Below are positions 1 to 64,000 of a stretch of 64,000 nt of DNA, piece by piece. A program made the translations under genes and the position numbers. This DNA comes from Deltaproteobacteria bacterium ADurb.Bin151 (GTDB lineage: Bacteria; Desulfobacterota; Syntrophia; Syntrophales; Smithellaceae). Location: NCBI GenBank assembly GCA_002070455.1, contig MWDG01000003.1:7626-71625 (forward strand). The letters are read 5' to 3'. The notes under the pieces were generated by a model, which worked only from the letters and a program-made list of their open reading frames with translations, made no database searches and was not told the origin of the DNA. Within the stretch, counting starts at the first letter, position 1, and the number at the start of each line of letters is the position of its first letter.

Positions 1-1
1 T

Positions 2-709
2 ATTTTTTTTCTGATTGCTCCTGATTACGCGCTTTCAGCCCTTCTTCTCACAGGCGTATCCGCAGGTGTGGTTTCTCCCATGATTTCAAACATGGTCCGT
101 GGCAACAGTTCGCTGGTGCTCGTGGTGGTTGTGATCACTTCGGCGCTGGTTCCCTTCACGCTTCCGGCGCTCATCAAGACTGTTGCAGCAAAGGAGATGA
201 TGATTTCTTTTTTGCCCATGCTCAAGATGCTGGCCACCGTGATTTTTATCCCGATTGCCATCGTTGAATTGATCCGCTACCTGCTGCCGCGACTCGTTGC
301 CCCGATTTTAAAAGTTCAGTTTCCTTTATCGCTTTTGATGTTTGCCTTGATCAATCTGGGAGTTTTTTATCAGTATGCACCTTTTTTCAGAAAAGACCCC
401 TCGGTGATTATCATGGCGGTGGTGGTTGTTTTCGTGCTTGCGGCTGTTTACTGTGCGGTGGGCATCTTTTTTTTCCGGAAGGGACCGTTGGAAAATCAGC
501 TGGCCGGAGCCGTCATGCTGGGGAATATCAACAACGTTCTGGTCATTGTTTTTTCTTCAAGGTTTTTCGGCCCCGTTGAGCCGCTGGTCGCTGCCATGTA
601 TATGATTCCTTTTTTTGTGCTGGTGATTCCTCTGCGATACTACAGGCACAGGAGAAAGGCAAAAGGACCAAGGATCGAGGATCAAGGTGATAAGGAACAA
701 GATCAATAG
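2..709 (+). CDS. Polytopic membrane transporter, possibly bile acid:Na+ symporter (BASS/SBF)-like; 5' end lies outside the window
   Basis: The frame of the 68..709 ORF stays open back to position 2, so the gene is cut by the window edge. The product is almost entirely hydrophobic helices with a basic C-terminal tail (RYYRHRRKAKG). Family assignment is by general resemblance only. Confidence 0.4.
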   Translation: MFFLIAPDYALSALLLTGVSAGVVSPMISNMVRGNSSLVLVVVVITSALVPFTLPALIKTVAAKEMMISFLPMLKMLATVIFIPIAIVELIRYLLPRLVAPILKVQFPLSLLMFALINLGVFYQYAPFFRKDPSVIIMAVVVVFVLAAVYCAVGIFFFRKGPLENQLAGAVMLGNINNVLVIVFSSRFFGPVEPLVAAMYMIPFFVLVIPLRYYRHRRKAKGPRIEDQGDKEQDQ

Positions 710-879
710 TGGGAATTGTGGAGAAGAAACAATTGAGCATCTATTTTATTGATAGTTGAATCGTTAATGTGCAAGAGTTCCAGAAGAAAGGATGATTGCA
801 GTATTAATGAGGTTGCGTTTTTAAGGTATATTGTGAGAACATAACCAATCATACTATCTTCAGTAATATGGAGGTTGCC

Positions 880-1539
880 ATGCTGAAAAAAACATTGTTC
901 GTCACTGCCGTATTGTTTTGTTTTGTTTCCGTTTCCCTTGCCGCTGACCTGATGCCGGTTAAATTGCCCGCGCCGGATACAAAAGGCGGGAAGCCGTTGA
1001 TGAAGTGCCTAAACGACCGCAAGTCTGACCGTTCATTCAGTACAAAGAAACTGCCCGTGCAAATCCTTGCCAATCTGCTTTGGGCAGCCTGTGGCATCAA
1101 TCGCCCGCAAAGCGGCAATCGAACGGCTCCGTCAGCTCACAACTGGCAGGAAATCGACGTCTATGTCGCACTGGAGGAAGGGCTTTATCTGTACAATCCT
1201 AAAACACATACCCTTGAACCTGTGGTAAAAAGTGATTTGCGAAAGCACACGGCGCGGTTGCCCCAGCCGTCGCGCAGCTCCGTTGTCGGAGCTCCGCTGC
1301 AGCTGATCTATGTGTCCGATTATGCAAAAATGCGATCCGGCCTCGGCGACGAAGACAGGAAATTCTACTCTGCCACAGATACAGCGTTCATTGGCCAAAA
1401 TGTCTATCTGTATTGCGCGTCCGAAGGACTGTACTCGATTATCCGGTCCTTCTTTGACTCAAGTTCTCTGACAAGAGAGATGAAGCTCAAGGACACTCAG
1501 AAAATCATCCTGGTGCAGGCAGTTGGCTATCCGCAATAA
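880..1539 (+). CDS. Nitroreductase / SagB-type dehydrogenase family protein with N-terminal signal peptide
   Basis: The internal ATG at 880 is preceded by GGAGG (871-875). The N-terminus MLKKTLFVTAVLFCFVSVSLAADL looks like a signal peptide. LLWAACGINRP...RTAPSAHNWQEIDVYV...GLYLYNP resembles the SagB/nitroreductase fold signature. Confidence 0.55.
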   Translation: MLKKTLFVTAVLFCFVSVSLAADLMPVKLPAPDTKGGKPLMKCLNDRKSDRSFSTKKLPVQILANLLWAACGINRPQSGNRTAPSAHNWQEIDVYVALEEGLYLYNPKTHTLEPVVKSDLRKHTARLPQPSRSSVVGAPLQLIYVSDYAKMRSGLGDEDRKFYSATDTAFIGQNVYLYCASEGLYSIIRSFFDSSSLTREMKLKDTQKIILVQAVGYPQ

Positions 1540-1564
1540 GCAGGAAAATGAGGGAGGGAAAAGT

Positions 1565-2722
1565 ATGAAAAATTTTTCTTTTTATAACCCGACGAAAATT
1601 CTTTTTGGCAAAGGCAGGATTCAGGATATTGCCGGGGAAATTCCAAAGGAATCAAAAATTCTTTTGACTTACGGAGGAGGAAGTATCAAACGCAACGGAA
1701 TCTTCGATGAGGTGATGGAAGCCCTGCCGGGTTATCACATCATGGAATTTGGTGGCATTGAGCCCAATCCGTCCTATGAAACGTTGATGCAATGTGTGGA
1801 GGTTGTGCGCAAAAACAGCATTGATTTTCTGCTGGCCGTGGGCGGCGGTTCCGTAATCGACGGTACAAAGTTCATCGCCGCTGCCGCCTTGCATGAGGGA
1901 GAGCCCTGGGACATTGTTAAAACCTATGGTAAAGTGATCAAAAGGGCTTTACCGTTCGGCACGGTGCTTACCCTTCCCGCCACAGGTTCGGAGATGAACA
2001 ACGGTGCCGTGATCACCCATAGGGCGTCCAGGACAAAACTTCCCTTTGTGCACCCTTTGCTGTACCCCAGATTTTCCATTTTGGATCCCACAAAGACTTA
2101 CACCCTGCCGCCCGAACAAATCGCAAACGGGGTGGTCGATACGTTTGTCCATGTCATTGAACAATATCTGACTTATCCGGCCAATGGCAAAGTGCAGGAC
2201 CGCTTTGCAGAAGGTCTGCTGCTGACGCTGATTGAAGAAGGACCCAAAGCAATCACACAGCCGATGGATTATGATGTTCGCGCCAATCTGATGTGGTGCG
2301 CGACACTGGGGCTCAACGGGCTCATTGGTGTCGGAGTTCCTCAGGACTGGGCAACGCATATGGTTGGACATGAGATTACGGCGCTCAGGGAGTTGGACCA
2401 TGGCAAGACCCTGGCAGTGGTTTTGCCGGCAATGCTGGATATTCGCAGGAAGGACAAGAAGGAAAAACTCCTGCAGTATGCCGGGCGCGTGTGGGGCCTC
2501 GAAACAGGGAATGAGGATGAGCGCATCGACGCGGCCATCCTCAAAACGCGTGAATTTTTCGAAAGCATGGGCATACCGACCCGTCTCTGTGACTACAATA
2601 TTGCCGCAGATATCATACCGGCTGTCATCGAGCAGTTAAAAACACACCGTATGATCCAGTTGGGCGAGAAGATGGATGTGACGCCGGAACTCGTTGAATC
2701 CGTCCTGAAAAAATGTTTGTAA
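1565..2722 (+). CDS. Iron-containing (group III) alcohol dehydrogenase, YqhD/butanol dehydrogenase-like
   Basis: ATG at 1565 follows GAGGGAGGGA. N-terminus F(Y)NPTKILFGKG, the GGGSVIDGTKFIAAA nucleotide-binding motif and downstream His-rich metal-ligand regions are typical of Fe-ADHs. Confidence 0.85.
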   Translation: MKNFSFYNPTKILFGKGRIQDIAGEIPKESKILLTYGGGSIKRNGIFDEVMEALPGYHIMEFGGIEPNPSYETLMQCVEVVRKNSIDFLLAVGGGSVIDGTKFIAAAALHEGEPWDIVKTYGKVIKRALPFGTVLTLPATGSEMNNGAVITHRASRTKLPFVHPLLYPRFSILDPTKTYTLPPEQIANGVVDTFVHVIEQYLTYPANGKVQDRFAEGLLLTLIEEGPKAITQPMDYDVRANLMWCATLGLNGLIGVGVPQDWATHMVGHEITALRELDHGKTLAVVLPAMLDIRRKDKKEKLLQYAGRVWGLETGNEDERIDAAILKTREFFESMGIPTRLCDYNIAADIIPAVIEQLKTHRMIQLGEKMDVTPELVESVLKKCL

Positions 2723-2753
2723 CAGATTAACAGGATCAAACTGCGGAGATTGA

Positions 2754-3590
2754 ATGATGGATAAAAATTCTGTTATACTGATTTCGGGCTGTTCATCAGG
2801 AATCGGGCTTTCATTGGCCCGCGAGTTTGCGTCGCGCGGATGCAGGGTCTTTGCCACGGCCCGAAAACCGGAGGTTATCGAACATCTGAAAAGCGAAAAG
2901 ATCAACACCCTGGCGCTGGACGTAACGGATCAGCAATCCATTGATGCCTGCGTGGCGGAAGCTCTTGCCAGGGCGGGCAGGATTGATGTGCTGGTCAACA
3001 ACGCAGGTTACGCGCTGATCGGGCCGATAATTGATTTGTCCATCGACGATCTGAGGCGTGAGTTTGAAACCAATGTGATCGGTCTTGTTGCGCTCACCAA
3101 GGCAGTCGCCCCTCAAATGATTGAACGAAAATCCGGCCTGGTCGTCAATATCGCGAGTGTTTCCGGCATCTGCGCCACACCGTTTGCGGGGGCCTATTGC
3201 GCCACAAAAGCTGCAGTCAACCTGCTTTCCGTTTCCATGCGCATTGAACTGGCGCCTTTCGGTATTGCCGTGGTCACCGTGCAGCCGGGGGCGATCAAAT
3301 CCAAATTTGGAGAGGCAGCCTCCAACAGCATCAAACTTCGGGAAGATTCTGTCTATGCGCCGGTGGCCGTATACATTCAGGAGCGGGCCACATCTTCACA
3401 GAAGAATCCAACAACGGCGGAAGAATTTTCCCGGAAACTTGTTGATTCACTTTTTCTCAAAACGATTCCCAAAGTGATTCGTCTGGGCAGGCAATCGACC
3501 CAGCTGCCGCTGGTTGCCGCATTGCCGGCTGACCAGTTCGACCACTTGATGAGCAAAACGTTTGGCCTGAAAAAACTCGCGAGGAAATAA
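2754..3590 (+). CDS. Short-chain dehydrogenase/reductase (classical SDR)
   Basis: Contains the SGCSSGIG (TGxxxGIG-type) cofactor motif, NNAG, and the catalytic YCATKAA (YxxxK). Confidence 0.85.
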   Translation: MMDKNSVILISGCSSGIGLSLAREFASRGCRVFATARKPEVIEHLKSEKINTLALDVTDQQSIDACVAEALARAGRIDVLVNNAGYALIGPIIDLSIDDLRREFETNVIGLVALTKAVAPQMIERKSGLVVNIASVSGICATPFAGAYCATKAAVNLLSVSMRIELAPFGIAVVTVQPGAIKSKFGEAASNSIKLREDSVYAPVAVYIQERATSSQKNPTTAEEFSRKLVDSLFLKTIPKVIRLGRQSTQLPLVAALPADQFDHLMSKTFGLKKLARK

Positions 3591-3612
3591 AACAGAAAGG
3601 ATAGGGGGTGCC

Positions 3613-3750
3613 ATGCAATTCACTTTTGCCCACAACAATTTCAATGTTCTGAATCTGGAAAAATCCTTGCCTTTCATGTTGAAATTATTCCGAAAAAGCG
3701 TTAATTTCGTCAGACAGCAAATGGATGCTGCCCAAAGAAATATTTATTGA
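3613..3750 (+). pseudogene. Remnant of a VOC/glyoxalase-family gene (only the N-terminal ~22 codons look authentic)
   Basis: A 45-codon ORF follows an AGGATAGGGGG SD. It begins MQFTFAHNNFNVLNLEKSLPF, the usual N-terminus of VOC/glyoxalase proteins, then diverges into unrelated sequence and stops. Confidence 0.4.
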
Positions 3751-3885
3751 TTTTTAGTTCATTGTCCTTTAGAGTTGCCGCCGTAAATGGATGTCTGCAT
3801 CTGGTTGCCGCCGTTTTCGGGATGACGGCGATTCAAACTCCAATCCTAATGTCACTGCGTGTGGTAAAATGCCTGTTTCCAGGCA

Positions 3886-5799
3886 TTGATGTGCCCGATA
3901 ATTGAAATCAAGAAAGTCAGACAGGGAGGACAACAATTGAATATTGATAGTAAAATACTGAGCGAAGAAAATCTTCAGAAAATCAGACAACTCAACAATC
4001 CGAATGTGGAAAGGATCGTCGAGGAATATGTGAATTTATGCAAGCCGGCCAAAGTATCCGTCATTACAGACAGCTTCCCCGATATCGGTTACGTACGTCA
4101 GCAGGCGCTGGAACTGGGGGAAGAGAAAAAGCTGGCCATGCCGGGTCACACCATTCATTTCGACAGTTTTTACGATCAGGGGCGTGATAAAAAGAACACC
4201 TGCCTGCTGGTTACCCCGGACATGAAAGTGTCGAAAATTATCGATGTCAAAGACCGGGAGGAAGGCCTTAAGGAAGTCCATCAAATTATGGACGGCATCA
4301 TGAAGGGCAAGGAATGCTTTGTCCGGTTCTTCTGCCTGGGGCCGCTTCATTCACGTTTCTCCATTGCCGCGCTTCAGATTACCGATTCCGCTTATGTTTC
4401 CCACAGTGAAGATCTGCTCTACCGGGTTGGGTACGAACATTTTAAAACGCTGAACGGTTCGGATGATTTCTTCTACCTGGTTCACTCGGCGGGAGAACTC
4501 GATGAGCGGGGCAACACAAAGAACATCAAAGACCGGCGGATTTATATCGACGTCCTGGGCAAGAAAGTTCTGACGGTGAATAACCAGTATGCAGGAAACA
4601 GTGTGGGCTTAAAAAAACTGGCGCTTCGGCTGGCCATTTATAAAGCCAATAAGGAAGACTGGTTGACGGAGCACATGTTCATCATGGGAGTGAAACCGGA
4701 AGGCAAGAAACGGGTGACCTATTTTACCGGCGCGTTTCCCAGTGCCTGCGGGAAGACTTCCACCGCCATGGTTCCGGGTCAGCAGATTGTCGGGGACGAT
4801 ATCGCTTACATCCGGCATAGCGATGACGGCAAAGCTTACGCGGTCAATATTGAACAGGGTATCTTTGGTATTATCGAAGATGTCAATCCCATCGATGATC
4901 CGGTGATTTATGAAGCGCTTACCACGCCACGCGAACTGATTTTTTCCAACGTGCTGGTGAAGGATGATAAGCCATACTGGATGGGGATGGGGCAGATTCT
5001 TCCCGATGAAGGCGAGAATTTCTCCGGGGAGTGGAAGAAGGGAAAGAAAGACGACAAGGGAAATGAAATTCTGCCGTCGCACAAAAACGCCCGCTATACG
5101 ATACGCCTCAGTGAACTGAAAAACGTGGACCCCAAACTCTATGATCCCGATGGTGTTCCGGTCAGCGGCATCATTTACGGCGGTCGTGATTCCGATACAT
5201 CTGTTCCTGTTTACCAGAGCTTTGACTGGGCGCATGGCATGTTTATCGGTGCGTCGCTGGAATCGGAAACCACGGCGGCCACGATTGGAGCGGTGGGCGT
5301 ACGGGAGCTTTCTCCCATGGCCAACCTGGATTTTCTGGTCGTCCCGCTGGGGACCTACCTTTCCAACCACCTGAAATTCGGTGAACGATTGATTGTCAAA
5401 CCGCTGATCTTTTCGACTAATTACTTCCTGAAGGAAGATGGAAAGTTCATCAACGACAAGGTGGATAAGAAAGTCTGGCTCATGTGGATGGAAGGCCGGA
5501 TCCATGGCGAGTACACCGCCATCGAGACGCCGATCGGCTATATTCCCAAGTATGAAGATGTCGCAAAGCTCTTTGTCCAGATTTTCGGCAAGAAATTCAC
5601 GCGAGATGTTTATGACAAACTGTTTGCCATCCGGGTGGACAAGTTCCTTGAGAAACTGGATCGAGTGGAAAAAGCCTATGCGGAAGAGGAAAATATCCCT
5701 TCGGAATTTCACGCTATCATGGAGATGTTAAGAAACCGTCTGAATGCGGCAAAACAAAAATCGGGCAAGTCGGTTATTCCGCCCGGTGAATTCGCCTAG
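3886..5799 (+). CDS. pckG: Phosphoenolpyruvate carboxykinase (GTP)
   Basis: FPSACGKTS kinase-1a motif, plus NARYT and GGRDSD-type motifs of GTP-PEPCK. The start is uncertain: TTG/ATG at 3886/3889, or TTG at 3937 preceded by GGAGGA. Confidence 0.85.
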   Translation: MMCPIIEIKKVRQGGQQLNIDSKILSEENLQKIRQLNNPNVERIVEEYVNLCKPAKVSVITDSFPDIGYVRQQALELGEEKKLAMPGHTIHFDSFYDQGRDKKNTCLLVTPDMKVSKIIDVKDREEGLKEVHQIMDGIMKGKECFVRFFCLGPLHSRFSIAALQITDSAYVSHSEDLLYRVGYEHFKTLNGSDDFFYLVHSAGELDERGNTKNIKDRRIYIDVLGKKVLTVNNQYAGNSVGLKKLALRLAIYKANKEDWLTEHMFIMGVKPEGKKRVTYFTGAFPSACGKTSTAMVPGQQIVGDDIAYIRHSDDGKAYAVNIEQGIFGIIEDVNPIDDPVIYEALTTPRELIFSNVLVKDDKPYWMGMGQILPDEGENFSGEWKKGKKDDKGNEILPSHKNARYTIRLSELKNVDPKLYDPDGVPVSGIIYGGRDSDTSVPVYQSFDWAHGMFIGASLESETTAATIGAVGVRELSPMANLDFLVVPLGTYLSNHLKFGERLIVKPLIFSTNYFLKEDGKFINDKVDKKVWLMWMEGRIHGEYTAIETPIGYIPKYEDVAKLFVQIFGKKFTRDVYDKLFAIRVDKFLEKLDRVEKAYAEEENIPSEFHAIMEMLRNRLNAAKQKSGKSVIPPGEFA

Positions 5800-5822
5800 A
5801 TTAATTTTCTGACCCAAACAAT

Positions 5823-5854
5823 AAAACCCCGCCAACAAAGCGGGGTTTTATTTT
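5823..5854. terminator. Bidirectional Rho-independent terminator between convergent pckG and dctM
   Basis: AAAACCCCGC-caacaaa-GCGGGGTTTT stem-loop flanked by an A-run and a T-run. Confidence 0.8.
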
Positions 5855-5903
5855 CACTACAATCCTTGGAATCTAACAGTCTAATAGCCTACAGCCTATC
5901 TAC

Positions 5904-7205
5904 CTATTTCAACATCTGCGGCAGGAAGGTTACAATGTTCGGAAAAATCAACAGAAGAACGGCCAGTGCAATCATGGCATAAAGCATGTGCAATGATCCC
6001 TTGAAAACAACATGCAGCGGTACGTCACGGGCGACGCCTGCTACAACATAGGCATTAATTCCAACCGGAGGGGTGATCACCCCCATTTCGGCAACGATGA
6101 CAATGATGACGCCAAACCAGATTGGGTCAAAATTCATGCTGAGGATAACTGGATAGATAATGGGAATGGTGAGCATGATCATGGCCAGAGAATCCATCAG
6201 ACAGCCGAGGCACAGGTAAATCAGAATGATGAAACCCATGATGATCATGGGATGGAGCTGCAGCCCGGAAACAAAAGTTCCGATATCAGCGGGGATACGC
6301 GTAACAGCCAGAAAATGTCCAAATACCGTGGCGCCGGCAACCACCACAAAGATCATACAGGAAATACGCGTCGTGTCATAAAGCGCGTTTACAAAACCTT
6401 TCCAGGTCAGATTGCGGCCGACCAGAGCGATAATGATGGTGCCGAAAGCCCCCACTCCCGCTGCTTCCGTTGGTGTGAAAAATCCGGCAAAAAGGCCGCC
6501 CATGACTAGGATAAACAGGAGAAGGGTTTCAATAAGACCGGACAGGGATTTGATCTTTTCACTCCATGTGCTTTTCGGGCCGCGCGGTCCAATTTCCGGG
6601 CGGAAGAACGTCCAGATTAAGATAGAAAGAACAAAGAAGCAGGACAATAGAATTCCGGGAATGACTCCGGCCATGAACAGTTCACCGATAGACTGTTCGG
6701 TCATGATTCCGTAAATAATGAAAATGGTGCTGGGCGGTATAAGAATTCCCAGGCTGCCTCCCGCAGTTACAACACCGGTGGCCAATGCGGGATCGTATTT
6801 GTATTTCTTCATTTCCGGCAGAGCGACGGAGGCCATGGTTGCCGCGGTCGCGCTGGTGGAGCCGCAGACAGCGGAAAAACCGGCACAGGCGCCGATGGTG
6901 GCGACTGCCAGGCCGCCCGGCAGATGCCCGAAAAATTTATGGGCTGCATTGAAAAGACGACGGCTGATTCCGGAGTGAAAGGCAACCTGTCCCATGAGGA
7001 CAAACAGGGGAATCACGGTCAGGTTGTAAGCACTGAAGGTGGAATAAAAGTCGCGAATGAGCAGGTTGGACGCGGCACTCCAGGAAACAATATAACCAAA
7101 CCCGAGATAACCGACGAGCGCCATGACAAATCCCACCGGTACATGCAAGAACATCAGAATAATCAGTGCGGCAAAGCCAATCAGGCCGATCATGGTGGGG
7201 GTCAT
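5904..7205 (-). CDS. dctM: TRAP transporter large permease subunit
   Basis: 433-aa polytopic protein with typical DctM length and sequence character. It overlaps the upstream dctQ by 4 nt. Confidence 0.9.
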   Translation of the reverse strand: MTPTMIGLIGFAALIILMFLHVPVGFVMALVGYLGFGYIVSWSAASNLLIRDFYSTFSAYNLTVIPLFVLMGQVAFHSGISRRLFNAAHKFFGHLPGGLAVATIGACAGFSAVCGSTSATAATMASVALPEMKKYKYDPALATGVVTAGGSLGILIPPSTIFIIYGIMTEQSIGELFMAGVIPGILLSCFFVLSILIWTFFRPEIGPRGPKSTWSEKIKSLSGLIETLLLFILVMGGLFAGFFTPTEAAGVGAFGTIIIALVGRNLTWKGFVNALYDTTRISCMIFVVVAGATVFGHFLAVTRIPADIGTFVSGLQLHPMIIMGFIILIYLCLGCLMDSLAMIMLTIPIIYPVILSMNFDPIWFGVIIVIVAEMGVITPPVGINAYVVAGVARDVPLHVVFKGSLHMLYAMIALAVLLLIFPNIVTFLPQMLK

Positions 7206-7687
7206 CGGTCAATGGTCCTTCGGAAAGATTTTATGCATTCGGTGATCAGAAGAAGACACAGCAGGGCACAGCCTGCGGCAATCCCATAGATAAAAGGGTA
7301 AGCCGGCATTTGCAGGGTTGCCGAAACTTCACCGCTGTTTTTCAGATCCATTGCGTAAAGGACGGCCTGATAAGCAATGACACCGAAGAGCAGCGCGCCA
7401 ATCAAATTGCCGAACGATTCAATGGCCAGCTGTACTCTCTGAGGAAACTTTTCAAACAGAAGCTCAACGGCAATGTGACCTTTTTCTATGGAAGTGAATG
7501 CCAGGGCAAAGGATACGACGATGGTCCCCAGAAATCCTACCAGCTCGTACGTTCCGGGGATAGGCCTGCCGAATATCCGTAGAATTACATCCGCTACGGA
7601 CAGCAGCATCATGGCGACAACAGCCGCGCAGGCAAGGATGTTAAAAGCCTTGCCTGCGCGTGAGAGATTTTTTACAGGACTAAGCAT
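7202..7687 (-). CDS. dctQ: TRAP transporter small permease subunit
   Basis: 161 aa with 4 predicted TM helices, located between dctP and dctM. Confidence 0.8.
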   Translation of the reverse strand: MLSPVKNLSRAGKAFNILACAAVVAMMLLSVADVILRIFGRPIPGTYELVGFLGTIVVSFALAFTSIEKGHIAVELLFEKFPQRVQLAIESFGNLIGALLFGVIAYQAVLYAMDLKNSGEVSATLQMPAYPFIYGIAAGCALLCLLLITECIKSFRRTIDR

Positions 7688-7703
7688 GACTTAAGGAAGT
7701 CCG

Positions 7704-8732
7704 TTATTTTTTGACCTTGGAATGTTTCTTGATCAATGCTTTCACTTCTGCTACTGCCTGTTTGCCCGGCAGACCCTTGCTTTCCGCGTTTTTGATATAT
7801 TTTTCTGTTACCGGTTTGACGGCTGCTTCCCATTTTGCTTCTTCGGCAGCCGGCAATTTGATCACTTTATTGCCGAGTTCTGCGGAGTACTTATATCCTT
7901 CCACGTCAGCGTCATCCCAGGCTTTGCCGGCAACGGCAATCCATTCCTGGCTGACATCATCGAATGCTTTCTGGATATCTTTAGGGAGCGAATTCCATTT
8001 TTTCTTGTTCATGACAACAAACATGGCGGTCGTATAGCCGATGTTGGTGCAGTCGGTAGTGTACTTGACAACCTGTGCCTGTTTCCAGCCTTTCAGTGTT
8101 TCCATCGGGGCCAGCGTGCCCTGCACGACACCCTTTTGCAGGGCCTCGTACGTTCCACCCTGCGGCATGGCGACGGAGACGCCACCCAGGTTTTCCACGA
8201 TCTTGGCGGAAAGGCCTGTGGATCGTATCTTCATTCCTTTCATATTCGCCAGGCTATTAACGGGTTTTTGAGTATGTAAAAGGCCGGGACCGTGAGCATG
8301 CAGATAGAGGACCTTGACTCCGTCAAGTTCTTTTGGTTGCATTCTTTTTACAAAGTCGTTGGCGACCAGGGTGGCAACCATACCGTTGGGGTATCCCATC
8401 GGCAGATCCAGGGCTTCCAGAAGCGGCAACCGGCCCCTCGTGTATGCGAAGCAGGACATGCCAATATCAGAAATTCCCTTTTCAACACCATCAAAACATT
8501 GATCGGCAGGTGTCAACGAGCCTCCGGTAAAAATGTTGATTTTAACCTTGCCGCCGGTGCGTTTTTCTATTTCCTTGGCCCAGCTTTCACCGGCTTTGGC
8601 CTGGGCATGTGTGGCCGGGAAAAAGATACTGTAAGTTAAAGTGGTCTGTGCCATTACACTGGACCCGAACAAAAACGTGACAAACAATGCTGTAAATAAC
8701 GATACTCTCACGAAAAAAGACCTTTTTTTCAT
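7704..8732 (-). CDS. dctP: TRAP transporter periplasmic solute-binding subunit (DctP family)
   Basis: The internal ATG at 8732 follows GGGGGAGAA. Signal peptide MKKRSFFVRVSLFTALFVTFLFGSSVMA. Body is typical of DctP-type SBPs. Confidence 0.85.
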   Translation of the reverse strand: MKKRSFFVRVSLFTALFVTFLFGSSVMAQTTLTYSIFFPATHAQAKAGESWAKEIEKRTGGKVKINIFTGGSLTPADQCFDGVEKGISDIGMSCFAYTRGRLPLLEALDLPMGYPNGMVATLVANDFVKRMQPKELDGVKVLYLHAHGPGLLHTQKPVNSLANMKGMKIRSTGLSAKIVENLGGVSVAMPQGGTYEALQKGVVQGTLAPMETLKGWKQAQVVKYTTDCTNIGYTTAMFVVMNKKKWNSLPKDIQKAFDDVSQEWIAVAGKAWDDADVEGYKYSAELGNKVIKLPAAEEAKWEAAVKPVTEKYIKNAESKGLPGKQAVAEVKALIKKHSKVKK

Positions 8733-9016
8733 TTGTCCTAATTCTCCCCCTTTTCTGTTTTTTTTGATAAAAAAACCCCGTCGCTCTTGATGATTCAATA
8801 TGCAAAATTCTGTTTGTGATTTTTGGTGAGCCTGCTTACCTTAAGTTTTGCGGGGGCAAGCAGGCATCAATACATATAGATGCAATAAGGTGAGGACTTG
8901 CTTATGGAAAAATTATGCATACTGTCGTCCATAACGCTGTATTGCCTTGGGGTAATATTTGATTTGACCGGCTGTGTCAAGTTGATTTTATGTTTCATGC
9001 TGCCAGGACCCTGTTT

Positions 9017-9307
9017 TTAGTGTTTTTCTACCTTCAGTTTATCCAGTTCTTCGCGGTAACGTTCAGCCTGGGCTCTGGCCGATTCAATTTCTTCTCTTGC
9101 CTTTTCCAGCTCTTCATCCTGCCTCTGTCTTTCTTCACGGATTTTATCCTGTATTTCATCAAAACCCACATAGATAGCCAGTGCACCACCCAAAAGAAGA
9201 AAAATCGGCAGGGCGCCTCTGATAATGGTTAAAAAATCGGTCCACCAGAAAATCAAGCTGATCAGTCCAAAAATAGCGGTGCCGACTCCTACCGTCAGCA
9301 AAGACAT
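9017..9307 (-). CDS. Small membrane protein with C-terminal charged coiled-coil (unknown function)
   Basis: ATG at 9307 is preceded by GGAGG. It has two hydrophobic helices followed by EERQRQDEELEKAREEIESARAQAERYREELDKLK. Confidence 0.55.
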   Translation of the reverse strand: MSLLTVGVGTAIFGLISLIFWWTDFLTIIRGALPIFLLLGGALAIYVGFDEIQDKIREERQRQDEELEKAREEIESARAQAERYREELDKLKVEKH

Positions 9308-9424
9308 AATGCAACCTCCGGACAATTGACTTACAAATCGGTTCAATTATAATTTGCGAATATCTATCATGAATACCATAGTTGGGCAAGCCGGAAATAG
9401 ATGATCATGGAGATAAAATATTGC

Positions 9425-9453
9425 TTGATTTAATAAAGGGCATCATCTAGATA
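9425..9453 (+). promoter_or_regulatory. Candidate sigma-70 promoter for the his cluster (TTGATT-17-TAGATA)
   Basis: Hexamers with 17-nt spacing sit about 55 nt upstream of the hisI ATG. Confidence 0.3.
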
Positions 9454-9508
9454 ATAAAGTTTATTAAAGCAGTGCATATAACACGTCAATTAATTAAGGA
9501 TGAAATGA

Positions 9509-9880
9509 ATGGATCTGAATTTCAATAAAAGCGACGGGCTGATCCCGGCCATCGTTCAAGATGCTGAAACAAAAGATGTATTGATGCTGGCCTATATGAA
9601 CCGGGAATCGTGGGAAGCTACCCTGAAATCCGGGAAAGCGACTTTCTGGAGCCGCTCCAGACAAAAATTATGGCTGAAAGGTGAAAGTTCCGGCCATGTG
9701 CAGATTATTAAAAATATTTTCATCGATTGTGATGACGACACCATTTTGCTTCAGGTGGAACAATTGGGAGGGGCGGCCTGTCACACGGGGCACCGATCCT
9801 GTTTTTACCGGAAACTTGAAGGCGGTGAGCTTATTGTTGTGGGAGAAAAAGTATTTGATCCGAAGGATGTGTATAAATGA
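9509..9880 (+). CDS. hisI: Phosphoribosyl-AMP cyclohydrolase (monofunctional HisI)
   Basis: GLIPAIVQD...[18 protein letters not shown]...DCDDDTILL...GAACHTG..SCF. Confidence 0.9.
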
Positions 9881-10749
9881 ACGTATTAAAGTTGGGTATC
9901 CCCAAGGGCAGTCTGGAAAATAACACGGTTGATTTATTTAAAAGGGCTGGGTGGCGGATCACCTATGATTCCCGCAGTTATTTCCCCGACATTGATGATG
10001 AGGAAATTACCTGCAATTTGGTGCGGGCGCAGGAAATGTCGCGCTATATTGAAGATGGTCACCTGGATCTGGGGTTAACCGGTATCGACTGGATTCTGGA
10101 AAATAATTCGGATGTTGTGGCCGTGCAGGACCTGGTCTATTCCAAGGTCTCCACGCGTCAGGCAAGATGGGTGCTGGTGGTTCGTCAGGATTCACCCATC
10201 CGCTCGCTTGAAGATATGGAAGGGAAGCACATATCCACCGAGCTGGTCAATTTTACCAAGCGTTACTTTGCCGAAAGAAAGATCAATGTCAGTGTGGAAT
10301 TTTCCTGGGGGGCCACGGAAGCGAAGGTTGTGGACGGCCTGGTAGATGCGGTTGTGGAAGTGACCGAGACAGGGTCAACCATCCGTGCGAACAAATTAAG
10401 GATTGTTCATGAGCTGATGAGGAGCAATACTCAGCTGATTGCCAATCGTGCGGCCTGGAATGATCCCTGGAAGCGTAAAAAGATAGAACAGATCCGGACT
10501 CTCCTGAACGGGTCCTTGCTGGCGATGGGCAAAGTCGGTATGAAACTGAATGTTTCCAAGGCGAATCTGGATCGCGTAATGAAACTTCTGCCTTCGCTTA
10601 AAGCCCCGACTATTTCCAGCCTCTATTCCGAAGAATGGTTTGCCATCGAGTCTGTGATTGATACAGGCGTAGTTCGCGACCTGATTCCGCGTCTGCTCGA
10701 AGCAGGAGCGGAAGGTATTATTGAGTATCCTTTAAACAAAGTCATTTGA
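9877..10749 (+). CDS. hisG: ATP phosphoribosyltransferase, long form
   Basis: 290 aa. The start overlaps the hisI stop (ATGA). LGIPKGSL...DLGLTGIDW and the C-terminal regulatory domain are present. Confidence 0.9.
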
Positions 10750-10763
10750 TCCGGAGGAAAGGC

Positions 10764-11351
10764 ATGGCCAGAAAAGCGAAAGTAGTCCGCAAAACAACGG
10801 AAACAGATATTGTGCTGGATATTGATCTGGATAAACCTGAGGGCGGAAAAATTGACACGTCGATTCCCTTTTTGAATCACATGCTGGATCTGTTTGCGCT
10901 TCATGGCCGGTTCAAGCTGGGGATTAAAAGCAAAGGCGATACCGAGATTGACGATCATCATCTCGTGGAAGATCTGGGCATCTGTCTCGGACAGGCAGTA
11001 GGTCAGGCGCTGGGAAGCAAAACGGGAATTAATCGATACGGTTCGATTTCGCTGCCGATGGATGAGTGCCTTTGTCATGTCCATATCGACATTTCCGGCC
11101 GTCCTTACCTGATCTACAAGGTCCGGTACGAACGCCGGAAAATTGGAGGTTTCGACCCGGCCCTGGTAAAGGAATTTTTTAAGGCTTTCACGGATAACAG
11201 CGGCATCACGCTGCACATCAATCTTGCGTATGGGAGCAACAGCCACCACATCATCGAGGCGGTTTTTAAAGCTTTTGGACGCGCGTTACGGCAGGCTGTG
11301 AATATCAACCCGGAAATATCAGGGATTCCGTCCACCAAAGGAATGCTCTGA
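10764..11351 (+). CDS. hisB: Imidazoleglycerol-phosphate dehydratase
   Basis: ATG at 10764 follows GGAGGAAAGG. RKTTETDI...FLNHMLD...DDHHLVEDLGI...NSHHIIEA.FKA.GRAL motifs. Confidence 0.9.
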   Translation: MARKAKVVRKTTETDIVLDIDLDKPEGGKIDTSIPFLNHMLDLFALHGRFKLGIKSKGDTEIDDHHLVEDLGICLGQAVGQALGSKTGINRYGSISLPMDECLCHVHIDISGRPYLIYKVRYERRKIGGFDPALVKEFFKAFTDNSGITLHINLAYGSNSHHIIEAVFKAFGRALRQAVNINPEISGIPSTKGML

Positions 11352-11373
11352 TAGAAAGGCCAGGTTTTCTGAA

Positions 11374-12075
11374 TTGAAAAATATCTCCCGGATCAAAAAA
11401 TGGTCGTTAGCGTTGGTGGTTTTGGGGTTCTTTTTTCTGGCGACATTATCGCTCCAGGCCGAAGAAAAAACGGGGCCTTCTCAAACCGCTTCTCCCGGTG
11501 CTGCTGTCACGAAACGCCTGGCGGTCATTCCTTTTCAATCGGTGACGCCTGCAGACGGATCGTCAACAGTCCGGTGCCCGATTTGCGGCAGCATCAATCC
11601 AGGTGGGACCGTTGTCAATGGTGCCCAAAGGGTTCTTGAGGAAATTTTTACGGACAAGTTGAGCAATTTAAAAGATGTGGTAATCATTCCTTCGGAAAAA
11701 ACGGAAAAAATTTATGATCAGGTCAACGCCGGTTCTGAAAAGCAGCCCATGATGGAGAAGGTCCTGAAGGTCGGAAATGAACTGCACGCGGATGTTGTGG
11801 CTGTCGGGTTCGTTTATCGTTACCGTGAAAGAGTTGGTTATGCCTATTCCACCGAGCATCCCGCATCGGTTGCTTTTGAGATTCACCTCATCTCCGTAAA
11901 GGATGGTACCACCCTGTGGCGAGGGGTTTTTGATAAAACACAAAGATCTTTAACGGAAAATGTTTACGAGGTTTTTTCTTTTGTCAAAGGCGGTGCCAGG
12001 TGGGTGAACGCGCATCAATTAACGAAACTTGGGGTTGATGAGGTATTCAAAACGTTTTCAGGCTTTGGGCCATAA
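11374..12075 (+). CDS. Secreted/lipoprotein-like protein of unknown function embedded in the his cluster
   Basis: Signal peptide (WSLALVVLGFFFLATLSLQA), a CPICGS motif, and no recognisable his-pathway similarity. Confidence 0.5.
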   Translation: MKNISRIKKWSLALVVLGFFFLATLSLQAEEKTGPSQTASPGAAVTKRLAVIPFQSVTPADGSSTVRCPICGSINPGGTVVNGAQRVLEEIFTDKLSNLKDVVIIPSEKTEKIYDQVNAGSEKQPMMEKVLKVGNELHADVVAVGFVYRYRERVGYAYSTEHPASVAFEIHLISVKDGTTLWRGVFDKTQRSLTENVYEVFSFVKGGARWVNAHQLTKLGVDEVFKTFSGFGP

Positions 12076-12139
12076 TTCGGGTGGATAAAGTGTGCCAGGA
12101 ACATGGCCTGATCTGAAGCATTTTTCAAAGGAGTTTGTG

Positions 12140-12871
12140 TTGATCATCATTCCCGCGGTTGATATCAGAAATGGACAATGCGTCCGTTTGGCACAGGGTG
12201 ATTTTGACCGTGTGACCGTCTATGGGGATCACCCCGCGGATATGGCAAAACGCTGGGCTGAAAAAGGCGCTGAGCGGATTCACCTTGTTGATCTGGATGG
12301 TTCCGTGGCCGGACTGCCGAAGAACGCCCCCGTCATTTGTGAAATTGCAAAATCCGTTTCCGTGCCGGTTGAGGTCGGCGGCGGTATTCGCAGTATGGAG
12401 ACGATTAATTATTATCTGGACAACGGCGTGTCGAGTGTGATTCTCGGCACGGCAGCGATCCAGGATGAAGAATTTGTTAAGACGGCTGCCCGTGTCCATC
12501 CCGGTAGAATTATTCTGGGGATCGATGCACTGGATGGCCGGGTTGCTGTGCGCGGGTGGACACAAAAGACCGGCCATCAGGCGGTTGAGCTGGCGCGCTC
12601 TTATGAAAACTGCGGGATTCAGGCCATCGTATATACGGACATTCGGCGCGACGGCATGGAAACGGGTGTCAATGTGGAGGCGACCGCGGCCCTTGCCGGG
12701 GCGGTAACCATCCCTGTGATTGCGTCCGGCGGTGTGGCCACACTAGCGGACATTGATCGTTTGATGGCTGTCCGTGACTGCTCTTTCTTTGGCGTGATTA
12801 TCGGCCGCGCGCTATACACGGGTGCGATTGCGTTGGAAGACGCCATCGCCAGGACACGCGCGACCTCATAG
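12140..12871 (+). CDS. hisA: ProFAR isomerase (HisA)
   Basis: TTG at 12140 lies 6 nt after AAGGAG. (M)IIIPAVDIRNGQCVRL..GD and the GG...SGG phosphate-binding motifs are present. Confidence 0.85.
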   Translation: MIIIPAVDIRNGQCVRLAQGDFDRVTVYGDHPADMAKRWAEKGAERIHLVDLDGSVAGLPKNAPVICEIAKSVSVPVEVGGGIRSMETINYYLDNGVSSVILGTAAIQDEEFVKTAARVHPGRIILGIDALDGRVAVRGWTQKTGHQAVELARSYENCGIQAIVYTDIRRDGMETGVNVEATAALAGAVTIPVIASGGVATLADIDRLMAVRDCSFFGVIIGRALYTGAIALEDAIARTRATS

Positions 12872-12893
12872 AATCAGGGGAAGGGAGGAAAAT

Positions 12894-13238
12894 ATGTCAG
12901 ATTGTATTTTTTGTAAAATTATCAACGGGGACATTCCCTGCACGAAGGTTTACGAAGATGGCGCCGTTCTGGCCTTTGATGATATTCAGCCAATGGCGCC
13001 CGTGCATGTTATCATTATTCCGAAAAAACATATCGCTACGCTGATGGATGTTGATACAGACCAGGAGGTCATTTCACGTCAGTTGTTTACGGCGGCGCAG
13101 AAAGTCGCTAAAATAAAAAATGTGGCCGTCGGAGGTTTCCGCACGGTTGTGAACTGCAATGCCGACGGTGGGCAGATTGTATTTCATCTGCATATGCACC
13201 TGCTCGGCGGCAGGAAACTGGAAGATCAGTTAGGGTAA
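12894..13238 (+). CDS. HIT (histidine triad) family protein
   Basis: ATG at 12894 follows GGGAAGGGAGGAA. CIFCKII.G..P...VYED and the HLHMHLLGG histidine triad are present. Confidence 0.9.
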   Translation: MSDCIFCKIINGDIPCTKVYEDGAVLAFDDIQPMAPVHVIIIPKKHIATLMDVDTDQEVISRQLFTAAQKVAKIKNVAVGGFRTVVNCNADGGQIVFHLHMHLLGGRKLEDQLG

Positions 13239-13254
13239 ATTGAGGGAAGTTATC

Positions 13255-13701
13255 ATGGATATGAATGCCAGGATCAATGAAGAAATGGTATCAGCGGCAA
13301 AGGCCAAAGATAAAATCAGGCTCTCAGCTTTACGTATGCTGAAAACGGCGCTGCACAACAAGGAAATCGAACTCATGCGGGCGCTCAACGAAACAGAAAC
13401 CATGCAGATACTGTCCGGACTGGTAAAGCAGAGAAAAGATTCCATTGAGCAATTCGCCAAAGGTGGAAGACAGGACCTGGTGGAAAAGGAAGAGGCGGAG
13501 TTAAAAATCCTGCAGGAATTCATGCCTGAGCAAATGTCGGATGCTGACGTGGAAGCGCTCATCAGGAAAGCGATTGCCGATGTCGGTGCCGTGTCCGTTA
13601 AGGATATGGGCAAGGTTATGAAGGTCTTGATGCCGCAGATTACCGGCAAGGCGGATGGGAAAGCCGCGGGCGAAAAAGTGAAGGCACTTTTATCCCAATA
13701 G
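13255..13701 (+). CDS. yqeY: GatB/YqeY domain protein
   Basis: ATG at 13255 follows GAGGGAAG. RLSALRMLKTAL.NKEIE...E.MQILS..VKQRKDSIEQF..GGR.DLV.KE..E is YqeY-like. Confidence 0.8.
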   Translation: MDMNARINEEMVSAAKAKDKIRLSALRMLKTALHNKEIELMRALNETETMQILSGLVKQRKDSIEQFAKGGRQDLVEKEEAELKILQEFMPEQMSDADVEALIRKAIADVGAVSVKDMGKVMKVLMPQITGKADGKAAGEKVKALLSQ

Positions 13702-13752
13702 TGGTTTTATCCATACGGCCTGAGGAAGAATATAAAAGGGGCAAGGCGATCA

Positions 13753-15522
13753 TTGGTGCGTTTTGATGACAGCAAGATTGAAGAAATAAAAAGCAGGGTG
13801 GATATTGTCGAGCTTGCCTCCGAATACCTGACGCTGAAAAAGGCAGGCAGAAATTATCTGGGGCTGTGTCCTTTTCATCAGGAAAAAACGCCTTCATTTA
13901 CCGTCAACCGCGAGAAGCAGATATTTTACTGTTTTGGCTGTGGTCAAGGCGGCAATGTCATTACCCTGCTGATGAAAATTGCCAACAAGAGTTTTCCGGA
14001 AGCCGTTAAACAGCTCGCGGAAAAGACGGGTGTTGTCCTGCCTGTCCGGATGTTCGGCAGGGAAGACGGTGAAAAAAATTCCCTGCGCGATGAGATTATT
14101 CAGTTGAATTTGAGGGCGGCGCAGCAGTTTGTCCGCAATCTGTCGTCTGGGGCGGGTCAGGTTGCGCGGGATTACCTGCAGAAACGGTCCGTTACCGATG
14201 AGACCGTAAAGCAGTTCCGTCTCGGATACGTGCCGGACACCTGGCGTTCTTTGACGGATTACATGGAAGCCAGCGGTCTGTCCCTGGCACTGGCCGAGCA
14301 GGCCGGTCTTGTCGTTGCCGGTAAAGAAGGACGCTTCTACGATCGTTTTCGGGGGCGTCTGATTTTTCCGATTGAAAATATTTTTGGCGAGGTCATTGCT
14401 TTTGGTGGCCGGATTCTGGGGGAAGGTGAACCGAAGTATCTGAATTCGCCGGAATCTCCGGTTTATACCAAAGGCAAAAATCTGTATGGCCTTTTTCGGG
14501 CCAGAGAGGCAATCCGCCAGAGCGGTTTTTGCCTGATTGTCGAGGGATATTTTGACGCCATATCGCTCTGGAACGCGGGGGTCCGCAATGTGGTTGCCAC
14601 ACTGGGCACAGCGCTGACACGGGATCATCTGGAGCTTTTGCGCCGTTATACGCAGGATGTTGTGGCGCTCTTCGATCCGGATGAAGCGGGAAGAAAAGCG
14701 CTGGACCGTTCTCTGGAGCTGTTTCTCGGGGCGAAGATGCATGCCCGGGCCCTGGTTCTTCCCGGAGGCTGTGATCCGGATGATTACATCAAACAGTTCG
14801 GGAAAGAAAAACTTGAGGAACTGATTGCCGCCGCGCCGGCCATCAGTGATTATTATATTGATAACGTTTTGGGAGACGGCAGGACCTTTGAGGAAAACCG
14901 CGACCTTGTGAGAACCGCGATGGAATTCGTGGGGAAAATAGACGATGAGATTGAAAAAAATCTTTTCATCAAGCGCATTGCGGAGAGATTGGGGATTGAC
15001 CAGACCCTGTTGAAAAAAGAGGCACACCGCAAGACGGGTAAATCCCAACAGACGGGCCCCGCGGTCCACAAACGTTCGGACGCAATAAAACTGAATCCGC
15101 TTGAAATGAACCTCATCAGGCTGATGCTGGAATATCCGCAAAAAACGCTGTATGTAGAAAGGGAAAAAACATTAAATTATTTTTTGGAGCCTTCACTTCA
15201 AAAACTTGGTGATAAAATTATCGAGACCTATAAGCTCCTTGGCTACATAGACATTAACATGATTCTGCCATCGGACGAAGACACACCGCTTCGGGAAAGT
15301 ATATACAGGTTAAGTATTGAAGCCCCTCCGACCGATGAGAGTATGGTAGATCGCAACTTTGAGGATAACGTCCGCAGAATCAGGGAAAAATGGTACAAAG
15401 AACAGAAACGAATGGTTCAGCTGAAATTGAGGCAGGCGCAGGAGAACGGTGACGGGGAACTGACGCGGGAGCTTATTTTTCAAAAGCAGAATCTGATGAG
15501 GGAAGAAAAACAACTATACTAA
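13753..15522 (+). CDS. dnaG: DNA primase
   Basis: Zinc-ribbon CPFHQEKTPSFTV...YCFGCGQGGN, plus TOPRIM-region motifs (EGYFD, DPDEAGRKA). The start is TTG 13753 or GTG 13756. Confidence 0.9.
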   Translation: MVRFDDSKIEEIKSRVDIVELASEYLTLKKAGRNYLGLCPFHQEKTPSFTVNREKQIFYCFGCGQGGNVITLLMKIANKSFPEAVKQLAEKTGVVLPVRMFGREDGEKNSLRDEIIQLNLRAAQQFVRNLSSGAGQVARDYLQKRSVTDETVKQFRLGYVPDTWRSLTDYMEASGLSLALAEQAGLVVAGKEGRFYDRFRGRLIFPIENIFGEVIAFGGRILGEGEPKYLNSPESPVYTKGKNLYGLFRAREAIRQSGFCLIVEGYFDAISLWNAGVRNVVATLGTALTRDHLELLRRYTQDVVALFDPDEAGRKALDRSLELFLGAKMHARALVLPGGCDPDDYIKQFGKEKLEELIAAAPAISDYYIDNVLGDGRTFEENRDLVRTAMEFVGKIDDEIEKNLFIKRIAERLGIDQTLLKKEAHRKTGKSQQTGPAVHKRSDAIKLNPLEMNLIRLMLEYPQKTLYVEREKTLNYFLEPSLQKLGDKIIETYKLLGYIDINMILPSDEDTPLRESIYRLSIEAPPTDESMVDRNFEDNVRRIREKWYKEQKRMVQLKLRQAQENGDGELTRELIFQKQNLMREEKQLY

Positions 15523-15549
15523 CCAATAATGAATTTTGGGGGTTGCCAG

Positions 15550-17298
15550 ATGGCCAAACAGATCCAGTCTGATGAATTCAAGAAACTACTTTCACTGGGG
15601 GAAGAAAAGGGATTTTTAACCTACGATGACGTCAATGACATGTTGCCGCCGGATGTTAATTCTTCGGACCAGATCGATGATATCATCATGTTGTTCGGCG
15701 AAAAGAACATCGATATCATTGACACCGAGCAGGGTGAAAAACTGGTGGTAAAAAAACCGGTGGAAGATGCTTTGCCGTCCAAATTTTCCGAGGCCCTGGC
15801 CTTGGTTCCCGGTGTTGGAAAAACCGGCGATCCGGTGAAAATGTATTTGAGGGAGATGGGCTTAGTTTCCCTTTTGAGTCGTGAAGGAGAAGTGGAGATT
15901 GCAAAAAAAATCGAGGAAGGCGCCCGTGAGACCATGTGGGCGATTTTCAGTTTGACGGTTTCCATCGCCGAAGTTTTGAGTATTGGTGAAAAACTGGAAT
16001 CCGGTGAAATTCGAGTTAAAAACGTGGTGGATAACATCGAGGACGAAGAAGGATTCATGGAGGAAGATGAGCACAAGGAGCGCGTGCTCAAGTTGATTGC
16101 GCGAATTCGTCTTTTCAGCGACCGGAACGACGTTATACGAGAAAAGCTGAAGTCCAAAACCATCAAACCCAAGCAGCGTCAGTTGCTGACGGCAGAACTG
16201 GAAAAAAACACCAAAAATATTATTATCCTTTGCCGCAAAATTCGTTTCAGTAAGAAACAAATTCACCGCTTTATGGCCCGTTTGAGATCCCATACGGATG
16301 AAATTGAACGCTCAGAACGGGTGATTAACCAGTTTAAAAAGGAATCAGGACTGACTCTGACGCAGCTGGAAAAGAGCTGGTCTAAAATGAGGAAATCCAA
16401 ACAGGATGAGAAAAAAGCCGCGAAAGAAGCGAAAGTATCCGTTGACTGGCTGCATCGAAGTCATGACTCAATTGCGGAAGCGCAAAAACGAATCAAACAA
16501 ATTGTAAAAGAGGTTGGAATCCCTACGGCCACATTAAAGAATGTGGTGGATTCTATCGAATACGGCGAAGCCAAGGCGGAAGTCGCCAAAAGGAAACTTG
16601 TGGAGGCCAATCTGCGGCTCGTCGTCAGCATTGCAAAGAAATATACAAATCGCGGTCTGCAGTTTCTTGACCTGATCCAGGAGGGAAATATCGGGTTGAT
16701 GAAAGCTGTGGATAAATTTGAATACCAGAGAGGATACAAATTTTCTACGTACGCGACCTGGTGGATCCGTCAGGCGATTACGCGCGCCATTGCCGATCAG
16801 GCGCGTACCATCCGGATCCCGGTACACATGATTGAAACAATTAACAAGCTGATCCGGACATCACGTTACCTGGTGCAGGAACTGGGGCGTGAACCGACTC
16901 CTGAAGAAATTGCCAATAAAATGGAATATCCGTTGGAAAAAGTGCGCAAGGTGTTAAAAATTGCCAAAGAACCCATTTCTCTGGAAACCCCCATTGGGGA
17001 GGAAGAGGACAGTCATCTTGGTGATTTTATTGAAGATAAAAAAATCATGTCTCCTTCGGAAGCCACCATCAGCATGGATCTGGCTGATCAGACACGCAAA
17101 ATTTTGTCTACGCTCACGCCACGTGAAGAGAAGGTTCTGCGAATGCGCTTCGGAATCAGTGACAGGGTAGGTCTGCCGGTTCCGGATGAAAATTTGAGCG
17201 TTGATGCTGTGGAGCCCGAGATTGAGGAACAGGAGATCATGGAAGAGGAAATACCGAAAAAAACAAAGAATTCATCCAGAAAGCGCGCATCAAAATAG
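15550..17298 (+). CDS. rpoD: Primary-type sigma-70 factor RpoD with an aberrant C-terminus (region 4.2 not recognisable)
   Basis: Regions 1.1 to 4.1 are canonical ([82 protein letters not shown]). After codon I at 17155-17157 the sequence becomes an acidic/basic tail instead of the TLEEVG...[18 protein letters not shown] helix-turn-helix. Confidence 0.8.
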
Positions 17299-17437
17299 TA
17301 TTGACAACCGGCCCAATACGGTATATCTCACAAACCCGATGCCGGTTCGATCCGCACAAATTCTGTGTTCATTAGCGGTGCCGTCGCGGTATGGATGACG
17401 GACAGGTAAAGAAACCGCAAACCGAATGATCAAGGGC

Positions 17438-17513
17438 GGGCCTATAGCTCAATTGGTAGAGCCACCGGCTCATAACCGGTAGGTCCCTGGTTCGATCCCA
17501 GGTGGGCCCACCA
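17438..17513 (+). tRNA. tRNA with CAT anticodon (elongator Met, or Ile2 if lysidine-modified), encoded CCA end
   Basis: Hand-folded cloverleaf: acceptor GGGCCTA/TGGGCCC, D-arm GCTC-AATTGGTA-GAGC, anticodon loop CTCATAA (CAT at 17471-17473), T-arm CCTGG-TTCGATC-CCAGG. The G1-C72 pair argues against an initiator tRNA. Confidence 0.85.
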
Positions 17514-17671
17514 GATTTTTACTGAAATGAGAGGCTTTATGCGTGCAGAAAAAACACTTTTTTCACAAGCAAGGAGTTGTTGCGACGCTGCATATGACTG
17601 TACTGCCGTGGATAGACAATTAAAATTGTCTTTGCACGGCACACAGAACCAGACGCAAAGCCAGATGATCT

Positions 17672-17703
17672 AAAAATGCACCCCGAAAAGGTGCATTTTT
17701 TTA
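17672..17703 (+). terminator. Rho-independent terminator
   Basis: AAAAATGCACC-ccgaaaa-GGTGCATTTTT followed by a T-run. Confidence 0.8.
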
Positions 17704-17729
17704 TTGCTTAAAAATGGAGGAGATGATCG

Positions 17730-18449
17730 TTGAAAGAGAAAATAGCATTATTAATCAATCTGCAGGAATGTGATTCACAATTGGTCAAACTGTCTTCAAA
17801 AAAAGTCAAACTTCCGGAGAAAATCTGCAAGATGGAAGAAGAGTTTAGACTTTATAAGGAAGGCGTTGAGCAAAATAAGAGAAAATATGAAGAACTCAAA
17901 ACACAGCGGGCTGAGGGTGAGGCAAATGTCAAAAAGCTAAGCGACGGGATGGTCAAAACCAGGGAAAGGCTCCTGGAGGTGAAAAACAATAAAGAGTATC
18001 AGGCCATGCTAAAGGAAATTGAAACCTCTGAAAAGACGAAAAGTGATCTGGAGTCCCGTATCATTGCTTTTATGGAAGAAATGGATAAGCTTATTGTCCT
18101 GGTGAAAAAAGATGAGGAAATATTAAAGCAGGCTGAAAGTAATCATGAGAAAGAAATGAAAATCATTGAGGATGATCTCAATGCTATTGATGCGGATACA
18201 GTAACCTGGACGGAAAAGAGGGCCGTTTTAGCAAAAAGTATTCCTGCTGATCTGCTGGCCCAATACGAGAGGATAAGAAAACGAAATAACGGTATCGGTG
18301 TGATTCCTGTCTGGAAAGCGGTCTGCAGCGGCTGCCACATGAATATTCCCCCTCAATTGTATAACGAACTGCAGCGATCAAATGATTTGCTCAGTTGTCC
18401 AAACTGTAACCGGATCATGTATTTTCAAAATCAGGAAAAATCATCGTAG
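17730..18449 (+). CDS. C4-type zinc-ribbon / coiled-coil protein (COG1579, DUF164-like)
   Basis: Long coiled-coil followed by CSGCHMNIPPQ...CPNCNRI. TTG start. Confidence 0.7.
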   Translation: MKEKIALLINLQECDSQLVKLSSKKVKLPEKICKMEEEFRLYKEGVEQNKRKYEELKTQRAEGEANVKKLSDGMVKTRERLLEVKNNKEYQAMLKEIETSEKTKSDLESRIIAFMEEMDKLIVLVKKDEEILKQAESNHEKEMKIIEDDLNAIDADTVTWTEKRAVLAKSIPADLLAQYERIRKRNNGIGVIPVWKAVCSGCHMNIPPQLYNELQRSNDLLSCPNCNRIMYFQNQEKSS

Positions 18450-18455
18450 CTTTTT

Positions 18456-18875
18456 ATGGAAAATCAAAAGGTGAAATTATTCAGTGACGGTGCCTGTCGC
18501 GGCAATCCGGGCATTGGCGGTGCAGGTGCAGTGATTACCGATGACAGTGGTCATGTTCTGTGGGAAGGCAGTCAGTATCTGGGACAATGTACGAATAATA
18601 TCGCCGAATATCAGGCACTGATTCTCGGTCTGAAAGGCGCATTGGCTTGCGGTTACAAGAATCTGGAAATTTATCTGGATTCGGAATTACTGGCCAATCA
18701 GATCAACGGTTCCTACAAGGTCAAGAATGAGAATTTGAAAATCTTAATGCAGGAGGTCCGCAGCCTGCTTTCTTCATTCCAATCATCTCCGGTAAGACAT
18801 GTTTTGCGCTGCCACAATGCCCTGGCGGATAAACTGGCGAATCTGGCTATCGATACTCACCAGAAGATATCTTGA
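18456..18875 (+). CDS. rnhA: Ribonuclease HI family protein
   Basis: DGACRGNPG.GGAGAVI...TNN.AEYQALILGL...LDSELLANQ matches the RNase H catalytic DEDD-region pattern. Confidence 0.8.
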   Translation: MENQKVKLFSDGACRGNPGIGGAGAVITDDSGHVLWEGSQYLGQCTNNIAEYQALILGLKGALACGYKNLEIYLDSELLANQINGSYKVKNENLKILMQEVRSLLSSFQSSPVRHVLRCHNALADKLANLAIDTHQKIS

Positions 18876-18907
18876 AAGAAATTCAAATACATTGTAAATT
18901 ACTTATT

Positions 18908-19290
18908 CAGGCAGGAGAAGATCAGATGATCGCTGGCAGATTTTAATCTGTTGGAGGAAAGTCCGAGCTCCGCAGGGCAGGATGGTCGCTAACGGCGACT
19001 GGGGGCGACCCTAAGGAAAGTGCCACAGAAAATATACCGCCCGCCGATGGTGGGTAAGGGTGAAATGGCGAGGTAAGAGCTCACCGCTTTTCCGGTGACG
19101 GAAAAGGCATGGTAAACCCCATCCGGAGCAAGACCAAATAGGAGAACGTTTAAGGGCGGCCCGCCTGATGTTCTCGGGTAGTGTCGCTAGAGGCGGCAGG
19201 CAACTGCCGTCCCAGATGAATGATCATCGCCGCGTCCAGGGTAACCGAAACGCGGAACAGAACTCGGCTTATGGTCTTCTCCTGTGCCTG
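18908..19290 (+). ncRNA. rnpB: RNase P RNA, bacterial type A
   Basis: Conserved GGAGGAAAGTCCGAGCTCC...GGGTAAGGGTGAAA...GGTAAACCCC...ACAGAACTCGGCTTA blocks. The P1 stem pairs 18912-18923 with 19273-19284. Ends are approximate, within about 5 nt. Confidence 0.9.
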
Positions 19291-19400
19291 TTTCATCCCG
19301 CTTACGCGGGATGAACGTAAATGCTTCACTTGCTTTGATAGCCTTAATGTTCATGCCATGCCTTGACCGCTTGCTGCGAAATGGATGATGGATAATACAC

Positions 19401-19685
19401 CTATAGACCGATTCCTCTTTTTTTTGCCTCTTTATAAAGTCTCCAGATACACAGACCGATCGCCAGGGTGAATGAACTCAACATGAAATTCGGTGTTGTG
19501 CCAAGGATTTCATCTACGAGATAACCAAGATACAGGAACAGGAACGAGGAAACAACCATCGCCAGTCCCCATGCAGATAATACCAGAATACTATTGTACT
19601 GACTGAATTGTTTATTGCTTATCAGAGGTTTTTCTTTTGGCATGATCTTTTCATTTTCCTGATCCTTGCCAGTGTTATTTGTCAT
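19401..19685 (-). CDS. AtpZ/AtpI-family small membrane protein
   Basis: 94 aa, two TM helices with LGYLVDEILGTTPNFML...RLYKEAKK, resembling AtpZ/AtpI-type proteins. Confidence 0.5.
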   Translation of the reverse strand: MTNNTGKDQENEKIMPKEKPLISNKQFSQYNSILVLSAWGLAMVVSSFLFLYLGYLVDEILGTTPNFMLSSFTLAIGLCIWRLYKEAKKRGIGL

Positions 19686-19692
19686 GTTTTAT

Positions 19693-19908
19693 TTATTTCT
19701 CTATTTGAATATGAAGGATAAGTTTTTTCAGCAACTCCAGCCCTGGCTCTGTAAAGATCGCCACCAGAACGAAAAACAGGATAAATACAAGGATGAGTTC
19801 AAAATTATGGACTTTCGGGTACTTTCTTTTAACAAAGACAAGGAGAAAAACACCGGCAATTAAAATGACCAGATGCAAGATAGGAAACAGGCTCGCAATA
19901 AATTCCAT
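19693..19908 (-). CDS. Small two-TM membrane protein, unknown function
   Basis: 71-aa hydrophobic ORF 8 nt upstream of the AtpZ-like gene on the same strand. Confidence 0.4.
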   Translation of the reverse strand: MEFIASLFPILHLVILIAGVFLLVFVKRKYPKVHNFELILVFILFFVLVAIFTEPGLELLKKLILHIQIEK

Positions 19909-19980
19909 TTTACTCTCCTTTGAGATAAAATATGAATTATCATTAAGAAAAAACTTATGGTTGTCAAGGTAAATAAAAAA

Positions 19981-20010
19981 AGGCCGAATCGAAATCCGGC
20001 CCTTTTTTTT
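19981..20010 (-). terminator. Probable (bidirectional-looking) terminator after the dCache gene
   Basis: GGCCG...CGGCC stem flanked by an A-run and a 9-T run. Confidence 0.5.
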
Positions 20011-20028
20011 TCAGTTGTTTAAACTCGG

Positions 20029-21345
20029 TTATTTATCGTCGTCATCATCATCGTTGAACACGGATAAATCACCCTCGGAGCCTTCTGGAATTTCCGACTT
20101 CAAGGAACGGGAAATTCCACGAACCAGTATCAGCATAATGAAGAACAAAAGAACCATGGCAACAATCAGGACCAGAATAACGGTCGCAGTCCATGCTTTC
20201 GATTCCTTCTCAATGCTCTTCGATACCTTTGCTGCTTCCTCGTTGTATTTTTCAACTTCCAGTCCCAGACCTACCCAGCCAAAGCCTGTGGGTTCGGGAA
20301 GGTTTGACGCATAAAATTTAATCGGCGCATAGGCGACAAACTTCGTCAATCCGCCGAACTTATAGGTTACAATTCCGGTTTTCCCGGCGGCTGCGTCTTT
20401 CGCGATGGTAAACAGATTAGGATCCAAAAATCCCATGTTGAACATATTCAGCGCTTCAGCACCTTTCTGGGCCAGGTCTTTTGCGTTCTGGGCAGAAAGA
20501 GTCGGAACGTCTGTCCCGTCGCTGTTCAGACCGACAATGTGATAATCAGCAGGATGGGCAACGACATAGCCGCGGTTGTCTACCATGTAAGCGTAGTTGC
20601 CGGAAGACGCATCTGTTTCAAATACCCTTTCCGCCTGTGTTGGAATCAACTGGTCGGTAAACTGGGACAGATGGCGATAGTCCATGGACAGTACGATCAT
20701 ACCAGCGAAGCCTTCCTGGTTAAAAATCGGTGTGGCAAATCGAACCACTCCATCAAATCTTCCGCCTTTGTCGAACGCCGATTTGTTTACGTACCATCCG
20801 GTCACAGGAGAGACATACACTTCGCCTTTATTCAGGTTTCTTGCTTTGGCAAAATAATCCTCTCTTTTATAGGTTGTGTTGGCCGGATTACTGACATTGA
20901 CCAGTTGCGCGGCCGGAACGACCTGGTTCCCTACTATTTTAATCTGCTCATTGCCGTTTTTATCTATCAGAGCAAGTTCTTTGTATATCGGAACCAATGC
21001 CTGCTGAACTTTACCGTCAGCTTTGACCCAGAGCGGCTTTTTATTTTCGTCAATAAACTGTTTGTATACAACATCAGTGGCTGGAATGATGGTTGCAACC
21101 TGTAAATCTTTCTTGCATTCCATGAGGAAACTTGCAACCTGATTTGCTGTATTTTGGGCTCTCGCTTTTATATCTTCCTGAGACTTAACATCGAGAACAT
21201 TAACGGTTCTCTCTTTTATGGTAACCCCTAATTTGAACATTCCGTTAGCGATTAAAAACGCCATCAGTGATAAGGGGATTACGATAAGCAGGAAGAATAC
21301 ACCTGCGATAGGTAAAGACTTCTTATCCTTTTTAGTTTCTGGCAT
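20029..21345 (-). CDS. Double-Cache (dCache_1-like) extracytoplasmic sensor-domain protein with two TM helices and no output domain
   Basis: TM1 (LPIAGVFFLLIVIPLSLMAFLIA) is followed by about 330 aa with Cache-type signatures (REDYFAKARNLNKGEVYVSPV..., GMIVLSMDYRHL, NYAYMVDNRGYVVAHP). TM2 is followed by only a ~35-aa acidic tail ending DDDDDDK. Confidence 0.7.
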   Translation of the reverse strand: MPETKKDKKSLPIAGVFFLLIVIPLSLMAFLIANGMFKLGVTIKERTVNVLDVKSQEDIKARAQNTANQVASFLMECKKDLQVATIIPATDVVYKQFIDENKKPLWVKADGKVQQALVPIYKELALIDKNGNEQIKIVGNQVVPAAQLVNVSNPANTTYKREDYFAKARNLNKGEVYVSPVTGWYVNKSAFDKGGRFDGVVRFATPIFNQEGFAGMIVLSMDYRHLSQFTDQLIPTQAERVFETDASSGNYAYMVDNRGYVVAHPADYHIVGLNSDGTDVPTLSAQNAKDLAQKGAEALNMFNMGFLDPNLFTIAKDAAAGKTGIVTYKFGGLTKFVAYAPIKFYASNLPEPTGFGWVGLGLEVEKYNEEAAKVSKSIEKESKAWTATVILVLIVAMVLLFFIMLILVRGISRSLKSEIPEGSEGDLSVFNDDDDDDK

Positions 21346-21394
21346 TATAAGTTCCCCCTAACCTTTCTTGGTTTAATAGTTAATTTGTTTAGCA

Positions 21395-21772
21395 TTAACC
21401 CAAAAAGAAAGCCTTGAAGGGGTTGGCGTATAATAAGATCAGAGCAATAACCAAAGCGTAAATGGCGATGGATTCAGCCATGGCCATACCAACAAGCATA
21501 ACCATCATAATCTTGCCCTGAACGCCGGGGTTTCTTCCGACAGCCTGGCACGCGCCGTTTGCCGCATTACCAATACCTGCGCCCGCGCCGATTGCGCCCA
21601 GTCCAATGGCCAGACCTGCGCCGATCATTGCGCCCACTGCAAAAATGACTTTAATGTAAGATTCACCACCCACCGGTATCGCCTCTGCTGCGAAAGCAAA
21701 CTGGCTGGTTAACAGCAAAGCTGCTGCCGATGTGAAAACTGTTAAAAATACTTTTCCGAATTTATGTGACAT
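21395..21772 (-). CDS. atpE: F-type ATP synthase subunit c with N-terminal signal-peptide-like extension
   Basis: GLGAIGAGAGIGNAANGA glycine-zipper helix, RNPG loop, and AMAESIAIYALVIALILLYANPF ion-binding helix (conserved Glu). The extension MSHKFGKVFLTVFTSAAALLLTSQFAFA-AE precedes these. Confidence 0.85.
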   Translation of the reverse strand: MSHKFGKVFLTVFTSAAALLLTSQFAFAAEAIPVGGESYIKVIFAVGAMIGAGLAIGLGAIGAGAGIGNAANGACQAVGRNPGVQGKIMMVMLVGMAMAESIAIYALVIALILLYANPFKAFFLG

Positions 21773-21882
21773 TATCTGTCTCCTTTCCTGACATGTAATT
21801 TATTTTTTATTTCCGCCTGCATAGCATATTTTTCAATGCCGCGCAAAGAGGAATTAATACCCATGTCGACAGTCACGTCGAC

Positions 21883-21898
21883 TTGCACAAGATGTGCC
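21883..21898 (-). promoter_or_regulatory. Sigma-54 (-24/-12) promoter candidate reading toward atpE
   Basis: The minus strand reads TGGCAC-ATCTT-GTGCA, with correct GG/GC spacing relative to the consensus TGGCAC-N5-TTGCA. It lies about 110 nt upstream of the atpE ATG. Confidence 0.55.
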
Positions 21899-22279
21899 AT
21901 GGCATGAATATGCAAGGCATTTTTTCTGAAATTTAATTTATGAAATCAGAGAATAAAAAAAATTACCATCTGATTTTATAAAGATGACTGTGATTCATTT
22001 TTCTAAAAAATATTAAAAAAGGGAAATATCGCGCCGTGAAAACTTTTGCGTGGGGAATAATTTATTGTCAAAGATAAGCATCGATTTAATGTTTTGTTCA
22101 ATCGCCTGTCATAAAACATTCAATGGAGCATTTCTAAACGGGGAACATCCTGCTGATTTTTTTCCACGGGAAACCGTTTTTGATATTTCAGTTGAAATTT
22201 TGAGGCAATGTCGTTACGATTGAAAAGATTTCGGAACAAAGACTTAAACGATCATGAAAATATAACATAAAGGATTACC

Positions 22280-22459
22280 ATGCAGGAAATTTTAACCGCC
22301 GTTACCTACCCGATCGTCTGGCTGATTTGTGGATACCTTTTAAAGATTGAAAGTGGTCTGGCCAAACTGCTGATTTCCCTGACTGCGGCAATCCTGGTTT
22401 ATGTTTTAATAGGCATCAAGCGCTCGCAAAAAGAAAACAACGAGGACAATGAAGATTAA
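22280..22459 (+). CDS. Small (59-aa) two-TM membrane protein abutting the histidine kinase start
   Basis: ATG at 22280 follows AAGGA. Hydrophobic product with an acidic tail. The stop TAA (22457-22459) is immediately followed by the kinase GTG (22460). It falls below the ORF-track length cutoff. Confidence 0.4.
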   Translation: MQEILTAVTYPIVWLICGYLLKIESGLAKLLISLTAAILVYVLIGIKRSQKENNEDNED

Positions 22460-25051
22460 GTGATTTTGCTCAGGAAGGCCTACAAGCTTCTGAATCAATT
22501 ATTGAGCCCGCGTATCTGGTTTGCCAGCATTATTGTTGTTGTTCTGATTCTGCTGTTGGCTTTAACGGTGAACCACGCACGTGAAAAGGAGATGGTTGAT
22601 TTATTCAGCCGTCAGCAACTGGCATCCGCTCAAAACGCATCGGCGCGAATAGCAGAAATTCTTTCGCAGGTGGAAAGAAATATTGCTCTGTTCAAGTACC
22701 TGGATCCCAACGGGAAAAAACTCACCCAGGAAGATTATCGTGAATTAGACGTTGTTTACTCCATCTGGGGCAGGACGATTGATGCGGTGCTGGTCTTTGA
22801 TGCCGATAACAACATCAGGAAAATTCTACCGCAGGACGCAACACCGGGCGTCGACCTGACCACGCATTTCAGCGCGATGAAACTTCGCAAAAGGCAATAC
22901 CTGACCATTGCTTTATCAGACAATATTGCCAGCGATTCTCTTGCCCAGACGAAAGACCGGTATTTAATCTGGGGTTATCCCGTCTGGGATCAAAATAACG
23001 TTTTCTCCGGCGCATGGATGATATCTTTTTCCCTGGCTCAGCTGGTGGATGCGTGTGAAAGACAGATCAAGGACAATAAGCTGGGAGATCTCTGGCTGGT
23101 CAATGAGCAGGGGCAGATATTGCTGCATCCTCATTCCCTGTTCATTGGGAAATACGTCGGGGATCTGGTGAAGGATCGTCGCGGCAATACGATCGTCTTT
23201 CCATCGGAAGGCGGCAGACACACAGATGCCAAAATTCTCCAGGCGAACAACAAACCGTTAAGAAGTGTTATCTCCTATTCCCCGTTGCAGATTGCTGGAA
23301 CCACCTGGTATGTCATGGTGACGGTGCCCTACAGTAATGTTATTGCCCCCGTGCGAACCACCTTTATTTACACCATGTTCAGTTCACTGGTGCTGATCCT
23401 GGGACTCGTTGTCGTCGGGATCTTTTTTGCCTTCCGTGAAGGCAAAAGATTAAGAATGAGAGAAGAGCGGGAACGATCCAGAGAGCGTGAAGCCTGGCAG
23501 GAAAAGCTCCTCAGAGAAAAGAAGACCATCGATGGAATCATAGAGGGTTCGCCAATTCCCAGTTTTGTCATCAACAAAGAACATAAAGTCATTTTATGGA
23601 ACAGAGCCTGCGTGGAATTGACGGGATGCTCCGCCGAAAGCATGCTGGGCACCGATCAGCATTACAAGTCCTTCTATTCCGTTCAAAGGCCCATGGTGGT
23701 TGATTTGATCGTGGACAATGATATTGACGGCCTCAATCAATTCTACGGAGCAAAAAAGGTCAAGAAATCGGAGAAGGTGCCGGGTGCTTACGAAGCCTAT
23801 GACCATTTTGACAATTTGGGCGGTCGCAGCCGGTACATGTATTTTCTGGCGGCTCCGATTTATGATGAGGACGGGAATATCATTGCGGCCATGGAAACGC
23901 TTCAGGATATCTCACGCGAAGAAGAGCTGACCCGTTCTTTACGGGAATACGCAGAAACGCTCCAGAATGAACTGGGGGAAAACATTGAACTGCGCAGAGA
24001 GATCGAAGGGCTATATAACTATCTGCAGTCCATTGTGAAAAGTCTGCCGGATAAAATCTACGAGGTGGATAAAGACGGCATTCTCAATTTCATCAGCGGA
24101 GGATTTAAAAAGTCAAGCAGCGAGTTTCGGGGAAGGCATTTTCTGGAGTTCGTCGCACCCGAGGATGAAAATTTTGTGATGGCAAAATGGGAGGATGCAA
24201 AGAAGGGAATATTTACGCCTTATGAAATTGAAACAACCACAAAGGAAGGCCGCAAGATCAATCTTATGGTAACAACGGCCCCGGTTGTCGGCACAGATCA
24301 TTACATTCTGGTGCAGCGCGATATCACGGAATACAAGAATTTGGAAAAGAAACTCTATAACAGTGAAAAACTTGCCGCTCTGGGTCAGCTTTCCGCCGGG
24401 ATTGCACACGAAGTACGCAATCCCCTTTCATCCATCAAGATGAGTCTGCAAATTCTGGAAAAAAGGATGAATCCGGAAGGCAATGATCTGAAAAGATTTA
24501 AGATCGCGCAAAAAGAAGTTGAACACCTGGAGGAGTTGGTTAATAATGTGCTCGTTTTCGCAAAACCCATGGAGCCCAAAATAGCGTCTGCCGATCTCAA
24601 TAAATTGCTGGAGCGCGCGGTTTCCCTGTGCGAAAAAATTATTCAGGACAAACAGATCGATATAAAACTGGAATCCCAGCAGATCCCGATGGTAAACGTG
24701 GATGTGGCGATGATTACGGACGCCTTTGTGAATGTTATCCGTAATGCGGTTGAGGCGATGGAAAACAACGGGCACATCCGTATTTACGCCCGCAGCATTG
24801 GCAGCCAGCCGCCTTCTGTTCTTGTCGTCGTGGAAGACGACGGCTGCGGGATCGATGATGCGGATATGCCCCATCTGTTTAATCCTTTCTTTACCAAGAA
24901 AAAATATGGTACGGGGCTGGGACTTTCACAGGTACTGAAAATCGTGGAAGTGCATCAGGGAAAACTTGAAATCATCAGTGAAAAAGATAAAGGGACCAAG
25001 GTTTGCGTCACATTGCCGTGCAATGAGAGACGCCGCACCCCGAGAGTTTGA
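22460..25051 (+). CDS. Sensor histidine kinase with periplasmic Cache-like domain, PAS domains, HisKA and HATPase_c
   Basis: Two TM helices flank a ~270-aa extracytoplasmic domain. PAS-like regions follow. H-box SAGIAHEVRNPLSSI. N/G boxes (NAVEAM...DDGCGI...GTGLGL). Confidence 0.85.
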   Translation: MILLRKAYKLLNQLLSPRIWFASIIVVVLILLLALTVNHAREKEMVDLFSRQQLASAQNASARIAEILSQVERNIALFKYLDPNGKKLTQEDYRELDVVYSIWGRTIDAVLVFDADNNIRKILPQDATPGVDLTTHFSAMKLRKRQYLTIALSDNIASDSLAQTKDRYLIWGYPVWDQNNVFSGAWMISFSLAQLVDACERQIKDNKLGDLWLVNEQGQILLHPHSLFIGKYVGDLVKDRRGNTIVFPSEGGRHTDAKILQANNKPLRSVISYSPLQIAGTTWYVMVTVPYSNVIAPVRTTFIYTMFSSLVLILGLVVVGIFFAFREGKRLRMREERERSREREAWQEKLLREKKTIDGIIEGSPIPSFVINKEHKVILWNRACVELTGCSAESMLGTDQHYKSFYSVQRPMVVDLIVDNDIDGLNQFYGAKKVKKSEKVPGAYEAYDHFDNLGGRSRYMYFLAAPIYDEDGNIIAAMETLQDISREEELTRSLREYAETLQNELGENIELRREIEGLYNYLQSIVKSLPDKIYEVDKDGILNFISGGFKKSSSEFRGRHFLEFVAPEDENFVMAKWEDAKKGIFTPYEIETTTKEGRKINLMVTTAPVVGTDHYILVQRDITEYKNLEKKLYNSEKLAALGQLSAGIAHEVRNPLSSIKMSLQILEKRMNPEGNDLKRFKIAQKEVEHLEELVNNVLVFAKPMEPKIASADLNKLLERAVSLCEKIIQDKQIDIKLESQQIPMVNVDVAMITDAFVNVIRNAVEAMENNGHIRIYARSIGSQPPSVLVVVEDDGCGIDDADMPHLFNPFFTKKKYGTGLGLSQVLKIVEVHQGKLEIISEKDKGTKVCVTLPCNERRRTPRV

Positions 25052-25108
25052 AAAAGAGTAAAAGAGCAGGATGATCCGGAAATCCCCTGAATGGCGAAGG
25101 TGATAATT

Positions 25109-26494
25109 ATGGCAAGTATACTGGTTATTGACGACGACGCATCGATTGTGGAAACGCTGGATTTGTATCTGACGGAAGAGGGATACAGCGTAAGAACAGC
25201 TCTGACCGGTACGGACGGCTTGAATAAATATGTGCAGGAGCCTTCAGATGTAGTGATCCTGGATATCCGCCTGCCCGATGTGGATGGGTTTTCCGTTCTG
25301 GAAGATCTCAAGGAAGAGAATGAAAATGTTAAAGTGATCATGATTACCGCTTTCCATGATATGGAAACCACCATCAACGCCATGAAGGCCGGCGCTTTTG
25401 ATTATATCCATAAACCGGTCAATGTTGATGAACTCGACCTGGCGATCAAGAAAGCTCTGAAGTCTCTGGAGATGGAGAAAAAAATTGACGGTCTGCTCAT
25501 AGAACCTTCACGCAGTTTCCGTGTCGGGGATATTATCGGCACGGGCAATGAAATGCGGGAAATCTTCAAGACGATCGGTACCGTTTCCAAAAGCCGCACA
25601 ACGGTGCTCATCCAGGGGGAGAGCGGCACCGGGAAAGAATTGATTGCCAAGGTTATTCATAATAATACTTCCGCCGATGAACCGTTTATTGCCGTGAATT
25701 GTTCAGCCATTGTTGAAACGCTTCTGGAATCGGAGTTGTTTGGTCATGAGAAAGGATCGTTTACGGGGGCTGTTGCGCGAAAACTGGGCAAGTTTGAGCT
25801 GGCAAGGTTTGGCACCGTATTCCTGGATGAAATCAGTGAAATGTCCATCAATTTGCAGGCCAAACTTCTTCGGGTTCTACAGGAAATGGAATTTGAACGC
25901 GTAGGCGGTAAAGACAGGGTGAAAGTCAATGCCCGCATCATGGCCGCCACCAACAAAGATCTAAAATTGATGGTCAAGGAGGGAAGATTCAGGGATGATC
26001 TGTATTATCGTTTGAATATTGTGTCCATTAACCTGCCTCCATTGCGTTCGCGACGCCAGGATATCCCGCCTTTGATTGATTATCTGCTTTCCAAAATCAA
26101 CCTGGATCTTCATAAAAAAATCATCGGCGTTTCCGGTGAGATGATGGACAAATTTATGAACTATGAATGGCCGGGGAATATCCGCGAACTGGAAAACCTG
26201 CTGGTAAGGGCCTGCGTTGTGGCCAAAGGTCAGGTTCTGGGTGTCGGTGATTTTCCAGAGCTGGGCAAGGACAGTCAGTCGATTACGGCGCAAGACGATC
26301 AAACCTCCGAAGTCTTTAAGCCGGAAGAACCGGGTAAATTTCTTACCCTTGATCAGGTTGAAGAACGCTACATCAGGAAAATTATCAAAGAAACAGACAA
26401 GAACAAAGGGGAAGTCTGTGAAACCCTCGGAATTTCACGTCCCACCTTTGAACGCAAACTGGAAAAATACGGCATCTCCTTTGAACGTGAATGA
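25109..26494 (+). CDS. Sigma-54-dependent response regulator (NtrC family: REC-AAA+-HTH)
   Basis: ILVIDDD...DIRLPD REC domain. GESGTGKE Walker A, GSFTGA (GAFTGA variant), ELENL, and a C-terminal Fis-type HTH (LGISRPTFERKL). Confidence 0.9.
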   Translation: MASILVIDDDASIVETLDLYLTEEGYSVRTALTGTDGLNKYVQEPSDVVILDIRLPDVDGFSVLEDLKEENENVKVIMITAFHDMETTINAMKAGAFDYIHKPVNVDELDLAIKKALKSLEMEKKIDGLLIEPSRSFRVGDIIGTGNEMREIFKTIGTVSKSRTTVLIQGESGTGKELIAKVIHNNTSADEPFIAVNCSAIVETLLESELFGHEKGSFTGAVARKLGKFELARFGTVFLDEISEMSINLQAKLLRVLQEMEFERVGGKDRVKVNARIMAATNKDLKLMVKEGRFRDDLYYRLNIVSINLPPLRSRRQDIPPLIDYLLSKINLDLHKKIIGVSGEMMDKFMNYEWPGNIRELENLLVRACVVAKGQVLGVGDFPELGKDSQSITAQDDQTSEVFKPEEPGKFLTLDQVEERYIRKIIKETDKNKGEVCETLGISRPTFERKLEKYGISFERE

Positions 26495-26633
26495 TAGGTT
26501 GTTGACCGGTGCCGCATAATGCGGGGCGGCCCGGTTGTTCAATGAACGTTTCACCTGCCGGTACAGCAAAAGTTTTTCAAAGATATACGCTGTGCTTTGC
26601 CGGCGTTGCCGTAACCGGCGAAAAGGAGGCCTC

Positions 26634-27728
26634 ATGAAAAAAATACTGCTGACCATTGTTTTTATTCTGTTGTTGCTTGCGGCTTATTTGATTTTCTGGC
26701 CAGTGCCGATTGAACCCGTCGTCTGGAAGGCACCCATGGCCGCCGGCTATACCGGACCGCACGCCGTCAATACGAAGCTTGCCGGGCTTAAAACAATTCC
26801 TCTGGGAACGGAAGAAGGACCTGAACACATTGCCATCGGCAAGGACGGCAAGCTCTACACTACCGTTACCAGTGGTAATATTCTGCGCATGAATCCGGAC
26901 GGGAGCGCACAGGAAATTTTTGTCAATACAGGCGGACGGGTGCTGGGTTTCGATTTTGACAAATCCGGCAATCTGATCGCCGCCGATGCTTTTAAAGGCC
27001 TGCTTTCAATCAGCCCGGACAAAAAAATCACCCTATTGACCGATCAGGTAAACGGAGACCCCATCCGCTATGCCGATGCCGTGGTGGTGGCCGGATCAGG
27101 CAAGATCTATCTGAGTGATGCGTCAATGCGTTTTGCGCCCCGGGATTGGGGCGGGACATTTGAGGCCAGTATCCTGGATATCATGGAGCAGTCATCAACC
27201 GGACGCGTTCTGGAGTATGACCCGGCAAACAAAACAACCCGTGTGGTGGCAAAAGGCTTCAGTTTTGCCAACGGTGTGGCCTTGAGCCAGGATGAAAAAT
27301 ACCTGTTTGTCAATGAAACCGGTAAATACAGAGTGTGGAAGGTTTTAGTGAGCGCCAATGATCTGGATATGTCCAACCCGGGCGGCCAGGCGAAACTGGT
27401 GTTGAACAATTTACCCGGTTATCCGGACAACCTGATGCGCGGGCTTGACGGCAAGATCTGGCTGGGCTTCGCAAAGCCGCGTAGTGCTTTACTTGAAAAG
27501 ATTTCCACTCCGTTTTTGCTCAAACTTACCCTGCGGCTGCCGCGTGCCATGTGGCCGGTGCCAAAAGCCTACGGTCATGTGATCGCGTTTACGGAAGACG
27601 GCAAAGTGGTGGCTGATCTGCAGGACCCGAGCGGTGCGTACCCGGAGGCGACAGCGGTCACGGAGACCACAGACCGGCTTTACATCCAGAGCCTGCATGC
27701 CAGGGAGTTGGGCTGGATGCCCAGATGA
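26634..27728 (+). CDS. SMP-30/gluconolactonase/strictosidine-synthase-like beta-propeller protein, membrane-anchored or secreted
   Basis: ATG at 26634 follows AAAGGAGG. N-terminal hydrophobic anchor. GPE..A.G.DG.LY..., YADAV...G.IY.SDAS, ANGVALS.DE..L.V.ET..YRV. Confidence 0.65.
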   Translation: MKKILLTIVFILLLLAAYLIFWPVPIEPVVWKAPMAAGYTGPHAVNTKLAGLKTIPLGTEEGPEHIAIGKDGKLYTTVTSGNILRMNPDGSAQEIFVNTGGRVLGFDFDKSGNLIAADAFKGLLSISPDKKITLLTDQVNGDPIRYADAVVVAGSGKIYLSDASMRFAPRDWGGTFEASILDIMEQSSTGRVLEYDPANKTTRVVAKGFSFANGVALSQDEKYLFVNETGKYRVWKVLVSANDLDMSNPGGQAKLVLNNLPGYPDNLMRGLDGKIWLGFAKPRSALLEKISTPFLLKLTLRLPRAMWPVPKAYGHVIAFTEDGKVVADLQDPSGAYPEATAVTETTDRLYIQSLHARELGWMPR

Positions 27729-27815
27729 ATCTTTAACGTGGAGACAATTACAACGAGCTTGTTGGTAAGTAATTGAAATAAATAATGAAATAATTGACAA
27801 CAGCCTGATTCACAC

Positions 27816-28418
27816 ATGATGAAAATTACAAGTGCAGAATTTATCAAAAGCGCAGTCTGGCCTCCTCAGTATCCTCCGGCCACACTGCCGGAAATCGCTT
27901 TTGTCGGCCGTTCCAATGTCGGGAAATCATCCCTGATGAATACGCTGGTTGGTCGCAAACAGCTGGCTAAAACGAGCCAGACGCCCGGCCGTACGCAGTT
28001 GATTAATTTTTTTAGCATCAATAAAGCCATGTCTTTTGTTGATCTTCCGGGATATGGTTTTGCCAGGGTGCCCCGCTCTGTAAAAAAAGACTGGGGAGAT
28101 ATGATCGAAACCTACCTTCGTGAACGCCAGAACCTTGCCATGGTTGTTTTTATTCTGGATCTCCGCCGCGATCCAAGCGATGATGACTTGTCTTTGCTCG
28201 ATTGGCTCGAATATTATCGAATCCCCTTCACGGTTATTTTGACCAAATCGGATAAATTATCGAATAACCAGGCGATTGCTCGAAAAAGAATGATCGAAAA
28301 ATTGCTCGGAGGAAAAACACAACAAGTAACGATGCTTTTTTCCGCCAAAACGCAAAAGGGAAGGGAAGAACTCTGGAAAATGATCGAAAATCATCTCTCT
28401 TCCCTGAAAAGCCGTTAG
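27816..28418 (+). CDS. engB: Ribosome-biogenesis GTPase YsxC/EngB
   Basis: EIAFVGRSNVGKSSL (G1), DLPGYG (G3), TKSDK (G4). Confidence 0.9.
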   Translation: MMKITSAEFIKSAVWPPQYPPATLPEIAFVGRSNVGKSSLMNTLVGRKQLAKTSQTPGRTQLINFFSINKAMSFVDLPGYGFARVPRSVKKDWGDMIETYLRERQNLAMVVFILDLRRDPSDDDLSLLDWLEYYRIPFTVILTKSDKLSNNQAIARKRMIEKLLGGKTQQVTMLFSAKTQKGREELWKMIENHLSSLKSR

Positions 28419-28730
28419 AAGAAGTTCCTGTTGAAAAAAACACATTCCCGGATTCGTTTTTAATTCGGTTCTTAAAAAATAATGATGAACGAATAGGCAA
28501 TGACTGGCAGCGTTTTATCGGTTCATTAAAGGAAAGAAACCGACAGCGAATGAACGCTGGTCAAAAATTAATAATCATCATTCCATATACTTAAGCACAA
28601 AAATCCAATTCAATAAATCTTCTGTGCTTGACAGGGCACTGAAATTGTGTTAGCGGACGAACGCCGGTCAGACGTTGTGTCTTCCGGATTTTGACAGGGC
28701 TTTTTTACATAAATTACGAGGTGTAATCAC

Positions 28731-31700
28731 GTGATAAAAGATAACGAAAAAGTTGGTGCAGTAATGGTGGTTGGCGCTGGAATCGCCGGTATCCAGGCCT
28801 CCCTTGATTTAGCCAATTCCGGAATGAAGGTTTATCTCGTTGAAAACGGGATCAGCATTGGCGGTGTTATGGCCCAGCTGGACAAGACCTTCCCCACAAA
28901 TGATTGTTCCGCCTGTATTCTCTCTCCCAAGCTTGTCGAAGTTGGCCGTCACCCGAACGTCAACATTATGACAAGACGGACCGTCGAGACCGTGGAAGGA
29001 GAGCCCGGAAAGTTCAAGGTTAAACTCACGTCCGCACCCCGCTATGTCAATCTGGACAAATGCACCGGTTGCGGAGATTGCGCAAATGTCTGCCCGATTA
29101 CGGTCAAGGCCGCATTCAATGGCAATTTAAGCGAAAGAAAAGCAATATACCGGCACTTCCCCCAGGCGATTCCCAGCGGTTTTGCCATAGACAAACTGGG
29201 GACATCCCCCTGTAAAGCCAATTGTCCCACCCATATCAGTGTTCAGGGTTATGTGGCACTCATTGCCGATGGAAAATTCAAGGAAGCCCTCAAACTCATC
29301 AAACAGGACAACCCTTTCCCCATCGTCTGCGGACGCGTCTGCAACCATCCGTGCGAGACGGCCTGTATGCGCGGCAAGGTGGATGAACCGATCGACATCA
29401 TGCATCTGAAGCGTTTTGTCGCGGACCTGGACCTCAACAGCGATACCCGATACCTGCCCGAAAAGAAGGAAAGCAATGGCAAGAAAGTTGCCGTAGTCGG
29501 CGCGGGTCCGTCAGGACTTACGTGTGCGTACTACCTGGCGATTGAAGGTTATGAGGTGGTGGTTTACGAAGCCCTGCCGGTGGCGGGCGGCTGGATGGCT
29601 GTCGGCATTCCCGAATACCGCCTGCCCAAGAATGTTCTCAATGCGGAAATTAAAGTCATTCAGGATCTGGGCGTAAAGATTTATCTCAATACCAGAATTG
29701 GCAGAGACATTCCCTTCGACAAACTGAAAAGCGATTTTGACGCGGTCTTTATCGGCTGCGGCACCATGAAGAGCAGCAAGCTCAATATCCCCGGCGAAGA
29801 CATGCAGGGTGTGATCCATGGCGTGGATTACCTGATGCAGATCAACCTGGGCAAGCAGCTTTTCCTGGGAGACCGGGTTGCCGTTATCGGCGGTGGAAAC
29901 GTGGCCATGGACGCCGTTCGCACAGCCGTCAGAACCGGATCGAAAAATGTGTTTATCCTCTATCGACGGACCCGTGCTGAAATGCCCGCTTCACCCGAAG
30001 AAATCGAAGAAGCGATTGAAGAAGGAATTGAGATGAAATTCCTCGTTGCCCCGAAACGGGTTGTGGGCAAGGATGGAAAAGTCACCGGCATCGAATGTGC
30101 GAGGATGGAACTGGGCGAGCCGGATGCAAGCGGACGACGCCGTCCCATCGAGATCAAGGGGTCCGAATTCATCGTTGAATGCGATGCCATTGTTCCCGCC
30201 ATCGGTCAGGAGGCGGACCTCTCCTTTATTACGAAGGAAAGCGGAGTCTCCATTAACAAATGGAACAATGTCGATTACGACAAGGTCACTTTTGCAACCA
30301 ATGTTCCCGGTGTTTTCTCCGGCGGCGACGTAGTCACCGGACCGCAAACCGTTGTCAAAGCCGTCTTTTCCGGTAAGGAAGCGGCCAAATCCATCGACCG
30401 CTATCTGCAGGGCGTGGATATGAAGGCAGGCCGTGAGAAAGACTGGACCAAAGACCTCGCGGACAAAGCCGATGTTTCCGATGTTCCCAAGGTCCCCCGT
30501 GAAAAATACCCGAACATGAAACCGGAAGAGCGACGCACCAGTTTCCAGGAAGTCGGAATCGGCTTTTCGGAAGCCCAGGCGATCGCGGAAGCTAATCGCT
30601 GCCTGGCCTGCGGCATTTGTTCGGAATGTTATCAGTGCGTTGACGCCTGTATTGCCAAAGCCATTGATCATGAGATGAAAGCGGAAGAAGAGACGATTGA
30701 AGTCGGTGCCGTGATCGCCGCGCCCGGTTTTGAAATCTTTGATGCCAGCAAACGTGGAGAGTATGGTTATGGCATTTATAAAAATGTGGTGACGGCGCTG
30801 CAGTTTGAGCGGATCCTTTCCGCTTCCGGCCCCTATTTTGGACACGTCCAGAGAATTTCTGACGGTAAGGAACCGAAGAAGATCGCCTTTATTCAATGCG
30901 TAGGTTCGCGCGATGTTTCCTGCGGCAACAGCTGGTGTTCTTCGGTCTGCTGCATGTACGCGACAAAAGAGGCCATTATCGGAAAAGAACACGCAAAGGG
31001 GCTCGAACCGACAATTTTCTTCATGGATATCCGTGCCCATGGCAAGGATTTTGACCGTTTCGTCAATCGTGCCAAGGACGAATACGGTATTCGCTACATC
31101 CGCTCCATGCCGTCCTCTATCAAAGAACTGCAGCAGAACAACAATCTGCTTATCAAGTACACCAACCCGGACGGCAGTTTCACCGAAGAAGAATTCGACA
31201 TGGTGGTGCTGTCTGTGGGTCTGATGCCGCCCAAGGAAGCCAAAAAACTTTCCGCCAGCCTCGGCATCGAGCTCGAAGAGCACGGTTTCTGCAAAACGCA
31301 GCTTGAAAATCCCGTCAAGACATCGCGTCCCGGCGTGTTTGTCTGCGGCGCCTTTGGTGGCCCGAAAGACATTCCGGAAACGGTCATGGAGGCTTCGGCT
31401 GCTGCGGCCTGTGCGGAAGGGATGCTGGCCGGTAAACGCGGCACGATGATTACACCCGTGGAAAATCCGGAAGAAAAGGATATGCGCGGTCAGAGCGTGC
31501 GCACCGGTGTTTTTGTATGTCACTGCGGCATCAATATTGGCGGTGTTGTCAATGTCCCCGAAGTCCGCGACTTTGCGGCAACCCTGCCCACCGTTGTTTA
31601 TACGGCAGACAATCTCTTCACCTGTTCGCAGGATACCGCGGTGAAAATGGGGGAAGTCATCAAGGAACAAAACCTGACCCGCGTGGTCGTTGCTTCCTGT

Positions 31701-33164
31701 TCGCCCCGGACGCACGAGGGGCTTTTCCAGGAAAACTGCGAAAAGGCCGGCCTGAACCGCTATCTGTTTGAGATGGCCAATATCCGCGATCAGGATTCCT
31801 GGGTACACATGCATGAGCCGGAAAAAGCCACCCAAAAAGCCAAAGACCTGTTGAGGATGGCTGTGGCCAAGGCCCAGTATCTCAAACCGCTAAAACCCGG
31901 GCAGCTTTCTGTCAACCACCAGGCGTTGATTATCGGCGGTGGTCTGGCCGGTATAACCGCTGCCCTGTCTCTGGCGGATCAGGGTTTTGCGTCCTTCGTC
32001 ATTGAAAAAGAAGACCGTTTGGGCGGCAATTACAATCATCTGTATAAGACCCTTGAAGGTCTGGATACACGCGCTCACCTGAAAGGGCTGCTGGAAAAGG
32101 TTTACAACAATCCTTTAATTACCGTCGTAACGGGCGCCCATATTGAAAAGATTGAAGGATTTATCGGGAATTACAAAACCACTGTAAAAAACAAAGACGG
32201 CGAGAAAGTCTTCGAGCACGGGGTGGTGCTTGTAGCCATCGGTGCATACGAAAATGAACCGAAAGAATACCTCTACAAACAGAACGCAAAGGTCAAAACA
32301 CAAAGAGAGCTGGAAAAACTGATCTACGAAAAGGATCCGAAACTGGCCGCTGTGAAAAACGTAGTCATGATTCAGTGTGTGGGCAGCCGCAATGAAGAAA
32401 GACCTTACTGCAGCCGCTACTGTTGCGGTGAGGCGATCAAAAACGCTCTGGAACTTAAAGCGGCTGATCCGTCGCGTGATATTACAATTCTCTATCGTGA
32501 TATCCGTACTTTTGCTTTCAAGGAGGACTATTACAAGAAAGCCCGTGAAGCGAACATCAAATTCATTTCTTATGAAGAAAACCGCAAACCGGAAGTGGTT
32601 GCATCAGGTGATAAGGTGGAAGTAAAAGTCCATGATCCGATTTTGAATGAAACGGTGAATTTGTCCGCGGATGCAGTGGTGTTGAGTGTCGGCGTGGTGC
32701 CGAATCCGGAAAACGTTGCGATCGGCAATATGCTGAAAGTGCCCACCAATCAGGACGGTTTTTTCCTGGAAGCGCACGTCAAATTGCGTCCGGTTGATTT
32801 CGCAACCGACGGTGTATTTATGTGCGGTATGTCTCATTCGCCCAAGTATAGTGACGAGACAGTTACACAAGCCAACGCCGCGGTATCGCGCGCCTGTCTG
32901 ATTTTGACGCAGGATTACATCCAGGCGGAAGGTAAGACCGCCTATGTGAACAAGGAAAGATGTTCCGCATGCGGTTTGTGCGAAATCAACTGTCCTTACA
33001 GCGCTATCAGCGTGAATGTGGCAGAAGGCTGTGCCGAAGTGAACGCGGTTCTTTGTAAAGGCTGCGGCGTCTGCACCGCGTCCTGTCGTATGAATGCCGT
33101 GGATCTCAACGGCTTCAACAACGAAGAAGTGCTGGCACAGATATACAACATCAACGAAGGCTAA
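28731..33164 (+). CDS. hdrL: HdrL-type giant flavo-iron-sulfur protein: HdrA-like module split by a GltD-like NAD(P)H/FAD domain, followed by a second complete HdrA-like module
   Basis: GTG start. N-terminus VVGAGIAGIQASLDLA..DKTFPTNDCSACIL is HdrA-like. Residues ~150-560 are like glutamate synthase small subunit (CP.HI.VQGY...CGRVC.HPCE.AC.R, VAVVGAGPSGLTCAYYL). A second FVCHCG.NI...ASCSPR module follows, with C-terminal 2x[4Fe-4S] Cys clusters. Confidence 0.75.
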   Translation: MIKDNEKVGAVMVVGAGIAGIQASLDLANSGMKVYLVENGISIGGVMAQLDKTFPTNDCSACILSPKLVEVGRHPNVNIMTRRTVETVEGEPGKFKVKLTSAPRYVNLDKCTGCGDCANVCPITVKAAFNGNLSERKAIYRHFPQAIPSGFAIDKLGTSPCKANCPTHISVQGYVALIADGKFKEALKLIKQDNPFPIVCGRVCNHPCETACMRGKVDEPIDIMHLKRFVADLDLNSDTRYLPEKKESNGKKVAVVGAGPSGLTCAYYLAIEGYEVVVYEALPVAGGWMAVGIPEYRLPKNVLNAEIKVIQDLGVKIYLNTRIGRDIPFDKLKSDFDAVFIGCGTMKSSKLNIPGEDMQGVIHGVDYLMQINLGKQLFLGDRVAVIGGGNVAMDAVRTAVRTGSKNVFILYRRTRAEMPASPEEIEEAIEEGIEMKFLVAPKRVVGKDGKVTGIECARMELGEPDASGRRRPIEIKGSEFIVECDAIVPAIGQEADLSFITKESGVSINKWNNVDYDKVTFATNVPGVFSGGDVVTGPQTVVKAVFSGKEAAKSIDRYLQGVDMKAGREKDWTKDLADKADVSDVPKVPREKYPNMKPEERRTSFQEVGIGFSEAQAIAEANRCLACGICSECYQCVDACIAKAIDHEMKAEEETIEVGAVIAAPGFEIFDASKRGEYGYGIYKNVVTALQFERILSASGPYFGHVQRISDGKEPKKIAFIQCVGSRDVSCGNSWCSSVCCMYATKEAIIGKEHAKGLEPTIFFMDIRAHGKDFDRFVNRAKDEYGIRYIRSMPSSIKELQQNNNLLIKYTNPDGSFTEEEFDMVVLSVGLMPPKEAKKLSASLGIELEEHGFCKTQLENPVKTSRPGVFVCGAFGGPKDIPETVMEASAAAACAEGMLAGKRGTMITPVENPEEKDMRGQSVRTGVFVCHCGINIGGVVNVPEVRDFAATLPTVVYTADNLFTCSQDTAVKMGEVIKEQNLTRVVVASCSPRTHEGLFQENCEKAGLNRYLFEMANIRDQDSWVHMHEPEKATQKAKDLLRMAVAKAQYLKPLKPGQLSVNHQALIIGGGLAGITAALSLADQGFASFVIEKEDRLGGNYNHLYKTLEGLDTRAHLKGLLEKVYNNPLITVVTGAHIEKIEGFIGNYKTTVKNKDGEKVFEHGVVLVAIGAYENEPKEYLYKQNAKVKTQRELEKLIYEKDPKLAAVKNVVMIQCVGSRNEERPYCSRYCCGEAIKNALELKAADPSRDITILYRDIRTFAFKEDYYKKAREANIKFISYEENRKPEVVASGDKVEVKVHDPILNETVNLSADAVVLSVGVVPNPENVAIGNMLKVPTNQDGFFLEAHVKLRPVDFATDGVFMCGMSHSPKYSDETVTQANAAVSRACLILTQDYIQAEGKTAYVNKERCSACGLCEINCPYSAISVNVAEGCAEVNAVLCKGCGVCTASCRMNAVDLNGFNNEEVLAQIYNINEG

Positions 33165-33200
33165 CGGCTCAAAACCGTACAGCCTCTGGAAGGAGAATAT

Positions 33201-33641
33201 ATGGCTGAAAACGTAGCAAACAAAGAATGGGAACCGAAATTCGTTGCCATTGTCTGCAACTGGTGCACCTATGCGGGTGCCGACCTGGCGGGGATCAGCA
33301 GAATTCAGTATCCGACAAATGTTCGGATCATCCGCGTTCCCTGTACGGGAAGGATAAATCCTTTTTATATCGTGAAAGCCCTGCAGACAGGTGCCGACGG
33401 CGTTCTGGTTTCGGGTTGACACCCGGGTGAATGCCACTATACCTCAGGAAATCTGGTGGCACGGCGCAAGTTTGCGACGTTAAAAAGTTTCCTGAATTAC
33501 ATCGGTGTGGAAGGTGACAGAACCATATTTACCTGGGTTTCTGCATCCGAAGGTGACCGGTGGGCACAGGTCATCAAAGGCGCTACGGAAAAAATAAGGG
33601 CGCTGGGGCCGGCCAATAAGCTGATTAAGAAGATTGCGTAG
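33201..33641 (+). CDS. flxD: MvhD/FlxD-like [2Fe-2S] protein with in-frame UGA at 33417-33419 (candidate selenocysteine)
   Basis: ORFs 33201..33419 and 33456..33641 are in the same frame, separated only by one TGA. The read-through product ...[24 protein letters not shown]... aligns residue-for-residue with the paralogue at 41976 (...[24 protein letters not shown]...). Confidence 0.75.
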
Positions 33642-33683
33642 TCTGATAAAAGATAATCATTAATAAACGGGGAAATCATCACT

Positions 33684-34694
33684 GTGGAAAACATCGAAAC
33701 AAAATTGCGGGAAGAAGCAAACAGGCTGCTCTTGGAAAAGAAGGTCGACGTGATCATCGGCTTTGAAAAAGGTACGCTTCCATTAACGGCGACACCGTGC
33801 TTTATCACGAAGCCGGAAGAAGCCGACAAGCTTGTCTGGAATAATCTCTGCACGCAGAACCTGGCTAAATTTGTGCACGATCTGATCACGGCACATAAGA
33901 ATTCGCAAAAGCGGGTGAAGCCGGAGGATCGAAAGAAAAAAGTCATTGGCGTCGTCGCCCGTGGCTGTACAACTCGTTCGCTCATCATCCACCTGCAGGA
34001 GAGGCAGTACGGAAGAGATGAAGTCTTTATTATCGGCGTTCCCTGCGATGGTTATGTGGACGGAAAAGGCCTGAAAGTGAAGATAAACGGGGCGGACATT
34101 ATCGAGGGATCGATGGACGGCGCCCAGATTAAAATGAAGACTTCCGACGGCGACAAAACCGTTGATTTCAAAGATGTGCTGGCAGACTGCTGCAAGACCT
34201 GCCGTTTCAACAATCCCATTATTTCCGACGTTATGATCGGATCGCCCGCGCCGCCAATGAATCCCGATGCGGAATACGACGATGTCAAGGAATTTGAAGC
34301 GAAAACGATTGAAGAGCGTTGGGCTTACTTTGCGAAAGAAATGGAAAAGTGCATCCGTTGCTACGCGTGCCGCCAGGCCTGCCCTTCCTGCTACTGTCCG
34401 ACCTGCTTTGTCGAACAGAGCCAGCCTCAATGGGTGGGCATCGGAGAGGATGCCACGGATACCCAGGTGTTTCAGTTCATGCGCCTGTATCACATGGTTG
34501 GTCGCTGCGTGGACTGCGGTTCCTGCGTTTCCGTCTGTCCGATGGGCGTGGATTTGAGGAAGTTCCTGAAGAAACTCGACAAGGATTGCCTCGAATTCTT
34601 CGGCAACCGGGCCGGCTCCAGCATGGAAGATATGCCGCCACTGGGCAAATTTGACGAACATCACGATAAACAAGATTTTATCTACAACCCATAA
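33684..34694 (+). CDS. flxC: FlxC-like iron-sulfur protein (2x[4Fe-4S] ferredoxin-type domain)
   Basis: GTG start. CIRCYACRQACPSCYCPTC and CVDCGSCVSVCP cluster motifs. Paralogue of 42407..43273. Confidence 0.6.
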   Translation: MENIETKLREEANRLLLEKKVDVIIGFEKGTLPLTATPCFITKPEEADKLVWNNLCTQNLAKFVHDLITAHKNSQKRVKPEDRKKKVIGVVARGCTTRSLIIHLQERQYGRDEVFIIGVPCDGYVDGKGLKVKINGADIIEGSMDGAQIKMKTSDGDKTVDFKDVLADCCKTCRFNNPIISDVMIGSPAPPMNPDAEYDDVKEFEAKTIEERWAYFAKEMEKCIRCYACRQACPSCYCPTCFVEQSQPQWVGIGEDATDTQVFQFMRLYHMVGRCVDCGSCVSVCPMGVDLRKFLKKLDKDCLEFFGNRAGSSMEDMPPLGKFDEHHDKQDFIYNP

Positions 34695-34718
34695 TTCGTT
34701 CGAGAAGATGGAGTTTAC

Positions 34719-35246
34719 ATGGAAACTTTTCTGGAAGCAGTGAATAAAAAAATACATGGTGTTCCATTGCAGGCCTGTTACCACTGCAGGAAGTGCTCGG
34801 CAGGCTGCCCCGCCGCGTCCTACATGGAATTTAACCCCAATAAAGTTATAAAAATGATCCAGAACGGGCAGAAAGACAAGGTGCTTTCGAGCTCCACCAT
34901 CTGGCTGTGCCTGTCTTGCGAAACCTGCATCACCCGTTGTCCCAATCAGGTCGATATCGCGCGGATGATGGACGTCCTTCGGCAGATGGCCATTGAAGAA
35001 GGTGTTGCCGCCAGGGAAGCAAATGTCCTGAAGTTCCACGAGGCATTCCTCTCCAGCATCAAGTTCGGTGGTCGCGTCCATGAAATGTTGATGACGGTTC
35101 ACTACAAGCTTAAGTCCGGTGACTTCTTCTCGGATGTGGACATTGCACCGTCAATGTTCCTTAAGGGAAAGCTGGCGCTTCTGCCGCCGCGGACCAAAGA
35201 TATGAAGTCGGTGAAGAATATTTTTGAGAAGACGAAAACAAAATGA
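34719..35246 (+). CDS. hdrC: Heterodisulfide reductase subunit C-like
   Basis: CYHCRKCSAGCP and CLSCETCITRCP motifs, with size (175 aa) and context typical of HdrC. Confidence 0.8.
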   Translation: METFLEAVNKKIHGVPLQACYHCRKCSAGCPAASYMEFNPNKVIKMIQNGQKDKVLSSSTIWLCLSCETCITRCPNQVDIARMMDVLRQMAIEEGVAAREANVLKFHEAFLSSIKFGGRVHEMLMTVHYKLKSGDFFSDVDIAPSMFLKGKLALLPPRTKDMKSVKNIFEKTKTK

Positions 35247-35314
35247 TGATGGAATATCGCGCGTCGCGCCGGAAGCCTGATGCGCTGTACCAAGCATAGA
35301 AGGAGGCTACTCTC

Positions 35315-36163
35315 TTGAAAGTTTCATATTATCCGGGTTGCTCGCTGCATGCGATGGGAAAAGAGTATGATCAGTCCATGAAGGCCGTGAGCCGCGCCCT
35401 CAACATCGAACTCAAAGAAGTTGACGATTGGTCCTGCTGCGGAGCATCCGCCGCGCATAATACCAATTTCGACCTGTCCATTGCCTTGCCGGCGCGGAAT
35501 CTCATCGCCGCCGAAAAAGATGCGATGGATGTGATGGTCCCCTGCGCCGCCTGTTTCAACCGCTTTAAAATGGCGGAGCATCATCTGAAGGCCGACAAAG
35601 ACCTGAAAGCCCGTATTGAAGGCGTCCTGGGCGCTAAATATCAGGGCGGCATCGCCATCCGCAATCCGATTGACGTGATATACAATGAAATCGGGATCGA
35701 TGCGCTGGCGGCGAAAGTCGTGAAGCCTATGGCGGGTCTGAAGCCGGTTTCCTATTACGGCTGTCTGCTTTTGCGTCCGCCCGAAGTATGCCAGTTTGAA
35801 AATTATGAAAATCCCTTCATGCTCGACAAAATGATGGGAGCCATCGGCGCCGATGTGAAAAACTGGTCATACAAGACCGATTGCTGCGGTGGTTCGCTGT
35901 CGGTCAGCAAGACGGCCATTGTGGTGGAGATGTGCGACAAGCTGATGGGTGGAGCCCGTGAAGCCGGTGCCAACTGTGTGGTGACGGCCTGTCCGATGTG
36001 CATGGCCAACCTGGAAATGCGTCCGAGCCCGAACATGAAAATGCCGGTCTTTTATTTTACGGAATTGCTTTCGTTGGCCCTGGATCTTCCCGGTTCGAAA
36101 GATACCTTCAAGTCGCATCTGACGGATGTGCAGCCGTTGTTGAGTCAGTTGCGATTGGTTTAA
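35315..36163 (+). CDS. hdrB: Heterodisulfide reductase subunit B-like (two CCG domains)
   Basis: TTG start follows GAAGGAGG. YYPGCSL, WSCCGAS and TDCCGGS CCG-domain motifs. Confidence 0.8.
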   Translation: MKVSYYPGCSLHAMGKEYDQSMKAVSRALNIELKEVDDWSCCGASAAHNTNFDLSIALPARNLIAAEKDAMDVMVPCAACFNRFKMAEHHLKADKDLKARIEGVLGAKYQGGIAIRNPIDVIYNEIGIDALAAKVVKPMAGLKPVSYYGCLLLRPPEVCQFENYENPFMLDKMMGAIGADVKNWSYKTDCCGGSLSVSKTAIVVEMCDKLMGGAREAGANCVVTACPMCMANLEMRPSPNMKMPVFYFTELLSLALDLPGSKDTFKSHLTDVQPLLSQLRLV

Positions 36164-36232
36164 ATGAAGCTGATAAAACCCCGACGCTGTGAAAAATGTA
36201 ACGTTGGATAAAATAATAATTTAGGGACAATT

Positions 36233-37255
36233 ATGGAAAAACGTTTGATCAAAAAAGATGCGCTGGCAGGCATTGCCAAAAAAATGGCCGGAGATCTCCT
36301 GGTTTGGGCGCCGGTAAAGAAAGAGGACAACGTTCTTTTTGCACCTCTCGGATCCGGTGATGAACCTTTCTTTGCTTACTTGAATTCCAAAAACGCGCCG
36401 AAGAATGTTTTCTTCCCTCACACGGAGACCCTGATGAAATTCACCCGCACGCCGAAGGGGATGGTATTTTCGTCAGAGACAAATCAAGCCGCGCAGTCGG
36501 TCTTATTTGGTGTGCGCCCCTGCGACGCCCACAGCTTCGTCCTTCTGGATAAGCTTTTCGATCAGGAGAAATACAAGGACGGCTATTATATCGAAAAACG
36601 GAAAAGCACGACGGTAATCTCGCTGGCTTGTGTCAAGCCGCCTTACGCGACCTGCTTCTGCACATCGGTGGACGGAGAACCGGTTTCCGCTGAAGGTGCG
36701 GACATTCTGCTTACCGATATCGGGGGCGATTATCTGGCGGAATTTATCACCGAAAAGGGTGAAAAGCTCGCGAAGTACTTTGGAGAGACAAAAGCCGACG
36801 CCGCGGCGGACACAAAGAAATCGGAAATCGCCACAAAGGCCAAAGAGTCGATTGCCTCGAAGATTCCCGCGCATGAAATCAAGCCGATTCTGGACGTCAA
36901 TTTTGATAATCCCTTCTGGAACACGATCCATGGCAAGTGTCTGGCCTGCGGGACCTGTACCTACATGTGCCCCACCTGTCACTGTTTCGATATCAGCGAT
37001 GAAGTCAAGGGATCAGACGGGGTGCGTATCCGTTCGTGGGATTCCTGCATGTTCCCGCTGTTTACAAAAGAAACATCAGGGCATAATCCGCGCTCTTCCC
37101 AGAAAGAAAGATGGCGTCAGCGCGCGATGCACAAGTTCAAGTATTATGTGGACATGTTTAATGCAATTGCCTGTGTCGGTTGCGGCCGTTGTGTCATGAG
37201 TTGTCCCGTAAATATTGATATCCGTAAAGTTGTTGAAGATATCTCAAAATTATAA
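36233..37255 (+). CDS. flxB: FlxB-like iron-sulfur protein (AsrA / sulfhydrogenase beta-subunit-like)
   Basis: GVRPCD motif. CLACGTCTYMCPTCHCFD and CVGCGRCVMSCP clusters. Confidence 0.6.
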   Translation: MEKRLIKKDALAGIAKKMAGDLLVWAPVKKEDNVLFAPLGSGDEPFFAYLNSKNAPKNVFFPHTETLMKFTRTPKGMVFSSETNQAAQSVLFGVRPCDAHSFVLLDKLFDQEKYKDGYYIEKRKSTTVISLACVKPPYATCFCTSVDGEPVSAEGADILLTDIGGDYLAEFITEKGEKLAKYFGETKADAAADTKKSEIATKAKESIASKIPAHEIKPILDVNFDNPFWNTIHGKCLACGTCTYMCPTCHCFDISDEVKGSDGVRIRSWDSCMFPLFTKETSGHNPRSSQKERWRQRAMHKFKYYVDMFNAIACVGCGRCVMSCPVNIDIRKVVEDISKL

Positions 37256-37269
37256 ACAGGGAGTTCGTA

Positions 37270-38109
37270 ATGCAAAACCCGTATATTCCTTATCCCGTAA
37301 TCGTGGATAAAATCATTACTGAAGTCGATACCAAAGACATCAAGACCTTCCGGTTCAAGTTTGTCAATCCGGAAGACGAGCAGAAGTATGCATATATCCC
37401 CGGCCAGTTTGGTGAACTTTCCATCTACGGCAAGGGAGAATCACCCATTGGAATTGCTTCCTCTCCAACGCAGAAAGGTTATGTTGAATTTACTGTGCAG
37501 AAAGCCGGTGTGGTTACCTCGGCGCTCCATGAAATGGAAGAAGGCATGATGATGGGTATTCGCGGGCCGCTGGGCAACTCCTGGCCGCTCGAATTTCTCG
37601 AAGGGAAAAACATTGTGATTGTCGGCGGCGGTTTCGCGTTTACAACGCTCCGGTCGCTGATTAATTACATGATATACGGTGACAACCGCAAGCGTTTCGG
37701 CAACATCACCGTGATTTACGGTGCGAGAAATCCCGGTTTACTGCTTTATAAAGATGAGCTGATCGAATGGCAGAAACGGGATGATTTGAATATAAATGTT
37801 ACTGTTGATAAAGGCGACGCGACCTGGAAGGGCAGGGAAGGATTCGTTCCTGCCGTCTGCAAGGAAGTCGCTCCCAGCAAGGAAAACGCGGTTGCCGTGA
37901 TCTGCGGTCCCCCTGTGATGATCCGTTTTACCCTGCCGGTGTTCTTTGAACTCGGCTTTTCGAAGGAAAACATCATTACATCACTGGAAATGCGGATGAA
38001 ATGCGGCATCGGAAAGTGCGGCCGCTGCAATGTCGGCAGCAAATATGTCTGCAAGGACGGCCCGGTCTTTACGCTGGCGGAGCTGGATAAACTGACGCCG
38101 GAATACTAA
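37270..38109 (+). CDS. flxA: FlxA-like FAD/NAD(P)H-binding oxidoreductase with C-terminal [2Fe-2S] (AsrB/HydG-like)
   Basis: PGQF...GESP (FAD-binding), VGGG.AFTTLRS (NAD-binding), CGIGKCGRCNVG cluster motif. Confidence 0.65.
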   Translation: MQNPYIPYPVIVDKIITEVDTKDIKTFRFKFVNPEDEQKYAYIPGQFGELSIYGKGESPIGIASSPTQKGYVEFTVQKAGVVTSALHEMEEGMMMGIRGPLGNSWPLEFLEGKNIVIVGGGFAFTTLRSLINYMIYGDNRKRFGNITVIYGARNPGLLLYKDELIEWQKRDDLNINVTVDKGDATWKGREGFVPAVCKEVAPSKENAVAVICGPPVMIRFTLPVFFELGFSKENIITSLEMRMKCGIGKCGRCNVGSKYVCKDGPVFTLAELDKLTPEY

Positions 38110-38141
38110 CCAGTCCCGGATTCTTCAAGAATTTTTCTTAA

Positions 38142-38169
38142 AAGGGAGCCTTTGGGTTCCCTTTTTTTT
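38142..38169 (+). terminator. Rho-independent terminator closing the first Flx/Hdr operon
   Basis: AAGGGAGCC-tttg-GGTTCCCTT followed by a T8 run. Confidence 0.8.
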
Positions 38170-38287
38170 GCAGCACCCTATCGGACTGCGTGGGCGTGGG
38201 GGTCGGTAAAGTGAAAAAAATTTGAAGTTTGTTTTTTTCTATGCTAGCAGAAACATAAATTGACGCATCAATCATGGGAGATATTTA

Positions 38288-39463
38288 ATGTCACAGACAG
38301 TTACACCCTATCTGGAAATGTCCCAGGCAATTATCGAGGCCGGCGGGGAAGCGCTGAAGAAATGTTACCAGTGCGGCACCTGCGCAGGCACCTGCCCATG
38401 GACACCGATCACTGATTTTAATATCCGTAAACTCGTGCGTTACGGCCAACTGGGACTGGACGGGATTGAAGAGTTCATGTGGGGTTGCTCCACCTGTAAG
38501 TTCTGCGTGGAACGCTGTCCCCGAGGGGTTGAAATCATCGATATTGTGACAGCCATCCGCAATGTATACAGCGGCGGCGGCCTGCTGCCGCAGAGTCTGC
38601 GCGCTTTTGTCGGGTCGCTTTCGGCAAGGGGCAACCCCTGGTCCGGCGATCAGGCAAAAAGAAACGACTGGGCCAGAGATAAATATCCTCTTTACACGTC
38701 CGATAAAGAATATTTGTATTGGACCTGTTGTACGGTTTGTTACGATCCGCGCAACATCCGTCTGGCCAAGGCGACTGCCGAATTGCTGAATCTTTCGGGA
38801 TTAAGCTGGGGGATTCCTTCCATTGATGTCAATTGCTGTGGTGAGAGTCTGAAAAAGGTTGGCGATCTGGAGCTTTTTGAAAGGCTGAAAAACAAAAACC
38901 TGGACTATTTCAAATCCCAGGGGGTTACTAAAATCATCACCGGTTCCCCGCACTGCCTGGCGTCTTTCAATAAAGATTACGGTGTAGATTACGAGGTCGT
39001 GCACATCAGCGAACTGATGGCCGAATGGATAAAAAACGGTAAAATTGTTCCCAAAAAAGATTTTGGCGGCCTGAAGGTCACCTATCATGATCCCTGTTAT
39101 CTGGGCCGGCACAGTAAAGTGTTTGATGCGCCACGGGAGATCCTGAAATCCCTGCCCGGTGTCGAATTTATCGAGATGGAACGAAACAGTGAAGAGAGCA
39201 TGTGCTGCGGTGGCGGTGGCGGCGGATTATGGATGGAAAAAGCCAAGGGAGAGCGTCTGAGTGATCTCAGAATTGAAGAAGCCATGGGTACGGGCGCAAC
39301 CGTTCTGGCGACGGCATGTCCCTATTGCATTACCATGTTTGAAGACAGCAGCCGAACGCTGAATGTGGATGACCAGATTAAGATCAAAGATCTGACGGAG
39401 CTGCTTCTGGAGAGTTTGGAAATCAGCATTGACGAGCCGGTTGTGGATACGTGTGCCCTTTAG
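38288..39463 (+). CDS. HdrD/GlcF-like Fe-S oxidoreductase (N-terminal 2x[4Fe-4S] fused to two CCG domains)
   Basis: CYQCGTCAGTCP and CSTCKFCVERCP, then NCCGESL and MCCGGGGG CCG-domain motifs. Confidence 0.75.
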   Translation: MSQTVTPYLEMSQAIIEAGGEALKKCYQCGTCAGTCPWTPITDFNIRKLVRYGQLGLDGIEEFMWGCSTCKFCVERCPRGVEIIDIVTAIRNVYSGGGLLPQSLRAFVGSLSARGNPWSGDQAKRNDWARDKYPLYTSDKEYLYWTCCTVCYDPRNIRLAKATAELLNLSGLSWGIPSIDVNCCGESLKKVGDLELFERLKNKNLDYFKSQGVTKIITGSPHCLASFNKDYGVDYEVVHISELMAEWIKNGKIVPKKDFGGLKVTYHDPCYLGRHSKVFDAPREILKSLPGVEFIEMERNSEESMCCGGGGGGLWMEKAKGERLSDLRIEEAMGTGATVLATACPYCITMFEDSSRTLNVDDQIKIKDLTELLLESLEISIDEPVVDTCAL

Positions 39464-39586
39464 ATGACGTTGCCGCCAACGGTATATATGTTGGCAATTG
39501 GGAGAAAATGATCTCTATAATTCAATTATTTAACTGGATACCGGTTTTCGCCGGCATGACGATAGAGAAACAACTCAGGAGATAGT

Positions 39587-41536
39587 ATGAGCAGAATTGG
39601 TGTATTTGTTTGCCACTGCGGTTTAAATATAGCCAAGACGGTTCGGGTGAGTGAACTGGCCCAGTTTGCGGCCACACTGCCGGACGTGGTTGTCGCAAAA
39701 GACTACAAGTTCATGTGTTCCACGCCCGGTCAGGAAATGATTGCCAATGACATTAAAGAACACAGACTGGATCGCGTGATTGTAACTGCCTGTTCGCCCC
39801 TGATGCATGAACAGACCTTCCGCAAAGTTTTAGCAGCGTCCGGACTGAATCAGTATCTTCTGACGATTGTCAACATCCGTGAGCAGGTGTCCTGGGTTAC
39901 GCATGATATTGAAGAAGGAACATCCAAGGCCAAGGCGCTTCTCAACGGTGCGGTTGCCCGGGCCAGGCTTCTGGCTCCCCTGACGTCGCGGGTGATCGAC
40001 GTCAATCCCGATGTGATGGTAGTAGGCGGCGGTATTGCAGGTATTCAGGCCTCGCTGGAACTGGCCAACACCGGCAAGAAGGTTTATCTTGTTGAAAAAA
40101 ACTCCACCATCGGCGGCCACATGGCTCAGTTTGATAAAACCTTTCCCACGCTGGACTGCTCCGCCTGTATTCTCACCCCCAAGATGGATGCCGTCCTGCA
40201 GCATAAAAATATTACACTTATGACATCCTGTGAAGTGACGGAAGTCAAGGGATTTGTCGGCAACTTCGATATTACAATAAAACAGAAAGCGCGCTACGTG
40301 GATCACGACAAGTGCAACGCCTGTCTGGCCTGTACGGAAAAATGCCCCGGCAAGGGGACATCAGAATGGGATGAAGGTCTGGTGAAGAGAAAAGCCATCT
40401 ACATTCCGTTTCCGCAGGCTGTGCCGCAAAAGCCGGTCATCGATCGGGAATCCTGTACATTCTTTAAGAAAGGCAAATGCCGCCTGTGTGAAAAGGTCTG
40501 CGAGCAGAAAGCCATCGACTTTGAACAGCAGGATACCTTCACCACTGTGAAGGTCGGGGCTGTCATTGTGGCGACCGGTTATGATCTCATGGATACCAGG
40601 GAACTCATTCAATACGGTTACGGTAAATATCCCGGTGTTTACAACGCGCTGGAAGTGGAAAGGCTCTTCAATTCCGCCGGACCCACAGGCGGCAAGGTGA
40701 CGCTCCGGGACGGCAAGGAACCGCATGCCATTGCCATTTTCCACTGTATTGGAAGCCGAGATAAAAACAACTATGAGCACTGCAGCCGGGTTTGCTGCAT
40801 GTATTCTCTCAAATTTGCACATTTGTTCAAGGAAAAGACTTCTGCAGATGTGTATCAGTTTTACATTGACATGCGCGCCGCCGGCAAAGGCTATGAAGAA
40901 TTTTACAACCGTATTATTGAAGAGGATGTGAAATTCATCCGCGGCAAGGGTGCGCGTGTGGCCGCTAGCGTTGATGAACCGGGACGTCTGGTTGTCGAGG
41001 CGGAGGATACCATCACAGGCAAATTCATCAAACTGCCCGTGGATATGGTTGTCCTTTCCCCGGCCATGATACCGAGGTCGGACGCGAGGGATATTGCCAG
41101 GCTCTTTAATCTGAGCACGGATAAGCAGGGATTTTTCATGGAGAGGCATCCGAAACTGGCCCCCCTTTCCACAATGTCCGAAGGTATCTTTATTGCCGGA
41201 GTCTGTCAGAGCCCCAAGGACATTCCGGACACCGTGGCACAGGCCAACGGCGCGGCGGCGGAAGCGCTGACCATTGTCGTCAAAGATAAAATGGAACTGG
41301 AGGCAACCACGGCGATGGTGAATCCGGCATCGTGCTGTGCCTGCCAGAACTGCGTTCGTGTCTGTCCGTATGGCGCTCCGTTCTTCAATGAGCAGAAAGG
41401 TGTGTCCGAAATTAACGAAGCCCTGTGCAAGGGATGTGGTCTTTGTGCGTCCGTCTGCCCGACGGGGGCGATTATTGCACGGCATTTTACAAATGATCAG
41501 GTGTTGGCAGAAATGGAAGGCCTCATGGAGTTCTAG
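39587..41536 (+). CDS. hdrA: Heterodisulfide reductase subunit A-like flavoprotein
   Basis: FVCHCG.NI, TACSP, VVGGGIAGIQASLELA, DKTFPTLDCSACIL, CIGSRD, CSRVCCMY, and C-terminal CCACQNCVRVCP / CKGCGLCASVCP. Confidence 0.85.
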   Translation: MSRIGVFVCHCGLNIAKTVRVSELAQFAATLPDVVVAKDYKFMCSTPGQEMIANDIKEHRLDRVIVTACSPLMHEQTFRKVLAASGLNQYLLTIVNIREQVSWVTHDIEEGTSKAKALLNGAVARARLLAPLTSRVIDVNPDVMVVGGGIAGIQASLELANTGKKVYLVEKNSTIGGHMAQFDKTFPTLDCSACILTPKMDAVLQHKNITLMTSCEVTEVKGFVGNFDITIKQKARYVDHDKCNACLACTEKCPGKGTSEWDEGLVKRKAIYIPFPQAVPQKPVIDRESCTFFKKGKCRLCEKVCEQKAIDFEQQDTFTTVKVGAVIVATGYDLMDTRELIQYGYGKYPGVYNALEVERLFNSAGPTGGKVTLRDGKEPHAIAIFHCIGSRDKNNYEHCSRVCCMYSLKFAHLFKEKTSADVYQFYIDMRAAGKGYEEFYNRIIEEDVKFIRGKGARVAASVDEPGRLVVEAEDTITGKFIKLPVDMVVLSPAMIPRSDARDIARLFNLSTDKQGFFMERHPKLAPLSTMSEGIFIAGVCQSPKDIPDTVAQANGAAAEALTIVVKDKMELEATTAMVNPASCCACQNCVRVCPYGAPFFNEQKGVSEINEALCKGCGLCASVCPTGAIIARHFTNDQVLAEMEGLMEF

Positions 41537-41627
41537 GTATGACGTTATAAAAATCCCATATGCTGCGTTGCGCTCCGTTCGCATTGCTGCGACCTACGAA
41601 AAAGTAGGCCTCGCGCTGCGATACTCA

Positions 41628-41832
41628 CGCGCCTTGCCTCTGGAATTTTTCTTAACGTCATTAAAGACTGTGCAAAAGAAAATAAGTCTGTCAGGTGCCG
41701 CGCATCTGGAACACTTTTGAACGACATAAGGGAAGTAGGGTTGTAGAAAAAAATATGACGTCATAGATATCTTATGGAAGGAAAAAAGATCTATGAGGCA
41801 CGCCTTGCCTCTGGAATTTTTCTTAACGTCAT
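41628..41832 (+). repeat. Pair of 34-nt direct repeats (41628-41661 and 41799-41832) inside the hdrA-flxD spacer
   Basis: C(G/A)CGCCTTGCCTCTGGAATTTTTCTTAACGTCAT occurs twice, 33/34 identical by eye, 171 nt apart. Confidence 0.85.
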
Positions 41833-41861
41833 CAATGATAGAGTATTTTGTATAAAAGCGT

Positions 41862-41945
41862 GTCATTTCGAGGAGCGAAGCGACGAGAAATCTTATGACC
41901 GGGCAACAGGAGTTCAATCGGATTTCTCCCGATGGTCGAAATGAC
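41862..41945 (+). repeat. 84-nt nested-palindrome element immediately upstream of the flxD SD
   Basis: Outer inverted repeat GTCATTTCGA (41862-41871) / TCGAAATGAC (41936-41945). Inner inverted repeat GAGAAATC (41885-41892) / GATTTCTC (41921-41928). The architecture matches the 130-nt element family at 49655, 56418 and 61971. Confidence 0.7.
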
Positions 41946-41975
41946 CGTAGAGTAGATGAGTGGAAAGGATAGTCT

Positions 41976-42392
41976 ATGTCATTTGAACCGAAAATCTTAG
42001 GCATTGCCTGCAACTGGTGCACCTATACGGGCGCGGACCTGGCGGGAACCACAAGACTGCAGTATCCGCAAAATACCAGGGTGGTGCGTGTGATGTGCTC
42101 CAGCCGGATCAACCCGTCCTTCATTTTCCGTGCCTTTCAGCTTGGCGCGGACGGCGTTTTAGTGGGCGGCTGCCATCCCGGCGACTGCCATTATAATACA
42201 GGTAACCTTTATGCCCGAAGGCGATTGGCCGTGACTAAAAAGATCCTGGAATTTTCCGGAATGGAACCGGGAAGGTTCCGTGTGGAATGGATTTCCGCTT
42301 CCGAAGGCAATAAGTTCGCCGAAGTTGTCAGGGAATTCACCGAACAGATTAGAAATCTCGGTCCGCAGACAAAGTTCAAGATTGAAAAATAA
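41976..42392 (+). CDS. flxD: MvhD/FlxD-like [2Fe-2S] protein (Cys version)
   Basis: ILGIACNWCTY.GADLAG...GADGVLVGGCHPGDCHY. Paralogue of 33201..33641. Confidence 0.8.
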   Translation: MSFEPKILGIACNWCTYTGADLAGTTRLQYPQNTRVVRVMCSSRINPSFIFRAFQLGADGVLVGGCHPGDCHYNTGNLYARRRLAVTKKILEFSGMEPGRFRVEWISASEGNKFAEVVREFTEQIRNLGPQTKFKIEK

Positions 42393-42406
42393 ATTCGGGA
42401 GAAGAT

Positions 42407-43273
42407 ATGGCAACAAGCTTTAAGCAAATTGAGGAAAACCTGAAAAACGAAGCCAGGAAACTTCTGGAAGAAGGTAAGGTGAGTCTGGTTCTGGCTTACG
42501 GCAGGGGTTACGATGAAGATCATCCCGTGCCCTTTGTAGCCAGAGTTGTGGCGGATGTGGAGAATATGGTTTTCAATGAATACTGTACGGCCAATATGGC
42601 ACGATACCTGGTTCGTTATCCGCGGGGCACAAAGATGGCGATTGCCGTTAAACCGGCTGACAGCCGTGCCGTAGTCCAACTTATTCAGGAAGACAAAATT
42701 AAGCGCGAAGATGTGATTCTCCTGGGGATCCCGGTGATCGGCATGAAAAATTCAAAAACCGGGGAAGTAATCGACAGCAAAACGACCTGCGGAATGTATA
42801 ATCCTGTTTTGTATGATGTGCTGCTGGGTGAAGAAATTCATGGTCAGACTGTTGTTTCGCCGTACGATGTCCTTGCCGAATACGAAACGATGGACAAAGA
42901 CGCGCGTTTTGCTTTCTGGAAGAAGGAATTTGATAAATGCATCCGCTGCTATGCCTGCCGTAAAGCCTGTCCGATGTGCTATTGCGATCCCTGCTTTATC
43001 GATCAGAATAAACCGAAGTGGGGTGATAAATCCCCGCAATCCCACGGCAACCTGATGTATCATCTGACACGGTTTCATCATCTGGCCGGCCGGTGCATCG
43101 ACTGCGGCGAATGTTCGCGGGCCTGTCCGGTGGATATTCCATTGTATTTATTCCACAAGAAGGTGGCCAAAGAGTGTGAGGAAATGTTTGGTCAGGCCGC
43201 CGGCAAGAGTATCCAGGACAAGCCGGTTCTGGTGAATTTCCGCGTGGATGATTCTGATAAAATTCTGGAATAA
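42407..43273 (+). CDS. flxC: FlxC-like iron-sulfur protein
   Basis: CIRCYACRKACPMCYCDPC and CIDCGECSRACP. Paralogue of 33684..34694. Confidence 0.6.
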   Translation: MATSFKQIEENLKNEARKLLEEGKVSLVLAYGRGYDEDHPVPFVARVVADVENMVFNEYCTANMARYLVRYPRGTKMAIAVKPADSRAVVQLIQEDKIKREDVILLGIPVIGMKNSKTGEVIDSKTTCGMYNPVLYDVLLGEEIHGQTVVSPYDVLAEYETMDKDARFAFWKKEFDKCIRCYACRKACPMCYCDPCFIDQNKPKWGDKSPQSHGNLMYHLTRFHHLAGRCIDCGECSRACPVDIPLYLFHKKVAKECEEMFGQAAGKSIQDKPVLVNFRVDDSDKILE

Positions 43274-43439
43274 TCGGTTAGACGTTTGGAGGATGTTCTG
43301 AACTAAAAATAGAATAGCTTGGCAAGTTGCATGGCATTAACCCAAGCCCGCAAACAAAGACTGCGGGATAAATTCGACTAAGTTTTTTGCTTTGCTTCCA
43401 GCTTGCAAAAAACAAGTCTCATTAATAAGGAGCTTTGTT

Positions 43440-44477
43440 GTGTTGAAGAAAACAGCAGTTCAAAAAATATCCGATCTGGCCGCGCAGCTGATGCAGAAGG
43501 GAACGCTGATCGCGCCTGTCCGGGAAGACGCGGGGTTTAATTTCCGTGAAATATCCGATGCCGGGCAGGTGGATTTGAATTTTTACAATACGCTGATGAG
43601 CCCAAAATCGGCCTTTTTCCCGCATATGGAAGATTTTGTCCGGTATCAGACCGGGAAGTCCGTTCTGGATGCCGTGCCTGTAGAAATCAGTATAAAACCG
43701 GCTTTCCTTTTTGGCGTGAGACCCTGCGATGTCAAGAGTTTCGAGATTATGGATATTCATTTCAGCGGCACCGGTGCAGTCGATCCCTACTGGCAGAAAA
43801 GAAGAGAAGCCACCACAATCTTCGGATATGCTTTCGACCTGAACACCCCGGCGGACGGGGCGGATTTCTATGCTACACTGGGAATCGGTGCGGCGGACCC
43901 TGAAGGCAGCGATGTTTTCATGATGAAAAAAGGCGATGAACTGCTGCTGAAAGCCGTCACGAAGAAAGGTGAAAAGCTCCTTGCCGAAATGAGCGGTCTT
44001 ACGGACGCGTCACCTGAAGATCAGAAATATTTTGATGAAACCGTTGCCACTGGCCGGTCTTTTAAAACACGTCTTACCTGTGTGGAGGCGAAGTCCATTG
44101 CTAAAAAGTTCGAGGATCTTTTCCACAAGACCCCGTTCTGGGAGCGGATTTCCGACGCCTGCTTAAGTTGCGGCATCTGCACTTTTGTCTGTCCCACCTG
44201 TTACTGCTTCGATATTTGTGATGAGACCCTTTTCGGCCAGGGAACACGCCGCCGTGTCTGGGACGCCTGTATGTTTACAGACTTCACCCTGGAAGCCAGC
44301 GGACACAACCCGCGCACAAAGGTTTATCAGCGCCTGCGCCAGAAAGTATGTCATAAATATTCATACCATGTCCGGAAGTACGGCGTGATTTCCTGTGTAG
44401 GATGCGGACGCTGCACGCGCGCCTGCCCGGTGAATATCGATATCTTCTCCATTGTGGATCAGGCCATGAAGGAATAG
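43440..44477 (+). CDS. flxB: FlxB-like iron-sulfur protein (AsrA-like)
   Basis: GTG at 43440 lies 7 nt after AAGGAG. GVRPCD. CLSCGICTFVCPTCYCFD and CVGCGRCTRACP. Confidence 0.6.
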   Translation: MLKKTAVQKISDLAAQLMQKGTLIAPVREDAGFNFREISDAGQVDLNFYNTLMSPKSAFFPHMEDFVRYQTGKSVLDAVPVEISIKPAFLFGVRPCDVKSFEIMDIHFSGTGAVDPYWQKRREATTIFGYAFDLNTPADGADFYATLGIGAADPEGSDVFMMKKGDELLLKAVTKKGEKLLAEMSGLTDASPEDQKYFDETVATGRSFKTRLTCVEAKSIAKKFEDLFHKTPFWERISDACLSCGICTFVCPTCYCFDICDETLFGQGTRRRVWDACMFTDFTLEASGHNPRTKVYQRLRQKVCHKYSYHVRKYGVISCVGCGRCTRACPVNIDIFSIVDQAMKE

Positions 44478-44514
44478 TTATAGAAAGATCACGAAATCGA
44501 GATTGAGGAAAAAT

Positions 44515-45375
44515 ATGAGCTCAGATAATCCATACATTCCCATGCCGGTTGAGATTATTAAAATCATCGACGAAGTGGATACTCACGACATCAAAACATT
44601 TCGCTTTACCTTCCTGAACAAAGCAGATGAGAAAAAATTTAAATATCTGCCCGGGCAGTTTGCGGAACTGTCCATTTACGGAAAAGGAGAATCTCCCATC
44701 GGCATCGCCTCCTCGCCGACCGAGCAGGGGTATGTCGAATTTACAGTGCAAAGAGCGGGTGCAATCGTTCCGGGGCTGGTGACGGCCGCCCTGCACGACA
44801 TGGATGAAGGCGCAAAGATCGGTCTGCGCGGGCCGTTGGGCAATTCCTGGCCGATTGAATTCCTCGAGAAAAAGAATATTGTTGTCGTTGGCGGCGGTTT
44901 TGCGTTTACAACGCTGCGCTCACTGATCAATTATATGCTCTACAAAGACAACCGGTCGCGCTTCGGCGACATTACCGTGATTTACGGTGCCAGGACTCCC
45001 GGTCTGCTTTTGTATAAGGATGAACTGGCCGCCTGGGAGAAGCGCGACGACATCAAAACCATTATCACCGTGGACAAAGGCGATGAGAACTGGAAGGGGA
45101 GGGAAGGGTTTGTCCCTGCGGTCTGTAAAGACGCGGCACCATCGCCAAAAAATACCGTGGCTGTGATCTGCGGACCGCCGGTGATGATTAAATTTACCCT
45201 GCCGGTATTTTTCGAGCTGGGTTTTTCCAGGGAAAACATTCTGACTTCCCTGGAAATGAGGATGAAGTGCGGTATCGGAAAATGCGGCCGCTGCAACGTT
45301 GGTTATAAATACGTGTGCTCGGACGGTCCGGTCTTTTCGCTGGCCGAATTGGAAGAACTGCCCCGCGACTTTTAA
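44515..45375 (+). CDS. flxA: FlxA-like FAD/NAD(P)H oxidoreductase with [2Fe-2S]
   Basis: ATG at 44515 follows GAGGAA. Long identical stretches with 37270..38109 (e.g. GKGESPIGIASSPT, GGGFAFTTLRSLINYM, WKGREGFVPAVCK, SLEMRMKCGIGKCGRCNVG). Confidence 0.65.
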   Translation: MSSDNPYIPMPVEIIKIIDEVDTHDIKTFRFTFLNKADEKKFKYLPGQFAELSIYGKGESPIGIASSPTEQGYVEFTVQRAGAIVPGLVTAALHDMDEGAKIGLRGPLGNSWPIEFLEKKNIVVVGGGFAFTTLRSLINYMLYKDNRSRFGDITVIYGARTPGLLLYKDELAAWEKRDDIKTIITVDKGDENWKGREGFVPAVCKDAAPSPKNTVAVICGPPVMIKFTLPVFFELGFSRENILTSLEMRMKCGIGKCGRCNVGYKYVCSDGPVFSLAELEELPRDF

Positions 45376-45389
45376 AAGAAAGGTTGATT

Positions 45390-45791
45390 ATGAAAAAACT
45401 ATTGATGGCTCTTGTCGTGATATTGTGTGCCGTTTCCACGGTTTTTGCCGCGGAAGATCTTTCAACAAAACTGGATAAGAACAAAGACGGCAAAGTCAGC
45501 AAAAAGGAATACACGAGTGCCGTGTCCAAAACATTTGATAAACTGGACAAGAACCGTGACGGGTCGATTACCCGTGATGAGCTCGGTCACATGGACAAAA
45601 AAGACCAGGAGACATTCATCAAAGAAAACGACGCGGACGGTGACGGGATTATTATAAAAAAAGAATTTGAACAGGCCGCCGAAAAAAGATTCCGGCAATT
45701 GGATAAGAACAGGAACGGTTTTATCAGCAAAGATGAATGGGCCGGTGGACGTTCCGAAATGTATTCGCCGTTTGCGCTTTTCACATTTTAA
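45390..45791 (+). CDS. Secreted EF-hand calcium-binding protein (four EF loops)
   Basis: Signal peptide MKKLLMALVVILCAVSTVFA. Loops DKNKDGKVSKKE, DKNRDGSITRDE, DADGDGIIIKKE, DKNRNGFISKDE. Confidence 0.75.
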   Translation: MKKLLMALVVILCAVSTVFAAEDLSTKLDKNKDGKVSKKEYTSAVSKTFDKLDKNRDGSITRDELGHMDKKDQETFIKENDADGDGIIIKKEFEQAAEKRFRQLDKNRNGFISKDEWAGGRSEMYSPFALFTF

Positions 45792-46425
45792 TGATCCAGG
45801 ATGTCCGGAGTAAAAAATAAATTCCGAATCCGGTCAGAAAGATTCCTGCAACCAGGGATATCACCCTGGTCATTCTATCATTGATGAATTTCTTTCCCCA
45901 GTGGAGCAAGGCGGCAAGAAAAAACACCCACAGGAAGCATCCCAGTAAAATGGAAAGGCAGGAGAGGAAGGCGCTAAGATCCGTCTGCGGGCGTGCCTGT
46001 GAAGCAACAAGTGCACCGAAAATGCCGGTCCACCATACAATGGTCATGGGCGAGGAGATGGCTAGCATAAAACCGGTAATATAGGAGCTCTTAAATATTC
46101 GTTTTGTTTGATGGTTTGTCTCAGAAGCTGTTGAGTTGAATCCTTCTCTTATGCTTGCGGCTCCAAGATAAATCAGGATCAAACTGCCGGCAATTCCCAG
46201 GATGATCTTCATTGTGGGATGATTCAGAAAGGCAGTCAGTCCGAAAAAAATCAACGTCAGGTAGGTGGCATCGGCGCTCATGGCGCCCACGCCGGTGAGA
46301 ATCGCCTGTCTGAATCCCGAGTTCATGCCGCGCTTGATGATTTCCACATTGACCGGCCCGATTGGCGCAGCCAGTGTTAAACCCAGAAGGATATTTTGAA
46401 CAAGGGTATATTTTTCCAAATCCAT
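45781..46425 (-). CDS. LysE/RhtB-family amino-acid exporter
   Basis: 214 aa, about 6 TM helices, with N-terminal GL.LAAPIGPVN..II..G motif. Confidence 0.75.
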   Translation of the reverse strand: MDLEKYTLVQNILLGLTLAAPIGPVNVEIIKRGMNSGFRQAILTGVGAMSADATYLTLIFFGLTAFLNHPTMKIILGIAGSLILIYLGAASIREGFNSTASETNHQTKRIFKSSYITGFMLAISSPMTIVWWTGIFGALVASQARPQTDLSAFLSCLSILLGCFLWVFFLAALLHWGKKFINDRMTRVISLVAGIFLTGFGIYFLLRTSWIIKM

Positions 46426-46596
46426 TCACTTCAGGCAGCTTGAAAAGATATTGCGTTTAAAATAAATTTATAACACGTTGTTTGCCTGCGCACAATGTTT
46501 CAAAAGCAGCTGAGGAAAATTGTCAATTTCTTTTTATGATTGATTTTTTATTATGATTCCTCTAACGTTCCGCATTATTTTTAAGGAAACCTCAAT

Positions 46597-48780
46597 ATGA
46601 AATATACTCACAGGAAGCTTCATCACGGGTATGCCAATCAAATCCTGCATGTTGATCTGACAGCAGAGACCATTGCCGTCTCTGTGCTTGACCCGGAAAT
46701 TCGAGATTTCTTTATCGGCGGTCGAGGGTTGGGGCTCTATCTCTTGCATGAAAAAATTACCTCGCAGACCGGGGCGTACGATCCGGAAAATCCACTGATC
46801 TTTTCGCCGGGTCCGCTGGGCGGCATACCGCAGTTTCCGGGCACAAGCAAATGCATGGCAGTTTCTTTGTCTCCTCTGACCCGTATCCCGGGAGTATCCA
46901 ATTTTGGCGGATATTTCGGGGCCTATCTGAAATATTCCGGGTTTGACGCCCTGACCATTACGGGTATTGCCAGAGAAAGTGTTATGATTGTCATCGATGG
47001 TTTCAAACAGGAAATCAGCATTACCTCTGCACAAATTGCCGATCAGGTCTTTGACCTCGAGAAATCTGTCGTGGATCATTTTTTGCGTGAGGGTCATGAA
47101 AAAAAGGAAATTACCTTTTTAACCACAGGTGTCGGCGCAGCCACTACAGTATTCGGCTGCATCAACAGCCATTATTATGATGCTACCAAACCGGTTGACG
47201 GAGCAAAAGGCCTGTTCCGTACAAAACAGGCCGGACGCACGGGGATTGGTTCCGTAATGAGCCGTAAGAATATTATCGCAATTGTCGTTCTGGCTGAATT
47301 TCCGCACGGCGAGAATCCTTACGGCGCGGCAAACTGGGGTAAAGTGAAAGAAGCGGGAACAAGGCTCCACGAAATTATCAGAGACGTGGACCCGCAGGCC
47401 CTTCAGATGCACCGGAAGGGATCTGCCGGCTTAATTTCTTTTATGAATAAAGACGAATATCAATCCCTGCCGGTGCATAACTATCAGTTTGGATCGCATC
47501 CGAAGGCCGGACAAATCTGCGGCAAGACATATGCCGAAAGGCTCTTTGATCATCGGGGCATGGATGGGTGCTTTCCGGGTTGCAATTTGCGCTGCACGAA
47601 AGGCGGCTGGGTTACGCTGACAACCGGTATACATGCCGGCCGCAAAGTCTGGGTGGATGGTCCGGAGTACGAAACCGCCGCGGGTTTCGGGGCCAATCTG
47701 GGCATGTGGCACCCCGAATTTATCATGGAAGCCAACTGGCACTGTGACAATTACGGCATGGACACCATATCGACTTCCGTGATCATGGCCTTTGTGATGG
47801 AATGCTATCAGCGAGGTTACCTGATCAGGGAAGATACAGATGGTTTTGAACTGACCTGGGGGGATGAACAGGCCGCGCTGCAGTTTATCCACGACCTCGC
47901 ATACCGCAAGACCGACCTGGTCGGGGCTGCCGGACGGGGAATGGTGGAGCTTGCGGCCTGGGTGTCCGAAAAATATACTGCAAGAACCGGGCGGCCCAAA
48001 CCGGTGAAGGAGTTGCAGCAGTTTGCCATGCAGACCAAAGGGCTGCCGTTCTCTCTTTACCGGACGCACCGGTCGCTGTCCATGCAGGCCTCCTACGCGG
48101 CAGCCAGCGATATCGGCGCGCATCACGCAGCTGCCTGGCTGGTCAAAGTAGACCTGCTGGGGGCATTTCCCACCTTTGAAGCAAAGGCGAAGGCGCTCAT
48201 TGCGTATCCGCGCGTGCGTCTGGGAAATGATAATCTGGGGCTGTGTAAGCTTCCCTGGGTGGATGTTTTTAATCCTGATTCTCTCCGGCGCGGGGACACG
48301 GATATTTATATCAATCCGGCGTCACAGGAACTCTATGCGGATTTCTACAACGGCATGTTCGGGACCGCGCTGACCTGGGAAAAGATATTTGAACAGACTG
48401 ACCGCGATATCAATCTGCAGAGAGTGATGAATGTCCTGTCTTTCGGTGCGTCAACCGGCGAGCGCGACTGGATTCCCGACCGGGCCATCGGACCCACGGA
48501 AGAAGCGCTTTATAAACGGGAGGCGGATTATCATGACCGTGAGTTGAGTTCCGTCTTGAAAAAGCCCCTTGGGGAAGTTCAGATGATGGATGCAGCAGAA
48601 AAGCTTGAAATCCTGATGAAGCATCGGAAAGAAGAACTGCGGAAATTAATCGTTTTCTATTATCGCCAGCGGGGATGGACCGATACCGGAATTCCAAAAG
48701 TTGAGACACTCAAACAAATCGGACTATGGCAATATCTTTCGGACGAAGCAAAGAAAACGATCACGGGGATGAACGGGTAG
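46597..48780 (+). CDS. aor: Aldehyde:ferredoxin oxidoreductase family (tungstopterin) enzyme
   Basis: YANQILHVDLT....IGGRGLG..LL N-terminal domain. Size of 727 aa and internal AOR-family blocks. Confidence 0.8.
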   Translation: MKYTHRKLHHGYANQILHVDLTAETIAVSVLDPEIRDFFIGGRGLGLYLLHEKITSQTGAYDPENPLIFSPGPLGGIPQFPGTSKCMAVSLSPLTRIPGVSNFGGYFGAYLKYSGFDALTITGIARESVMIVIDGFKQEISITSAQIADQVFDLEKSVVDHFLREGHEKKEITFLTTGVGAATTVFGCINSHYYDATKPVDGAKGLFRTKQAGRTGIGSVMSRKNIIAIVVLAEFPHGENPYGAANWGKVKEAGTRLHEIIRDVDPQALQMHRKGSAGLISFMNKDEYQSLPVHNYQFGSHPKAGQICGKTYAERLFDHRGMDGCFPGCNLRCTKGGWVTLTTGIHAGRKVWVDGPEYETAAGFGANLGMWHPEFIMEANWHCDNYGMDTISTSVIMAFVMECYQRGYLIREDTDGFELTWGDEQAALQFIHDLAYRKTDLVGAAGRGMVELAAWVSEKYTARTGRPKPVKELQQFAMQTKGLPFSLYRTHRSLSMQASYAAASDIGAHHAAAWLVKVDLLGAFPTFEAKAKALIAYPRVRLGNDNLGLCKLPWVDVFNPDSLRRGDTDIYINPASQELYADFYNGMFGTALTWEKIFEQTDRDINLQRVMNVLSFGASTGERDWIPDRAIGPTEEALYKREADYHDRELSSVLKKPLGEVQMMDAAEKLEILMKHRKEELRKLIVFYYRQRGWTDTGIPKVETLKQIGLWQYLSDEAKKTITGMNG

Positions 48781-48841
48781 ATCGGTGCGGGGCGCATGTT
48801 TTCTTCCTTCATCCTGAATGTTCCGGAGCATATTCCGTTTC

Positions 48842-49573
48842 ATGCGGAAAAAAATTGAAAGGGGGCGGGATGTGGCTAAAAGGAACCTGTCAGCAGGAAT
48901 TAAAAACTGGCCGCCCGATGATCGGCCCAGGGAAAAGCTGATCCGGAAGGGTGCAGAAGCGCTCAGCAATTCCGAGCTGCTGGCTATTCTTTTGCGCACA
49001 GGCTCAAAGGGAAAAAGCGCGATCGATCTGGCACGCAACATTATGGAGAAATTTGGTACATTTAGAAACATGAGCCATACGGATGCGCGCGATTGGAAAG
49101 AATTCAGGGGCCTTGGTCCGGCCAAAATCGCTCAAATCAACGCAGCGCTGGAAATCGGACGGCGTTTTCGTGAAGATGAGATCCGTTTAACGCAGCAAAA
49201 GGTTACTTCCGCTTCAGATGTGGCCGATCTTCTTATGCCGCAGATGCGTGATCTGAAAACAGAAGTCTTCAAGGTGGTCTATCTCAACAGCAATCACCGC
49301 ATTATCGAGATCAGTGATGCCGCGAAGGGTACGGTGAATCAGGCAATTCCGATTGTGCGGGAGATCATTCATACAGCCCTGCAGCTTTTTGCGTCATCGA
49401 TCATCTGTGCCCACAATCATCCCGGTGCCAGTATCATTCCCAGTCCCGAGGATAAAAAGTTTACACAGGAACTTTCCGCTGCGGGAAAGCTGATGGCTGT
49501 GAGGATTTTAGATCACCTTATCATAGGCGACGGCAGCTACTTTAGTTTCGCAGATGAAGGGCTCATTTTTTAA
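48842..49573 (+). CDS. radC: RadC-family JAB/MPN domain protein
   Basis: DDRPREKL...LS.SELLAILLRTG..G.SA.DLA and the C-terminal HNHPGAS...PS.ED (JAMM-like) motif. The start is uncertain (ATG 48818/48842 or GTG 48872). Confidence 0.8.
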   Translation: MRKKIERGRDVAKRNLSAGIKNWPPDDRPREKLIRKGAEALSNSELLAILLRTGSKGKSAIDLARNIMEKFGTFRNMSHTDARDWKEFRGLGPAKIAQINAALEIGRRFREDEIRLTQQKVTSASDVADLLMPQMRDLKTEVFKVVYLNSNHRIIEISDAAKGTVNQAIPIVREIIHTALQLFASSIICAHNHPGASIIPSPEDKKFTQELSAAGKLMAVRILDHLIIGDGSYFSFADEGLIF

Positions 49574-49654
49574 TTTTGCTCTTGCGTGATGAAAGAAGAC
49601 CAGAGAGCTTTGCACAACCAGGTCCATTTATTTATTCTGTCATACCGGCGTAGC

Positions 49655-49784
49655 AGATTGTGTCGCAATTCTTCTTTGTCATTACGAGACGCCTCTCAGG
49701 CGTCGTGGTAATCTCATGTATTCGTGAACTTATGAGATTGCTTCGGTCGTTTCCCTCCCTCGCAATGACATTACGACACAGTCT
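49655..49784 (+). repeat. 130-nt nested-palindrome (MITE/REP-like) element, copy 1 (diverged)
   Basis: Terminal inverted repeats AGATTGTGTCGCAAT...CATTACGACACAGTCT. Internal hairpins GACGCCTCTCAGGCGTC and TAATCTCAT...ATGAGATTG. Homologous to 56418..56548 and 61971..62101. Confidence 0.8.
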
Positions 49785-50023
49785 CGTAGGCCGGTATCCT
49801 GTAGTTATTTAATTCTTGGTTCCCGGCTTTCGCCGGGACAACGCCTGGATTCCGTTTTTCACCTCAATGACGAAAAAAAGAATTATGCAAAGCTTTCGAC
49901 CGCAAAGCGGGAAAGGGTTTATCCTTTTGACATTTCTCCGTAATTTTTCGGTGCTGGTCTGCTGAAAGCACATTGTGTTATAATTCCAAAAAGGTAACTA
50001 TTCGGGAGAGGGGATATCCGAAA

Positions 50024-50866
50024 ATGAATACCATGCCGGCTGATGCCTCAACAGTGGTGCTGCTGAGGCCCTGTCGTGAAAAATCCATACAGGATATCGA
50101 GGTCCTTCTGGTCTTGAGGAACCGGCAAAGCAGTTTTGTTCCCGGTTACCACGTGTTTCCAGGAGGCAGTCTTGATCCGGAGGATTATCAGCCCGGCGTC
50201 GAGGGTTTTGTCCAGGGTATTGATCGGCCTCAAGCTGCCCGGATTCTTCCGGATATGTCGAGCCCGGAAAAGGCACTGGGATCCTGGGTGGCGGGAATCC
50301 GTGAGACATTTGAAGAAGTGGGTATTCTGATGGCCCGGAAAAAAGACGGCACGCCGATTTCCATCGGGCTGCGTGAGGAACGTCAGCGTTTTACCCGCTA
50401 CAGGCAGCTGCTCAACAAAGGAGAAATGAAATTCTTACAGATGCTGGAAGCAGAAAATATTTTGATTTCCGGTGATCGCCTTCATTACTTTTCTCACTGG
50501 ATTACACCGGAATTTCTGCCCCTGCGCTATGATGTGCGTTTTTTTGTAACGGAAGCTCCGGAAGACCAATCCGTTGTTCATGATGGCGTGGAACTGACGG
50601 ATCATGCCTGGATGCGGCCTTCTTTGGCGCTGGCGGACTACGAAGCAGGTAAGATTGGAATGGTTCTCCCACAGATCATTACGCTGGAAGAACTTTCCCG
50701 TTTTAAAACAGTTGAAGAAGTCATCGCGTCCGCCCGGACGCGCCATGTTCCTGCCACACTGACAAAGATTGTTCAGATGGATGGCAAAGATGTGGAAGTC
50801 ATGCCCGACGGGACCATTTTTGAGAATCGTCCACCCGTGTATTCATGGCCCGATGAAAACAAATAG
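50024..50866 (+). CDS. NUDIX hydrolase family protein
   Basis: ATG at 50024. Nudix box ...FPGGSLD...GIRETFEEVGIL. Confidence 0.7.
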   Translation: MNTMPADASTVVLLRPCREKSIQDIEVLLVLRNRQSSFVPGYHVFPGGSLDPEDYQPGVEGFVQGIDRPQAARILPDMSSPEKALGSWVAGIRETFEEVGILMARKKDGTPISIGLREERQRFTRYRQLLNKGEMKFLQMLEAENILISGDRLHYFSHWITPEFLPLRYDVRFFVTEAPEDQSVVHDGVELTDHAWMRPSLALADYEAGKIGMVLPQIITLEELSRFKTVEEVIASARTRHVPATLTKIVQMDGKDVEVMPDGTIFENRPPVYSWPDENK

Positions 50867-50889
50867 GCCGCGCAGCAGGATCTATATGT

Positions 50890-50917
50890 TTGACAAATTA
50901 TTCAAACAACCTATAAT
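50890..50917 (+). promoter_or_regulatory. Consensus sigma-70 promoter TTGACA-16-TATAAT
   Basis: Perfect -35 (50890-50895) and -10 (50912-50917) hexamers 29 nt upstream of the 50947 ATG, which has a GGAGGA SD. Confidence 0.7.
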
Positions 50918-50946
50918 GCAATGAAACAAACCGGAGGATACAGGCT

Positions 50947-51198
50947 ATGACCTATCTACCTGAAGACAGCCCGAAGCAAAACCGTCTGGAAGTGATCAAA
51001 CAGGCATTAAAGGACAAGGCGCCCCTCACTTATGCATCATTGGAAACGTCGGGTAAACTCCAGGAATATCTGGAAGCCCATGACGATGAAATGATGGCGC
51101 GTTACAGCGATGCGAGAAAAAAGGCGTGGGAAGATACGCTGCAAAGCTTCCTCGGGTTTGCCGATTCTTGTTGTGATGAGACTTCTTCACCTATGTAG
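50947..51198 (+). CDS. Small acidic cytoplasmic protein, unknown function
   Basis: 83-aa ORF with a strong SD and a consensus promoter. No family recognised. Confidence 0.55.
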   Translation: MTYLPEDSPKQNRLEVIKQALKDKAPLTYASLETSGKLQEYLEAHDDEMMARYSDARKKAWEDTLQSFLGFADSCCDETSSPM

Positions 51199-51305
51199 AA
51201 TTACGCGTAGTTTGATGTCTTTTCTGTCTCATTCCTTTTTTTCATCATGTGCCCGGAACCTCTCATAGGGTTTTTTACCCTGACTCCGGTGAAGAACTAT
51301 AATTA

Positions 51306-51334
51306 TTGACACGCGGCGGGGTTGTCTATATAAT
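51306..51334 (+). promoter_or_regulatory. Perfect consensus sigma-70 promoter TTGACA-17-TATAAT
   Basis: -35 at 51306-51311 and -10 at 51329-51334, with a 17-nt spacer, 54 nt upstream of the 51389 ATG (SD GGAGGTGA). Confidence 0.75.
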
Positions 51335-51388
51335 TCATCAATAAGAAAGTAATCCTTTGTAATCAGACAAATCAAATGGAGGTGAGAA

Positions 51389-51676
51389 ATGAAAAATTTG
51401 AAGGGTTTACTCTTTATCGTCATTTTTGCAATGATATTTACATTGGCAGCTTCTCAGTCTTTTGCGCAGCCGCCTGGTCCGCCTCCTCCCGGACCACATC
51501 GCTATGGTCCACCTCCATCGAAACACCGTAGTTATTGCGTTGACCGGTGCCGTCACAATCAACGAGCTGCTCTAAGGGGATGCAGATATCACTCAAGACC
51601 CGGTTATTATCGCCGTTGTGAAAGACAGGCCGATCAACGATACCATCGATGCATCAGCCGGTGTCGTTATCGTTAG
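51389..51676 (+). CDS. Small secreted Pro/Arg/His/Cys-rich protein, unknown function
   Basis: Signal peptide MKNLKGLLFIVIFAMIFTLAASQSFA. The mature ~70 aa begin QPPGPPPPGPHRYGPPP, then six Cys spaced C-x3-C-x10-C-x11-C-x10-C-x3-C in a very basic context. Confidence 0.65.
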   Translation: MKNLKGLLFIVIFAMIFTLAASQSFAQPPGPPPPGPHRYGPPPSKHRSYCVDRCRHNQRAALRGCRYHSRPGYYRRCERQADQRYHRCISRCRYR

Positions 51677-51757
51677 AGAATGTAAGAGTTGTGCCAGCTT
51701 CTGAATGTTGTAAATTATTGAACTAATGAAGTAAACGTTGCTTTCTTGAGTCATGTA

Positions 51758-51796
51758 AAAACACCCGTCAGGGCCCTTCCTGCCGGGTGTTTTTTT
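51758..51796 (+). terminator. Rho-independent terminator
   Basis: ACACCCG...CGGGTGT stem followed by a T7 run. Confidence 0.75.
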
Positions 51797-52503
51797 GATT
51801 TGTTGAAACTTCGAATGCAAGGGCTTCAAAATATAAAACCCCTCGAGGATGATGACTTCCTACGGGGGGTAACGAGATCCGGCTGTGTCGCGCTGCTTGA
51901 TCAATGGAGTTACATCATTGAACATTGGTCTTTAGGACGATTACAGTCACGAAGACCCTGTGTTCGATTAACGATAATCCGGCAGAATAAACTCCACACG
52001 AACACAACGGTATCTCGATTCAGCACTTTCTTCAAAAAAGAGAGCTGCAATGCCTTTTTACATACATAAGCTGTAGTCAGCTCATAAACAACTGCTTTTG
52101 CAGTCTGGCATTGTAACATTACCACGAACACCCAACGATGTTTCTTTCATTACCTCCAATTTAATGGTGCTAATTCTGTTCACATCATTCGGGCATTGCA
52201 GCATCTCTATTGCTTATAGTTTAATGCCACCCCCCGCTTATGTCAAGGAGTGTTTTGACAGGAGAGTATTGCCGGGTTTTCCCGGGACGGTCTTGAAATA
52301 TCAATTGGAAATGAAAAAAAGATAAGTCTTATTTCCTATTTATGTCATTTTATGCTAAATTATAAATGAAAAGATGTTTCATATGAGGCATCCTCAGGAT
52401 GCGGGTCCATAACCTGATGAATCCTTTCTGTCTATGTAGCATGAAGAGTACCCCGTTTTGTTGCGTTGATATGGGGTTGCAATTTTAATCTGTAGGATGG
52501 AAC

Positions 52504-53661
52504 ATGGCTACTGTCATTGAACAAACAGGGCGGCAAACTCTTCTGCAGAAAATACTTCATTTTTCGATTATTCCCAAAGGTGATAAACAACAGGCGGTTC
52601 GCATGCGCCGTTTCCTGATGGCATTTGCCTGCTATGTTCTTTGCTCCATTCTGGCTTATATTTCCTATCTGGCAAATATCATGGAATGGCATGGAATGAT
52701 TGGAATTCTGTTAATTTGTTGTTTCAATAATATTATTTTATATATCATTTTCCGCACCGGATTGAATCTCAGGATGTCTGATCCCAGCCTTACGGCCATC
52801 CAAATGTGCGCGGCTGTTCTGGTGATCATGTACGGAATGTATTTTGCAAATGAATCTCGTGCTGTCCTGTTGCTTGTTTATGTTATCGTCCTTATGTTTG
52901 GCATATTTCGGCTGGATATCCGTAGTTTTTTGTTTGTCAGTGTGTTTACGCTGGTAACCTATGGAATTGATATCATCCTTCTTTATCACTTTCGTTCCAA
53001 GGACATCAATTTCAAGATGGAATTCCTGCAGATGGTGGTCTTTGCCCTGGTACTGGTTGCTATTTCTGTTATCGGGGGCTACATAAGTAATCTGCGCAAG
53101 AAACTCGGCAAATCACTCTCTGTTATTCGGGAAATGTCCATTCGTGACGAACTGACCGGAGCCAGCAACCGTAGGCACATTATGGAACAGCTTGAAAATG
53201 AGCGGCAGCGGGTGTCCCGCGGGGGTGAACGCTTCTCTATTGCCATGCTGGACATCGATCATTTTAAAACCGTTAACGATACCCTTGGACATCTTGCCGG
53301 AGATGAAGTTTTGAGAGGAACTTCAAATGTTATTCGCAACAGCCTTCGCAGTGTAGACTTATACGGCCGTTTCGGAGGAGAGGAATTTCTGATTATCATG
53401 ACGCAAACAGATATTGAAGGAGCGATGATCTGTGCGGAACGTGTCCGTAAAGCGGTTGAACAGAAACGATTCCCCTCATTGGGGAACGATTTCAAAGTGA
53501 CCGTTTCTTTGGGTTTGACAGATTATCGCAAAAATGAAAAAATCGATACAACAATAGCCCGTGCCGATCTGGCTCTTTACCGGGCCAAGGACGGGGGCAG
53601 AAACCGCGTGAAATATGATTCCATAATGTATCCGGAATCTGAATTGACCATCCTTTCCTGA
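52504..53661 (+). CDS. Membrane-anchored diguanylate cyclase (GGDEF)
   Basis: Multi-TM N-terminal half, then RDELTGASNRR...DIDHFK.VND..GH..GD..L...GRFGGEEF (GGEEF active site). Confidence 0.85.
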   Translation: MATVIEQTGRQTLLQKILHFSIIPKGDKQQAVRMRRFLMAFACYVLCSILAYISYLANIMEWHGMIGILLICCFNNIILYIIFRTGLNLRMSDPSLTAIQMCAAVLVIMYGMYFANESRAVLLLVYVIVLMFGIFRLDIRSFLFVSVFTLVTYGIDIILLYHFRSKDINFKMEFLQMVVFALVLVAISVIGGYISNLRKKLGKSLSVIREMSIRDELTGASNRRHIMEQLENERQRVSRGGERFSIAMLDIDHFKTVNDTLGHLAGDEVLRGTSNVIRNSLRSVDLYGRFGGEEFLIIMTQTDIEGAMICAERVRKAVEQKRFPSLGNDFKVTVSLGLTDYRKNEKIDTTIARADLALYRAKDGGRNRVKYDSIMYPESELTILS

Positions 53662-53685
53662 AGTATCCATGAGAGGAGATTGTAA

Positions 53686-56325
53686 ATGATAACGAAAGTC
53701 TTAATTGTTGATGACAACAGGGACAACCTCTATCTGCTCAAGACCATATTAAAAGGTCAGGGCTGGGACGTCTTAGAGGCATTAAACGGGAAAGCTGCCC
53801 TGGAAATTGCCATAAACCAGGTTCCCGATTTGATTGTTTCGGATATTCTGATGCCGGTGATGGACGGTTATACTTTCTGCCGGCAATGCAAATCCGATGA
53901 AAAATTAAAGAACATTCCTTTTGTTTTTTACACAGCCACATACACAGAGCCACAGGACGAAAAGTTTGCCCTGGATTTGGGCGCGGATCGATTCATTATC
54001 AAGCCCAGGGATCCGGAAGCGCTGCTTGAGATTCTGGTGGAGTTACTGGAGGAGAAAAGAAACATCCGCACTGATGCTTCAAAGCCCCTGGGTGAGGAAA
54101 TGGAGTTTTTCCGGCGGTATAATGAAATTCTTTTTGGCAAGCTCGAAAAGAAAATGCTGGATCTGGAAACACTGAATCAGGAACTCAGGGCAATGGAAGA
54201 GCAGCATCGGCTGAGTTTGGAAAACGTAAGGGATGTCATTTTTACGCTGGATACGGATTTTAAGATTTTAAGTATGTCTCCGAGTGTGGAGAAAGTGTTG
54301 GGGTACAAGCCAAAGGATTTCATCGGCCGGAATGTTTCTGATTTAGTCTCCCTACTGACCAAACCATCTCTGGATCAGGCAATCAAGCATATCAGCGGGA
54401 TATTAAGAGTGGAAAGCAAGCCGCCGTCAATATATGAGTTTATCGCAAAAGATCGAACCATCAGGGTTGGCGAGATCAGCGGATCCCCGATTATGCTTGA
54501 TGGAAACATTACGGGTATTGTTGGCGTTGCACGGGATATTACCGAGAGTAAGCGGGCGGAGGAAGAGCTGCGCAGGCGTGAGCAGCAGTTTTCTTTGATT
54601 GTCAACAGTTTTCCCGGACGTATTGCCCTGATAGACAGGGACTATCGTTATCGGTTCATCAACAACCAGTTTGAAATATTTCACAGGATGAAGGCTGATC
54701 AGGTGCTCGGTCATACGGTTGCCGAGGTGTTTGGGGAGGAGGTATTTCAACAGATCCGACCCCTTATGCAAAGGGCTATGGACGGTGAAACGGTAAGTAC
54801 CGAAACCCACTTCAAGACACGCAAAGGCAAAATGCTTTATGGCCTCAATACCTATATGCCGGACAGGGCGGCGGATGGAACAGTCAGAGGAATCTTCGGG
54901 GTCATTTTTGACATCACCAAAATAAAAGAGGCGGAAGAAGTTCTGAGAAAGAATGAAGAGAATTTCCGAAATTCCATGGATCAGTCCATTTTGGGAGTGC
55001 GGATTGTCTCTGCTGACGGGGAAACTCTCTATGCCAATCAGGCGCTGTTCGATCTTTTTGGATTTGACGATGTTGATGAGTTGAAAAATACTCCTGTGAC
55101 GAAGTGCTACACTAAAGAGAGCCTCGCTGAAAACAAGATAAGAAGAGAAGAGCGAAAACAAGGTAAGAGCGGGCCTTTGAATTATGTCATCAGCATCATC
55201 AGAAAAGATGGAAATATTCGCCATCTTGATGTTTTCCGTAAAGAGATTATGTGGGATGGTGTCCGGCGTTTCCAGGTTCTTTATAACGATATTACCGATC
55301 GCAGGAAAGCGGAGGAATCACTGCGGGAACGTGACATCCGGTTTAACAAACTGTCTCTGAATGTTCCCGGAATGATTTTTCAATTCATGAGAAGACCGGA
55401 CGGGACCTATTGTGTTCCATTCAGTTCAAAAGCCATTGTGAACATTTTTGGCTGTTCACCGGAAGATGTGCGTGATGATTTCTCCCCGGTTGTCAGAGTC
55501 ACATTGCCTGAAGATATAGATAAACTAATTAAGTCAATTGAATTATCCGCTCTACAAATGACCACCTGGCAATGTGAATACAGGGTGCAGATACCCGGTC
55601 AGCCGGTTAAATGGTTGTTCGGCCAATCAACGCCGGAGAAATTAGCTGACGGCAGTATCCTCTGGCATGGTTTCAATACCGATATCACGGAACGAAAAAA
55701 GTCACAGGAAGAACTTCAGCAGACGCTGGACAGGCTCAGCAAAGCGATGAACACAACCATCCATCTTCTGGCAGGCGCCGTCGAAGCGCGGGACCCTTAT
55801 ACGGCGGGTCACCAGACAAGGTCAGCGGACCTTGCCCGCGCCATTGCAACGGAAATGGGAATCCCAAAAGCAAAAATTGATGGCATCGGAATGGCATGTT
55901 CGATTCATGACATTGGGAAACTGTCTGTGCCTGCCGAAATCCTGACGAAATCCTCAAAACTGACGAAGGTAGAGTTTGCCCTGGTCAAGGAGCATGCTGT
56001 AAAAGGGTACGATATGCTGAAGGACGTGGAGTCATCCTGGCCGTTGGCAGAGATGGTTTATCAGCACCACGAGCGGATGGACGGATCGGGTTATCCGAGA
56101 AATCTGAAAGGGGAAGAGATTATCATGGAAGCCCGCATTCTTGCCGTTGCCGATGTTGTGGAAGCCATGTCGTCCCATCGTCCCTACCGTCCGGCACTGG
56201 GTGTTGAGGCGGCCCTGGAGGAGATCGAGAAAAACAGAGGGACTCTTTATGACAACACTGTTGCCGATGCTTGTGTGAAATTGTTTCGGGACAAAGGCTA
56301 TCATTTCCCGGAGATAACCTTGTAA
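53686..56325 (+). CDS. Response-regulator receiver - multi-PAS - HD-GYP phosphodiesterase
   Basis: REC (VLIVDDN...SDILMP..DG), several PAS-like repeats (ARDITE/FDITK/NDITDR/TDITERK ends), then HDIGKL...HHERMDGSGYP. Confidence 0.85.
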   Translation: MITKVLIVDDNRDNLYLLKTILKGQGWDVLEALNGKAALEIAINQVPDLIVSDILMPVMDGYTFCRQCKSDEKLKNIPFVFYTATYTEPQDEKFALDLGADRFIIKPRDPEALLEILVELLEEKRNIRTDASKPLGEEMEFFRRYNEILFGKLEKKMLDLETLNQELRAMEEQHRLSLENVRDVIFTLDTDFKILSMSPSVEKVLGYKPKDFIGRNVSDLVSLLTKPSLDQAIKHISGILRVESKPPSIYEFIAKDRTIRVGEISGSPIMLDGNITGIVGVARDITESKRAEEELRRREQQFSLIVNSFPGRIALIDRDYRYRFINNQFEIFHRMKADQVLGHTVAEVFGEEVFQQIRPLMQRAMDGETVSTETHFKTRKGKMLYGLNTYMPDRAADGTVRGIFGVIFDITKIKEAEEVLRKNEENFRNSMDQSILGVRIVSADGETLYANQALFDLFGFDDVDELKNTPVTKCYTKESLAENKIRREERKQGKSGPLNYVISIIRKDGNIRHLDVFRKEIMWDGVRRFQVLYNDITDRRKAEESLRERDIRFNKLSLNVPGMIFQFMRRPDGTYCVPFSSKAIVNIFGCSPEDVRDDFSPVVRVTLPEDIDKLIKSIELSALQMTTWQCEYRVQIPGQPVKWLFGQSTPEKLADGSILWHGFNTDITERKKSQEELQQTLDRLSKAMNTTIHLLAGAVEARDPYTAGHQTRSADLARAIATEMGIPKAKIDGIGMACSIHDIGKLSVPAEILTKSSKLTKVEFALVKEHAVKGYDMLKDVESSWPLAEMVYQHHERMDGSGYPRNLKGEEIIMEARILAVADVVEAMSSHRPYRPALGVEAALEEIEKNRGTLYDNTVADACVKLFRDKGYHFPEITL

Positions 56326-56417
56326 ATCTTTTTCACGATAGTTTATTCAGCCGGTAAAGAAAAGAGCGGTTGTTTTCATCCTGGAACGGTTTTATTTTCT
56401 TGTCCCCCTTTGGAAAG

Positions 56418-56548
56418 AGACTGTGTCGCAATGCAGAAAGGTCATTGCGAGACGCCTCTCAGGCGTCGTGGCAATCTCGTGTATTCGGCTACTTAGGAGA
56501 TTGCTTCAGTCGCTGTTGCTCCTTCGCAATGACATTACGACACAGCCT
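56418..56548 (+). repeat. 131-nt nested-palindrome (MITE/REP-like) element, copy 2
   Basis: Differs from 61971..62101 at 3 positions by eye. TIRs AGACTGTGTCGCAATG / CATTACGACACAGCCT. Internal hairpins as in copy 1. Confidence 0.9.
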
Positions 56549-56577
56549 CAAGGGGTAGGAGGTGGTGAGGGTAGTTT

Positions 56578-56765
56578 ATCTGCCAGCGATCAGACAACCA
56601 CCTCCGTCACTTCGTGACACCTCCGCCAGCGGAGGACAAGGCTATTGTCCCCCTTTGGAGGGGGCCAGGGGGAGGTTGTGATCCACTAGCGGAGGACAGG
56701 AAGCGGATCTGTGCCTTTTGCCTTCATCCTCGCTCCTTGAACCTTGGTTCTTGCCCCTTTGTTCT
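56578..56765 (-). repeat. Composite multi-hairpin repeat (short version), inverted copy of 61313..61948
   Basis: The reverse complement reads as follows: a purine-rich leader (AAGGGGCAAGAACCAAGG...AAAAGGCACAGATCCGCTTCCTGTCCTCCGC), then CACAACCTCCCCCTGGCCCCCTCCAAAGGGGGACAA, then TCCTCCGCTGGCGGAGGTGTCACGAAGTGACGGAGGTGGTTG..GATCGCTGGCAGAT. This matches the modules of the right-hand array. Confidence 0.8.
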
Positions 56766-57194
56766 TTAATAATCCAGGTTTTCTGCTTCGAGGCTGCTGA
56801 TCAGAGATGACGCCATTTCATCGGTAATCGATTGGATTGTCTGTTCATACCAGATGTCTTCCAGTCCATGATGTTTGGCAACCCTTTTCAGAAAGTCATT
56901 TTCTTTTACGTGAAAATGCCCATCGGCAAGCGCCAGCCTTATGCCGTCTCTAATGAAGTACTTGGCAACATCAGAATTGGAAAATTTCGGCATTTCAGCG
57001 CTAATCAAATTGTTTTGCAGGGCTTTTGCAATTGTTTTCTCGCAAAAACGCTGCTCAAAGTCCAGCAACTTGCCCACACGCAGCATCATTGCTCTTTCTT
57101 TTTCGTGGATTGTGCCGTCATTGCATACGAGAAGCAACAATCCCTTAAAATAGATACTGCGGTCAGGCAGGGTGATTTTTGTTTTCTTTTTCAT
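56766..57194 (-). CDS. TerB-like (tellurite-resistance TerB/DjlA-N fold) protein
   Basis: Two repeats of the D-G-x-hydrophobic-x-x-x-E pattern (NDGTIHEKERAMM, ADGHFHVKENDFL). The assignment is weak. Confidence 0.4.
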   Translation of the reverse strand: MKKKTKITLPDRSIYFKGLLLLVCNDGTIHEKERAMMLRVGKLLDFEQRFCEKTIAKALQNNLISAEMPKFSNSDVAKYFIRDGIRLALADGHFHVKENDFLKRVAKHHGLEDIWYEQTIQSITDEMASSLISSLEAENLDY

Positions 57195-57308
57195 ATTGGT
57201 TCTCCGGACAACATATCAATAATGTCTATGAAAAAAACAGGTTTCTGTCAAATCGTTTTGCCAGGAAAAACTATCAGCGTTTGATTTCATCGGCGTTTAA
57301 ATTATTTT

Positions 57309-58661
57309 TTATTTGCCGGATGACGATGAAGGTCCTGCGTTTCGAAAATACATGACGACCGGCACAAGGGCAAAAATTGTCAGCATTGCGCCAGCCGCAA
57401 AAATGGCCTGATACCCGAACCTCTGGGTGAAAAGGCCGCCGGCCAGTGCCGCAAAGCCGGAGACCGTTACCTGAAATGCCGCCTGCAGCGTGTAATCGGT
57501 GCCCGGTGATTGTTTACGGCATACATCCATCATCGATGTAAATAATGCTACGGTTGACAAACCATCAGCAAATTGCTCCATGCAGACTACCGCATACAGC
57601 GTGCGGATGTCGTAGACACCGCCCGCGATACACAGGTAACCGATAAAACCCGCCGCCTGCAGGGCTCCAAAGATCAAAAGAGCCTTGCAGTGTCCGAGAC
57701 GAAGCAGAAACAGGCCGCCAAGAAGGGCACCCGCAAGTCCTGCTGTTGCTCCCACAACGCCGGTCAGCAGTCCGATATCCGAGAGAGACAGGCCATGGTC
57801 CAAAAGGAGCGGGCCAATCATCCTTGATGCCAGTGAATCGCCGGCTTTGAATGTCGCGACTGTGAGGAGCCACCACCCCATTCGCTCTCTTGAAAGAAAA
57901 TCTTTAAATAATCCTATATATCCCTGCCAGCCTTGCCATGGAGCATGATTTGGTTCACTTCTTACCAGGGTTTCCGGTTCGCGCATAAACCAGACGGGCA
58001 GTAAAATGGGGATGATGAGAAAAGCAAGGGCTGTATATGACAACTGCCAGCCGAAGCGGGCCACCAGCCACAAAAGCAGGCCGCCTCCGAAGATCATGCC
58101 CACCTTGTAACCGATTACCTGAACGCTGTTGCCGAGACCGCGCATATGTGGCGCTAATCTGCTTACCGCCAGGCCGTCAGTTGCTATGTCTTGTGTTGCA
58201 GCAGTAATGTTCATCAGGAATAGCAAAATCATCAGGAAAGGAAATAATTGTGATACCCAGGGACCGAAATCCCGCGAGGCCAGGAGGATCATCAGGATAA
58301 ACATGATCAGGTTGAGGGTCAGCAGCCACCGGCGGCGTGTCCAGAAACGGTCCAGAAAAGGCGCCCAGAGGAACTTCATCGTCCAGGGAAGCGCAAGCAG
58401 TGCGGTGAATCCGATGGTGGAAAGGGATATGCCCTGTTGCCTTAAAAGAGGTGGCAGGGCCTTCCCCAGCAATCCTGAAGGCAGGCCCTGTGCGAAATAC
58501 AGCATGGCCAGCAGCCCCAGCAGAGGCGCATCCAATATACGGCGTTCAGGATTCACAGATTGACGGTCCAAAAAGAGATTTGAGAGGTCTGCATCACTCC
58601 TCCATGTGATTGAATGCGAAGCACAACATTCGGGTCGCTGGTTTATATGCCATGAAATCAC
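57309..58661 (-). CDS. MFS permease, AmpG (muropeptide/PAT) family-like
   Basis: LYFAQGLPSGL...STIGF..L..LPW..KFLWAP..DR......RRR.WL matches the AmpG N-terminal signature. 12+ TM helices. The true start is probably internal (see the uORF finding). Confidence 0.7.
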   Translation of the reverse strand: MISWHINQRPECCASHSITWRSDADLSNLFLDRQSVNPERRILDAPLLGLLAMLYFAQGLPSGLLGKALPPLLRQQGISLSTIGFTALLALPWTMKFLWAPFLDRFWTRRRWLLTLNLIMFILMILLASRDFGPWVSQLFPFLMILLFLMNITAATQDIATDGLAVSRLAPHMRGLGNSVQVIGYKVGMIFGGGLLLWLVARFGWQLSYTALAFLIIPILLPVWFMREPETLVRSEPNHAPWQGWQGYIGLFKDFLSRERMGWWLLTVATFKAGDSLASRMIGPLLLDHGLSLSDIGLLTGVVGATAGLAGALLGGLFLLRLGHCKALLIFGALQAAGFIGYLCIAGGVYDIRTLYAVVCMEQFADGLSTVALFTSMMDVCRKQSPGTDYTLQAAFQVTVSGFAALAGGLFTQRFGYQAIFAAGAMLTIFALVPVVMYFRNAGPSSSSGK

Positions 58662-59012
58662 TTTTTACAGTATTCAGATCCTCGCTCATGATGTTTTATA
58701 ATCTGATCCACATTGATTTGCAAAAGAATTTTCTGTGTTTCCATGCGAATAATATTTGTACAAAGCCGTTTCTAATATTACACCGGCAATTAAAGATATA
58801 ATCGATTTTTACTGCGCAATCCGAAGTGGTTGTTGTAGGGACTGCTCCCCTGAGCAGTCCGAAGGGATAGTTATAGGGCGTGCTCTTTATGAAATTTTCT
58901 TTTCATTTTTCATGAATTAAAGTAGGTTGCAAACAGATGGATAACGGGGGCGGACATTCTCCATGATCAGCTGTCCAGGCAATTTATATCACTTTTCAGA
59001 CAGAGAAATGAA

Positions 59013-59888
59013 ATGGCAAACAGGTCAAAACATAAAAGGCCTTCATCGAAAGCGGATTGCGGATTAAAAGATCAGGGTACCAGCTCCCAGGTCGCCATTG
59101 TGCAAAAAGATGTGGATCCCCGCCACTGCGGGTTACTTGATGCGGTCAAACGCGGATGGTATCAATTGGATACCGGTGAGCTTTTTACCGGCTTCAGAAT
59201 TACGAAGGATGATGTTGTCTTAGATTTTGGATGCGGTGAAGGGAATGCCGTTTTGTTTTGTGCAAGGCAAGGTGCTCATGTTGTCTTTACGGATGTAGAT
59301 GAGGCAAAGATTAAAGCACTGATTGAGAAAATCAAGAGAACTTCAGCAAGAAAAGTCGAAGGTTTCGTCAGTGACGCCCTGCCGTTGCCCCTGACCGATG
59401 AGTATGCAACCAAAATCCTGGCCACGGAAGTGCTGGAACACACCACCGAACCTGAAAAGATCATGGAGGAACTCGTCAGGGTGGGCAAACCGGGCGCCCG
59501 GTATTTTCTAACGGTGCCTGATTCACGCTCGGAAATGCTGCAGAAGCCTTTTGCAGACCCTGTCTATTTTACCAGGCCGAACCACATTCAGATTTTTGAT
59601 AAAGAGCGTTTTGTCCGATTGGTGGAAAATTCAGGACTAAAAGTGGAAAGATATGAAACATGGGGTTTCTACTGGACCTTCTTTATGTCCTTGTTCTGGC
59701 TGGTGCATCAAAAGGGAGATCTGCAGGGGGCTGTTCTGGATGCTATCAATCCCCCTTATCATCGGGTTTTGCAAAGCTGGTCAAACACCTGGGCCGGATT
59801 AATGGAATTGAAAGGCGCTGAGAAAGTGATGGAATCTTTTGATCAATATTTGCCCAAAACCCAGCTGATTATTGCACAGAAGGAGTAA
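59013..59888 (+). CDS. Class I SAM-dependent methyltransferase
   Basis: Motif I VVLDFGCGEGN, followed by the acidic FTDVD (motif II). Confidence 0.75.
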   Translation: MANRSKHKRPSSKADCGLKDQGTSSQVAIVQKDVDPRHCGLLDAVKRGWYQLDTGELFTGFRITKDDVVLDFGCGEGNAVLFCARQGAHVVFTDVDEAKIKALIEKIKRTSARKVEGFVSDALPLPLTDEYATKILATEVLEHTTEPEKIMEELVRVGKPGARYFLTVPDSRSEMLQKPFADPVYFTRPNHIQIFDKERFVRLVENSGLKVERYETWGFYWTFFMSLFWLVHQKGDLQGAVLDAINPPYHRVLQSWSNTWAGLMELKGAEKVMESFDQYLPKTQLIIAQKE

Positions 59889-59947
59889 ATGCCTATCACC
59901 GCCGGCGGATTTATCCCCGCCTGTTCGTGTTTTGCTAAAGGAAGACC

Positions 59948-61312
59948 TTGAAAGATTTTACAGAAGGCAGCATCGCCAAACAGGTATTTGATTTCACATT
60001 GCCCATCATGCTGGGCAATGTGCTGATGTCCGCCTATGGCATTATCAACCTGATCTGGGTGGGCAGGCTTCTGGGGCATAAGGCCGTTGCCGCCGTGGCC
60101 GCCTCCCTGCCCATCATTATGCTGCTGCCCGCTTTTCTCATTGGTCTGGGGATGGCCACGAATGTCCTGATTGCCCAGGCATTCGGACGAAAAGACAAAG
60201 CCATGCTCAGGAAAATCCTGTCAAACTCATTTTTTTCTTCAATTCTGTTCTGCCTGCTGATTTCCGTTGTTGCCCTGATCTTTCGTCATGAACTGATTGA
60301 ATTGGTGCAGGCGCCGGTGGAAATCCGGGACATGGCGCTGTCTTATCTGACGATTATGATGGCCTCGCTGGTGTTTCATTTTTTCATCAACTGGATGAAC
60401 GGGATGCTGCGGGGATTGGGCGACGCCACAACCGTGGTAAAGATCCTTATTATGCTTGCCGTGTTTAATGTCACGTTCGTTCCACTGTTTATCAAGGGTT
60501 TCGGTCCCCTGCCACCCCTGGGGGTGGCAGGGGCGGCATGGGGCTCAACGCTTGCGGCTGTAGCTAGCGGCATCATCGGGTATTTTTACCTGCTGCGTTT
60601 TAATCCTTATATCAATATGCGCAACTGGGATTACAGCCTGGACTGGCATATTATCCGGGAAGTTTTTGTGATCGGTGTGCCCGCATCACTCCAGATGCTT
60701 GTGGTTTCGCTCGCCGGAGTAATCATCGTATCCCTGGTCAATCGTTATGGTACGGCCGTCACCGCCGCTTTCGGCATTGGTATGCAGGTGGATATGCTGG
60801 CGACGATCCCGTTTATCTCCATCGGGATGGCCTCGACAACGATCGCAGGCCAGAATCTGGGTGCGCGGAATATGGACCGTGTTTACCAGACAACACGGAT
60901 ATCCATTTATGTAGGTCTGGCCATCGCTCTTGTTTGCACTCTTGTGCTGCTGATATTTCCGGAACATATCGGTGCCCTGTTTCTCAAAGAATCCCTGGAA
61001 AAAGCGCAGGTGCTTAGCCTTGTTCGCGACTACTATCAATGGATGGCGTTTATTTTCCCCTGCTTTGCAATAATTTTTGCGATTCAGGGCGTACTCAGGA
61101 GCGCAGGTGACACGATGGCATTGCTTGCCCTGTCATTTATTGCCATGTTTATTATCCGCATTCCGCTGGCATACTTTCTTGCCGGTCCGGTCGGTTTCCG
61201 GCAGGACGGCATCTGGATGGCCATGCTGGCAAGCAGCACACTGGCTGTTTTTCTAAACTGGCTTTATTATAAAAAAGGGTCGTGGAAGAAAAAAAAGCTG
61301 ATGGGGGGATAA
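59948..61312 (+). CDS. MATE-family efflux transporter
   Basis: TTG start follows AAGGAAG. 12-TM protein with N-terminus G.I.KQ...F..P...GN.L. Confidence 0.8.
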   Translation: MKDFTEGSIAKQVFDFTLPIMLGNVLMSAYGIINLIWVGRLLGHKAVAAVAASLPIIMLLPAFLIGLGMATNVLIAQAFGRKDKAMLRKILSNSFFSSILFCLLISVVALIFRHELIELVQAPVEIRDMALSYLTIMMASLVFHFFINWMNGMLRGLGDATTVVKILIMLAVFNVTFVPLFIKGFGPLPPLGVAGAAWGSTLAAVASGIIGYFYLLRFNPYINMRNWDYSLDWHIIREVFVIGVPASLQMLVVSLAGVIIVSLVNRYGTAVTAAFGIGMQVDMLATIPFISIGMASTTIAGQNLGARNMDRVYQTTRISIYVGLAIALVCTLVLLIFPEHIGALFLKESLEKAQVLSLVRDYYQWMAFIFPCFAIIFAIQGVLRSAGDTMALLALSFIAMFIIRIPLAYFLAGPVGFRQDGIWMAMLASSTLAVFLNWLYYKKGSWKKKKLMGG

Positions 61313-61948
61313 GGGACAAGGGAGAAGGATCAAGGTGAAAGGAACAAGGCGCAAGGGAAAAGGAACTGCTCCGTTTCCTGTCCTCCGCAGGCGGAGGTGG
61401 CGTGAAACGCCGGAGGTGGTACTTGTAGGGATTGCTCTCTGAGCAATCCGAAGCGACAAGGACGGCAAATACCTGACAATTACTCGAATCATCCCGTATG
61501 AAGTGACAACCTCCCCCTGACCCCCTCCAGAGGGGGACAACCTTTTATGTCCTCCGCAGGCGGAGGTGGCGTGAAACGCCGGAGGTGGTACTTGTAGGGA
61601 TTGCTCTCTGAGCAATCCGAAGCGACAAGGACGGCAAATACCTGACAATTACTCGAATCATCCCGTATGAAGTGACAACCTCCCCCTGACCCCCTCCAGA
61701 GGGGGACAACCTTTTATGTCCTCCGCAGGCGGAGGTGGCGTGAAACGCCGGAGGTGGTACTTGTAGGGATTGCTCTCTGAGCAATCCGAAGCGACAAGGA
61801 CGGCAAATACCTGACAATTACTCGAATCATCCCGTATGAAGTGACAACCTCCCCCTAACCCCCTCCAGAGGGGGACAACCTTTTATGTCCTCCGCAGGCG
61901 GAGGTGTCACGAAGTGACGGAGGTGGTTGCGCCTGATCGCTGGCAGAT
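61313..61948 (+). repeat. Composite multi-hairpin repeat array (long version) containing a 169-nt x3 tandem repeat (61381..61887)
   Basis: A purine-rich leader is followed by units starting at 61381, 61550 and 61719, with a truncated fourth at 61888. Units 1 and 2 are identical by eye, and unit 3 differs at one base (CCCCCTAACC vs CCCCCTGACC). Confidence 0.95.
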
Positions 61949-61970
61949 CACAACCTCCCCCTGCCCCCTG

Positions 61971-62101
61971 AGACTGTGTCACAATGCAGAATGGTCATTG
62001 CGAGACGCCTCTCAGGCGTCGTGGCAATCTCGTGTATTCGGCTACTTAGGAGATTGCTTCAGTCGCTGTTGCTCCTTCGCAATGACATTACGACACAGTC
62101 T
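61971..62101 (+). repeat. 131-nt nested-palindrome (MITE/REP-like) element, copy 3
   Basis: Near-identical to 56418..56548. TIRs AGACTGTGTCACAATG / CATTACGACACAGTCT. Confidence 0.9.
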
Positions 62102-62128
62102 GCCTCCATGAGGGGGACAAGGAGGGAA

Positions 62129-63448
62129 TTATCGTTTTTTGCGGAAGATCAGTTTAATCGGAACCTTGTCAAACCCGAATTCACTGCGGATGGAATTCAT
62201 CAGGTAGCGCTCATACGAAAAGTGAACGCCTTTGGCGTGGGGGACAAAGAAGATAAAAGTGGGCGGCTTAATGCCCGTCTGCGTCGCGTAGGAGATGCTC
62301 ATGGACCGGTTCTGATAGCGGGCCATCGGATTTTTCCTGACGGATCTCTCCACCAGGTTGTTTAAGGGCGAAGTATCCACCCTTTTCGTGTATTGACTGT
62401 AGACTTCATTGATCAGTTCAAATATTTTGGGTGCGCGCTGCCCGGTCAGGGCGGATATGAAAAGAATGGGCGCGAAATCCATGAACTTGATTTTGTCCTT
62501 GATGTCTTCAACAAACTTTCCGACGGTGGAATTGTCCTTTTCAATTTTGTCCCATTTGTTGACCACGATAATGCAGGCTTTGCCGCGTTCATACGCGAGG
62601 CCTGCAATTTTGGCGTCCTGTTCGGTCATTCCTTCTTCGGCATCAATCATGACCAGCGCAATGTCGCAGCGGTTGATGGTTTTCAGCGCCTGGATGACGC
62701 TGTATTTTTCCAGGGTAAGGCTGATCTTGTTTTTTCTGCGGATACCCGCCGTGTCAATCAGCAGATAATGACGGCCGTGCACCTTGATGGTAGTGTCTAC
62801 GGCATCGCGCGTTGTCCCTGGCGTGGGATTCGCAATGCTTCTTTCCTTCCCGGAAATCAGATTGATGAGCGAGGATTTGCCGACGTTGGGCTTACCGACA
62901 ATCGCCACCGCGATGGTTTCGTCCTGGTCATTTTTAATTTCGGTTGTCGGGGGAAATCCTTCCGTCAGGCGGGCCAGCAGTTCGTCAACACCCAGCCCGT
63001 GCTGGGCGGAAATGGAATAGATCTCGTCAATACCGAGACGGTAAAATTCGGTAAGAAAATCTTCATGACGTGCGCCGTCAACTTTGTTGGCAGCATAGAA
63101 AACATTTTTTCCCCTGCCGCGCAGCTGTCGGGCTATTTCAACGTCCGACGGCGTCAGACCGTCTCTGCCATCCATCAGGAAAATAATGACATCCGCTTCT
63201 TCTATGGCCAGGTTCGTCTGCTCCCGCATCTGTATGAGGATTCGCTCCTCGGTGGTCGGTTCGAATCCGCCTGTGTCAATCAGGGTAAAGGCCCTGTCAT
63301 GCCACGAGCAGTCCATGTAGTTGCGGTCCCGCGTGGCGCCTGGTTCGTCGATAACGATGGCCTTTTGCTTTCCCGCGATGCGGTTGAAAAGCGTTGATTT
63401 GCCCACATTGGGGCGGCCGACAATGGCGATGACGGGTTTTGCCTGCAT
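62129..63448 (-). CDS. der: Ribosome-associated GTPase Der/EngA (tandem GTPase domains + KH-like domain)
   Basis: Two G domains (GRPNVGKST and GKPNVGKSS, each with DTAG/DTGG and NK.D). Confidence 0.9.
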   Translation of the reverse strand: MQAKPVIAIVGRPNVGKSTLFNRIAGKQKAIVIDEPGATRDRNYMDCSWHDRAFTLIDTGGFEPTTEERILIQMREQTNLAIEEADVIIFLMDGRDGLTPSDVEIARQLRGRGKNVFYAANKVDGARHEDFLTEFYRLGIDEIYSISAQHGLGVDELLARLTEGFPPTTEIKNDQDETIAVAIVGKPNVGKSSLINLISGKERSIANPTPGTTRDAVDTTIKVHGRHYLLIDTAGIRRKNKISLTLEKYSVIQALKTINRCDIALVMIDAEEGMTEQDAKIAGLAYERGKACIIVVNKWDKIEKDNSTVGKFVEDIKDKIKFMDFAPILFISALTGQRAPKIFELINEVYSQYTKRVDTSPLNNLVERSVRKNPMARYQNRSMSISYATQTGIKPPTFIFFVPHAKGVHFSYERYLMNSIRSEFGFDKVPIKLIFRKKR

Positions 63449-63455
63449 GCGTCCT

Positions 63456-64000
63456 CTATTTGATTAAGCCGAACTCTTTCAGCATTTTTTCGGAGGTGGT
63501 CCAGTCTTTCCTGACGCGGACGAACAATTCCAAAAAAACCTTTGCGCCGAAAAGATTTTCCATCGCGAGACGTGCCCGGGTCCCGATTTTTTTAAGCATG
63601 GCCCCTTTTTTGCCGATCATGATCGCTTTCTGCGATTCCTTTTCCACGTTAATGGTTGCGCTGATGCGGATCATATTTTTTTCTTCATCTTCCTTGAATG
63701 CGTCAACGGTTACTGCCGATGCGTAAGGGATCTCCTGGTTTGTGAAAATGAGAATTTGTTCCCGGATGAACTCCGCTGCGATGAAACGCTCCGTCGCGTC
63801 AGTTGCAATATCGTCCGGAAAAAGCTGCGGCCCCTCCGGCAGCGCCTCTTTCAGGGAGCCCAGCAAATCCTCCAGACCGTCGCCCTTTAAAGCGCAAATC
63901 GGAAAGATGCCGGCAAAATCATAAAGTTTATTGTATTGATCAATCAGCGGGAGCAAAGAAAGTTTTTCGACACAGTCAATTTTGTTGATCGCCAGAAAGA
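63456..64000 (-). CDS. era: GTPase Era, C-terminal part (5' end outside window)
   Basis: The frame is open to the window edge. It reads ...FLAINKIDCV (G4 NKID) followed by a KH domain (VEKESQKAIMIGKKGAMLKKIG). Confidence 0.85.
   Translation of the reverse strand, partial: FLAINKIDCVEKLSLLPLIDQYNKLYDFAGIFPICALKGDGLEDLLGSLKEALPEGPQLFPDDIATDATERFIAAEFIREQILIFTNQEIPYASAVTVDAFKEDEEKNMIRISATINVEKESQKAIMIGKKGAMLKKIGTRARLAMENLFGAKVFLELFVRVRKDWTTSEKMLKEFGLIK

Follow-up and report, generated by a model that had tools for sequence, protein, structure and literature searches.

In the genome of the Smithellaceae member Deltaproteobacteria bacterium ADurb.Bin151 (GCA_002070455.1), an orphan gene for an F-type ATP synthase c subunit, atpE2, is followed by the gene of a double-Cache membrane protein without an output domain, Cache438, and comparative sequence data support a true coupling of the two. 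The pair is co-transcribed, and the upstream region with its sigma-54 promoter and two-component genes is the key to the locus. We consider it probable, with modest confidence, that atpE2-Cache438 is an operon switched by sigma-54 and an NtrC-type activator, which would provide an inducible c subunit (c2) for the single F-type synthase, with Cache438 acting on c2. The window analyzed is a 64,000-nt stretch of contig MWDG01000003.1 (positions 7,626 to 71,625, forward strand); its features around atpE2, in window coordinates, are as follows.

18914-19286, plus strand: rnpB (Rfam)
19401..19685, minus strand: p94, AtpZ/AtpQ family, 94 aa (PF09527)
19693..19908, minus strand: p71, 71 aa, two TM helices
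19967..19939, minus strand: sigma-70-like promoter of p71, which also has an SD
19975..20008, minus strand: intrinsic terminator-like hairpin and T-run, directly 3' of the Cache438 stop codon
20029..21345, minus strand: Cache438, TM-dCache-TM protein, 438 aa (Pfam, AF2, Foldseek)
21395..21772, minus strand: atpE2 (c2), F-type c-subunit paralogue, 125 aa (ORF, PF00137 and TIGR01260 profiles)
21883..21898, minus strand: sigma-54 type -24/-12 element TGGCACatcttGTGCA (GG-N10-GC)
21937..21982, no strand: proximal dyad, 14-nt arms (93% complementary), 18-nt spacer
22081..22127, no strand: distal dyad, core AATGTTTT-N17-AAAACATT, 15-nt arms, 17-nt spacer
22280..22459, plus strand: p59, 59 aa, two TM helices and an acidic tail
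22460..25051, plus strand: HK863, sensor histidine kinase (Pfam)
25091..26494, plus strand: NtrC467, NtrC-family sigma-54 activator (Pfam)

The initial annotation had described the four minus-strand ORFs in this order, a 49-nt gap between the c gene and the dCache gene, a hairpin with T-run after the latter and rnpB on the downstream side, and all of these were found in place, the gap measuring 49 nt. It had also described some 500 nt upstream of the c gene as non-coding. These 507 nt are indeed non-coding but are not plain DNA, since a conserved sigma-54 promoter and two dyads lie inside. Rfam, searched at gathering thresholds from 15000 to 27000, returned rnpB and one tRNA only, with no riboswitch in the 507-nt region.

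About 90 loci of Syntrophales and Desulfomonilia share the order c subunit, then TM-dCache-TM protein; a c gene followed after about 50 nt by a Cache gene occurs in the genus, in Desulfomonilia and in no fewer than 14 families of the order. The pair was kept in 28 of 30 loci from the genus, in 14 of 16 from other families of the order and in 71 of 80 named species genomes (the other nine have no upstream flank or are unresolved); the cassette occurs in more than 250 species-level genomes. The initial annotation had allowed for chance adjacency, should the Cache gene be missing from the same position in relatives and should atpE2 be the only atpE of the genome. Conservation of the adjacency goes far beyond chance: the Cache gene is present at that position in relatives, and the genome holds three c genes (c1, c2 and the c gene of an N-ATPase). 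As regards conservation and origin of the pair, the comparisons show co-inheritance of Cache438 with the c lineage, apparently since before the Syntrophales-Desulfomonilia split. No paper tying a Cache domain to a c-ring or describing the atpE2-Cache cassette was found in the literature; the Ca. Smithella cisternae paper gives the Fo genes merely as "dispersed."

RNA-derived contigs from Logan metatranscriptomes (21253-21786 and 21271-21860) bridge the gap between atpE2 and Cache438, and contigs over Cache438 stop at 20026-20027, near the terminator-like hairpin. We conclude that atpE2 and Cache438 are co-transcribed as a two-gene operon. One contig ends at 21860, 23 nt downstream of the -12 element, a contig end not being a mapped start, and none of the metatranscriptome contigs extends past the sigma-54 promoter. 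The atpE2-Cache438 contigs have depths comparable in magnitude to those of the c1 and atpB contigs, depth in Logan contigs being a poor measure, with DNA carry-over possible.

The -24/-12 element reads TGGCAC-N5-GTGCA and lies 111 nt upstream of the atpE2 ATG. About 85 orthologous loci have a GG-N10-GC element some 100-120 nt before atpE2, in which GG and GC never vary, and the genome encodes rpoN (an ORF with the RpoN box on contig C17). The distal dyad lies about 190 nt upstream of the -24 element and may be an activator-binding site; 64 of 82 loci have its core at this distance. An alignment of 77 upstream regions shows a partly conserved block that overlaps the proximal dyad, which lies 40-85 nt upstream of the -24 element; this dyad is a candidate for a second activator site or a site for a bending protein.

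The product of atpE2 scores 67.4 bits against PF00137 (cut-off 24) and 45.3 bits against TIGR01260 (cut-off 43.95) and aligns over its full length with solved c rings. Helix 1 is GAIGAGAGIGNAANGA, the loop is RNP and helix 2 contains MAESIAIY; in the alignment, the helix-2 Glu and the RNP loop match those of solved rings. Identity of atpE2 is 92-99% inside the genus and 66-77% over the order. The signal-peptide-like N terminus noted earlier is borne out: it comprises about 28 aa, MSHKFGKVFLTVFTSAAALLLTSQFAFA preceding AEA, with the cut site (AFA/AEA) called by the AxA rule and not by a predictor. The F-type c subunit AtpE of Aquifex aeolicus is made with an N-terminal signal peptide, and the c2 precursor likewise has a cleavable-looking hydrophobic extension ending in AxA. 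Such an extension is common to c1, c2 and the Desulfomonilia c genes, so that the Cache partner is not accounted for by the extension alone.

An Asn had been assigned to the helix-1 Gln position of c2. This proved wrong: in the alignment with solved c rings, taking the G-Q-G motif as reference (Q29 in Spirulina, Q32 in I. tartaricus), Ile occupies the Gln position and the Asn sits at +2. Na+-binding c subunits of the I. tartaricus type have Gln or Glu at the G-Q-G position, a feature that c2, with Ile, lacks. The helix-2 motif, which had been likened to Na+-binding rings, was compared with an I. tartaricus type site (Q32, E65, S66, T67 and Y70); E, S and Y are present in c2 (E-S-I-A-I-Y), but the Thr position is taken by Ile. 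With Ile also at the helix-1 Gln position, the Na+ site of c2 is incomplete at two of four side-chain positions, and coupling to H+ rather than Na+ appears more likely from the sequence. The Na+ F1Fo of A. woodii (c1, c2/c3; 4bem) likewise has more than one F-type c isoform for one enzyme, and its 4bem chains rank among the best PDB matches to atpE2. The A. woodii c genes reportedly lie inside the atp operon and are expressed together, forming one mixed ring. Here, in contrast, the c isoforms are unlinked, one of them has its own sigma-54 promoter, two-component system and Cache-domain partner, and neither c1 nor c2 has a complete Na+ motif.

As had been noted, other atp genes are missing near atpE2, and none was found elsewhere on the contig: the two a subunits are on contigs C22 and C28 and the two F1 sets on C28 and C35. 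A search for the remaining atp genes, proposed in the initial annotation, located an N-ATPase operon on C28 with its own c gene, and c1 at 6 kb from an F-type atpZ-atpI-atpB cluster that has no c gene adjacent. No part of the N-ATPase operon (atpDCQRBEFAG, as identified by atpR and gene order) is present at the atpE2 locus. In the complete genome G043 there is a single a subunit, and the c genes are c1 and c2 only. Given two a subunits and two F1 sets for three c genes, together with the gene content of G043, c1 and/or c2 must therefore build the F-type ring, and we infer that c2 would enter the F-type rotor.

It is improbable, in our estimate, that c2 and Cache438 belong to a membrane complex separate from ATP synthase, such as a ligand-controlled proteolipid pore or ion sensor that might also include p71 and p94, while the F-type rotor is built from c1 alone. 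The locus does lack a, b and F1 genes, the sensor family recurs beside ion-translocating machinery (Rnf and Mrp/Mnh), and Desulfomonilia have a canonical atpB-adjacent c gene in addition to both Cache-paired c genes. Yet c2 keeps the features of a rotor subunit, namely the helix-2 Glu, the RNP loop that contacts gamma and epsilon and the Gly-rich packing motif, and, like working c subunits, it is more conserved than its neighbours. Moreover, c1 and c2 are mutual closest relatives and the only F-type c subunits of Syntrophales, and the TM helices of Cache438 hold no conserved charged residue that could replace the stator Arg.

Cache438 consists of TM1 (residues ~13-35), a periplasmic double-Cache region (~50-365), TM2 (~380-408) and an acidic tail of 30 aa. 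A match to dCache_1 had been expected; the profile score, 34 bits, is below the Pfam cut-off of 45, but structure prediction confirms the fold, and precomputed Pfam annotation lists PF02743 for Cache438 orthologues. The AF2 model (pLDDT 76.7 overall, above 90 over most of the periplasmic part) has a long N-terminal helix and two PAS-like alpha/beta modules, with a TM helix on each side. The top Foldseek matches are all double-Cache ligand-binding domains with probability 1.0, including Mlp24, vpHK1S-Z8, mmHK1S-Z2/Z3, TlpA and PctA-C (target-normalised TM-scores 0.5-0.68). The segment corresponding to the R-x-W-Y motif of amino-acid-sensing dCache domains reads, by eye, E-D-Y-F.

That the protein lacks an output module was confirmed, as Pfam at E <= 1 detected no HAMP, kinase, MCP or cyclase domain. 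All orthologues end about 30 residues past TM2, and the acidic cytoplasmic tail ending in DDDDDDK is equally real: it is about 30 aa long, with the poly-Asp-Lys end kept in 68 orthologues. Between families, hardly any variation is seen in TM1 (FFLLIVIPLSL), in an RGISRS motif or in the poly-Asp tail; for TM1 this holds even though the families are just 50-60% identical overall. No c-Cache fusion protein was found among the 150 best family representatives, and in longer relatives the match begins at residue 66 or earlier, leaving too little room for a c hairpin.

The closest long relatives of Cache438 are sensor kinases. Desulfobacterota kinases such as the 1073-aa protein of locus L132 (TM-dCache-TM-HAMP-GAF-PAS-HisKA-HATPase, followed by an NtrC-type regulator) are homologous to its TM-dCache-TM part over residues 16-417 (~300 bits) and share the motifs E(T/D)YF, GNYA(Y/F) and AYAPI. 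Unlike them, Cache438 has no transmitter domain: an acidic tail of about 30 residues is all that follows TM2. By homology, Cache438 is a kinase-less descendant of a sensor-kinase input module. The neighbours of the full-length kinases are mixed (DctP, UbiD, OAD beta, a periplasmic binding protein, MCP) and therefore allow no conclusion as to the Cache438 ligand.

This ancestry invites the view that the locus is a chance or decaying remnant, a redundant atpE duplicate beside a truncated, non-functional kinase fragment. Cache438 does resemble a kinase cut in the first residues of its HAMP region, and in G043 the Cache gene is frameshifted and split into three frames, which could reflect either a real pseudogene, the gene then being dispensable, or an assembly error. 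We find this view barely credible, since a full-length frame (430-441 aa) is intact in more than 250 species, strong conservation includes the tail, the pair is transcribed, the promoter is conserved, and a truncated pseudogene is not expected across two classes.

In the tree, all output-less Cache proteins linked to a c gene group together in a single clade (100/100), which divides into two subclades. Members of the paralogous subclade also follow a c gene and adjoin nfnAB or rnfABCDGE; their loci have no sigma-54 element and no adjacent kinase or activator. The kinase P0195 (MBN2282709.1, 1138 aa) is nested in the Cache438 subclade. It is a one-member cluster, encoded inside an Mrp antiporter (Mrp/Mnh) gene cluster without a c gene. 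In P0195 a Cache438-type sensor is fused to a kinase core and a PAS domain, the latter sharing 47% identity with residues 354-483 of HK863.

Divergently from atpE2, the stop codon of p59 abuts the start codon of HK863; the divergent arrangement of p59 is found in 82 of about 110 related loci, mostly across an intergenic region of 400-650 nt. HK863, a conserved neighbour of the pair, consists of TM, dCache, TM, PAS domains, HisKA and HATPase. NtrC467 contains REC, a Sigma54_activat AAA+ domain (PF00158, 224 bits) and a Fis-type HTH, and is 74-75% identical to its counterparts in orthologous clusters of Desulfomonilia. Together, the upstream dyads, p59, the Cache-PAS kinase and the NtrC-type activator complete one regulatory unit, in which HK863 and NtrC467 are the likely regulators of atpE2-Cache438. 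The HK863 sensor is missing from all six cassette-less Syntrophales genomes, which have one c gene (four genomes), three (one) or none (one). Two cassette-bearing genomes have no detectable HK863 homologue. The layout is that of DctB/DctD-dctA, ZraSR-zraP and glnAp2, with a sensor kinase, a REC-AAA+-HTH activator, GG-N10-GC and upstream dyads. The targets in those systems are a transporter, a stress protein and an assimilation enzyme, whereas here the target is an ATP synthase rotor subunit with a kinase-less sensor.

Cache438 may thus act on the c-ring or serve as an extra kinase input. In the second role, Cache438 would assist HK863, either as an accessory sensor giving it a further periplasmic input or as a feedback modulator signalling how much operon product is present; the c subunit would then be mere regulated cargo, and the adjacency would mean co-regulation, not physical contact between c subunit and Cache protein. 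This is a serious possibility that we nevertheless rate as doubtful. The full-length members of the family are indeed sensor kinases followed by NtrC-type regulators, P0195 offers a Rosetta-stone-type hint by joining a Cache438-type sensor to an HK863-like PAS/kinase, and Cache438, p59 and HK863 are neighbours in 82 loci. This fusion, however, is the single case described above, in an Mrp context devoid of a c gene. Furthermore, four families have the pair without an adjacent kinase, two of them without any HK863 homologue in the genome, and the paralogous subclade keeps its c neighbour with neither kinase, activator nor sigma-54 element. The existence of a c-linked, output-less clade and of a paralogous subclade lacking a two-component system ties the Cache protein to the c subunit rather than to the kinase. 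In pairwise comparison, the Cache domain of HK863 showed no significant similarity to Cache438; an origin of Cache438 as a duplicate of HK863's own sensor was discarded, and an HK863-Cache438 heterodimer formed through the Cache domains is unlikely, as the sensor domains are unrelated in sequence.

We therefore return to the inducible-rotor reading. HK863, possibly together with p59, would control NtrC467; NtrC467 would probably activate the sigma-54 promoter and hence transcription of atpE2-Cache438. The operon would provide c2 as a second, inducible rotor isoform for the cell's single F-type ATP synthase, with c1 encoded elsewhere and the third c gene belonging to the separate N-ATPase. Cache438 would most likely act on c2 in the membrane, on assembly, stability or rotation of the ring, through its conserved TM helices and acidic tail and in answer to a periplasmic ligand. 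A more specific version, which we regard as unlikely, makes Cache438 a ligand-sensing rotor subunit, its TM helices on or in the c2 ring and its poly-Asp tail on the basic RNP loops, so that a periplasmic signal could brake, release or template the ring. On this version, the recurrence of the sensor lineage beside Rnf and in an Mrp antiporter cluster suggests that the signal reflects the ionic or energetic condition of the membrane (cations or pH, for example).

Syntrophs of the Smithella type, which degrade fatty acids and alkanes, live on the smallest energy quanta known. Their ATP synthase runs forward for ATP synthesis and backward to drive uphill electron transfer, and the ions exchanged per ATP are set by how many c subunits, and of which kind, the rotor contains. 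The locus suggests that such energy-starved organisms may be able to re-equip the ATP synthase rotor on a signal. We know of no regulated c isoform in bacteria; a sensor-switched second rotor isoform, if real, would be a genetic handle on whether bacteria tune the ion/ATP ratio. If Cache438 were a rotor subunit, it and the inducible c2 isoform together would allow syntrophs, which live at the thermodynamic limit, to change the ion/ATP "gear" of their sole F-type synthase or the direction in which it runs. A ligand-binding protein co-inherited with a c subunit over two classes would be a new type of partner for a rotary ATPase, and this holds equally whether Cache438 acts on the ring or on a kinase. 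In digesters, sediments and oil reservoirs, the hosts of the cassette control how fast methanogenic degradation proceeds.

The initial annotation had counted p71 and p94 in the same array. They are on the same strand but constitute a separate unit, behind the terminator and the sigma-70-like promoter. No Pfam family matched p71; the AtpZ-like assignment of the 94-aa protein was upheld (PF09527, AtpZ/AtpQ family, 31.1 bits, cut-off 26.6). About 50 loci have the two genes paired and close to the cassette, the arrangement being of three different kinds, and the genome has five PF09527 genes, among them two close p94 paralogues that are not beside atp genes. Occurring in only about half of the loci and with p94 paralogues away from atp genes, p71 and p94 are loosely linked to the cassette and do not belong to its core. 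The same count of PF09527 genes, two of them close p94 paralogues off the atp genes, led us to reject the idea of one AtpZ/AtpQ protein per c gene. Small membrane proteins of the AtpI/UncI and AtpZ/AtpQ/AtpR types are encoded in atp operons (Dibrova et al., 2010, PMC2881411). Like Cache438, they are accessory membrane proteins encoded alongside c subunits; Cache438 differs from AtpI, AtpZ, AtpQ and AtpR in its length of 438 aa and its large periplasmic ligand-binding fold, and has no similarity to them.

The initial annotation had described an orphan ATP-synthase c-subunit gene beside an output-less dCache membrane protein, an overall observation that we confirmed. Open reading frame and profile searches bore out the four minus-strand frames, the 49-nt gap, the hairpin with its T-run and rnpB. 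The features of the locus, in window coordinates, are as follows.

Features of the minus-strand array
21772..21395, minus: atpE2, F-type c subunit (product c2), 125 aa (PF00137, 67.4 bits; TIGR01260, 45.3 bits)
21345..20029, minus: Cache438, 438 aa, two TM helices flanking a periplasmic domain, 49 nt downstream of atpE2
20008..19975: strong hairpin with T-run, between the Cache438 and p71 genes
19967..19939: sigma-70-like promoter, after the hairpin and ahead of the p71 gene
19908..19693, minus: p71, small protein of 71 aa
19685..19401, minus: p94, small protein of 94 aa (PF09527, 31.1 bits versus a cut-off of 26.6)
18914-19286, strand opposite to the minus-strand genes: rnpB

A dCache_1 domain had been expected in 20029..21345. 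The Pfam score of Cache438 (34 bits) falls under the cut-off of 45, but the double-Cache fold was recovered from structure: the AF2 model (pLDDT 76.7, mostly >90 in the periplasmic part; pTM 0.70) matches solved double-Cache ligand-binding domains with probability 1.0. The protein is indeed output-less, as first described; a Pfam search revealed no transmitter domain, and the chain ends about 30 residues past TM2 in an acidic tail (...FNDDDDDDK) kept in 68 orthologues. Public annotation calls these orthologues "hypothetical" or "cache domain-containing protein".

Absence of the Cache gene from the same position in relatives, named at the outset as a sign of chance adjacency, is clearly contradicted by comparative genomics. 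Of 61 related genomes, 50 carry one full-length copy (92% to 49% identity), and an atpE2-type c gene lies directly 5' of the Cache gene in 28/30 loci of the genus (the other two are cut by contig ends), 14/16 loci of other families and 71 of 80 named species genomes (GTDB representatives), the remaining nine species loci lacking the upstream flank or not being resolved. Six Syntrophales genomes have no Cache gene; four of these carry one c gene, one carries three and one none. The atpE2-Cache438 adjacency is functional. In the single-contig assembly G043 the Cache438 orthologue (L045:7989-9311) is broken up into three ORFs (134, 105 and 249 aa) that lie in different frames, whereas the flanking genes for c1 (the other F-type c) and c2, here convergent neighbours of each other, are intact; the break reflects either a genuine pseudogene or indel errors of a long-read assembly.

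Judged by the names of the organisms from which near-identical proteins and loci derive, the DNA comes from a Smithella-like bacterium of the order Syntrophales. Its assembly contains three c genes, two a subunits and two F1 sets; apart from atpE2, these are arranged as follows.

Other ATP-synthase genes of the assembly
Contig C28: complete N-ATPase operon atpDCQRBEFAG, including its own c gene
Contig C35: F1 and stalk genes atpF'FHAGDC
Contig C22: atpZ-atpI-atpB, without a c gene adjoining atpB
Contig C22, 6 kb from atpZ-atpI-atpB, opposite strand: c1, 124 aa, with signal peptide

Thus atpE2 is not the sole atpE of the genome, the other circumstance that would have pointed to chance, but a second F-type c isoform. 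In the complete genome G043, which encodes a single a subunit, c1 and c2 are the only c genes; therefore the Syntrophales F-type ring would have to be built from one or both of these. Desulfomonilia additionally retain a canonical c gene beside atpB, with a G-Q-G motif; Syntrophales have no such atpB-adjacent c gene. In the genome paper of Ca. Smithella cisternae, Fo genes are noted only as dispersed. About 1 kb downstream of c1, at the end of C22 (37100-37291; L003:2800-2992), metatranscriptome contig depth reaches about 9000, probably the signal of a gene for an abundant stable RNA that the end of the contig truncates.

The helix-1 Gln position of atpE2 had been read as Asn. Alignment to solved c rings corrects this: the position is Ile, Asn follows two residues later, and helix 2 reads E-S-I-A-I-Y. 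On this alignment the Na+ motif is incomplete and H+ coupling of c2 is the likelier, if unproven, reading. The F-type enzyme of S. aciditrophicus is H+-specific (Dibrova et al., PMC2881411). Three Desulfomonilia genomes (G447:C137:1875-3275, G375:C47:245246-246646 and G103:C41:118968-119888) contain single frames of 326-494 aa in which four to six c-subunit hairpins (PF00137 repeats) stand in tandem; they resemble F/N-type rotor rings whose subunits have been covalently joined. The G103 frame directly follows an a-subunit gene (118329-118907) and precedes another, separate c gene whose Na+-type motif (E...ESTGIY) is complete.

Among 1.84 billion cluster representatives we found only 460 relatives of Cache438; long kinases and chemoreceptors make up most of them, and clusters of the 430-440-aa form are very rare. 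The best homologues outside Syntrophales/Desulfomonilia align with residues 16-417 (about 300 bits) and are N-terminal parts of 820-1220-aa ORFs (for example, TM-dCache-TM-HAMP-GAF-PAS-HisKA-HATPase), in most examined cases with an NtrC-type regulator gene directly 3'. Maximum-likelihood analysis places all output-less, c-linked Cache proteins in one clade (100/100), so the transmitter was lost once. The atpE2-linked orthologues, with the Desulfomonilia ones among them, make up one of its two subclades; the other is a Desulfomonilia/Thermodesulfobacteriota paralogue (37% identity), whose gene likewise lies directly 3' of a c gene, here resembling Smithella c1. These second-subclade loci lack a sigma-54 element or two-component system; next downstream is either nfnAB or rnfABCDGE together with nfnA. 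Hence the c-Cache pairing is older than the duplication and survives without the kinase, which is our main reason for placing Cache438 function with the c subunit.

The region upstream of atpE2, described initially as 500 nt of non-coding DNA, measures 507 nt and is not empty.

Upstream and divergent features
21883-21898, minus: sigma-54-type -24/-12 element TGGCACatcttGTGCA (GG-N10-GC), 111 nt before the atpE2 ATG
21937-21982: proximal dyad, further upstream
22081-22127: distal dyad, further upstream
Divergent from atpE2: p59, 59 aa, two TM helices
Divergent from atpE2: HK863, Cache-PAS histidine kinase
Divergent from atpE2: NtrC467, NtrC-family activator (REC; Sigma54_activat, 224 bits; HTH_8)

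Roughly 85 loci of Syntrophales and Desulfomonilia have an element of this form, with GG and GC invariant, 100-120 nt 5' of atpE2, and the distal dyad core AATGTTTT-N17-AAAACATT lies ~190 nt from the -24 element in 64/82 loci. The divergent p59/kinase/activator arrangement is kept in 82 loci, and rpoN is found in the genome. The HK863 sensor is missing from all six Syntrophales genomes without the atpE2-Cache438 cassette; where the cassette lacks an adjacent kinase (four genomes), it is located elsewhere in two. Directly 3' of NtrC467 (26535-27728, plus strand) is a gene for a 397-aa protein of the strictosidine-synthase-like/SMP-30 family whose N-terminus forms a membrane anchor or signal sequence.

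The atpE2-linked subclade also includes one kinase, P0195 (MBN2282709.1), in which a Cache438-type sensor is fused to a kinase core and to a PAS domain that shares 47% identity with the first PAS of HK863. It keeps alive the alternative that Cache438 feeds HK863. This fusion, however, is a single-member cluster in an antiporter context: the histidine kinase (1138 aa; L180:8001-11417, GCA_016933965.1, JAFGTS010000011.1) lies amid a Mrp/Mnh-type cation/proton antiporter cluster. That setting and the Rnf neighbourhood hint that the sensor lineage reports membrane ion or energy state. Two Usp and two response-regulator genes also occur in the antiporter cluster.

Four public metatranscriptomes contain exact window sequence, as assembler contigs that report presence and linkage, not quantity. 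Contigs 21253-21786 and 21271-21860 bridge the atpE2-Cache gap, the longest ending 23 nt downstream of the -12 element, and contigs over Cache438 end at its stop codon. Contig depth, which is not quantitative, is several-fold lower over the kinase operon and p71/p94 than over atpE2-Cache438, and of the same order for c1 and atpB in the same runs.

Taken as a whole, we consider it somewhat better than an even chance that atpE2 would be an inducible alternative rotor isoform, Cache438 its dedicated, kinase-less partner, and both under a two-component/sigma-54 switch; any specific role for Cache438 we hold with less confidence. The literature that we searched describes neither the pairing of a Cache protein with a c subunit nor a c isoform under sigma-54 control.

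The AtpZ-like small proteins had been counted in the same array. Membership of p94 in PF09527, where AtpQ has also been placed (Dibrova et al., PMC2881411), stands, but the p71 and p94 genes form a transcription unit of their own. About 50 loci have the two close to the cassette, arranged in one of three ways (on the same strand, convergent, or 3' of the activator gene); in the Desulfomonilia locus L139 they occur together with Cache, atpE2, p59, kinase and activator in another order. In run X29, a Cache-covering contig continues past the stop codon (20027) into 31 letters unlike the window, which suggests that a strain differing in its downstream region co-occurs and fits the patchy presence of p71/p94. 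Because the genome has five PF09527 genes, p94 among them, and the two closest paralogues of p94 lie away from atp genes, we treat p71/p94 as only loosely associated with the cassette. This small-protein subfamily is multi-copy in Smithella; the paralogues (C14:18391-18639 and C146:199-456) share the core ...LSAWG.A.V..SFLFL.LGY..DE.LGT.P..., and one lies ~430 nt from what by eye is an apparent toxin-antitoxin pair.

Follow-up and report, generated by a model that had tools for sequence, protein, structure and literature searches.

Gene content of the two modules

The window is the whole stretch of DNA analysed, 64,000 nucleotides from Deltaproteobacteria bacterium ADurb.Bin151. The host is a Smithella, a syntroph within Syntrophales and a bacterium of methane communities. 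[quoted passage not shown] All of their genes (13 of 13) were found on the + strand where the original prediction had placed them, with the architectures claimed (Pfam, NCBIfam).

Module 1
28731..33164, + strand: hdrL, 1477-aa fusion (Pfam, NCBIfam, blastp map against the module 2 HdrA)
33201..33641, + strand: flxD1, MvhD/FlpD-type [2Fe-2S] subunit, 146 aa (PF02662, E 1e-50 on the read-through)
33433..33460, + strand: SECIS-like hairpin, GCCACUA-N14-UGGUGGC, first base 13 nt past the UGA (fold)
33684..34694, + strand: flxC1, FdhB/FrhB-related Fe-S protein (Pfam, motifs, profile search)
34719..35246, + strand: hdrC, two [4Fe-4S] motifs (Pfam, NCBIfam, motif scan)
35315..36163, + strand: hdrB, two complete CX(n)CCX(n)CXXC (CCG) motifs (PF02754 twice, motif scan)
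36233..37255, + strand: flxB1, HydB/AsrA-superfamily Fe-S protein, Fer4_22 (Pfam, NCBIfam)
37270..38109, + strand: flxA1, FAD/NAD(P)H-binding [2Fe-2S] flavoprotein, HydG/PyrK/NfnA-like (Pfam, NCBIfam)
38140..38170, + strand: intrinsic-terminator-like hairpin between modules 1 and 2, 11-bp stem, U8 tail

Module 2
38288..39463, + strand: hdrD-like, soluble fused HdrC+HdrB-type protein with two [4Fe-4S] motifs and two CCG domains
39587..41536, + strand: hdrA, 649 aa, canonical architecture, without Sec (NCBIfam HdrA2, 802 bits)
41537..41975, no strand: spacer of 439 nt with small repeats between hdrA and flxD2
41976..42392, + strand: flxD2, MvhD-type, Cys (TGC) where FlxD1 has Sec
42407..43273, + strand: flxC2, shortened FlxC (Pfam, alignment)
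43440..44477, + strand: flxB2, Fer4_22, start revised
44515..45375, + strand: flxA2, FAD/NAD(P)H [2Fe-2S] flavoprotein, 78% identical to FlxA1

In the blastp map, HdrL residues 11–155 matched HdrA 143–287, and residues 632–887 matched HdrA 297–552. Residues 158 to about 620 are an inserted GltD/NfnB-like module (Fer4_20 plus an NAD(P)H/FAD part), and residues 924–1476 are a second, complete HdrA. The C-terminal half was 39% identical to HdrA, and the score against NCBIfam PRK12771 (585 bits) exceeded the cutoff of 516. Domain searches confirmed the predicted contrast between the modules: one pairs HdrBC with an HdrL that carries a GltD-like site, the other has HdrA and a fused HdrD-like protein. 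The latter protein has the full CCG cysteine motif in its C-terminal CCG domain only.

FlxA1 comprises FAD_binding_6, NAD_binding_1 and DHODB_Fe-S_bind domains. Its structural match was 9nez_C (E 2e-58), and that of FlxB1 was the beta subunit of sulfhydrogenase I (9nez_B, E 1e-38); FlxA and FlxB together resemble the NADPH module of that enzyme (9nez). FlxC1 has two CxxCxxCxxxC motifs and an N-terminal Cys set, and its profile search led to the FdhB of an Fdh-Hdr complex (7bkb_E, E 1e-37), with both halves covered. Aligned with FlxC1, FlxC2 is ~45 residues short and has no N-terminal Cys set. The structural matches of FlxD were the MvhD chains of 5odc, 7bkb and 8rvu, and FlxD2 was ~60% identical to the solved chains 8rvu_F and 5odc_D. 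The most likely starts are GTG 43440 for flxB2 (with an AAGGAG ribosome-binding site, replacing 43392) and ATG 44515 for flxA2 (replacing 44503).

The spacer holds a palindromic element of ~123 nt (41539–41663), a perfect 32-nt direct repeat (copies at 41630 and 41801) and a further hairpin (41862–41947). Elsewhere in Smithellaceae, the distance between hdrA and flxD2 ranged from 10 to 430 nt and was 10–24 nt in nine cases. The spacer, first taken as part of the system, is a lineage-specific insertion of unconserved length. Nor is the gene order a peculiarity, although it had been described as reversed: hdrA-like, mvhD, flxC, flxB, flxA is the usual order elsewhere.

Selenocysteine in FlxD1

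The in-frame TGA of flxD1 (33417–33419) encodes selenocysteine and aligns exactly with the Cys of FlxD2, as the original prediction had it. Across loci, the orthologous position was TGA in 48 and TGT or TGC in 12, and the reading frame was kept before and after it. The equivalent position of FlxD2 was Cys in all orthologues (42 of 42). The consensus fold of the hairpin (RNAalifold) had −17.0 kcal/mol for 31 distinct TGA sequences vs −5.2 kcal/mol for the 12 Cys orthologues. Synonymous sites were invariant in the 5' arm and nearly so in the 3' arm, in the TGA set only. Because the TGA is kept in 48 loci, Cys replaces it in 12 and the arms are frozen only together with TGA, we conclude from these alignments that the selenocysteine is real.

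Gene callers split flxD1 at the TGA into 72 and 61 aa, which would fit a true stop, that is, a pseudogene or two short ORFs. The frame conservation, the Cys codons and the SECIS-specific synonymous constraint all speak against this. FlxB is sometimes publicly annotated as "anaerobic sulfite reductase subunit A" or "sulfhydrogenase subunit beta", but the NCBIfam Asr and Hyd scores were far under their cutoffs (AsrA 146 bits, cutoff 323; AsrB 192 bits, cutoff 289). Neither AsrC nor [NiFe] hydrogenase genes were found in the region (ORF list and NCBIfam). A stop codon, an AsrABC sulfite reductase or a sulfhydrogenase is thus extremely improbable here, and this reading is effectively refuted already; the genes are of the Flox/Hdr type.

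Relationship and conservation of the modules

Identities between the paralogues of modules 1 and 2 were 57% for FlxD, 36% for FlxC, 37% for FlxB and 78% for FlxA. The region had been described as a duplicated and diverged unit, and a simple tandem duplication in Syntrophales (with either module first), followed by very fast evolution of B, C and D, would account for the shared D-C-B-A order of two adjoining modules. It would also agree with FlxA, where the two copies are nearer to each other than to any outgroup (55–62%), and with FlxB2, which is about equidistant (35–42%) from everything, as expected of a long branch. The other subunits disagree. FlxB1 scored 223.6 bits against FlxB2, and the best 150 representatives of 50%-identity clusters all scored at least 228.6 bits; more than 150 such clusters are nearer to FlxB1 than FlxB2 is. 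With FlxB2 as the query, 15 representatives outscored FlxB1 (e.g. P0138 with 252.6 bits vs 224.8 bits). An exclusive clade of FlxB1 and FlxB2 appeared in 0 of 100 bootstraps, in a neighbour-joining comparison that, like the identities, is crude and possibly affected by long branches in module 2. FlxD1 was 66% identical to a homologue from locus L090 vs 57% to FlxD2, and FlxC1 was 44% identical to outgroups vs 36% to FlxC2. The Hdr partners are also unlike. A tandem duplication is therefore unlikely. The proposed phylogenies and pairwise alignments never recovered FlxB1 and FlxB2 as sisters, nor were the FlxC and FlxD pairs closest to each other; FlxB, FlxC and FlxD of module 1 are nearer to homologues of unrelated organisms. 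Judged by these comparisons, the modules are distinct, anciently diverged Flx-family lineages lying side by side.

Only flxA behaves like a within-lineage paralogue. The long identical stretches noted earlier exist in the protein (up to 20 residues) but not in the DNA, where identical runs reach at most 17 nucleotides. The gene alone appears to have been homogenised or replaced between the modules. This event is old, since third-codon-position identity is ~46% (95 of 205) and FlxA1 orthologues are 86–100% identical, above the identity of the two paralogues.

Module 1 was a 7-gene unit in Smithellaceae loci of sufficient length and in one Syntrophus MAG. Module 2 followed directly in 46 loci and was absent there in ~21; its place is taken by NfnAB-like genes in the Syntrophus MAG. 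The spacer between the modules was 153–390 nt in most other species and larger in a few loci. The terminator-like hairpin (−17.2 kcal/mol, z −2.5) suggests that modules 1 and 2 are probably separate transcription units, an argument that rests on this one hairpin.

Vhu/Vhc and Fru/Frc are selenium-regulated Sec/Cys isoenzyme pairs of methanococci. By analogy, module 1 with Sec-FlxD could serve in the presence of selenium and be replaced under selenium limitation by module 2 with Cys-FlxD. The Sec and Cys states of the two FlxD proteins fit such a switch, and the same idea was voiced earlier for Sec/Cys paralogues of Hdr and MvhD in Desulfobacterium autotrophicum (PMC2702500). Module 2 was adjacent in 24 of 31 loci with Sec-FlxD1 vs 7 of 11–12 with Cys-FlxD1, a weak and non-significant trend (Fisher p 0.27–0.44). 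However, the modules are not isofunctional copies: HdrL and HdrBC stand against HdrA and an HdrD-like protein, FlxC2 lacks one Cys cluster, and B, C and D share just 36–57% identity and are not mutual closest relatives. Both modules are kept with Cys-FlxD1 in six species (L026, L035, L037, L040, L052 and L079), which have Cys in both FlxD proteins, and at least 7 species have Sec-FlxD1 without module 2 downstream. Moreover, only one of the seven module 1 proteins contains Sec. The predicted selenium-dependent switching is hence improbable. Slightly less probable still is a joint function of the two modules, either within a single supercomplex or as successive steps in which, for example, module 2 feeds module 1. 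Their adjacency in 46 loci and the nearly interchangeable FlxA subunits (78%) would suit this, but the hairpin and the spacer divide them, ~21 loci do without module 2 downstream (with NfnAB-like genes there in the Syntrophus MAG), and each module is complete in itself, with input, bifurcating and disulfide parts of its own.

Predicted electron path and known systems

The region likely encodes two separate cytoplasmic Flox/Hdr-type complexes. Module 1 would combine HdrL (two HdrA-like units covalently joined in tandem, with an inserted NfnB/GltD-like NAD(P)H site), HdrBC and Sec-FlxD; module 2 would combine a plain HdrA, the fused HdrD-like protein, Cys-FlxD and a trimmed FlxC. In each complex, FlxA (FAD, [2Fe-2S]) would exchange hydride with NAD(P)H. 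Electrons may then pass through FlxB (two [4Fe-4S]), the FdhB-like adaptor FlxC and FlxD (MvhD, [2Fe-2S]) to the HdrA-type flavin. Bifurcation there would reduce ferredoxin on one side and, at the CCG clusters of HdrB or HdrD, a predicted disulfide on the other. A syntroph may run this reaction backwards (confurcation). Bifurcation by Flx-Hdr had been called established, but the accessible text of PMC5947623 describes even that of Desulfovibrio as "proposed".

The simple scheme leaves the extra NAD(P)H site of HdrL and its two HdrA-type flavins unaccounted for. The single complete CCG motif of the HdrD-like protein also counts against this scheme.

The region belongs to a known type of system, which the original prediction annotated correctly; the new details are modest. 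The FlxABCD-HdrABC of Desulfovibrio vulgaris Hildenborough (Ramos et al. 2015, cited after PMC5947623) has, by description, four kinds of Flx subunit in common with the window (MvhD, a pair of Fe-S proteins and an FAD/NAD(P)H flavoprotein), likewise coupled to HdrA- and CCG-type subunits. Its cluster is named flxABCD-hdrABC, while the window has hdrL-flxD-flxC-hdrC-hdrB-flxB-flxA and hdrD-hdrA-flxDCBA, with HdrL for HdrA in module 1, an HdrD-like protein for HdrBC in module 2 and one Sec-FlxD. DsrC, which PMC5947623 considers as acceptor in sulfate reducers, may not apply to Smithella, as the host is syntrophic.

Sfum_1969–1977 of Syntrophobacter fumaroxidans resembles module 2, with HdrD replacing HdrBC beside Flox genes and hdrA (PMC5947623); the M82_1 orthologues (see below) of FlxA1 and FlxA2 were 61–62% identical to Sfum_1970. 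Unlike the window, that cluster is described with two hdrA and without an adjacent HdrL-based module. HdrL occurs in another cluster, Sfum_0819–0824, with HdrABC, MvhD and one Fe-S protein; FlxA and FlxB are not among the genes described there (PMC5947623). D. autotrophicum HRM2 has a large fusion protein in which HdrA is joined to a glutamate-synthase-like NAD(P)H domain, with mvhD as the next gene; several of its MvhD copies are selenoproteins, and "FdhB"-type genes occur at four of its hdr loci (PMC2702500). In contrast, HdrL of the window is without Sec and set within a full Flx set with HdrBC.

The Fdh/Mvh-HdrABC-MvhD complexes of methanogens (7bkb, 8rvu, 5odc) share the FdhB-like (FlxC), MvhD (FlxD) and HdrA parts. 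Their electron input is a hydrogenase or formate dehydrogenase, unlike the NAD(P)H flavoprotein pair FlxAB (sulfhydrogenase beta/gamma-like), and the disulfide of the window complexes is predicted to be other than CoM-S-S-CoB. As with Vhu/Vhc and Fru/Frc of Methanococcus, a Sec-MvhD (VhuD-type) and a Cys-MvhD occur in one genome. Here the modules differ in subunits and are anciently diverged, and their pairing is untied from the Sec state across species.

The closest system is the "Hdr/Flox" cluster of Ca. Smithella cisternae M82_1, 14 consecutive ORFs (437_38 to 437_51; PMC5606693, Table S10), of which the window cluster is the orthologue; Smithella relatives of the window are 83–100% identical. 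It was proposed as a source of reduced ferredoxin and a substitute for Rnf in an Rnf-less genome (PMC5606693). The genes named for it include hdrB and hdrC, two MvhD ORFs, a "4Fe-4S ferredoxin" of the size of HdrL, several Fe-S and FlxA-type proteins and an HdrD-type Fe-S oxidoreductase, all of them kinds that also occur in the window. As presented there, it is one cluster with the two modules undistinguished; HdrL goes under the names "4Fe-4S ferredoxin" and gltD, and the Sec gene, unrecognised as coding for a selenoprotein, is divided into two neighbouring "MvhD" ORFs (PMC5606693).

Gene content and family membership

The stretch from 28731 to 45375 was filled by 13 co-directional ORFs, and their domains agreed with the genes and the Flx/Hdr annotation of the original prediction. 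The ORFs form two modules.

Features of the two modules (domains from Pfam and NCBIfam)
28731–38109, + strand: module 1, in the order hdrL, flxD1 (MvhD/FlpD), flxC1 (Fe-S), hdrC, hdrB (two CCG domains), flxB1 (Fer4_22), flxA1
33417–33419, + strand: in-frame TGA of flxD1
33684–34694, + strand: flxC1
38288–45375, + strand: module 2, in the order hdrD-like (fused 2x[4Fe-4S]+2xCCG protein), hdrA, flxD2, flxC2, flxB2, flxA2
41537–41975: spacer of 439 nt between hdrA and flxD2
42407–43273, + strand: flxC2
43440, + strand: probable start of flxB2 (from its ribosome-binding site)
44515, + strand: probable start of flxA2 (from its ribosome-binding site)

[quoted passage not shown] Two distinct Fe-S proteins are encoded beside flxA, namely FlxB (Fer4_22, HydB-like) and FlxC (2x CxxCxxCxxxC, FdhB-like). 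FlxD is of the MvhD type (PF02662, E 1e-50 and 2e-54 for the two copies). Neither module had the canonical set of HdrA, HdrB and HdrC in one cluster. Module 1 has HdrB and HdrC with HdrL in the place of HdrA, and module 2 has HdrA with the fused HdrD-like protein in the place of HdrBC. Both exchanges are variants described before in other organisms. In a motif scan, HdrB had two complete CCG motifs, and the HdrD-like protein had a complete motif in the C-terminal domain only.

The assignment to Flox/Hdr rather than to the sulfite reductase AsrABC was upheld in an HMM check: AsrA scored 145.8 bits (cutoff 323), AsrB scored 192.4 bits (cutoff 288.6) and no AsrC-like ORF was found. A sulfhydrogenase HydABDG was rejected as well, with HydB/HydG scores of 154–196 bits against cutoffs of 650–750 and no hydrogenase genes in the region.

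HdrL combines HdrA-like domains and a glutamate-synthase-small-subunit-like NAD(P)H/FAD domain in one polypeptide. Its first part is an HdrA core without N- and C-terminal domains, broken by a GltD/NfnB-like NAD(P)H module, and its second part is a complete HdrA. The inserted module (residues 158–548) was identified by Pfam Fer4_20 and Pyr_redox_2 and by PRK12771 above its cutoff, which bears out the extra GltD-type pyridine-nucleotide site claimed for HdrL. Given this architecture, pyridine nucleotides could bind at two sites in module 1, which also has two HdrA-type flavin units. The mvhD-type gene follows hdrL directly: flxD1 begins 36 nt after hdrL, and the gap was 32–50 nt in 46 of 47 other loci.

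On the 3' side of flxA1, the sequence folds into a stable hairpin followed by a U8 tail. It was found by reading and folding the sequence and was not picked up by a generic terminator scan. RNase P RNA and one tRNA were the only Rfam hits in the whole window, and neither the flx/hdr region nor the 439-nt spacer gave a match. Outside the modules, the window carries ordinary chromosomal genes (his genes, dnaG, rpoD, RNase P RNA, PEPCK).

Selenocysteine in FlxD1

The in-frame TGA of flxD1 aligned exactly with a Cys of flxD2 (GADGVLVGGCHPGDCHY) and with the Cys of GGCHxGDCHY in solved MvhD chains. Across the fetched homologous loci, the flxD1 codon was TGA in 48, TGT in 11 and TGC in one, and the protein alignment was unbroken through it. 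In flxD2 it was a Cys codon in all 42 sequences. The pairing of a Sec-FlxD with a Cys-FlxD, as originally predicted, agrees with this pattern.

A hairpin (GCCACUA-N14-UGGUGGC) starts 13 nt past the UGA. Among 31 distinct sequences with the TGA, the 5' arm of the hairpin never varied and the 3' arm hardly did, synonymous positions included, whereas the same codons varied freely in the 12 Cys-bearing flxD1 orthologues. The consensus fold energy was −17.0 kcal/mol for the TGA set vs −5.2 kcal/mol for the Cys set. Judged from these alignments, such constraint is as expected for a bacterial SECIS, and the selenocysteine of FlxD1 appears to be real. [quoted passage not shown] The MvhD/VhuD proteins are known as a selenoprotein family (PMC9312934). 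FlxD1 is an overlooked member of the selenoproteins, split in two in public annotations, and a literature search returned no paper combining Smithella, selenocysteine and Hdr.

Relationship and conservation of the two modules

The original prediction had described a duplicated and diverged unit. The identities did not bear this out, as FlxB, FlxC and FlxD of module 1 were closer to the outgroups than to module 2. The same outgroup loci (L088, L090, L092 and L094) served for every subunit and were obtained via contig look-ups of FlxB representatives. Distant synteny was read from contigs of these representatives, three of which were too short to inform.

Identity of module-1 subunits to the outgroups and to module 2
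FlxB: outgroups 43–48%; module 2 37%
FlxC: outgroups 44%; module 2 36%
FlxD: outgroups up to 66%; module 2 57%
FlxA: outgroups 55–59%; module 2 78%

FlxB1 and FlxB2 matched each other with 223.6 bits, and the best 150 50%-identity-cluster representatives from a library of 1.8 billion proteins all reached at least 228.6 bits against FlxB1. With FlxB2 as the query, FlxB1 ranked 17th. An exclusive clade of the B1 and B2 orthologues appeared in 0 of 100 bootstraps (neighbour-joining tree of 82 FlxB sequences). The identities indicate that the divergence of B, C and D is ancient, comparable to that of the whole family, and that flxA alone was homogenised or replaced later. A recent conversion event between the two flxA genes was ruled out: third-position identity was ~46% (95/205) and the longest shared nucleotide run was 17. 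The homogenisation or replacement would accordingly be old. The A1 orthologues from Smithellaceae and Syntrophus (86–100%) were nearer to A1 than A2 is. On these comparisons, the cluster appears to comprise two evolutionarily distinct modules, neither one cluster nor a duplicate. FlxC2 lacks ~45 residues and the N-terminal Cys set of FlxC1 (C94, C121, C170 and C173); the outgroups keep both. FlxC2 has probably one Fe-S cluster fewer.

Side by side, a Sec and a Cys isoform could form a selenium-switched backup pair of the Vhu/Vhc type, and selenium-dependent switching had been suggested on this basis. The genome paper of D. autotrophicum likewise put forward the possibility that Sec/Cys paralogues replace each other under selenium limitation (PMC2702500). 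The comparative data did not support a backup pair. The modules differ in subunit composition (HdrL and HdrBC vs HdrA and HdrD-like, with a shortened FlxC2 without the N-terminal Cys set). All four combinations of Sec- or Cys-FlxD1 with and without adjacent module 2 occurred: six species kept both modules with Cys in both FlxD (L026, L035, L037, L040, L052 and L079), and at least seven species had Sec-FlxD1 without adjacent module 2. The Sec state was not associated with module 2 (Fisher p 0.27–0.44), where presence means adjacent and downstream, and a copy elsewhere in the same genome would be missed. Both traits were scattered on a neighbour-joining tree of module-1 proteins, which points to several Sec/Cys switches and to several losses or relocations of module 2. 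This removes the comparative argument for a backup pair; the two modules may still be under selenium-responsive regulation.

The scan of species-representative genomes yielded 80 loci at 88–100% identity (the best 80 of 176 relatives). Nearly all of these 80 were labelled Smithella, Smithellaceae, Syntrophaceae or Deltaproteobacteria, with one Syntrophus and one Bacillota. FlxA1 was also found verbatim on many metagenome contigs. Module 1 was a fixed unit of seven genes in all Smithellaceae loci that were long enough for all seven to be seen. It was also complete in a Syntrophus MAG (L087, 2505–14223), where the gene caller split the Sec-flxD into 72 + 60 aa and where an NfnA-like and NfnB-like gene pair lies 3' of module 1 instead of module 2. 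In one Smithellaceae MAG (L083, ~6400–7450), flxC1 was frameshifted mid-gene, as a pseudogene or by assembly error. Module 2 followed module 1 directly in 46 loci and was absent downstream in ~21 loci with at least 3 kb of flank.

The repeat spacer of 440 nt in the original prediction is present, with 439 nt and with repeats, and is specific to this lineage. The gap between hdrA and flxD2 was 10–430 nt in other Smithellaceae and 10–24 nt in nine species. The short gaps indicate that hdrD-hdrA-flxDCBA was ancestrally one tight unit and that the spacer, made of small repeats, was inserted specifically in this lineage. A palindromic element of ~123 nt in the spacer (41539–41663) carries 9-bp terminal inverted repeats (ATGACGTTA/TAACGTCAT). 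The spacer also contains a 32-nt direct repeat, whose two copies (41630 and 41801) are identical, and a second long hairpin (41862–41947). These repeats are small and mobile-looking. Dispersal of the 32-nt repeat was not found: its 20-nt core was confined to the closest strains and, there, to this spacer; L064 and L066 have one copy each. The flxC2-flxB2 gap (43274–43439) is 166 nt vs 3–16 nt in most species and is a second lineage-specific insertion in module 2. Elsewhere in the window, three tandem copies of a 169-nt unit (96–100% identical) lie at 61374–61927. G+C-rich palindromic pieces of this unit are inverted ~4.6–5.2 kb upstream (56595–56760), and the repeats flank MFS, methyltransferase and MatE genes on both sides.

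Upstream of module 1 (22460–26494) are genes for a dCache/PAS histidine kinase and a sigma-54-dependent response regulator. The regulator was conserved upstream in only 11 of 47 loci, and a sigma-54 activator is also upstream in the Syntrophus locus. No sigma-54 promoter (TGGCAC-N5-TTGCW) was found near hdrL, hdrD or flxD2, and two matches elsewhere were at chance level. An upstream GTPase was kept in 35 of 47 loci, without an obvious link to the modules. An aldehyde:ferredoxin oxidoreductase gene (46597–48780) is found 1.2 kb past the end of module 2, and the window also has a gene for an Fe-alcohol dehydrogenase (1523–2722). The two genes recall the ethanol link reported for Desulfovibrio flx-hdr. 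The oxidoreductase was downstream of module 2 in just 10 of 27 assessable loci and is thus not a conserved partner.

Proposed electron path and known systems

No Flx protein itself has a solved structure. The line-up of parts from NAD(P)H to the HdrA-type flavin is drawn from the closest solved homologues of FlxA, FlxB, FlxC and FlxD. FlxA and FlxB resemble the gamma and beta NADPH-oxidoreductase subunits of Pyrococcus sulfhydrogenase I (9nez; FlxA to 9nez_C, E 2e-58; FlxB, E 1e-38). The FlxC family profile matched FdhB of methanogen Fdh-Hdr complexes in both halves (7bkb_E, E 1e-37), and FlxD2 was ~60% identical to MvhD chains of such complexes (5odc_D, E 1.5e-48). By this profile match, FlxC is homologous to FdhB, and the homology suggests a way in which the Flx module is docked to MvhD and HdrA.

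We infer the route of the electrons, the reaction direction and the substrates. Electrons from NAD(P)H would pass through FlxA (FAD, [2Fe-2S]), FlxB, FlxC and FlxD to an HdrA-type flavin, and from there to ferredoxin and to a disulfide at HdrB or HdrD. This scheme agrees with the cofactor motifs of HdrB, the HdrD-like protein and FlxC. The proposed function is NADH-dependent reduction of ferredoxin and a disulfide by flavin-based bifurcation, which is itself termed 'proposed' for Flox/Hdr (PMC5947623).

The reversed gene order noted in the original prediction is no peculiarity: the order hdrA-like, mvhD, flxC, flxB, flxA is common and was found in the unrelated contigs L088, L090 and L094. In L090 (6549–10885; GCA_046758365.1), the order is HdrA-like (1022 aa), MvhD, FlxC, Prismane/hybrid-cluster-protein, FlxB and FlxA. 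The Prismane/hybrid-cluster-protein gene occupies the position held by hdrC-hdrB in the Smithella module 1, and this single example hints at an exchangeable slot between flxC and flxB. A wider reading, which we consider rather unlikely, is that module 1 is a distinct HdrL-centred machine conserved across Syntrophales. Pyridine nucleotides would enter it at two separate sites, in FlxA and in the NfnB/GltD-like module inserted into HdrL, and it would have two covalently linked HdrA-type flavin units mimicking an HdrA dimer. NADH/NADPH transhydrogenation could be coupled to the reduction of ferredoxin and a disulfide, and the flxC-flxB position would serve as an exchangeable slot for terminal reductases.

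Flox/Hdr complexes are regarded as a main route to make or consume reduced ferredoxin in Rnf-less syntrophic degraders of fatty acids and alkanes. Flox/Hdr is still called an 'uncharacterized syntroph-associated redox complex' (PMC7382037). For the energy metabolism of Smithella, the cluster would represent two different machines, one based on HdrL/HdrBC and one on HdrA/HdrD, with Sec replaced by Cys in several lineages. The novelty is modest and comprises the two distinct modules, the unannotated Sec-FlxD with its Sec/Cys turnover, the homogenisation of flxA between the modules and the homology of FlxC to FdhB. These points refine the annotation and can guide enzyme purification; the general picture is unchanged.

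The system belongs to a known type, and for Smithella the cluster itself has been listed before. A table in the genome paper of Ca. Smithella cisternae M82_1 gives the 14 orthologous ORFs 437_38:51 as 'Hdr/Flox', and the cluster was proposed there to supply reduced ferredoxin in a syntroph without Rnf (PMC5606693). Two adjacent ORFs of that table are named 'MvhD'; this pair is the split selenoprotein gene, not recognised as such in the table. The M82_1 orthologues are 61–62% identical to Sfum_1970 of Syntrophobacter fumaroxidans and 57–61% to Dalk_5060, and the link to FlxABCD of D. vulgaris is indirect. [quoted passage not shown] D. autotrophicum has HdrL followed by mvhD, as module 1 has hdrL followed by flxD1, and also has selenocysteine-containing MvhDs (PMC2702500).

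Follow-up and report, generated by a model that had tools for sequence, protein, structure and literature searches.

A probable selenocysteine codon inside an MvhD/FlpD-type gene of a Smithellaceae bacterium

When two short open reading frames share one frame and are parted by nothing but a TGA codon, it has to be asked whether the gene is broken, whether its sequence is wrong, or whether the codon is read as an amino acid. This question is raised by a locus of Deltaproteobacteria bacterium ADurb.Bin151 (Smithellaceae; contig MWDG01000003.1), which was analysed within a stretch of 64,000 nucleotides, hereafter called the window, whose coordinates are used throughout. The original prediction joined the two frames into one MvhD-like candidate selenoprotein, and the joining is borne out: from the ATG at 33201 to the TAG at 33639-33641 there runs a single frame of 147 codons, its sole internal stop being the TGA at 33417-33419 (codon 73), and the peptides quoted in the prediction are exact. 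The features of the gene are as follows.

33201..33641, plus strand: mvhD/flpD-like gene read through the UGA, 146 residues (proposed selenocysteine, Sec, at 73) and a TAG stop
33190..33195, plus strand: Shine-Dalgarno-like AAGGAG, read from the sequence, 5 nt ahead of the ATG at 33201
33417..33419, plus strand: in-frame UGA, proposed Sec codon 73, at a Cys column of homologues
33456..33641, plus strand: 61-aa 'ORF' from a GTG, as output by gene callers

Automated callers were expected to split such a gene, and they do: products of 72 and 61 aa are given, deposited in GenBank as OQB57091.1 and OQB57092.1, so that the entry consists of two fragments and carries no selenoprotein annotation. The 61-aa ORF is considered to be an artefact of halting at the UGA and no separate gene. 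When the stop is replaced by C, residues 15-136 match positions 2-123 of the 123 in the PF02662 (FlpD) profile (E=1.4e-50), and the alignment to structure chains passes the UGA without a break (MvhD 7bkb_F, E=1.5e-46; 5odc_D, E=5e-46). The sixth-ranked structural match is PDB chain 9sfi_K, a F420-non-reducing hydrogenase subunit delta which we presume to be a Sec-containing VhuD. The conserved residues of the window protein are C19 and C22 (CNWC), C48, U73 and C78 (G-U-H-P-G-E-C-H).

The UGA had been predicted to stand where a conserved cysteine is expected, and this holds, the column being Cys in all 120 of the best full-length homologues. The paralogue at 41976..42392 has Cys there as well, and so do the solved MvhD chains. 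Structure-chain alignment pairs the column with Cys67 of M. marburgensis MvhD, for which the numbering of Cys16, His68 and Asp71 follows PMC13580544. A search pattern requiring TGA at codon 73 found it in at least 120 stretches of species-representative genomes, and the column alternates between TGA and Cys, the pattern that had been proposed as a check. Those of the listed TGA matches that do not reach a contig end all stay in frame, with MvhD homology over about 70 or more codons, and the end-to-end PF02662 match together with the TGA-bearing genomes of at least 120 other species confirms that homology runs on to the natural stop. Four Smithellaceae orthologues are among the matches listed (85-94.5% identity). 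The identical 72-aa truncated product recurs in 359 blocks of assemblies from ENA, JGI, Logan and NCBI, built with different assemblers; the TGA is kept in all ten loci read with this product, and the 90% clusters comprise 134 and 235 different fragment sequences. Orthologue DNAs were gathered through exact-protein look-ups, and 24 distinct TGA-carrying orthologous sequences were collected in all. The TGA is real and fixed, lies at a Cys column and is common to many genomes.

What follows the UGA behaves as coding sequence. In TGA carriers pN/pS after the UGA is 0.06-0.14, at pS of 0.32-0.59, and across the 12 codons that separate the TGA from the GTG at 33456 four variable codons differ only synonymously and a single amino-acid change is seen. 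The frame after the UGA is translated and under purifying selection in TGA carriers.

The same stretch also carries a second layer of constraint, at the level of RNA, in which three features have to be distinguished.

33420..33494, plus strand: 25 codons in which TGA carriers, and they alone, show strongly reduced synonymous variation; SECIS-region footprint
33432..33461, plus strand: fold A, the hairpin proposed earlier, an 8-bp stem UGCCACUA/UGGUGGCA in which 33432-33439 pairs with 33454-33461
33444..33495, plus strand: fold B, an outer stem UCAGGAAA/UUUCCUGA enclosing a small hairpin at 33465-33476 (CGCA-AGUU-UGCG)

Synonymous diversity in 33420-33494 is 0.043, against 0.225 upstream and 0.302 downstream (Mann-Whitney p=2.7e-7; n=24), a test that had been suggestive with five sequences (p=0.07) and became decisive with 24. 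Counted as synonymous codon differences, the Sec forms (n=24) give 0.045 at codons +1..+25 and 0.257 elsewhere in the gene (ratio 0.18, a 5.6-fold suppression), whereas the Cys forms give 0.486 and 0.463 (ratio 1.05), that is, no suppression at all. The suppressed block is asymmetric and begins at the UGA. The constrained block at 33420-33494 indicates an overlapping functional RNA specific to UGA carriers and, since the suppression is confined to these, a recoding RNA larger than the hairpin that had been proposed.

Which structure this RNA adopts is a separate matter. The hairpin of the original prediction, fold A, is part of the predicted minimum-energy fold, and to this extent the proposal stands; the stem has one G.U among its 8 bp, lies 12 nt past the UGA and closes a 14-nt loop with GG, at about -9.7 kcal/mol (counted in nt from the UGA, stem 16-23/38-45 and loop GG at 31-32). 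Its stability, however, is not exceptional (z-score +0.43 against dinucleotide shuffles and -0.57 against synonymous-codon resampling, 26% of the resamples being equally stable). The stem is 100% paired in 13 distinct sequences, in which it varies by U-A/U.G toggles only, and it is weakened in the Cys forms L136-L138. A small apical CC-UCA-GG extension, which had also been proposed, is peculiar to the window: it rests on a Thr codon, ACC, found in the window only, and the other TGA orthologues, with Ile (AUC/AUA), lack it. Bacterial SECIS elements of the bSECISearch type are stem-loops just 3' of the UGA, with an apical loop of 3-14 nt that contains a G and lies roughly 16-37 nt away. The geometry of fold A agrees with this consensus, as the prediction had it, by its 12-nt spacer and its loop, although the latter, at 14 nt, is at the upper limit and most family members have compact loops of 3-5 nt.

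Fold B is the stabler of the two, at about -17 kcal/mol, and its 3' end matches the end of the constrained block; it is 99.5% paired, five pairs vary on one side, all of them preserving a wobble, and the apical loop is placed about 50 nt from the UGA. Covariation in orthologues had been named as a further check, and covariation counts over the TGA-carrying orthologues gave no compensatory double change at any base pair of fold A or fold B, which means that covariation cannot choose between them. Folds A and B are mutually exclusive and fit the data equally. Across the family, the structure predicted for nt 10-51, counted from the UGA, is more stable in the Sec forms (-10.66 kcal/mol) than in synonymous resamples (-7.23 kcal/mol; p=1.4e-19), and the loops centre on nt 24-31. 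Rfam gave no match at the site, to SECIS or to any other family, either at gathering thresholds over the whole window or permissively over 33350-33550.

Taken as a whole, this evidence argues for a single MvhD/FlpD gene whose UGA-73 is very probably decoded as Sec by SelB and tRNA-Sec, under the direction of an mRNA structure 3' of the UGA. Against it must be weighed, to begin with, the readings in which no recoding takes place. A single base separates TGA from TGT or TGC and the nearest full-length proteins in the databases carry Cys, so a sequencing or assembly error is the most trivial explanation; it is refuted by the truncated product repeated identically in 359 blocks and by the TGA in all loci read, and we give it practically no credence. 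Just as little can be given to UGA as a sense codon throughout the genome, in the manner of code 4 or 25, for which nothing speaks beyond this one in-frame TGA: 11 of the 47 other Pfam-supported genes of the window end in TGA, and a six-frame scan of the window found no second in-frame TGA joining two parts of a Pfam-supported gene. A fixed nonsense pseudogene, or a gene truly split by a stop at 33419 with possibly a 61-aa peptide made from GTG 33456, is very unlikely. It would explain the two products of gene callers and GenBank, an SD-like AGGA does lie 6 nt upstream of the GTG, and the function could be supplied by the Cys paralogue 8.7 kb away together with very similar Cys copies of related genomes; yet the TGA stands at the same codon in 24 distinct orthologues and at least 120 species, the low pN/pS continues after it, and the 12 codons before the GTG, including the presumed ligand Cys78, are conserved as protein. 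Neither fragment by itself would retain four cluster ligands, and a UGA-specific fall in synonymous change is not expected of a pseudogene. The recurrence of the truncated product, the selected frame in 24 orthologues, the breadth of the species genomes and the normal use of TGA as a stop elsewhere together mean that the TGA marks neither an error nor a pseudogene.

A different kind of alternative accepts the recoding and disputes the residue. UGA-73 could be read as Cys, always or when selenium is scarce, by a SelC-like opal-suppressor tRNA-Cys (selC*, anticodon UCA) acting with SelB*, and the same mRNA element would still be required. The conserved UGA, the constrained RNA and the selected frame are equally compatible with such decoding, and Cys works at position 73 in close relatives. 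In PMC5389517, selC*, a selC-like tRNA-Cys gene, is described in delta-proteobacteria, the carriers including a composite Smithella genome, selB* is placed downstream in Syntrophobacterales and Desulfobacterales, and Cys opal suppression is demonstrated in E. coli; the paper does not, however, state a UCA anticodon for the Smithella selC*. In the window and the orthologous loci examined no selC*, selB* or cysS* was seen, and in organisms with the usual machinery MvhD is well established as a Sec family (PMC1794560; PMC2702500), which makes the exclusive or conditional reading as Cys quite improbable. It is likewise improbable, if conceivable, that the recoding element is a non-canonical one of roughly 78 nt (33420-33494, with a bipartite fold at 33444-33495 that could stand in for the near hairpin), through which UGA-73 may be decoded in two ways, as Sec or by selC*-SelB* as Cys. 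Were it so, a [2Fe-2S] ligand would toggle between Se and S with the selenium supply, and recent Sec/Cys flips in the gene lineage (L135) would be snapshots of this plasticity.

Decoding as selenocysteine, the preferred reading, requires dedicated machinery and has ample precedent. Pfam searches of all sizeable ORFs and ARAGORN found no selA, selB, selC or selD within the 64-kb window, and none of the four was seen in the orthologous loci examined, where tblastn with approximate E. coli SelA, SelB and SelD queries was likewise negative. All selC-containing genomes, according to PMC5389517, have the full selA/B/C/D set. That Sec-containing MvhD-type proteins are already known, as the prediction held, is well documented (PMC1794560; PMC2702500; PMC13188914). 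Among bacterial selenoprotein families PF02662/COG1908, 'FrhD/MvhD', ranks third in size, with four Sec-FrhD alongside SelD in Syntrophus aciditrophicus, of the same order (PMC1794560), eight Sec-FrhD/MvhD in Syntrophobacter fumaroxidans (Zhang et al., 2006; PMC1794560) and four Sec-MvhD (mvhD1/2/3/5, adjoining hdrA/hdrL) in Desulfobacterium autotrophicum (Strittmatter et al., 2009; PMC2702500). The window gene adds a member to this long-known family; Sec-MvhD itself is not new.

The neighbouring genes point to the complex in which the protein would operate.

28731..33164, plus strand: upstream partner, an HdrL-type fusion of 1477 aa (HdrA modules and a GltD-like NAD(P)H-binding module)
33684..38109, plus strand: five downstream operon partners, from profile matches, namely an Fe-S protein (336 aa), an HdrC-like protein (175 aa), an HdrB-like protein (282 aa), an AsrA/ShyB-like Fe-S beta subunit (340 aa) and an AsrB/ShyC-like FAD/NAD(P)H gamma subunit (279 aa)
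41976..42392, plus strand: Cys-containing MvhD paralogue, 138 aa, 57% identical, 8.7 kb away

The window mvhD directly follows the HdrA-type gene and is clustered with HdrB and HdrC, an order kept in all orthologous loci, while the paralogue belongs to a second Hdr/Flx-like cluster at 38288..45375. No large or small subunit of a [NiFe] hydrogenase (MvhA/MvhG) was found within the window, and the window MvhD does not belong to a hydrogenase. The remaining in-frame TGA candidates of the window proved to lie in alternative frames of known genes or to be devoid of supporting homology, and no second selenoprotein was recognised there.

From these elements the following mechanism can be proposed. 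The gene at 33201..33641 would yield one MvhD/FlpD-type [2Fe-2S] electron-transfer subunit, the bacterial SelB/tRNA-Sec system probably inserting selenocysteine at UGA-73 under the guidance of an mRNA structure that would sit inside the 75 nt directly 3' of the UGA, in the form of one or other candidate SECIS fold. Sec73 may be one of the four [2Fe-2S] ligands, beside the His/Asp(Glu) pair facing HdrA; we infer this because there are only four other Cys (19, 22, 48 and 78), and the equivalent of Cys22 (Cys16) is a known non-ligand 'additional' cysteine. MvhD would then serve as the adaptor in a cytoplasmic complex, HdrL-MvhD-HdrBC, that includes an NAD(P)H-binding module; this complex would be of Flx/Hdr type, presumably flavin-based and electron-bifurcating, in a Smithellaceae syntroph.

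Very close relatives function with Cys, and selenium is thus not obligatory at this position. One lineage holds Sec forms, a Cys form that retains the recoding RNA (L135) and older Cys forms whose copy of that RNA has decayed. Sec/Cys interchange at a probable Fe-S ligand position is here sampled closely, and the case could serve for the study of how in-coding SECIS elements originate and erode. In the databases the window gene appears as two short 'hydrogenase delta subunit' fragments, as do hundreds of its orthologues, and as a result metabolic reconstructions of Smithella-type syntrophs, key degraders of propionate and alkanes in digesters, miscount a subunit of the Hdr complex and overlook a selenium requirement.

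Among known systems, the Sec-FrhD/MvhD proteins of Syntrophus, Syntrophobacter and D. autotrophicum are the closest to the window gene, sharing its Pfam domain and size. In those bacteria, as here, Sec takes the place of a conserved Cys, the gene comes right after HdrA/HdrL, and Sec and Cys paralogues coexist within one genome. Sec/Cys interconversions with 'fossil' SECIS elements in Cys forms are known from the family (PMC1794560, Fig. 4 legend) and have their counterpart here in L135. D. autotrophicum also pairs HdrL with MvhD (PMC2702500), although its hdrL1 and hdrL3 carry Sec, whereas the 1477-aa HdrL gene of the window is without an in-frame UGA. Most Sec-MvhD family members, furthermore, have a compact SECIS hairpin, unlike the window candidate with its 14-nt loop. 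A more distant parallel is BamF of the class II benzoyl-CoA reductase of Geobacter metallireducens, an MvhD-homologous [2Fe-2S] adaptor with Sec that feeds an HdrA-type bifurcating flavoprotein (bioRxiv 10.64898/2026.04.10.717634). Its Sec19, however, replaces the non-ligand cysteine beside the cluster (CxxU, equivalent to C22 of the window protein), while the Sec of the window lies in G-U-H, at a presumed ligand. BamF is, moreover, more than 100 residues longer than the window MvhD, next to which no BamGHI (NuoEFG-like) genes occur in the window.

VhuD is likewise a selenoprotein and a homologous [2Fe-2S] adaptor linking an electron-input module and HdrA. Archaeal SECIS elements reside in the 3' UTR and not in the coding sequence. 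The window protein scores 129.3 bits against the VhuD model (NCBIfam NF045873), below its cutoff of 215, has one Sec rather than two, and is not adjacent to MvhA/MvhG genes. Double-Sec forms (CTWU and GUH) do occur in bacteria, having been observed in loci L030 and L091.

As regards the RNA, both fold A and the fdhF SECIS of E. coli are stem-loops within coding sequence. The fdhF-type element is a minimal hairpin of 17 nt, 11 nt past the UGA, whose G/U-containing loop is bound by SelB. Fold A starts 12 nt past the UGA and has a G in its loop, which is, however, 14 nt long and without a bulged U, and the constrained block, reaching nt 78, is roughly twice as long as a minimal SECIS. As regards the protein, FlxABCD-HdrABC of Desulfovibrio is an NADH-dependent and proposed electron-bifurcating system whose FlxD is an MvhD-like subunit. 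There, too, the gene of the MvhD-like subunit is clustered with those of HdrA-like, HdrB, HdrC, FAD/NAD(P)H-binding and Fe-S subunits, and it is by gene content that the two are likened, the HdrA module of the window being distinguished as a 1477-aa HdrL fusion with a GltD-like NAD(P)H site of its own.

The MvhD/FlpD-like gene of the window is a single frame of 147 codons from the ATG at 33201 to the TAG at 33639-33641, and direct reading of the sequence bears out the original prediction that it is interrupted only by the TGA at 33417-33419 (codon 73). With Cys put at codon 73, the 146-residue product covers the whole profile of Pfam PF02662 (E=1.4e-50; FlpD, 'methyl-viologen-reducing hydrogenase delta subunit') and matches MvhD chains of known structure, 7bkb_F and 5odc_D, without a break (E about 1e-46), in keeping with the proposal that homology continues past the UGA to the natural stop. 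Its paralogue (41976..42392, 138 aa, 57% identity) does carry Cys at the column aligned with the TGA, and the expected splitting by automated callers has occurred: the two halves (33201-33419 and 33456-33641) are the neighbouring GenBank entries OQB57091.1 and OQB57092.1, each named 'methyl-viologen-reducing hydrogenase delta subunit'. The features concerned are as follows.

28731-38109: first Hdr/Flx-like cluster, with HdrL, MvhD(Sec), Fe-S, HdrC, HdrB, AsrA-like and AsrB-like genes
33201, + strand: ATG start of the gene, with AAGGAG just upstream
33444-33495, + strand: fold B, an outer stem UCAGGAAA/UUUCCUGA around the hairpin 33465-33476
38288-45375: second, paralogous cluster, with HdrD-like, HdrA, MvhD(Cys), Fe-S, Fer4_22 Fe-S protein and FAD/NAD subunit genes

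An error or a recent nonsense mutation had to be considered because the best 120 database homologues, Smithella/Smithellaceae by their source names and 86-94% identical, are all full-length with Cys at the UGA column (120/120). Sequencing error is refuted, since 359 blocks of the assembly collection (ENA, JGI, Logan, NCBI) contain the 72-residue truncated product in identical form and all 10 loci read with that product have the TGA; the two most divergent of these ten show four differences from the window, each of them synonymous. Protein searches miss the full-length Sec forms solely as a result of truncation by gene callers. In clusters built at 90% identity, the two gene halves account for 134 and 235 distinct sequences. 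In 24 distinct full-length TGA-carrying orthologous genes that were gathered, the order HdrL (1475-1477 aa), mvhD-like gene, Fe-S gene (335-336 aa) is constant. The pseudogene or split-gene reading conflicts with the selection seen after the TGA. In the downstream frame, pN/pS is 0.06-0.14 at pS 0.32-0.59 against four species-level orthologues, resembling the upstream part, and the 12 codons that separate the TGA from the callers' GTG, among them the conserved Cys78, show four codons with synonymous variation only vs one amino-acid change. This pattern means that the downstream half is translated in frame with the upstream half. Genome-wide reassignment of UGA is refuted, since TGA is the normal stop in 11 of the 47 Pfam-supported window genes, which points to site-specific recoding rather than a variant genetic code.

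The same codon recurs well beyond this lineage, which again speaks against a pseudogene. A degenerate DNA pattern for D-G-x-x-x-x-G-[TGA]-H-x-G-x-C-H, searched in one genome per prokaryotic species, matched at least 120 stretches. Among the matches listed are Desulfobacterales, Desulfobulbales, Syntrophobacterales and Syntrophales, Desulforudis, Syntrophomonas and Gelria (Firmicutes), Dehalococcoidia and others; every one of those listed that does not reach a contig end retains MvhD homology in frame for about 70 or more codons past the TGA, and four are Smithellaceae orthologues of the window gene (85-94.5% identity). Two of those listed, L030 (the second match, a Desulfobacterales MAG) and L091 (a Syntrophobacteraceae MAG), carry another in-frame TGA at the CxxC motif (CTWU) besides that of G-U-H, and these double-Sec forms resemble the two-Sec archaeal VhuD.

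The hairpin originally proposed as a SECIS element (fold A) is present, 33432-33439 pairing with 33454-33461 over 8 bp including one G.U, and lies within the minimum-energy fold, but on its own it is no evidence for recoding: dinucleotide shuffles give it a z-score of +0.43 and resampling of synonymous codons one of -0.57, since a hairpin is already favoured by the encoded residues C-H-Y...L-V-A. It starts 12 nt after the UGA, a canonical spacing, compared with 11 nt in the SECIS of E. coli fdhF. Alignments of 8 and 13 sequences contain no compensatory double changes in fold A, only U-A/U.G and C-G/U.G toggles, and no Rfam model matched the recoding site, either in a scan of the whole window or permissively at 33350-33550. 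Family-wide, nt 10-51 fold at -10.66 kcal/mol in Sec forms vs -7.23 in synonymous resamples (Wilcoxon p=1.4e-19), with most hairpin loops centred at nt 24-31. The dominant family hairpins are compact, e.g., CAUUACC-UGGAU-GGUAAUG or UGCCACUA-UGU-UAGUGGCA; the Smithellaceae hairpin has the 5' arm in common with them, whereas its 3' arm is set 11 nt farther downstream, leaving a 14-nt loop. Longer folds also place the UGA in a small hairpin (33410-33427; arms CGGGU/ACCCG, 4-nt loop UGAC) made up of the Gly, His and Pro codons on either side; this hairpin is probably incidental because its upstream arm varies at synonymous sites.

Comparison among orthologues offers strong evidence for an RNA signal after the UGA, and this constraint linked to the UGA likewise disfavours a pseudogene. 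Across the 24 Sec forms, codons +1..+24 past the UGA have a synonymous codon diversity of 0.043, compared with 0.225 before the UGA and 0.302 beyond those codons (Mann-Whitney p=2.7e-7); of 97 sliding windows, a single one is as low. Pairwise synonymous codon differences are 0.045 in +1..+25 vs 0.257 in the rest of the gene (ratio 0.18), against 0.486 and 0.463 (ratio 1.05) in three Cys forms. The low-variation block begins exactly at the UGA, with none upstream, and ends at codon +25 (33494), about twice the length of fold A. Fold B is more stable than fold A (-17 vs -9.7 kcal/mol), its 3' end coincides with that of the block, and it stays 99.5% paired across variants, changes being one-sided and wobble only. 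The two competing folds may both be regarded as candidates for the structure that SelB would recognise.

Stem codons have diverged in the Cys forms L136-L138 (TGT CAT TAC; GTT), where the hairpin reaches only -0.8 to -5.9 kcal/mol instead of about -9.7. L135 (ena:ERZ27313107:k141_290363, gene 61-501), with a TGT Cys codon, groups among the Sec forms in a neighbour-joining tree that is small and has no bootstrap values, and retains both the whole low-variation block (0.068 vs 0.312) and the hairpin (-10.6 kcal/mol); it seems to have converted from Sec to Cys very recently and to keep its SECIS as a fossil, a phenomenon already described for FrhD/MvhD selenoproteins (PMC1794560). The Cys-form copies L136 (GCA_029558195.1) and L138 (ena:ERZ27315034), 87% identical to the window protein, neighbour a 2-hydroxyacyl-CoA dehydratase D-component (HGD-D) gene or a HesB-like gene, and these differing contexts suggest that the subfamily has near-identical paralogues serving other complexes.

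Neither the 64-kb window nor the loci collected from other genomes encode SelA, SelB, SelD or tRNA-Sec. Indirect support for such machinery comes from Syntrophus aciditrophicus, also of the Syntrophales, with 19 selenoproteins including four FrhD/MvhD and SelD (PMC1794560), and from a study that lists a composite Smithella genome among those with selC*, a selC-like tRNA-Cys gene, and in which all selC-containing genomes had the complete selA/B/C/D set (PMC5389517). In delta-proteobacteria the study describes selC* tRNA-Cys opal suppressors with a dedicated SelB*. There is thus a small possibility, compatible with the sequence evidence, that the UGA is read as Cys via selC*.

As to the role of the probable selenoprotein, the two Hdr/Flx-like clusters stand in tandem and only the first has the UGA. 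Its HdrL-type neighbour is a 1477-aa fusion of HdrA modules with a GltD-like NAD(P)H module, accompanied by an Fe-S protein, HdrC-like and HdrB-like proteins, an AsrA/ShyB-like Fe-S subunit and an AsrB/ShyC-like FAD/NAD(P)H subunit; hydrogenase subunits are found neither among these neighbours nor in the second cluster. This context makes the protein the MvhD-type [2Fe-2S] adaptor within a cytoplasmic complex of the Hdr/Flx type rather than a hydrogenase component. In alignment to M. marburgensis MvhD (9sw2_D, 5odc_D), C19/C22 correspond to Cys13/Cys16, C48 to Cys42, U73 to Cys67, H74 to His68, E77 to Asp71 and C78 to Cys72. Cys16 is the 'additional' conserved cysteine between cluster and FAD, and His68/Asp71 face a Cys pair of HdrA (PMC13580544). 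With the Cys16 equivalent set aside and only four cysteines present besides U73, Sec73 would, by elimination, be a ligand of the [2Fe-2S] cluster.

Several other observations were made. In the second cluster, 439 nt between hdrA and Cys-mvhD (41537-41975) lack a convincing ORF or Rfam match, and in a related contig (L004, 710-2572) three reverse-strand ORFs (374, 124 and 61 aa) replace hdrA. At the end of this cluster, a bacterial 158-aa protein with two strong EF-hand motifs (45315-45791) overlaps, as called, the FAD/NAD subunit gene by 61 nt; just downstream lies a 727-aa aldehyde:ferredoxin-oxidoreductase family protein (46597-48780), above typical AOR length. In class II benzoyl-CoA reductase, AOR-type BamB partners HdrA/MvhD-like subunits, whereas BamGHI-like genes are absent beside the window AOR. 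Within the histidine operon, a 233-aa ORF with a TTG start and no Pfam match (11374-12075) occupies the slot between hisB (10746-11351) and hisF (12092-12871) expected for hisH or hisA, with an in-frame TGA 75 nt upstream of its start. Downstream of dnaG-rpoD are a tRNA-Met (CAT; 17438-17513) and a bacterial class A RNase P RNA (18914-19286, 332.9 bits), directly preceded by an RNase H-like gene (18456-18875).

Sec-containing MvhD/VhuD/'FrhD' proteins have been known since the methanococcal Vhu work, FrhD/MvhD ranked third in size among bacterial selenoprotein families in the 2006 census, and Sec/Cys conversions have been documented both ways (PMC1794560, PMC2933860, PMC9312934, PMC13188914). 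To this family the window gene adds a new Smithellaceae member, which is mis-annotated. Two points are modestly new: one orthologue group is densely sampled for both Sec and Cys forms, including the fossil-SECIS Cys form, and the constrained recoding region, at ~75 nt, is above the usual minimal SECIS size and has two competing folds. Desulfobacterium autotrophicum pairs HdrL with MvhD, Sec-MvhD included, in exactly the window arrangement (PMC2702500). Unlike U73, Sec19 of Geobacter BamF is the Cys16 equivalent (bioRxiv 10.64898/2026.04.10.717634), and a 2026 review lists a 'CxxU' motif for the family (PMC13188914), from which the Sec position of the window protein (G-U-H), shared with at least 120 genomes, differs.
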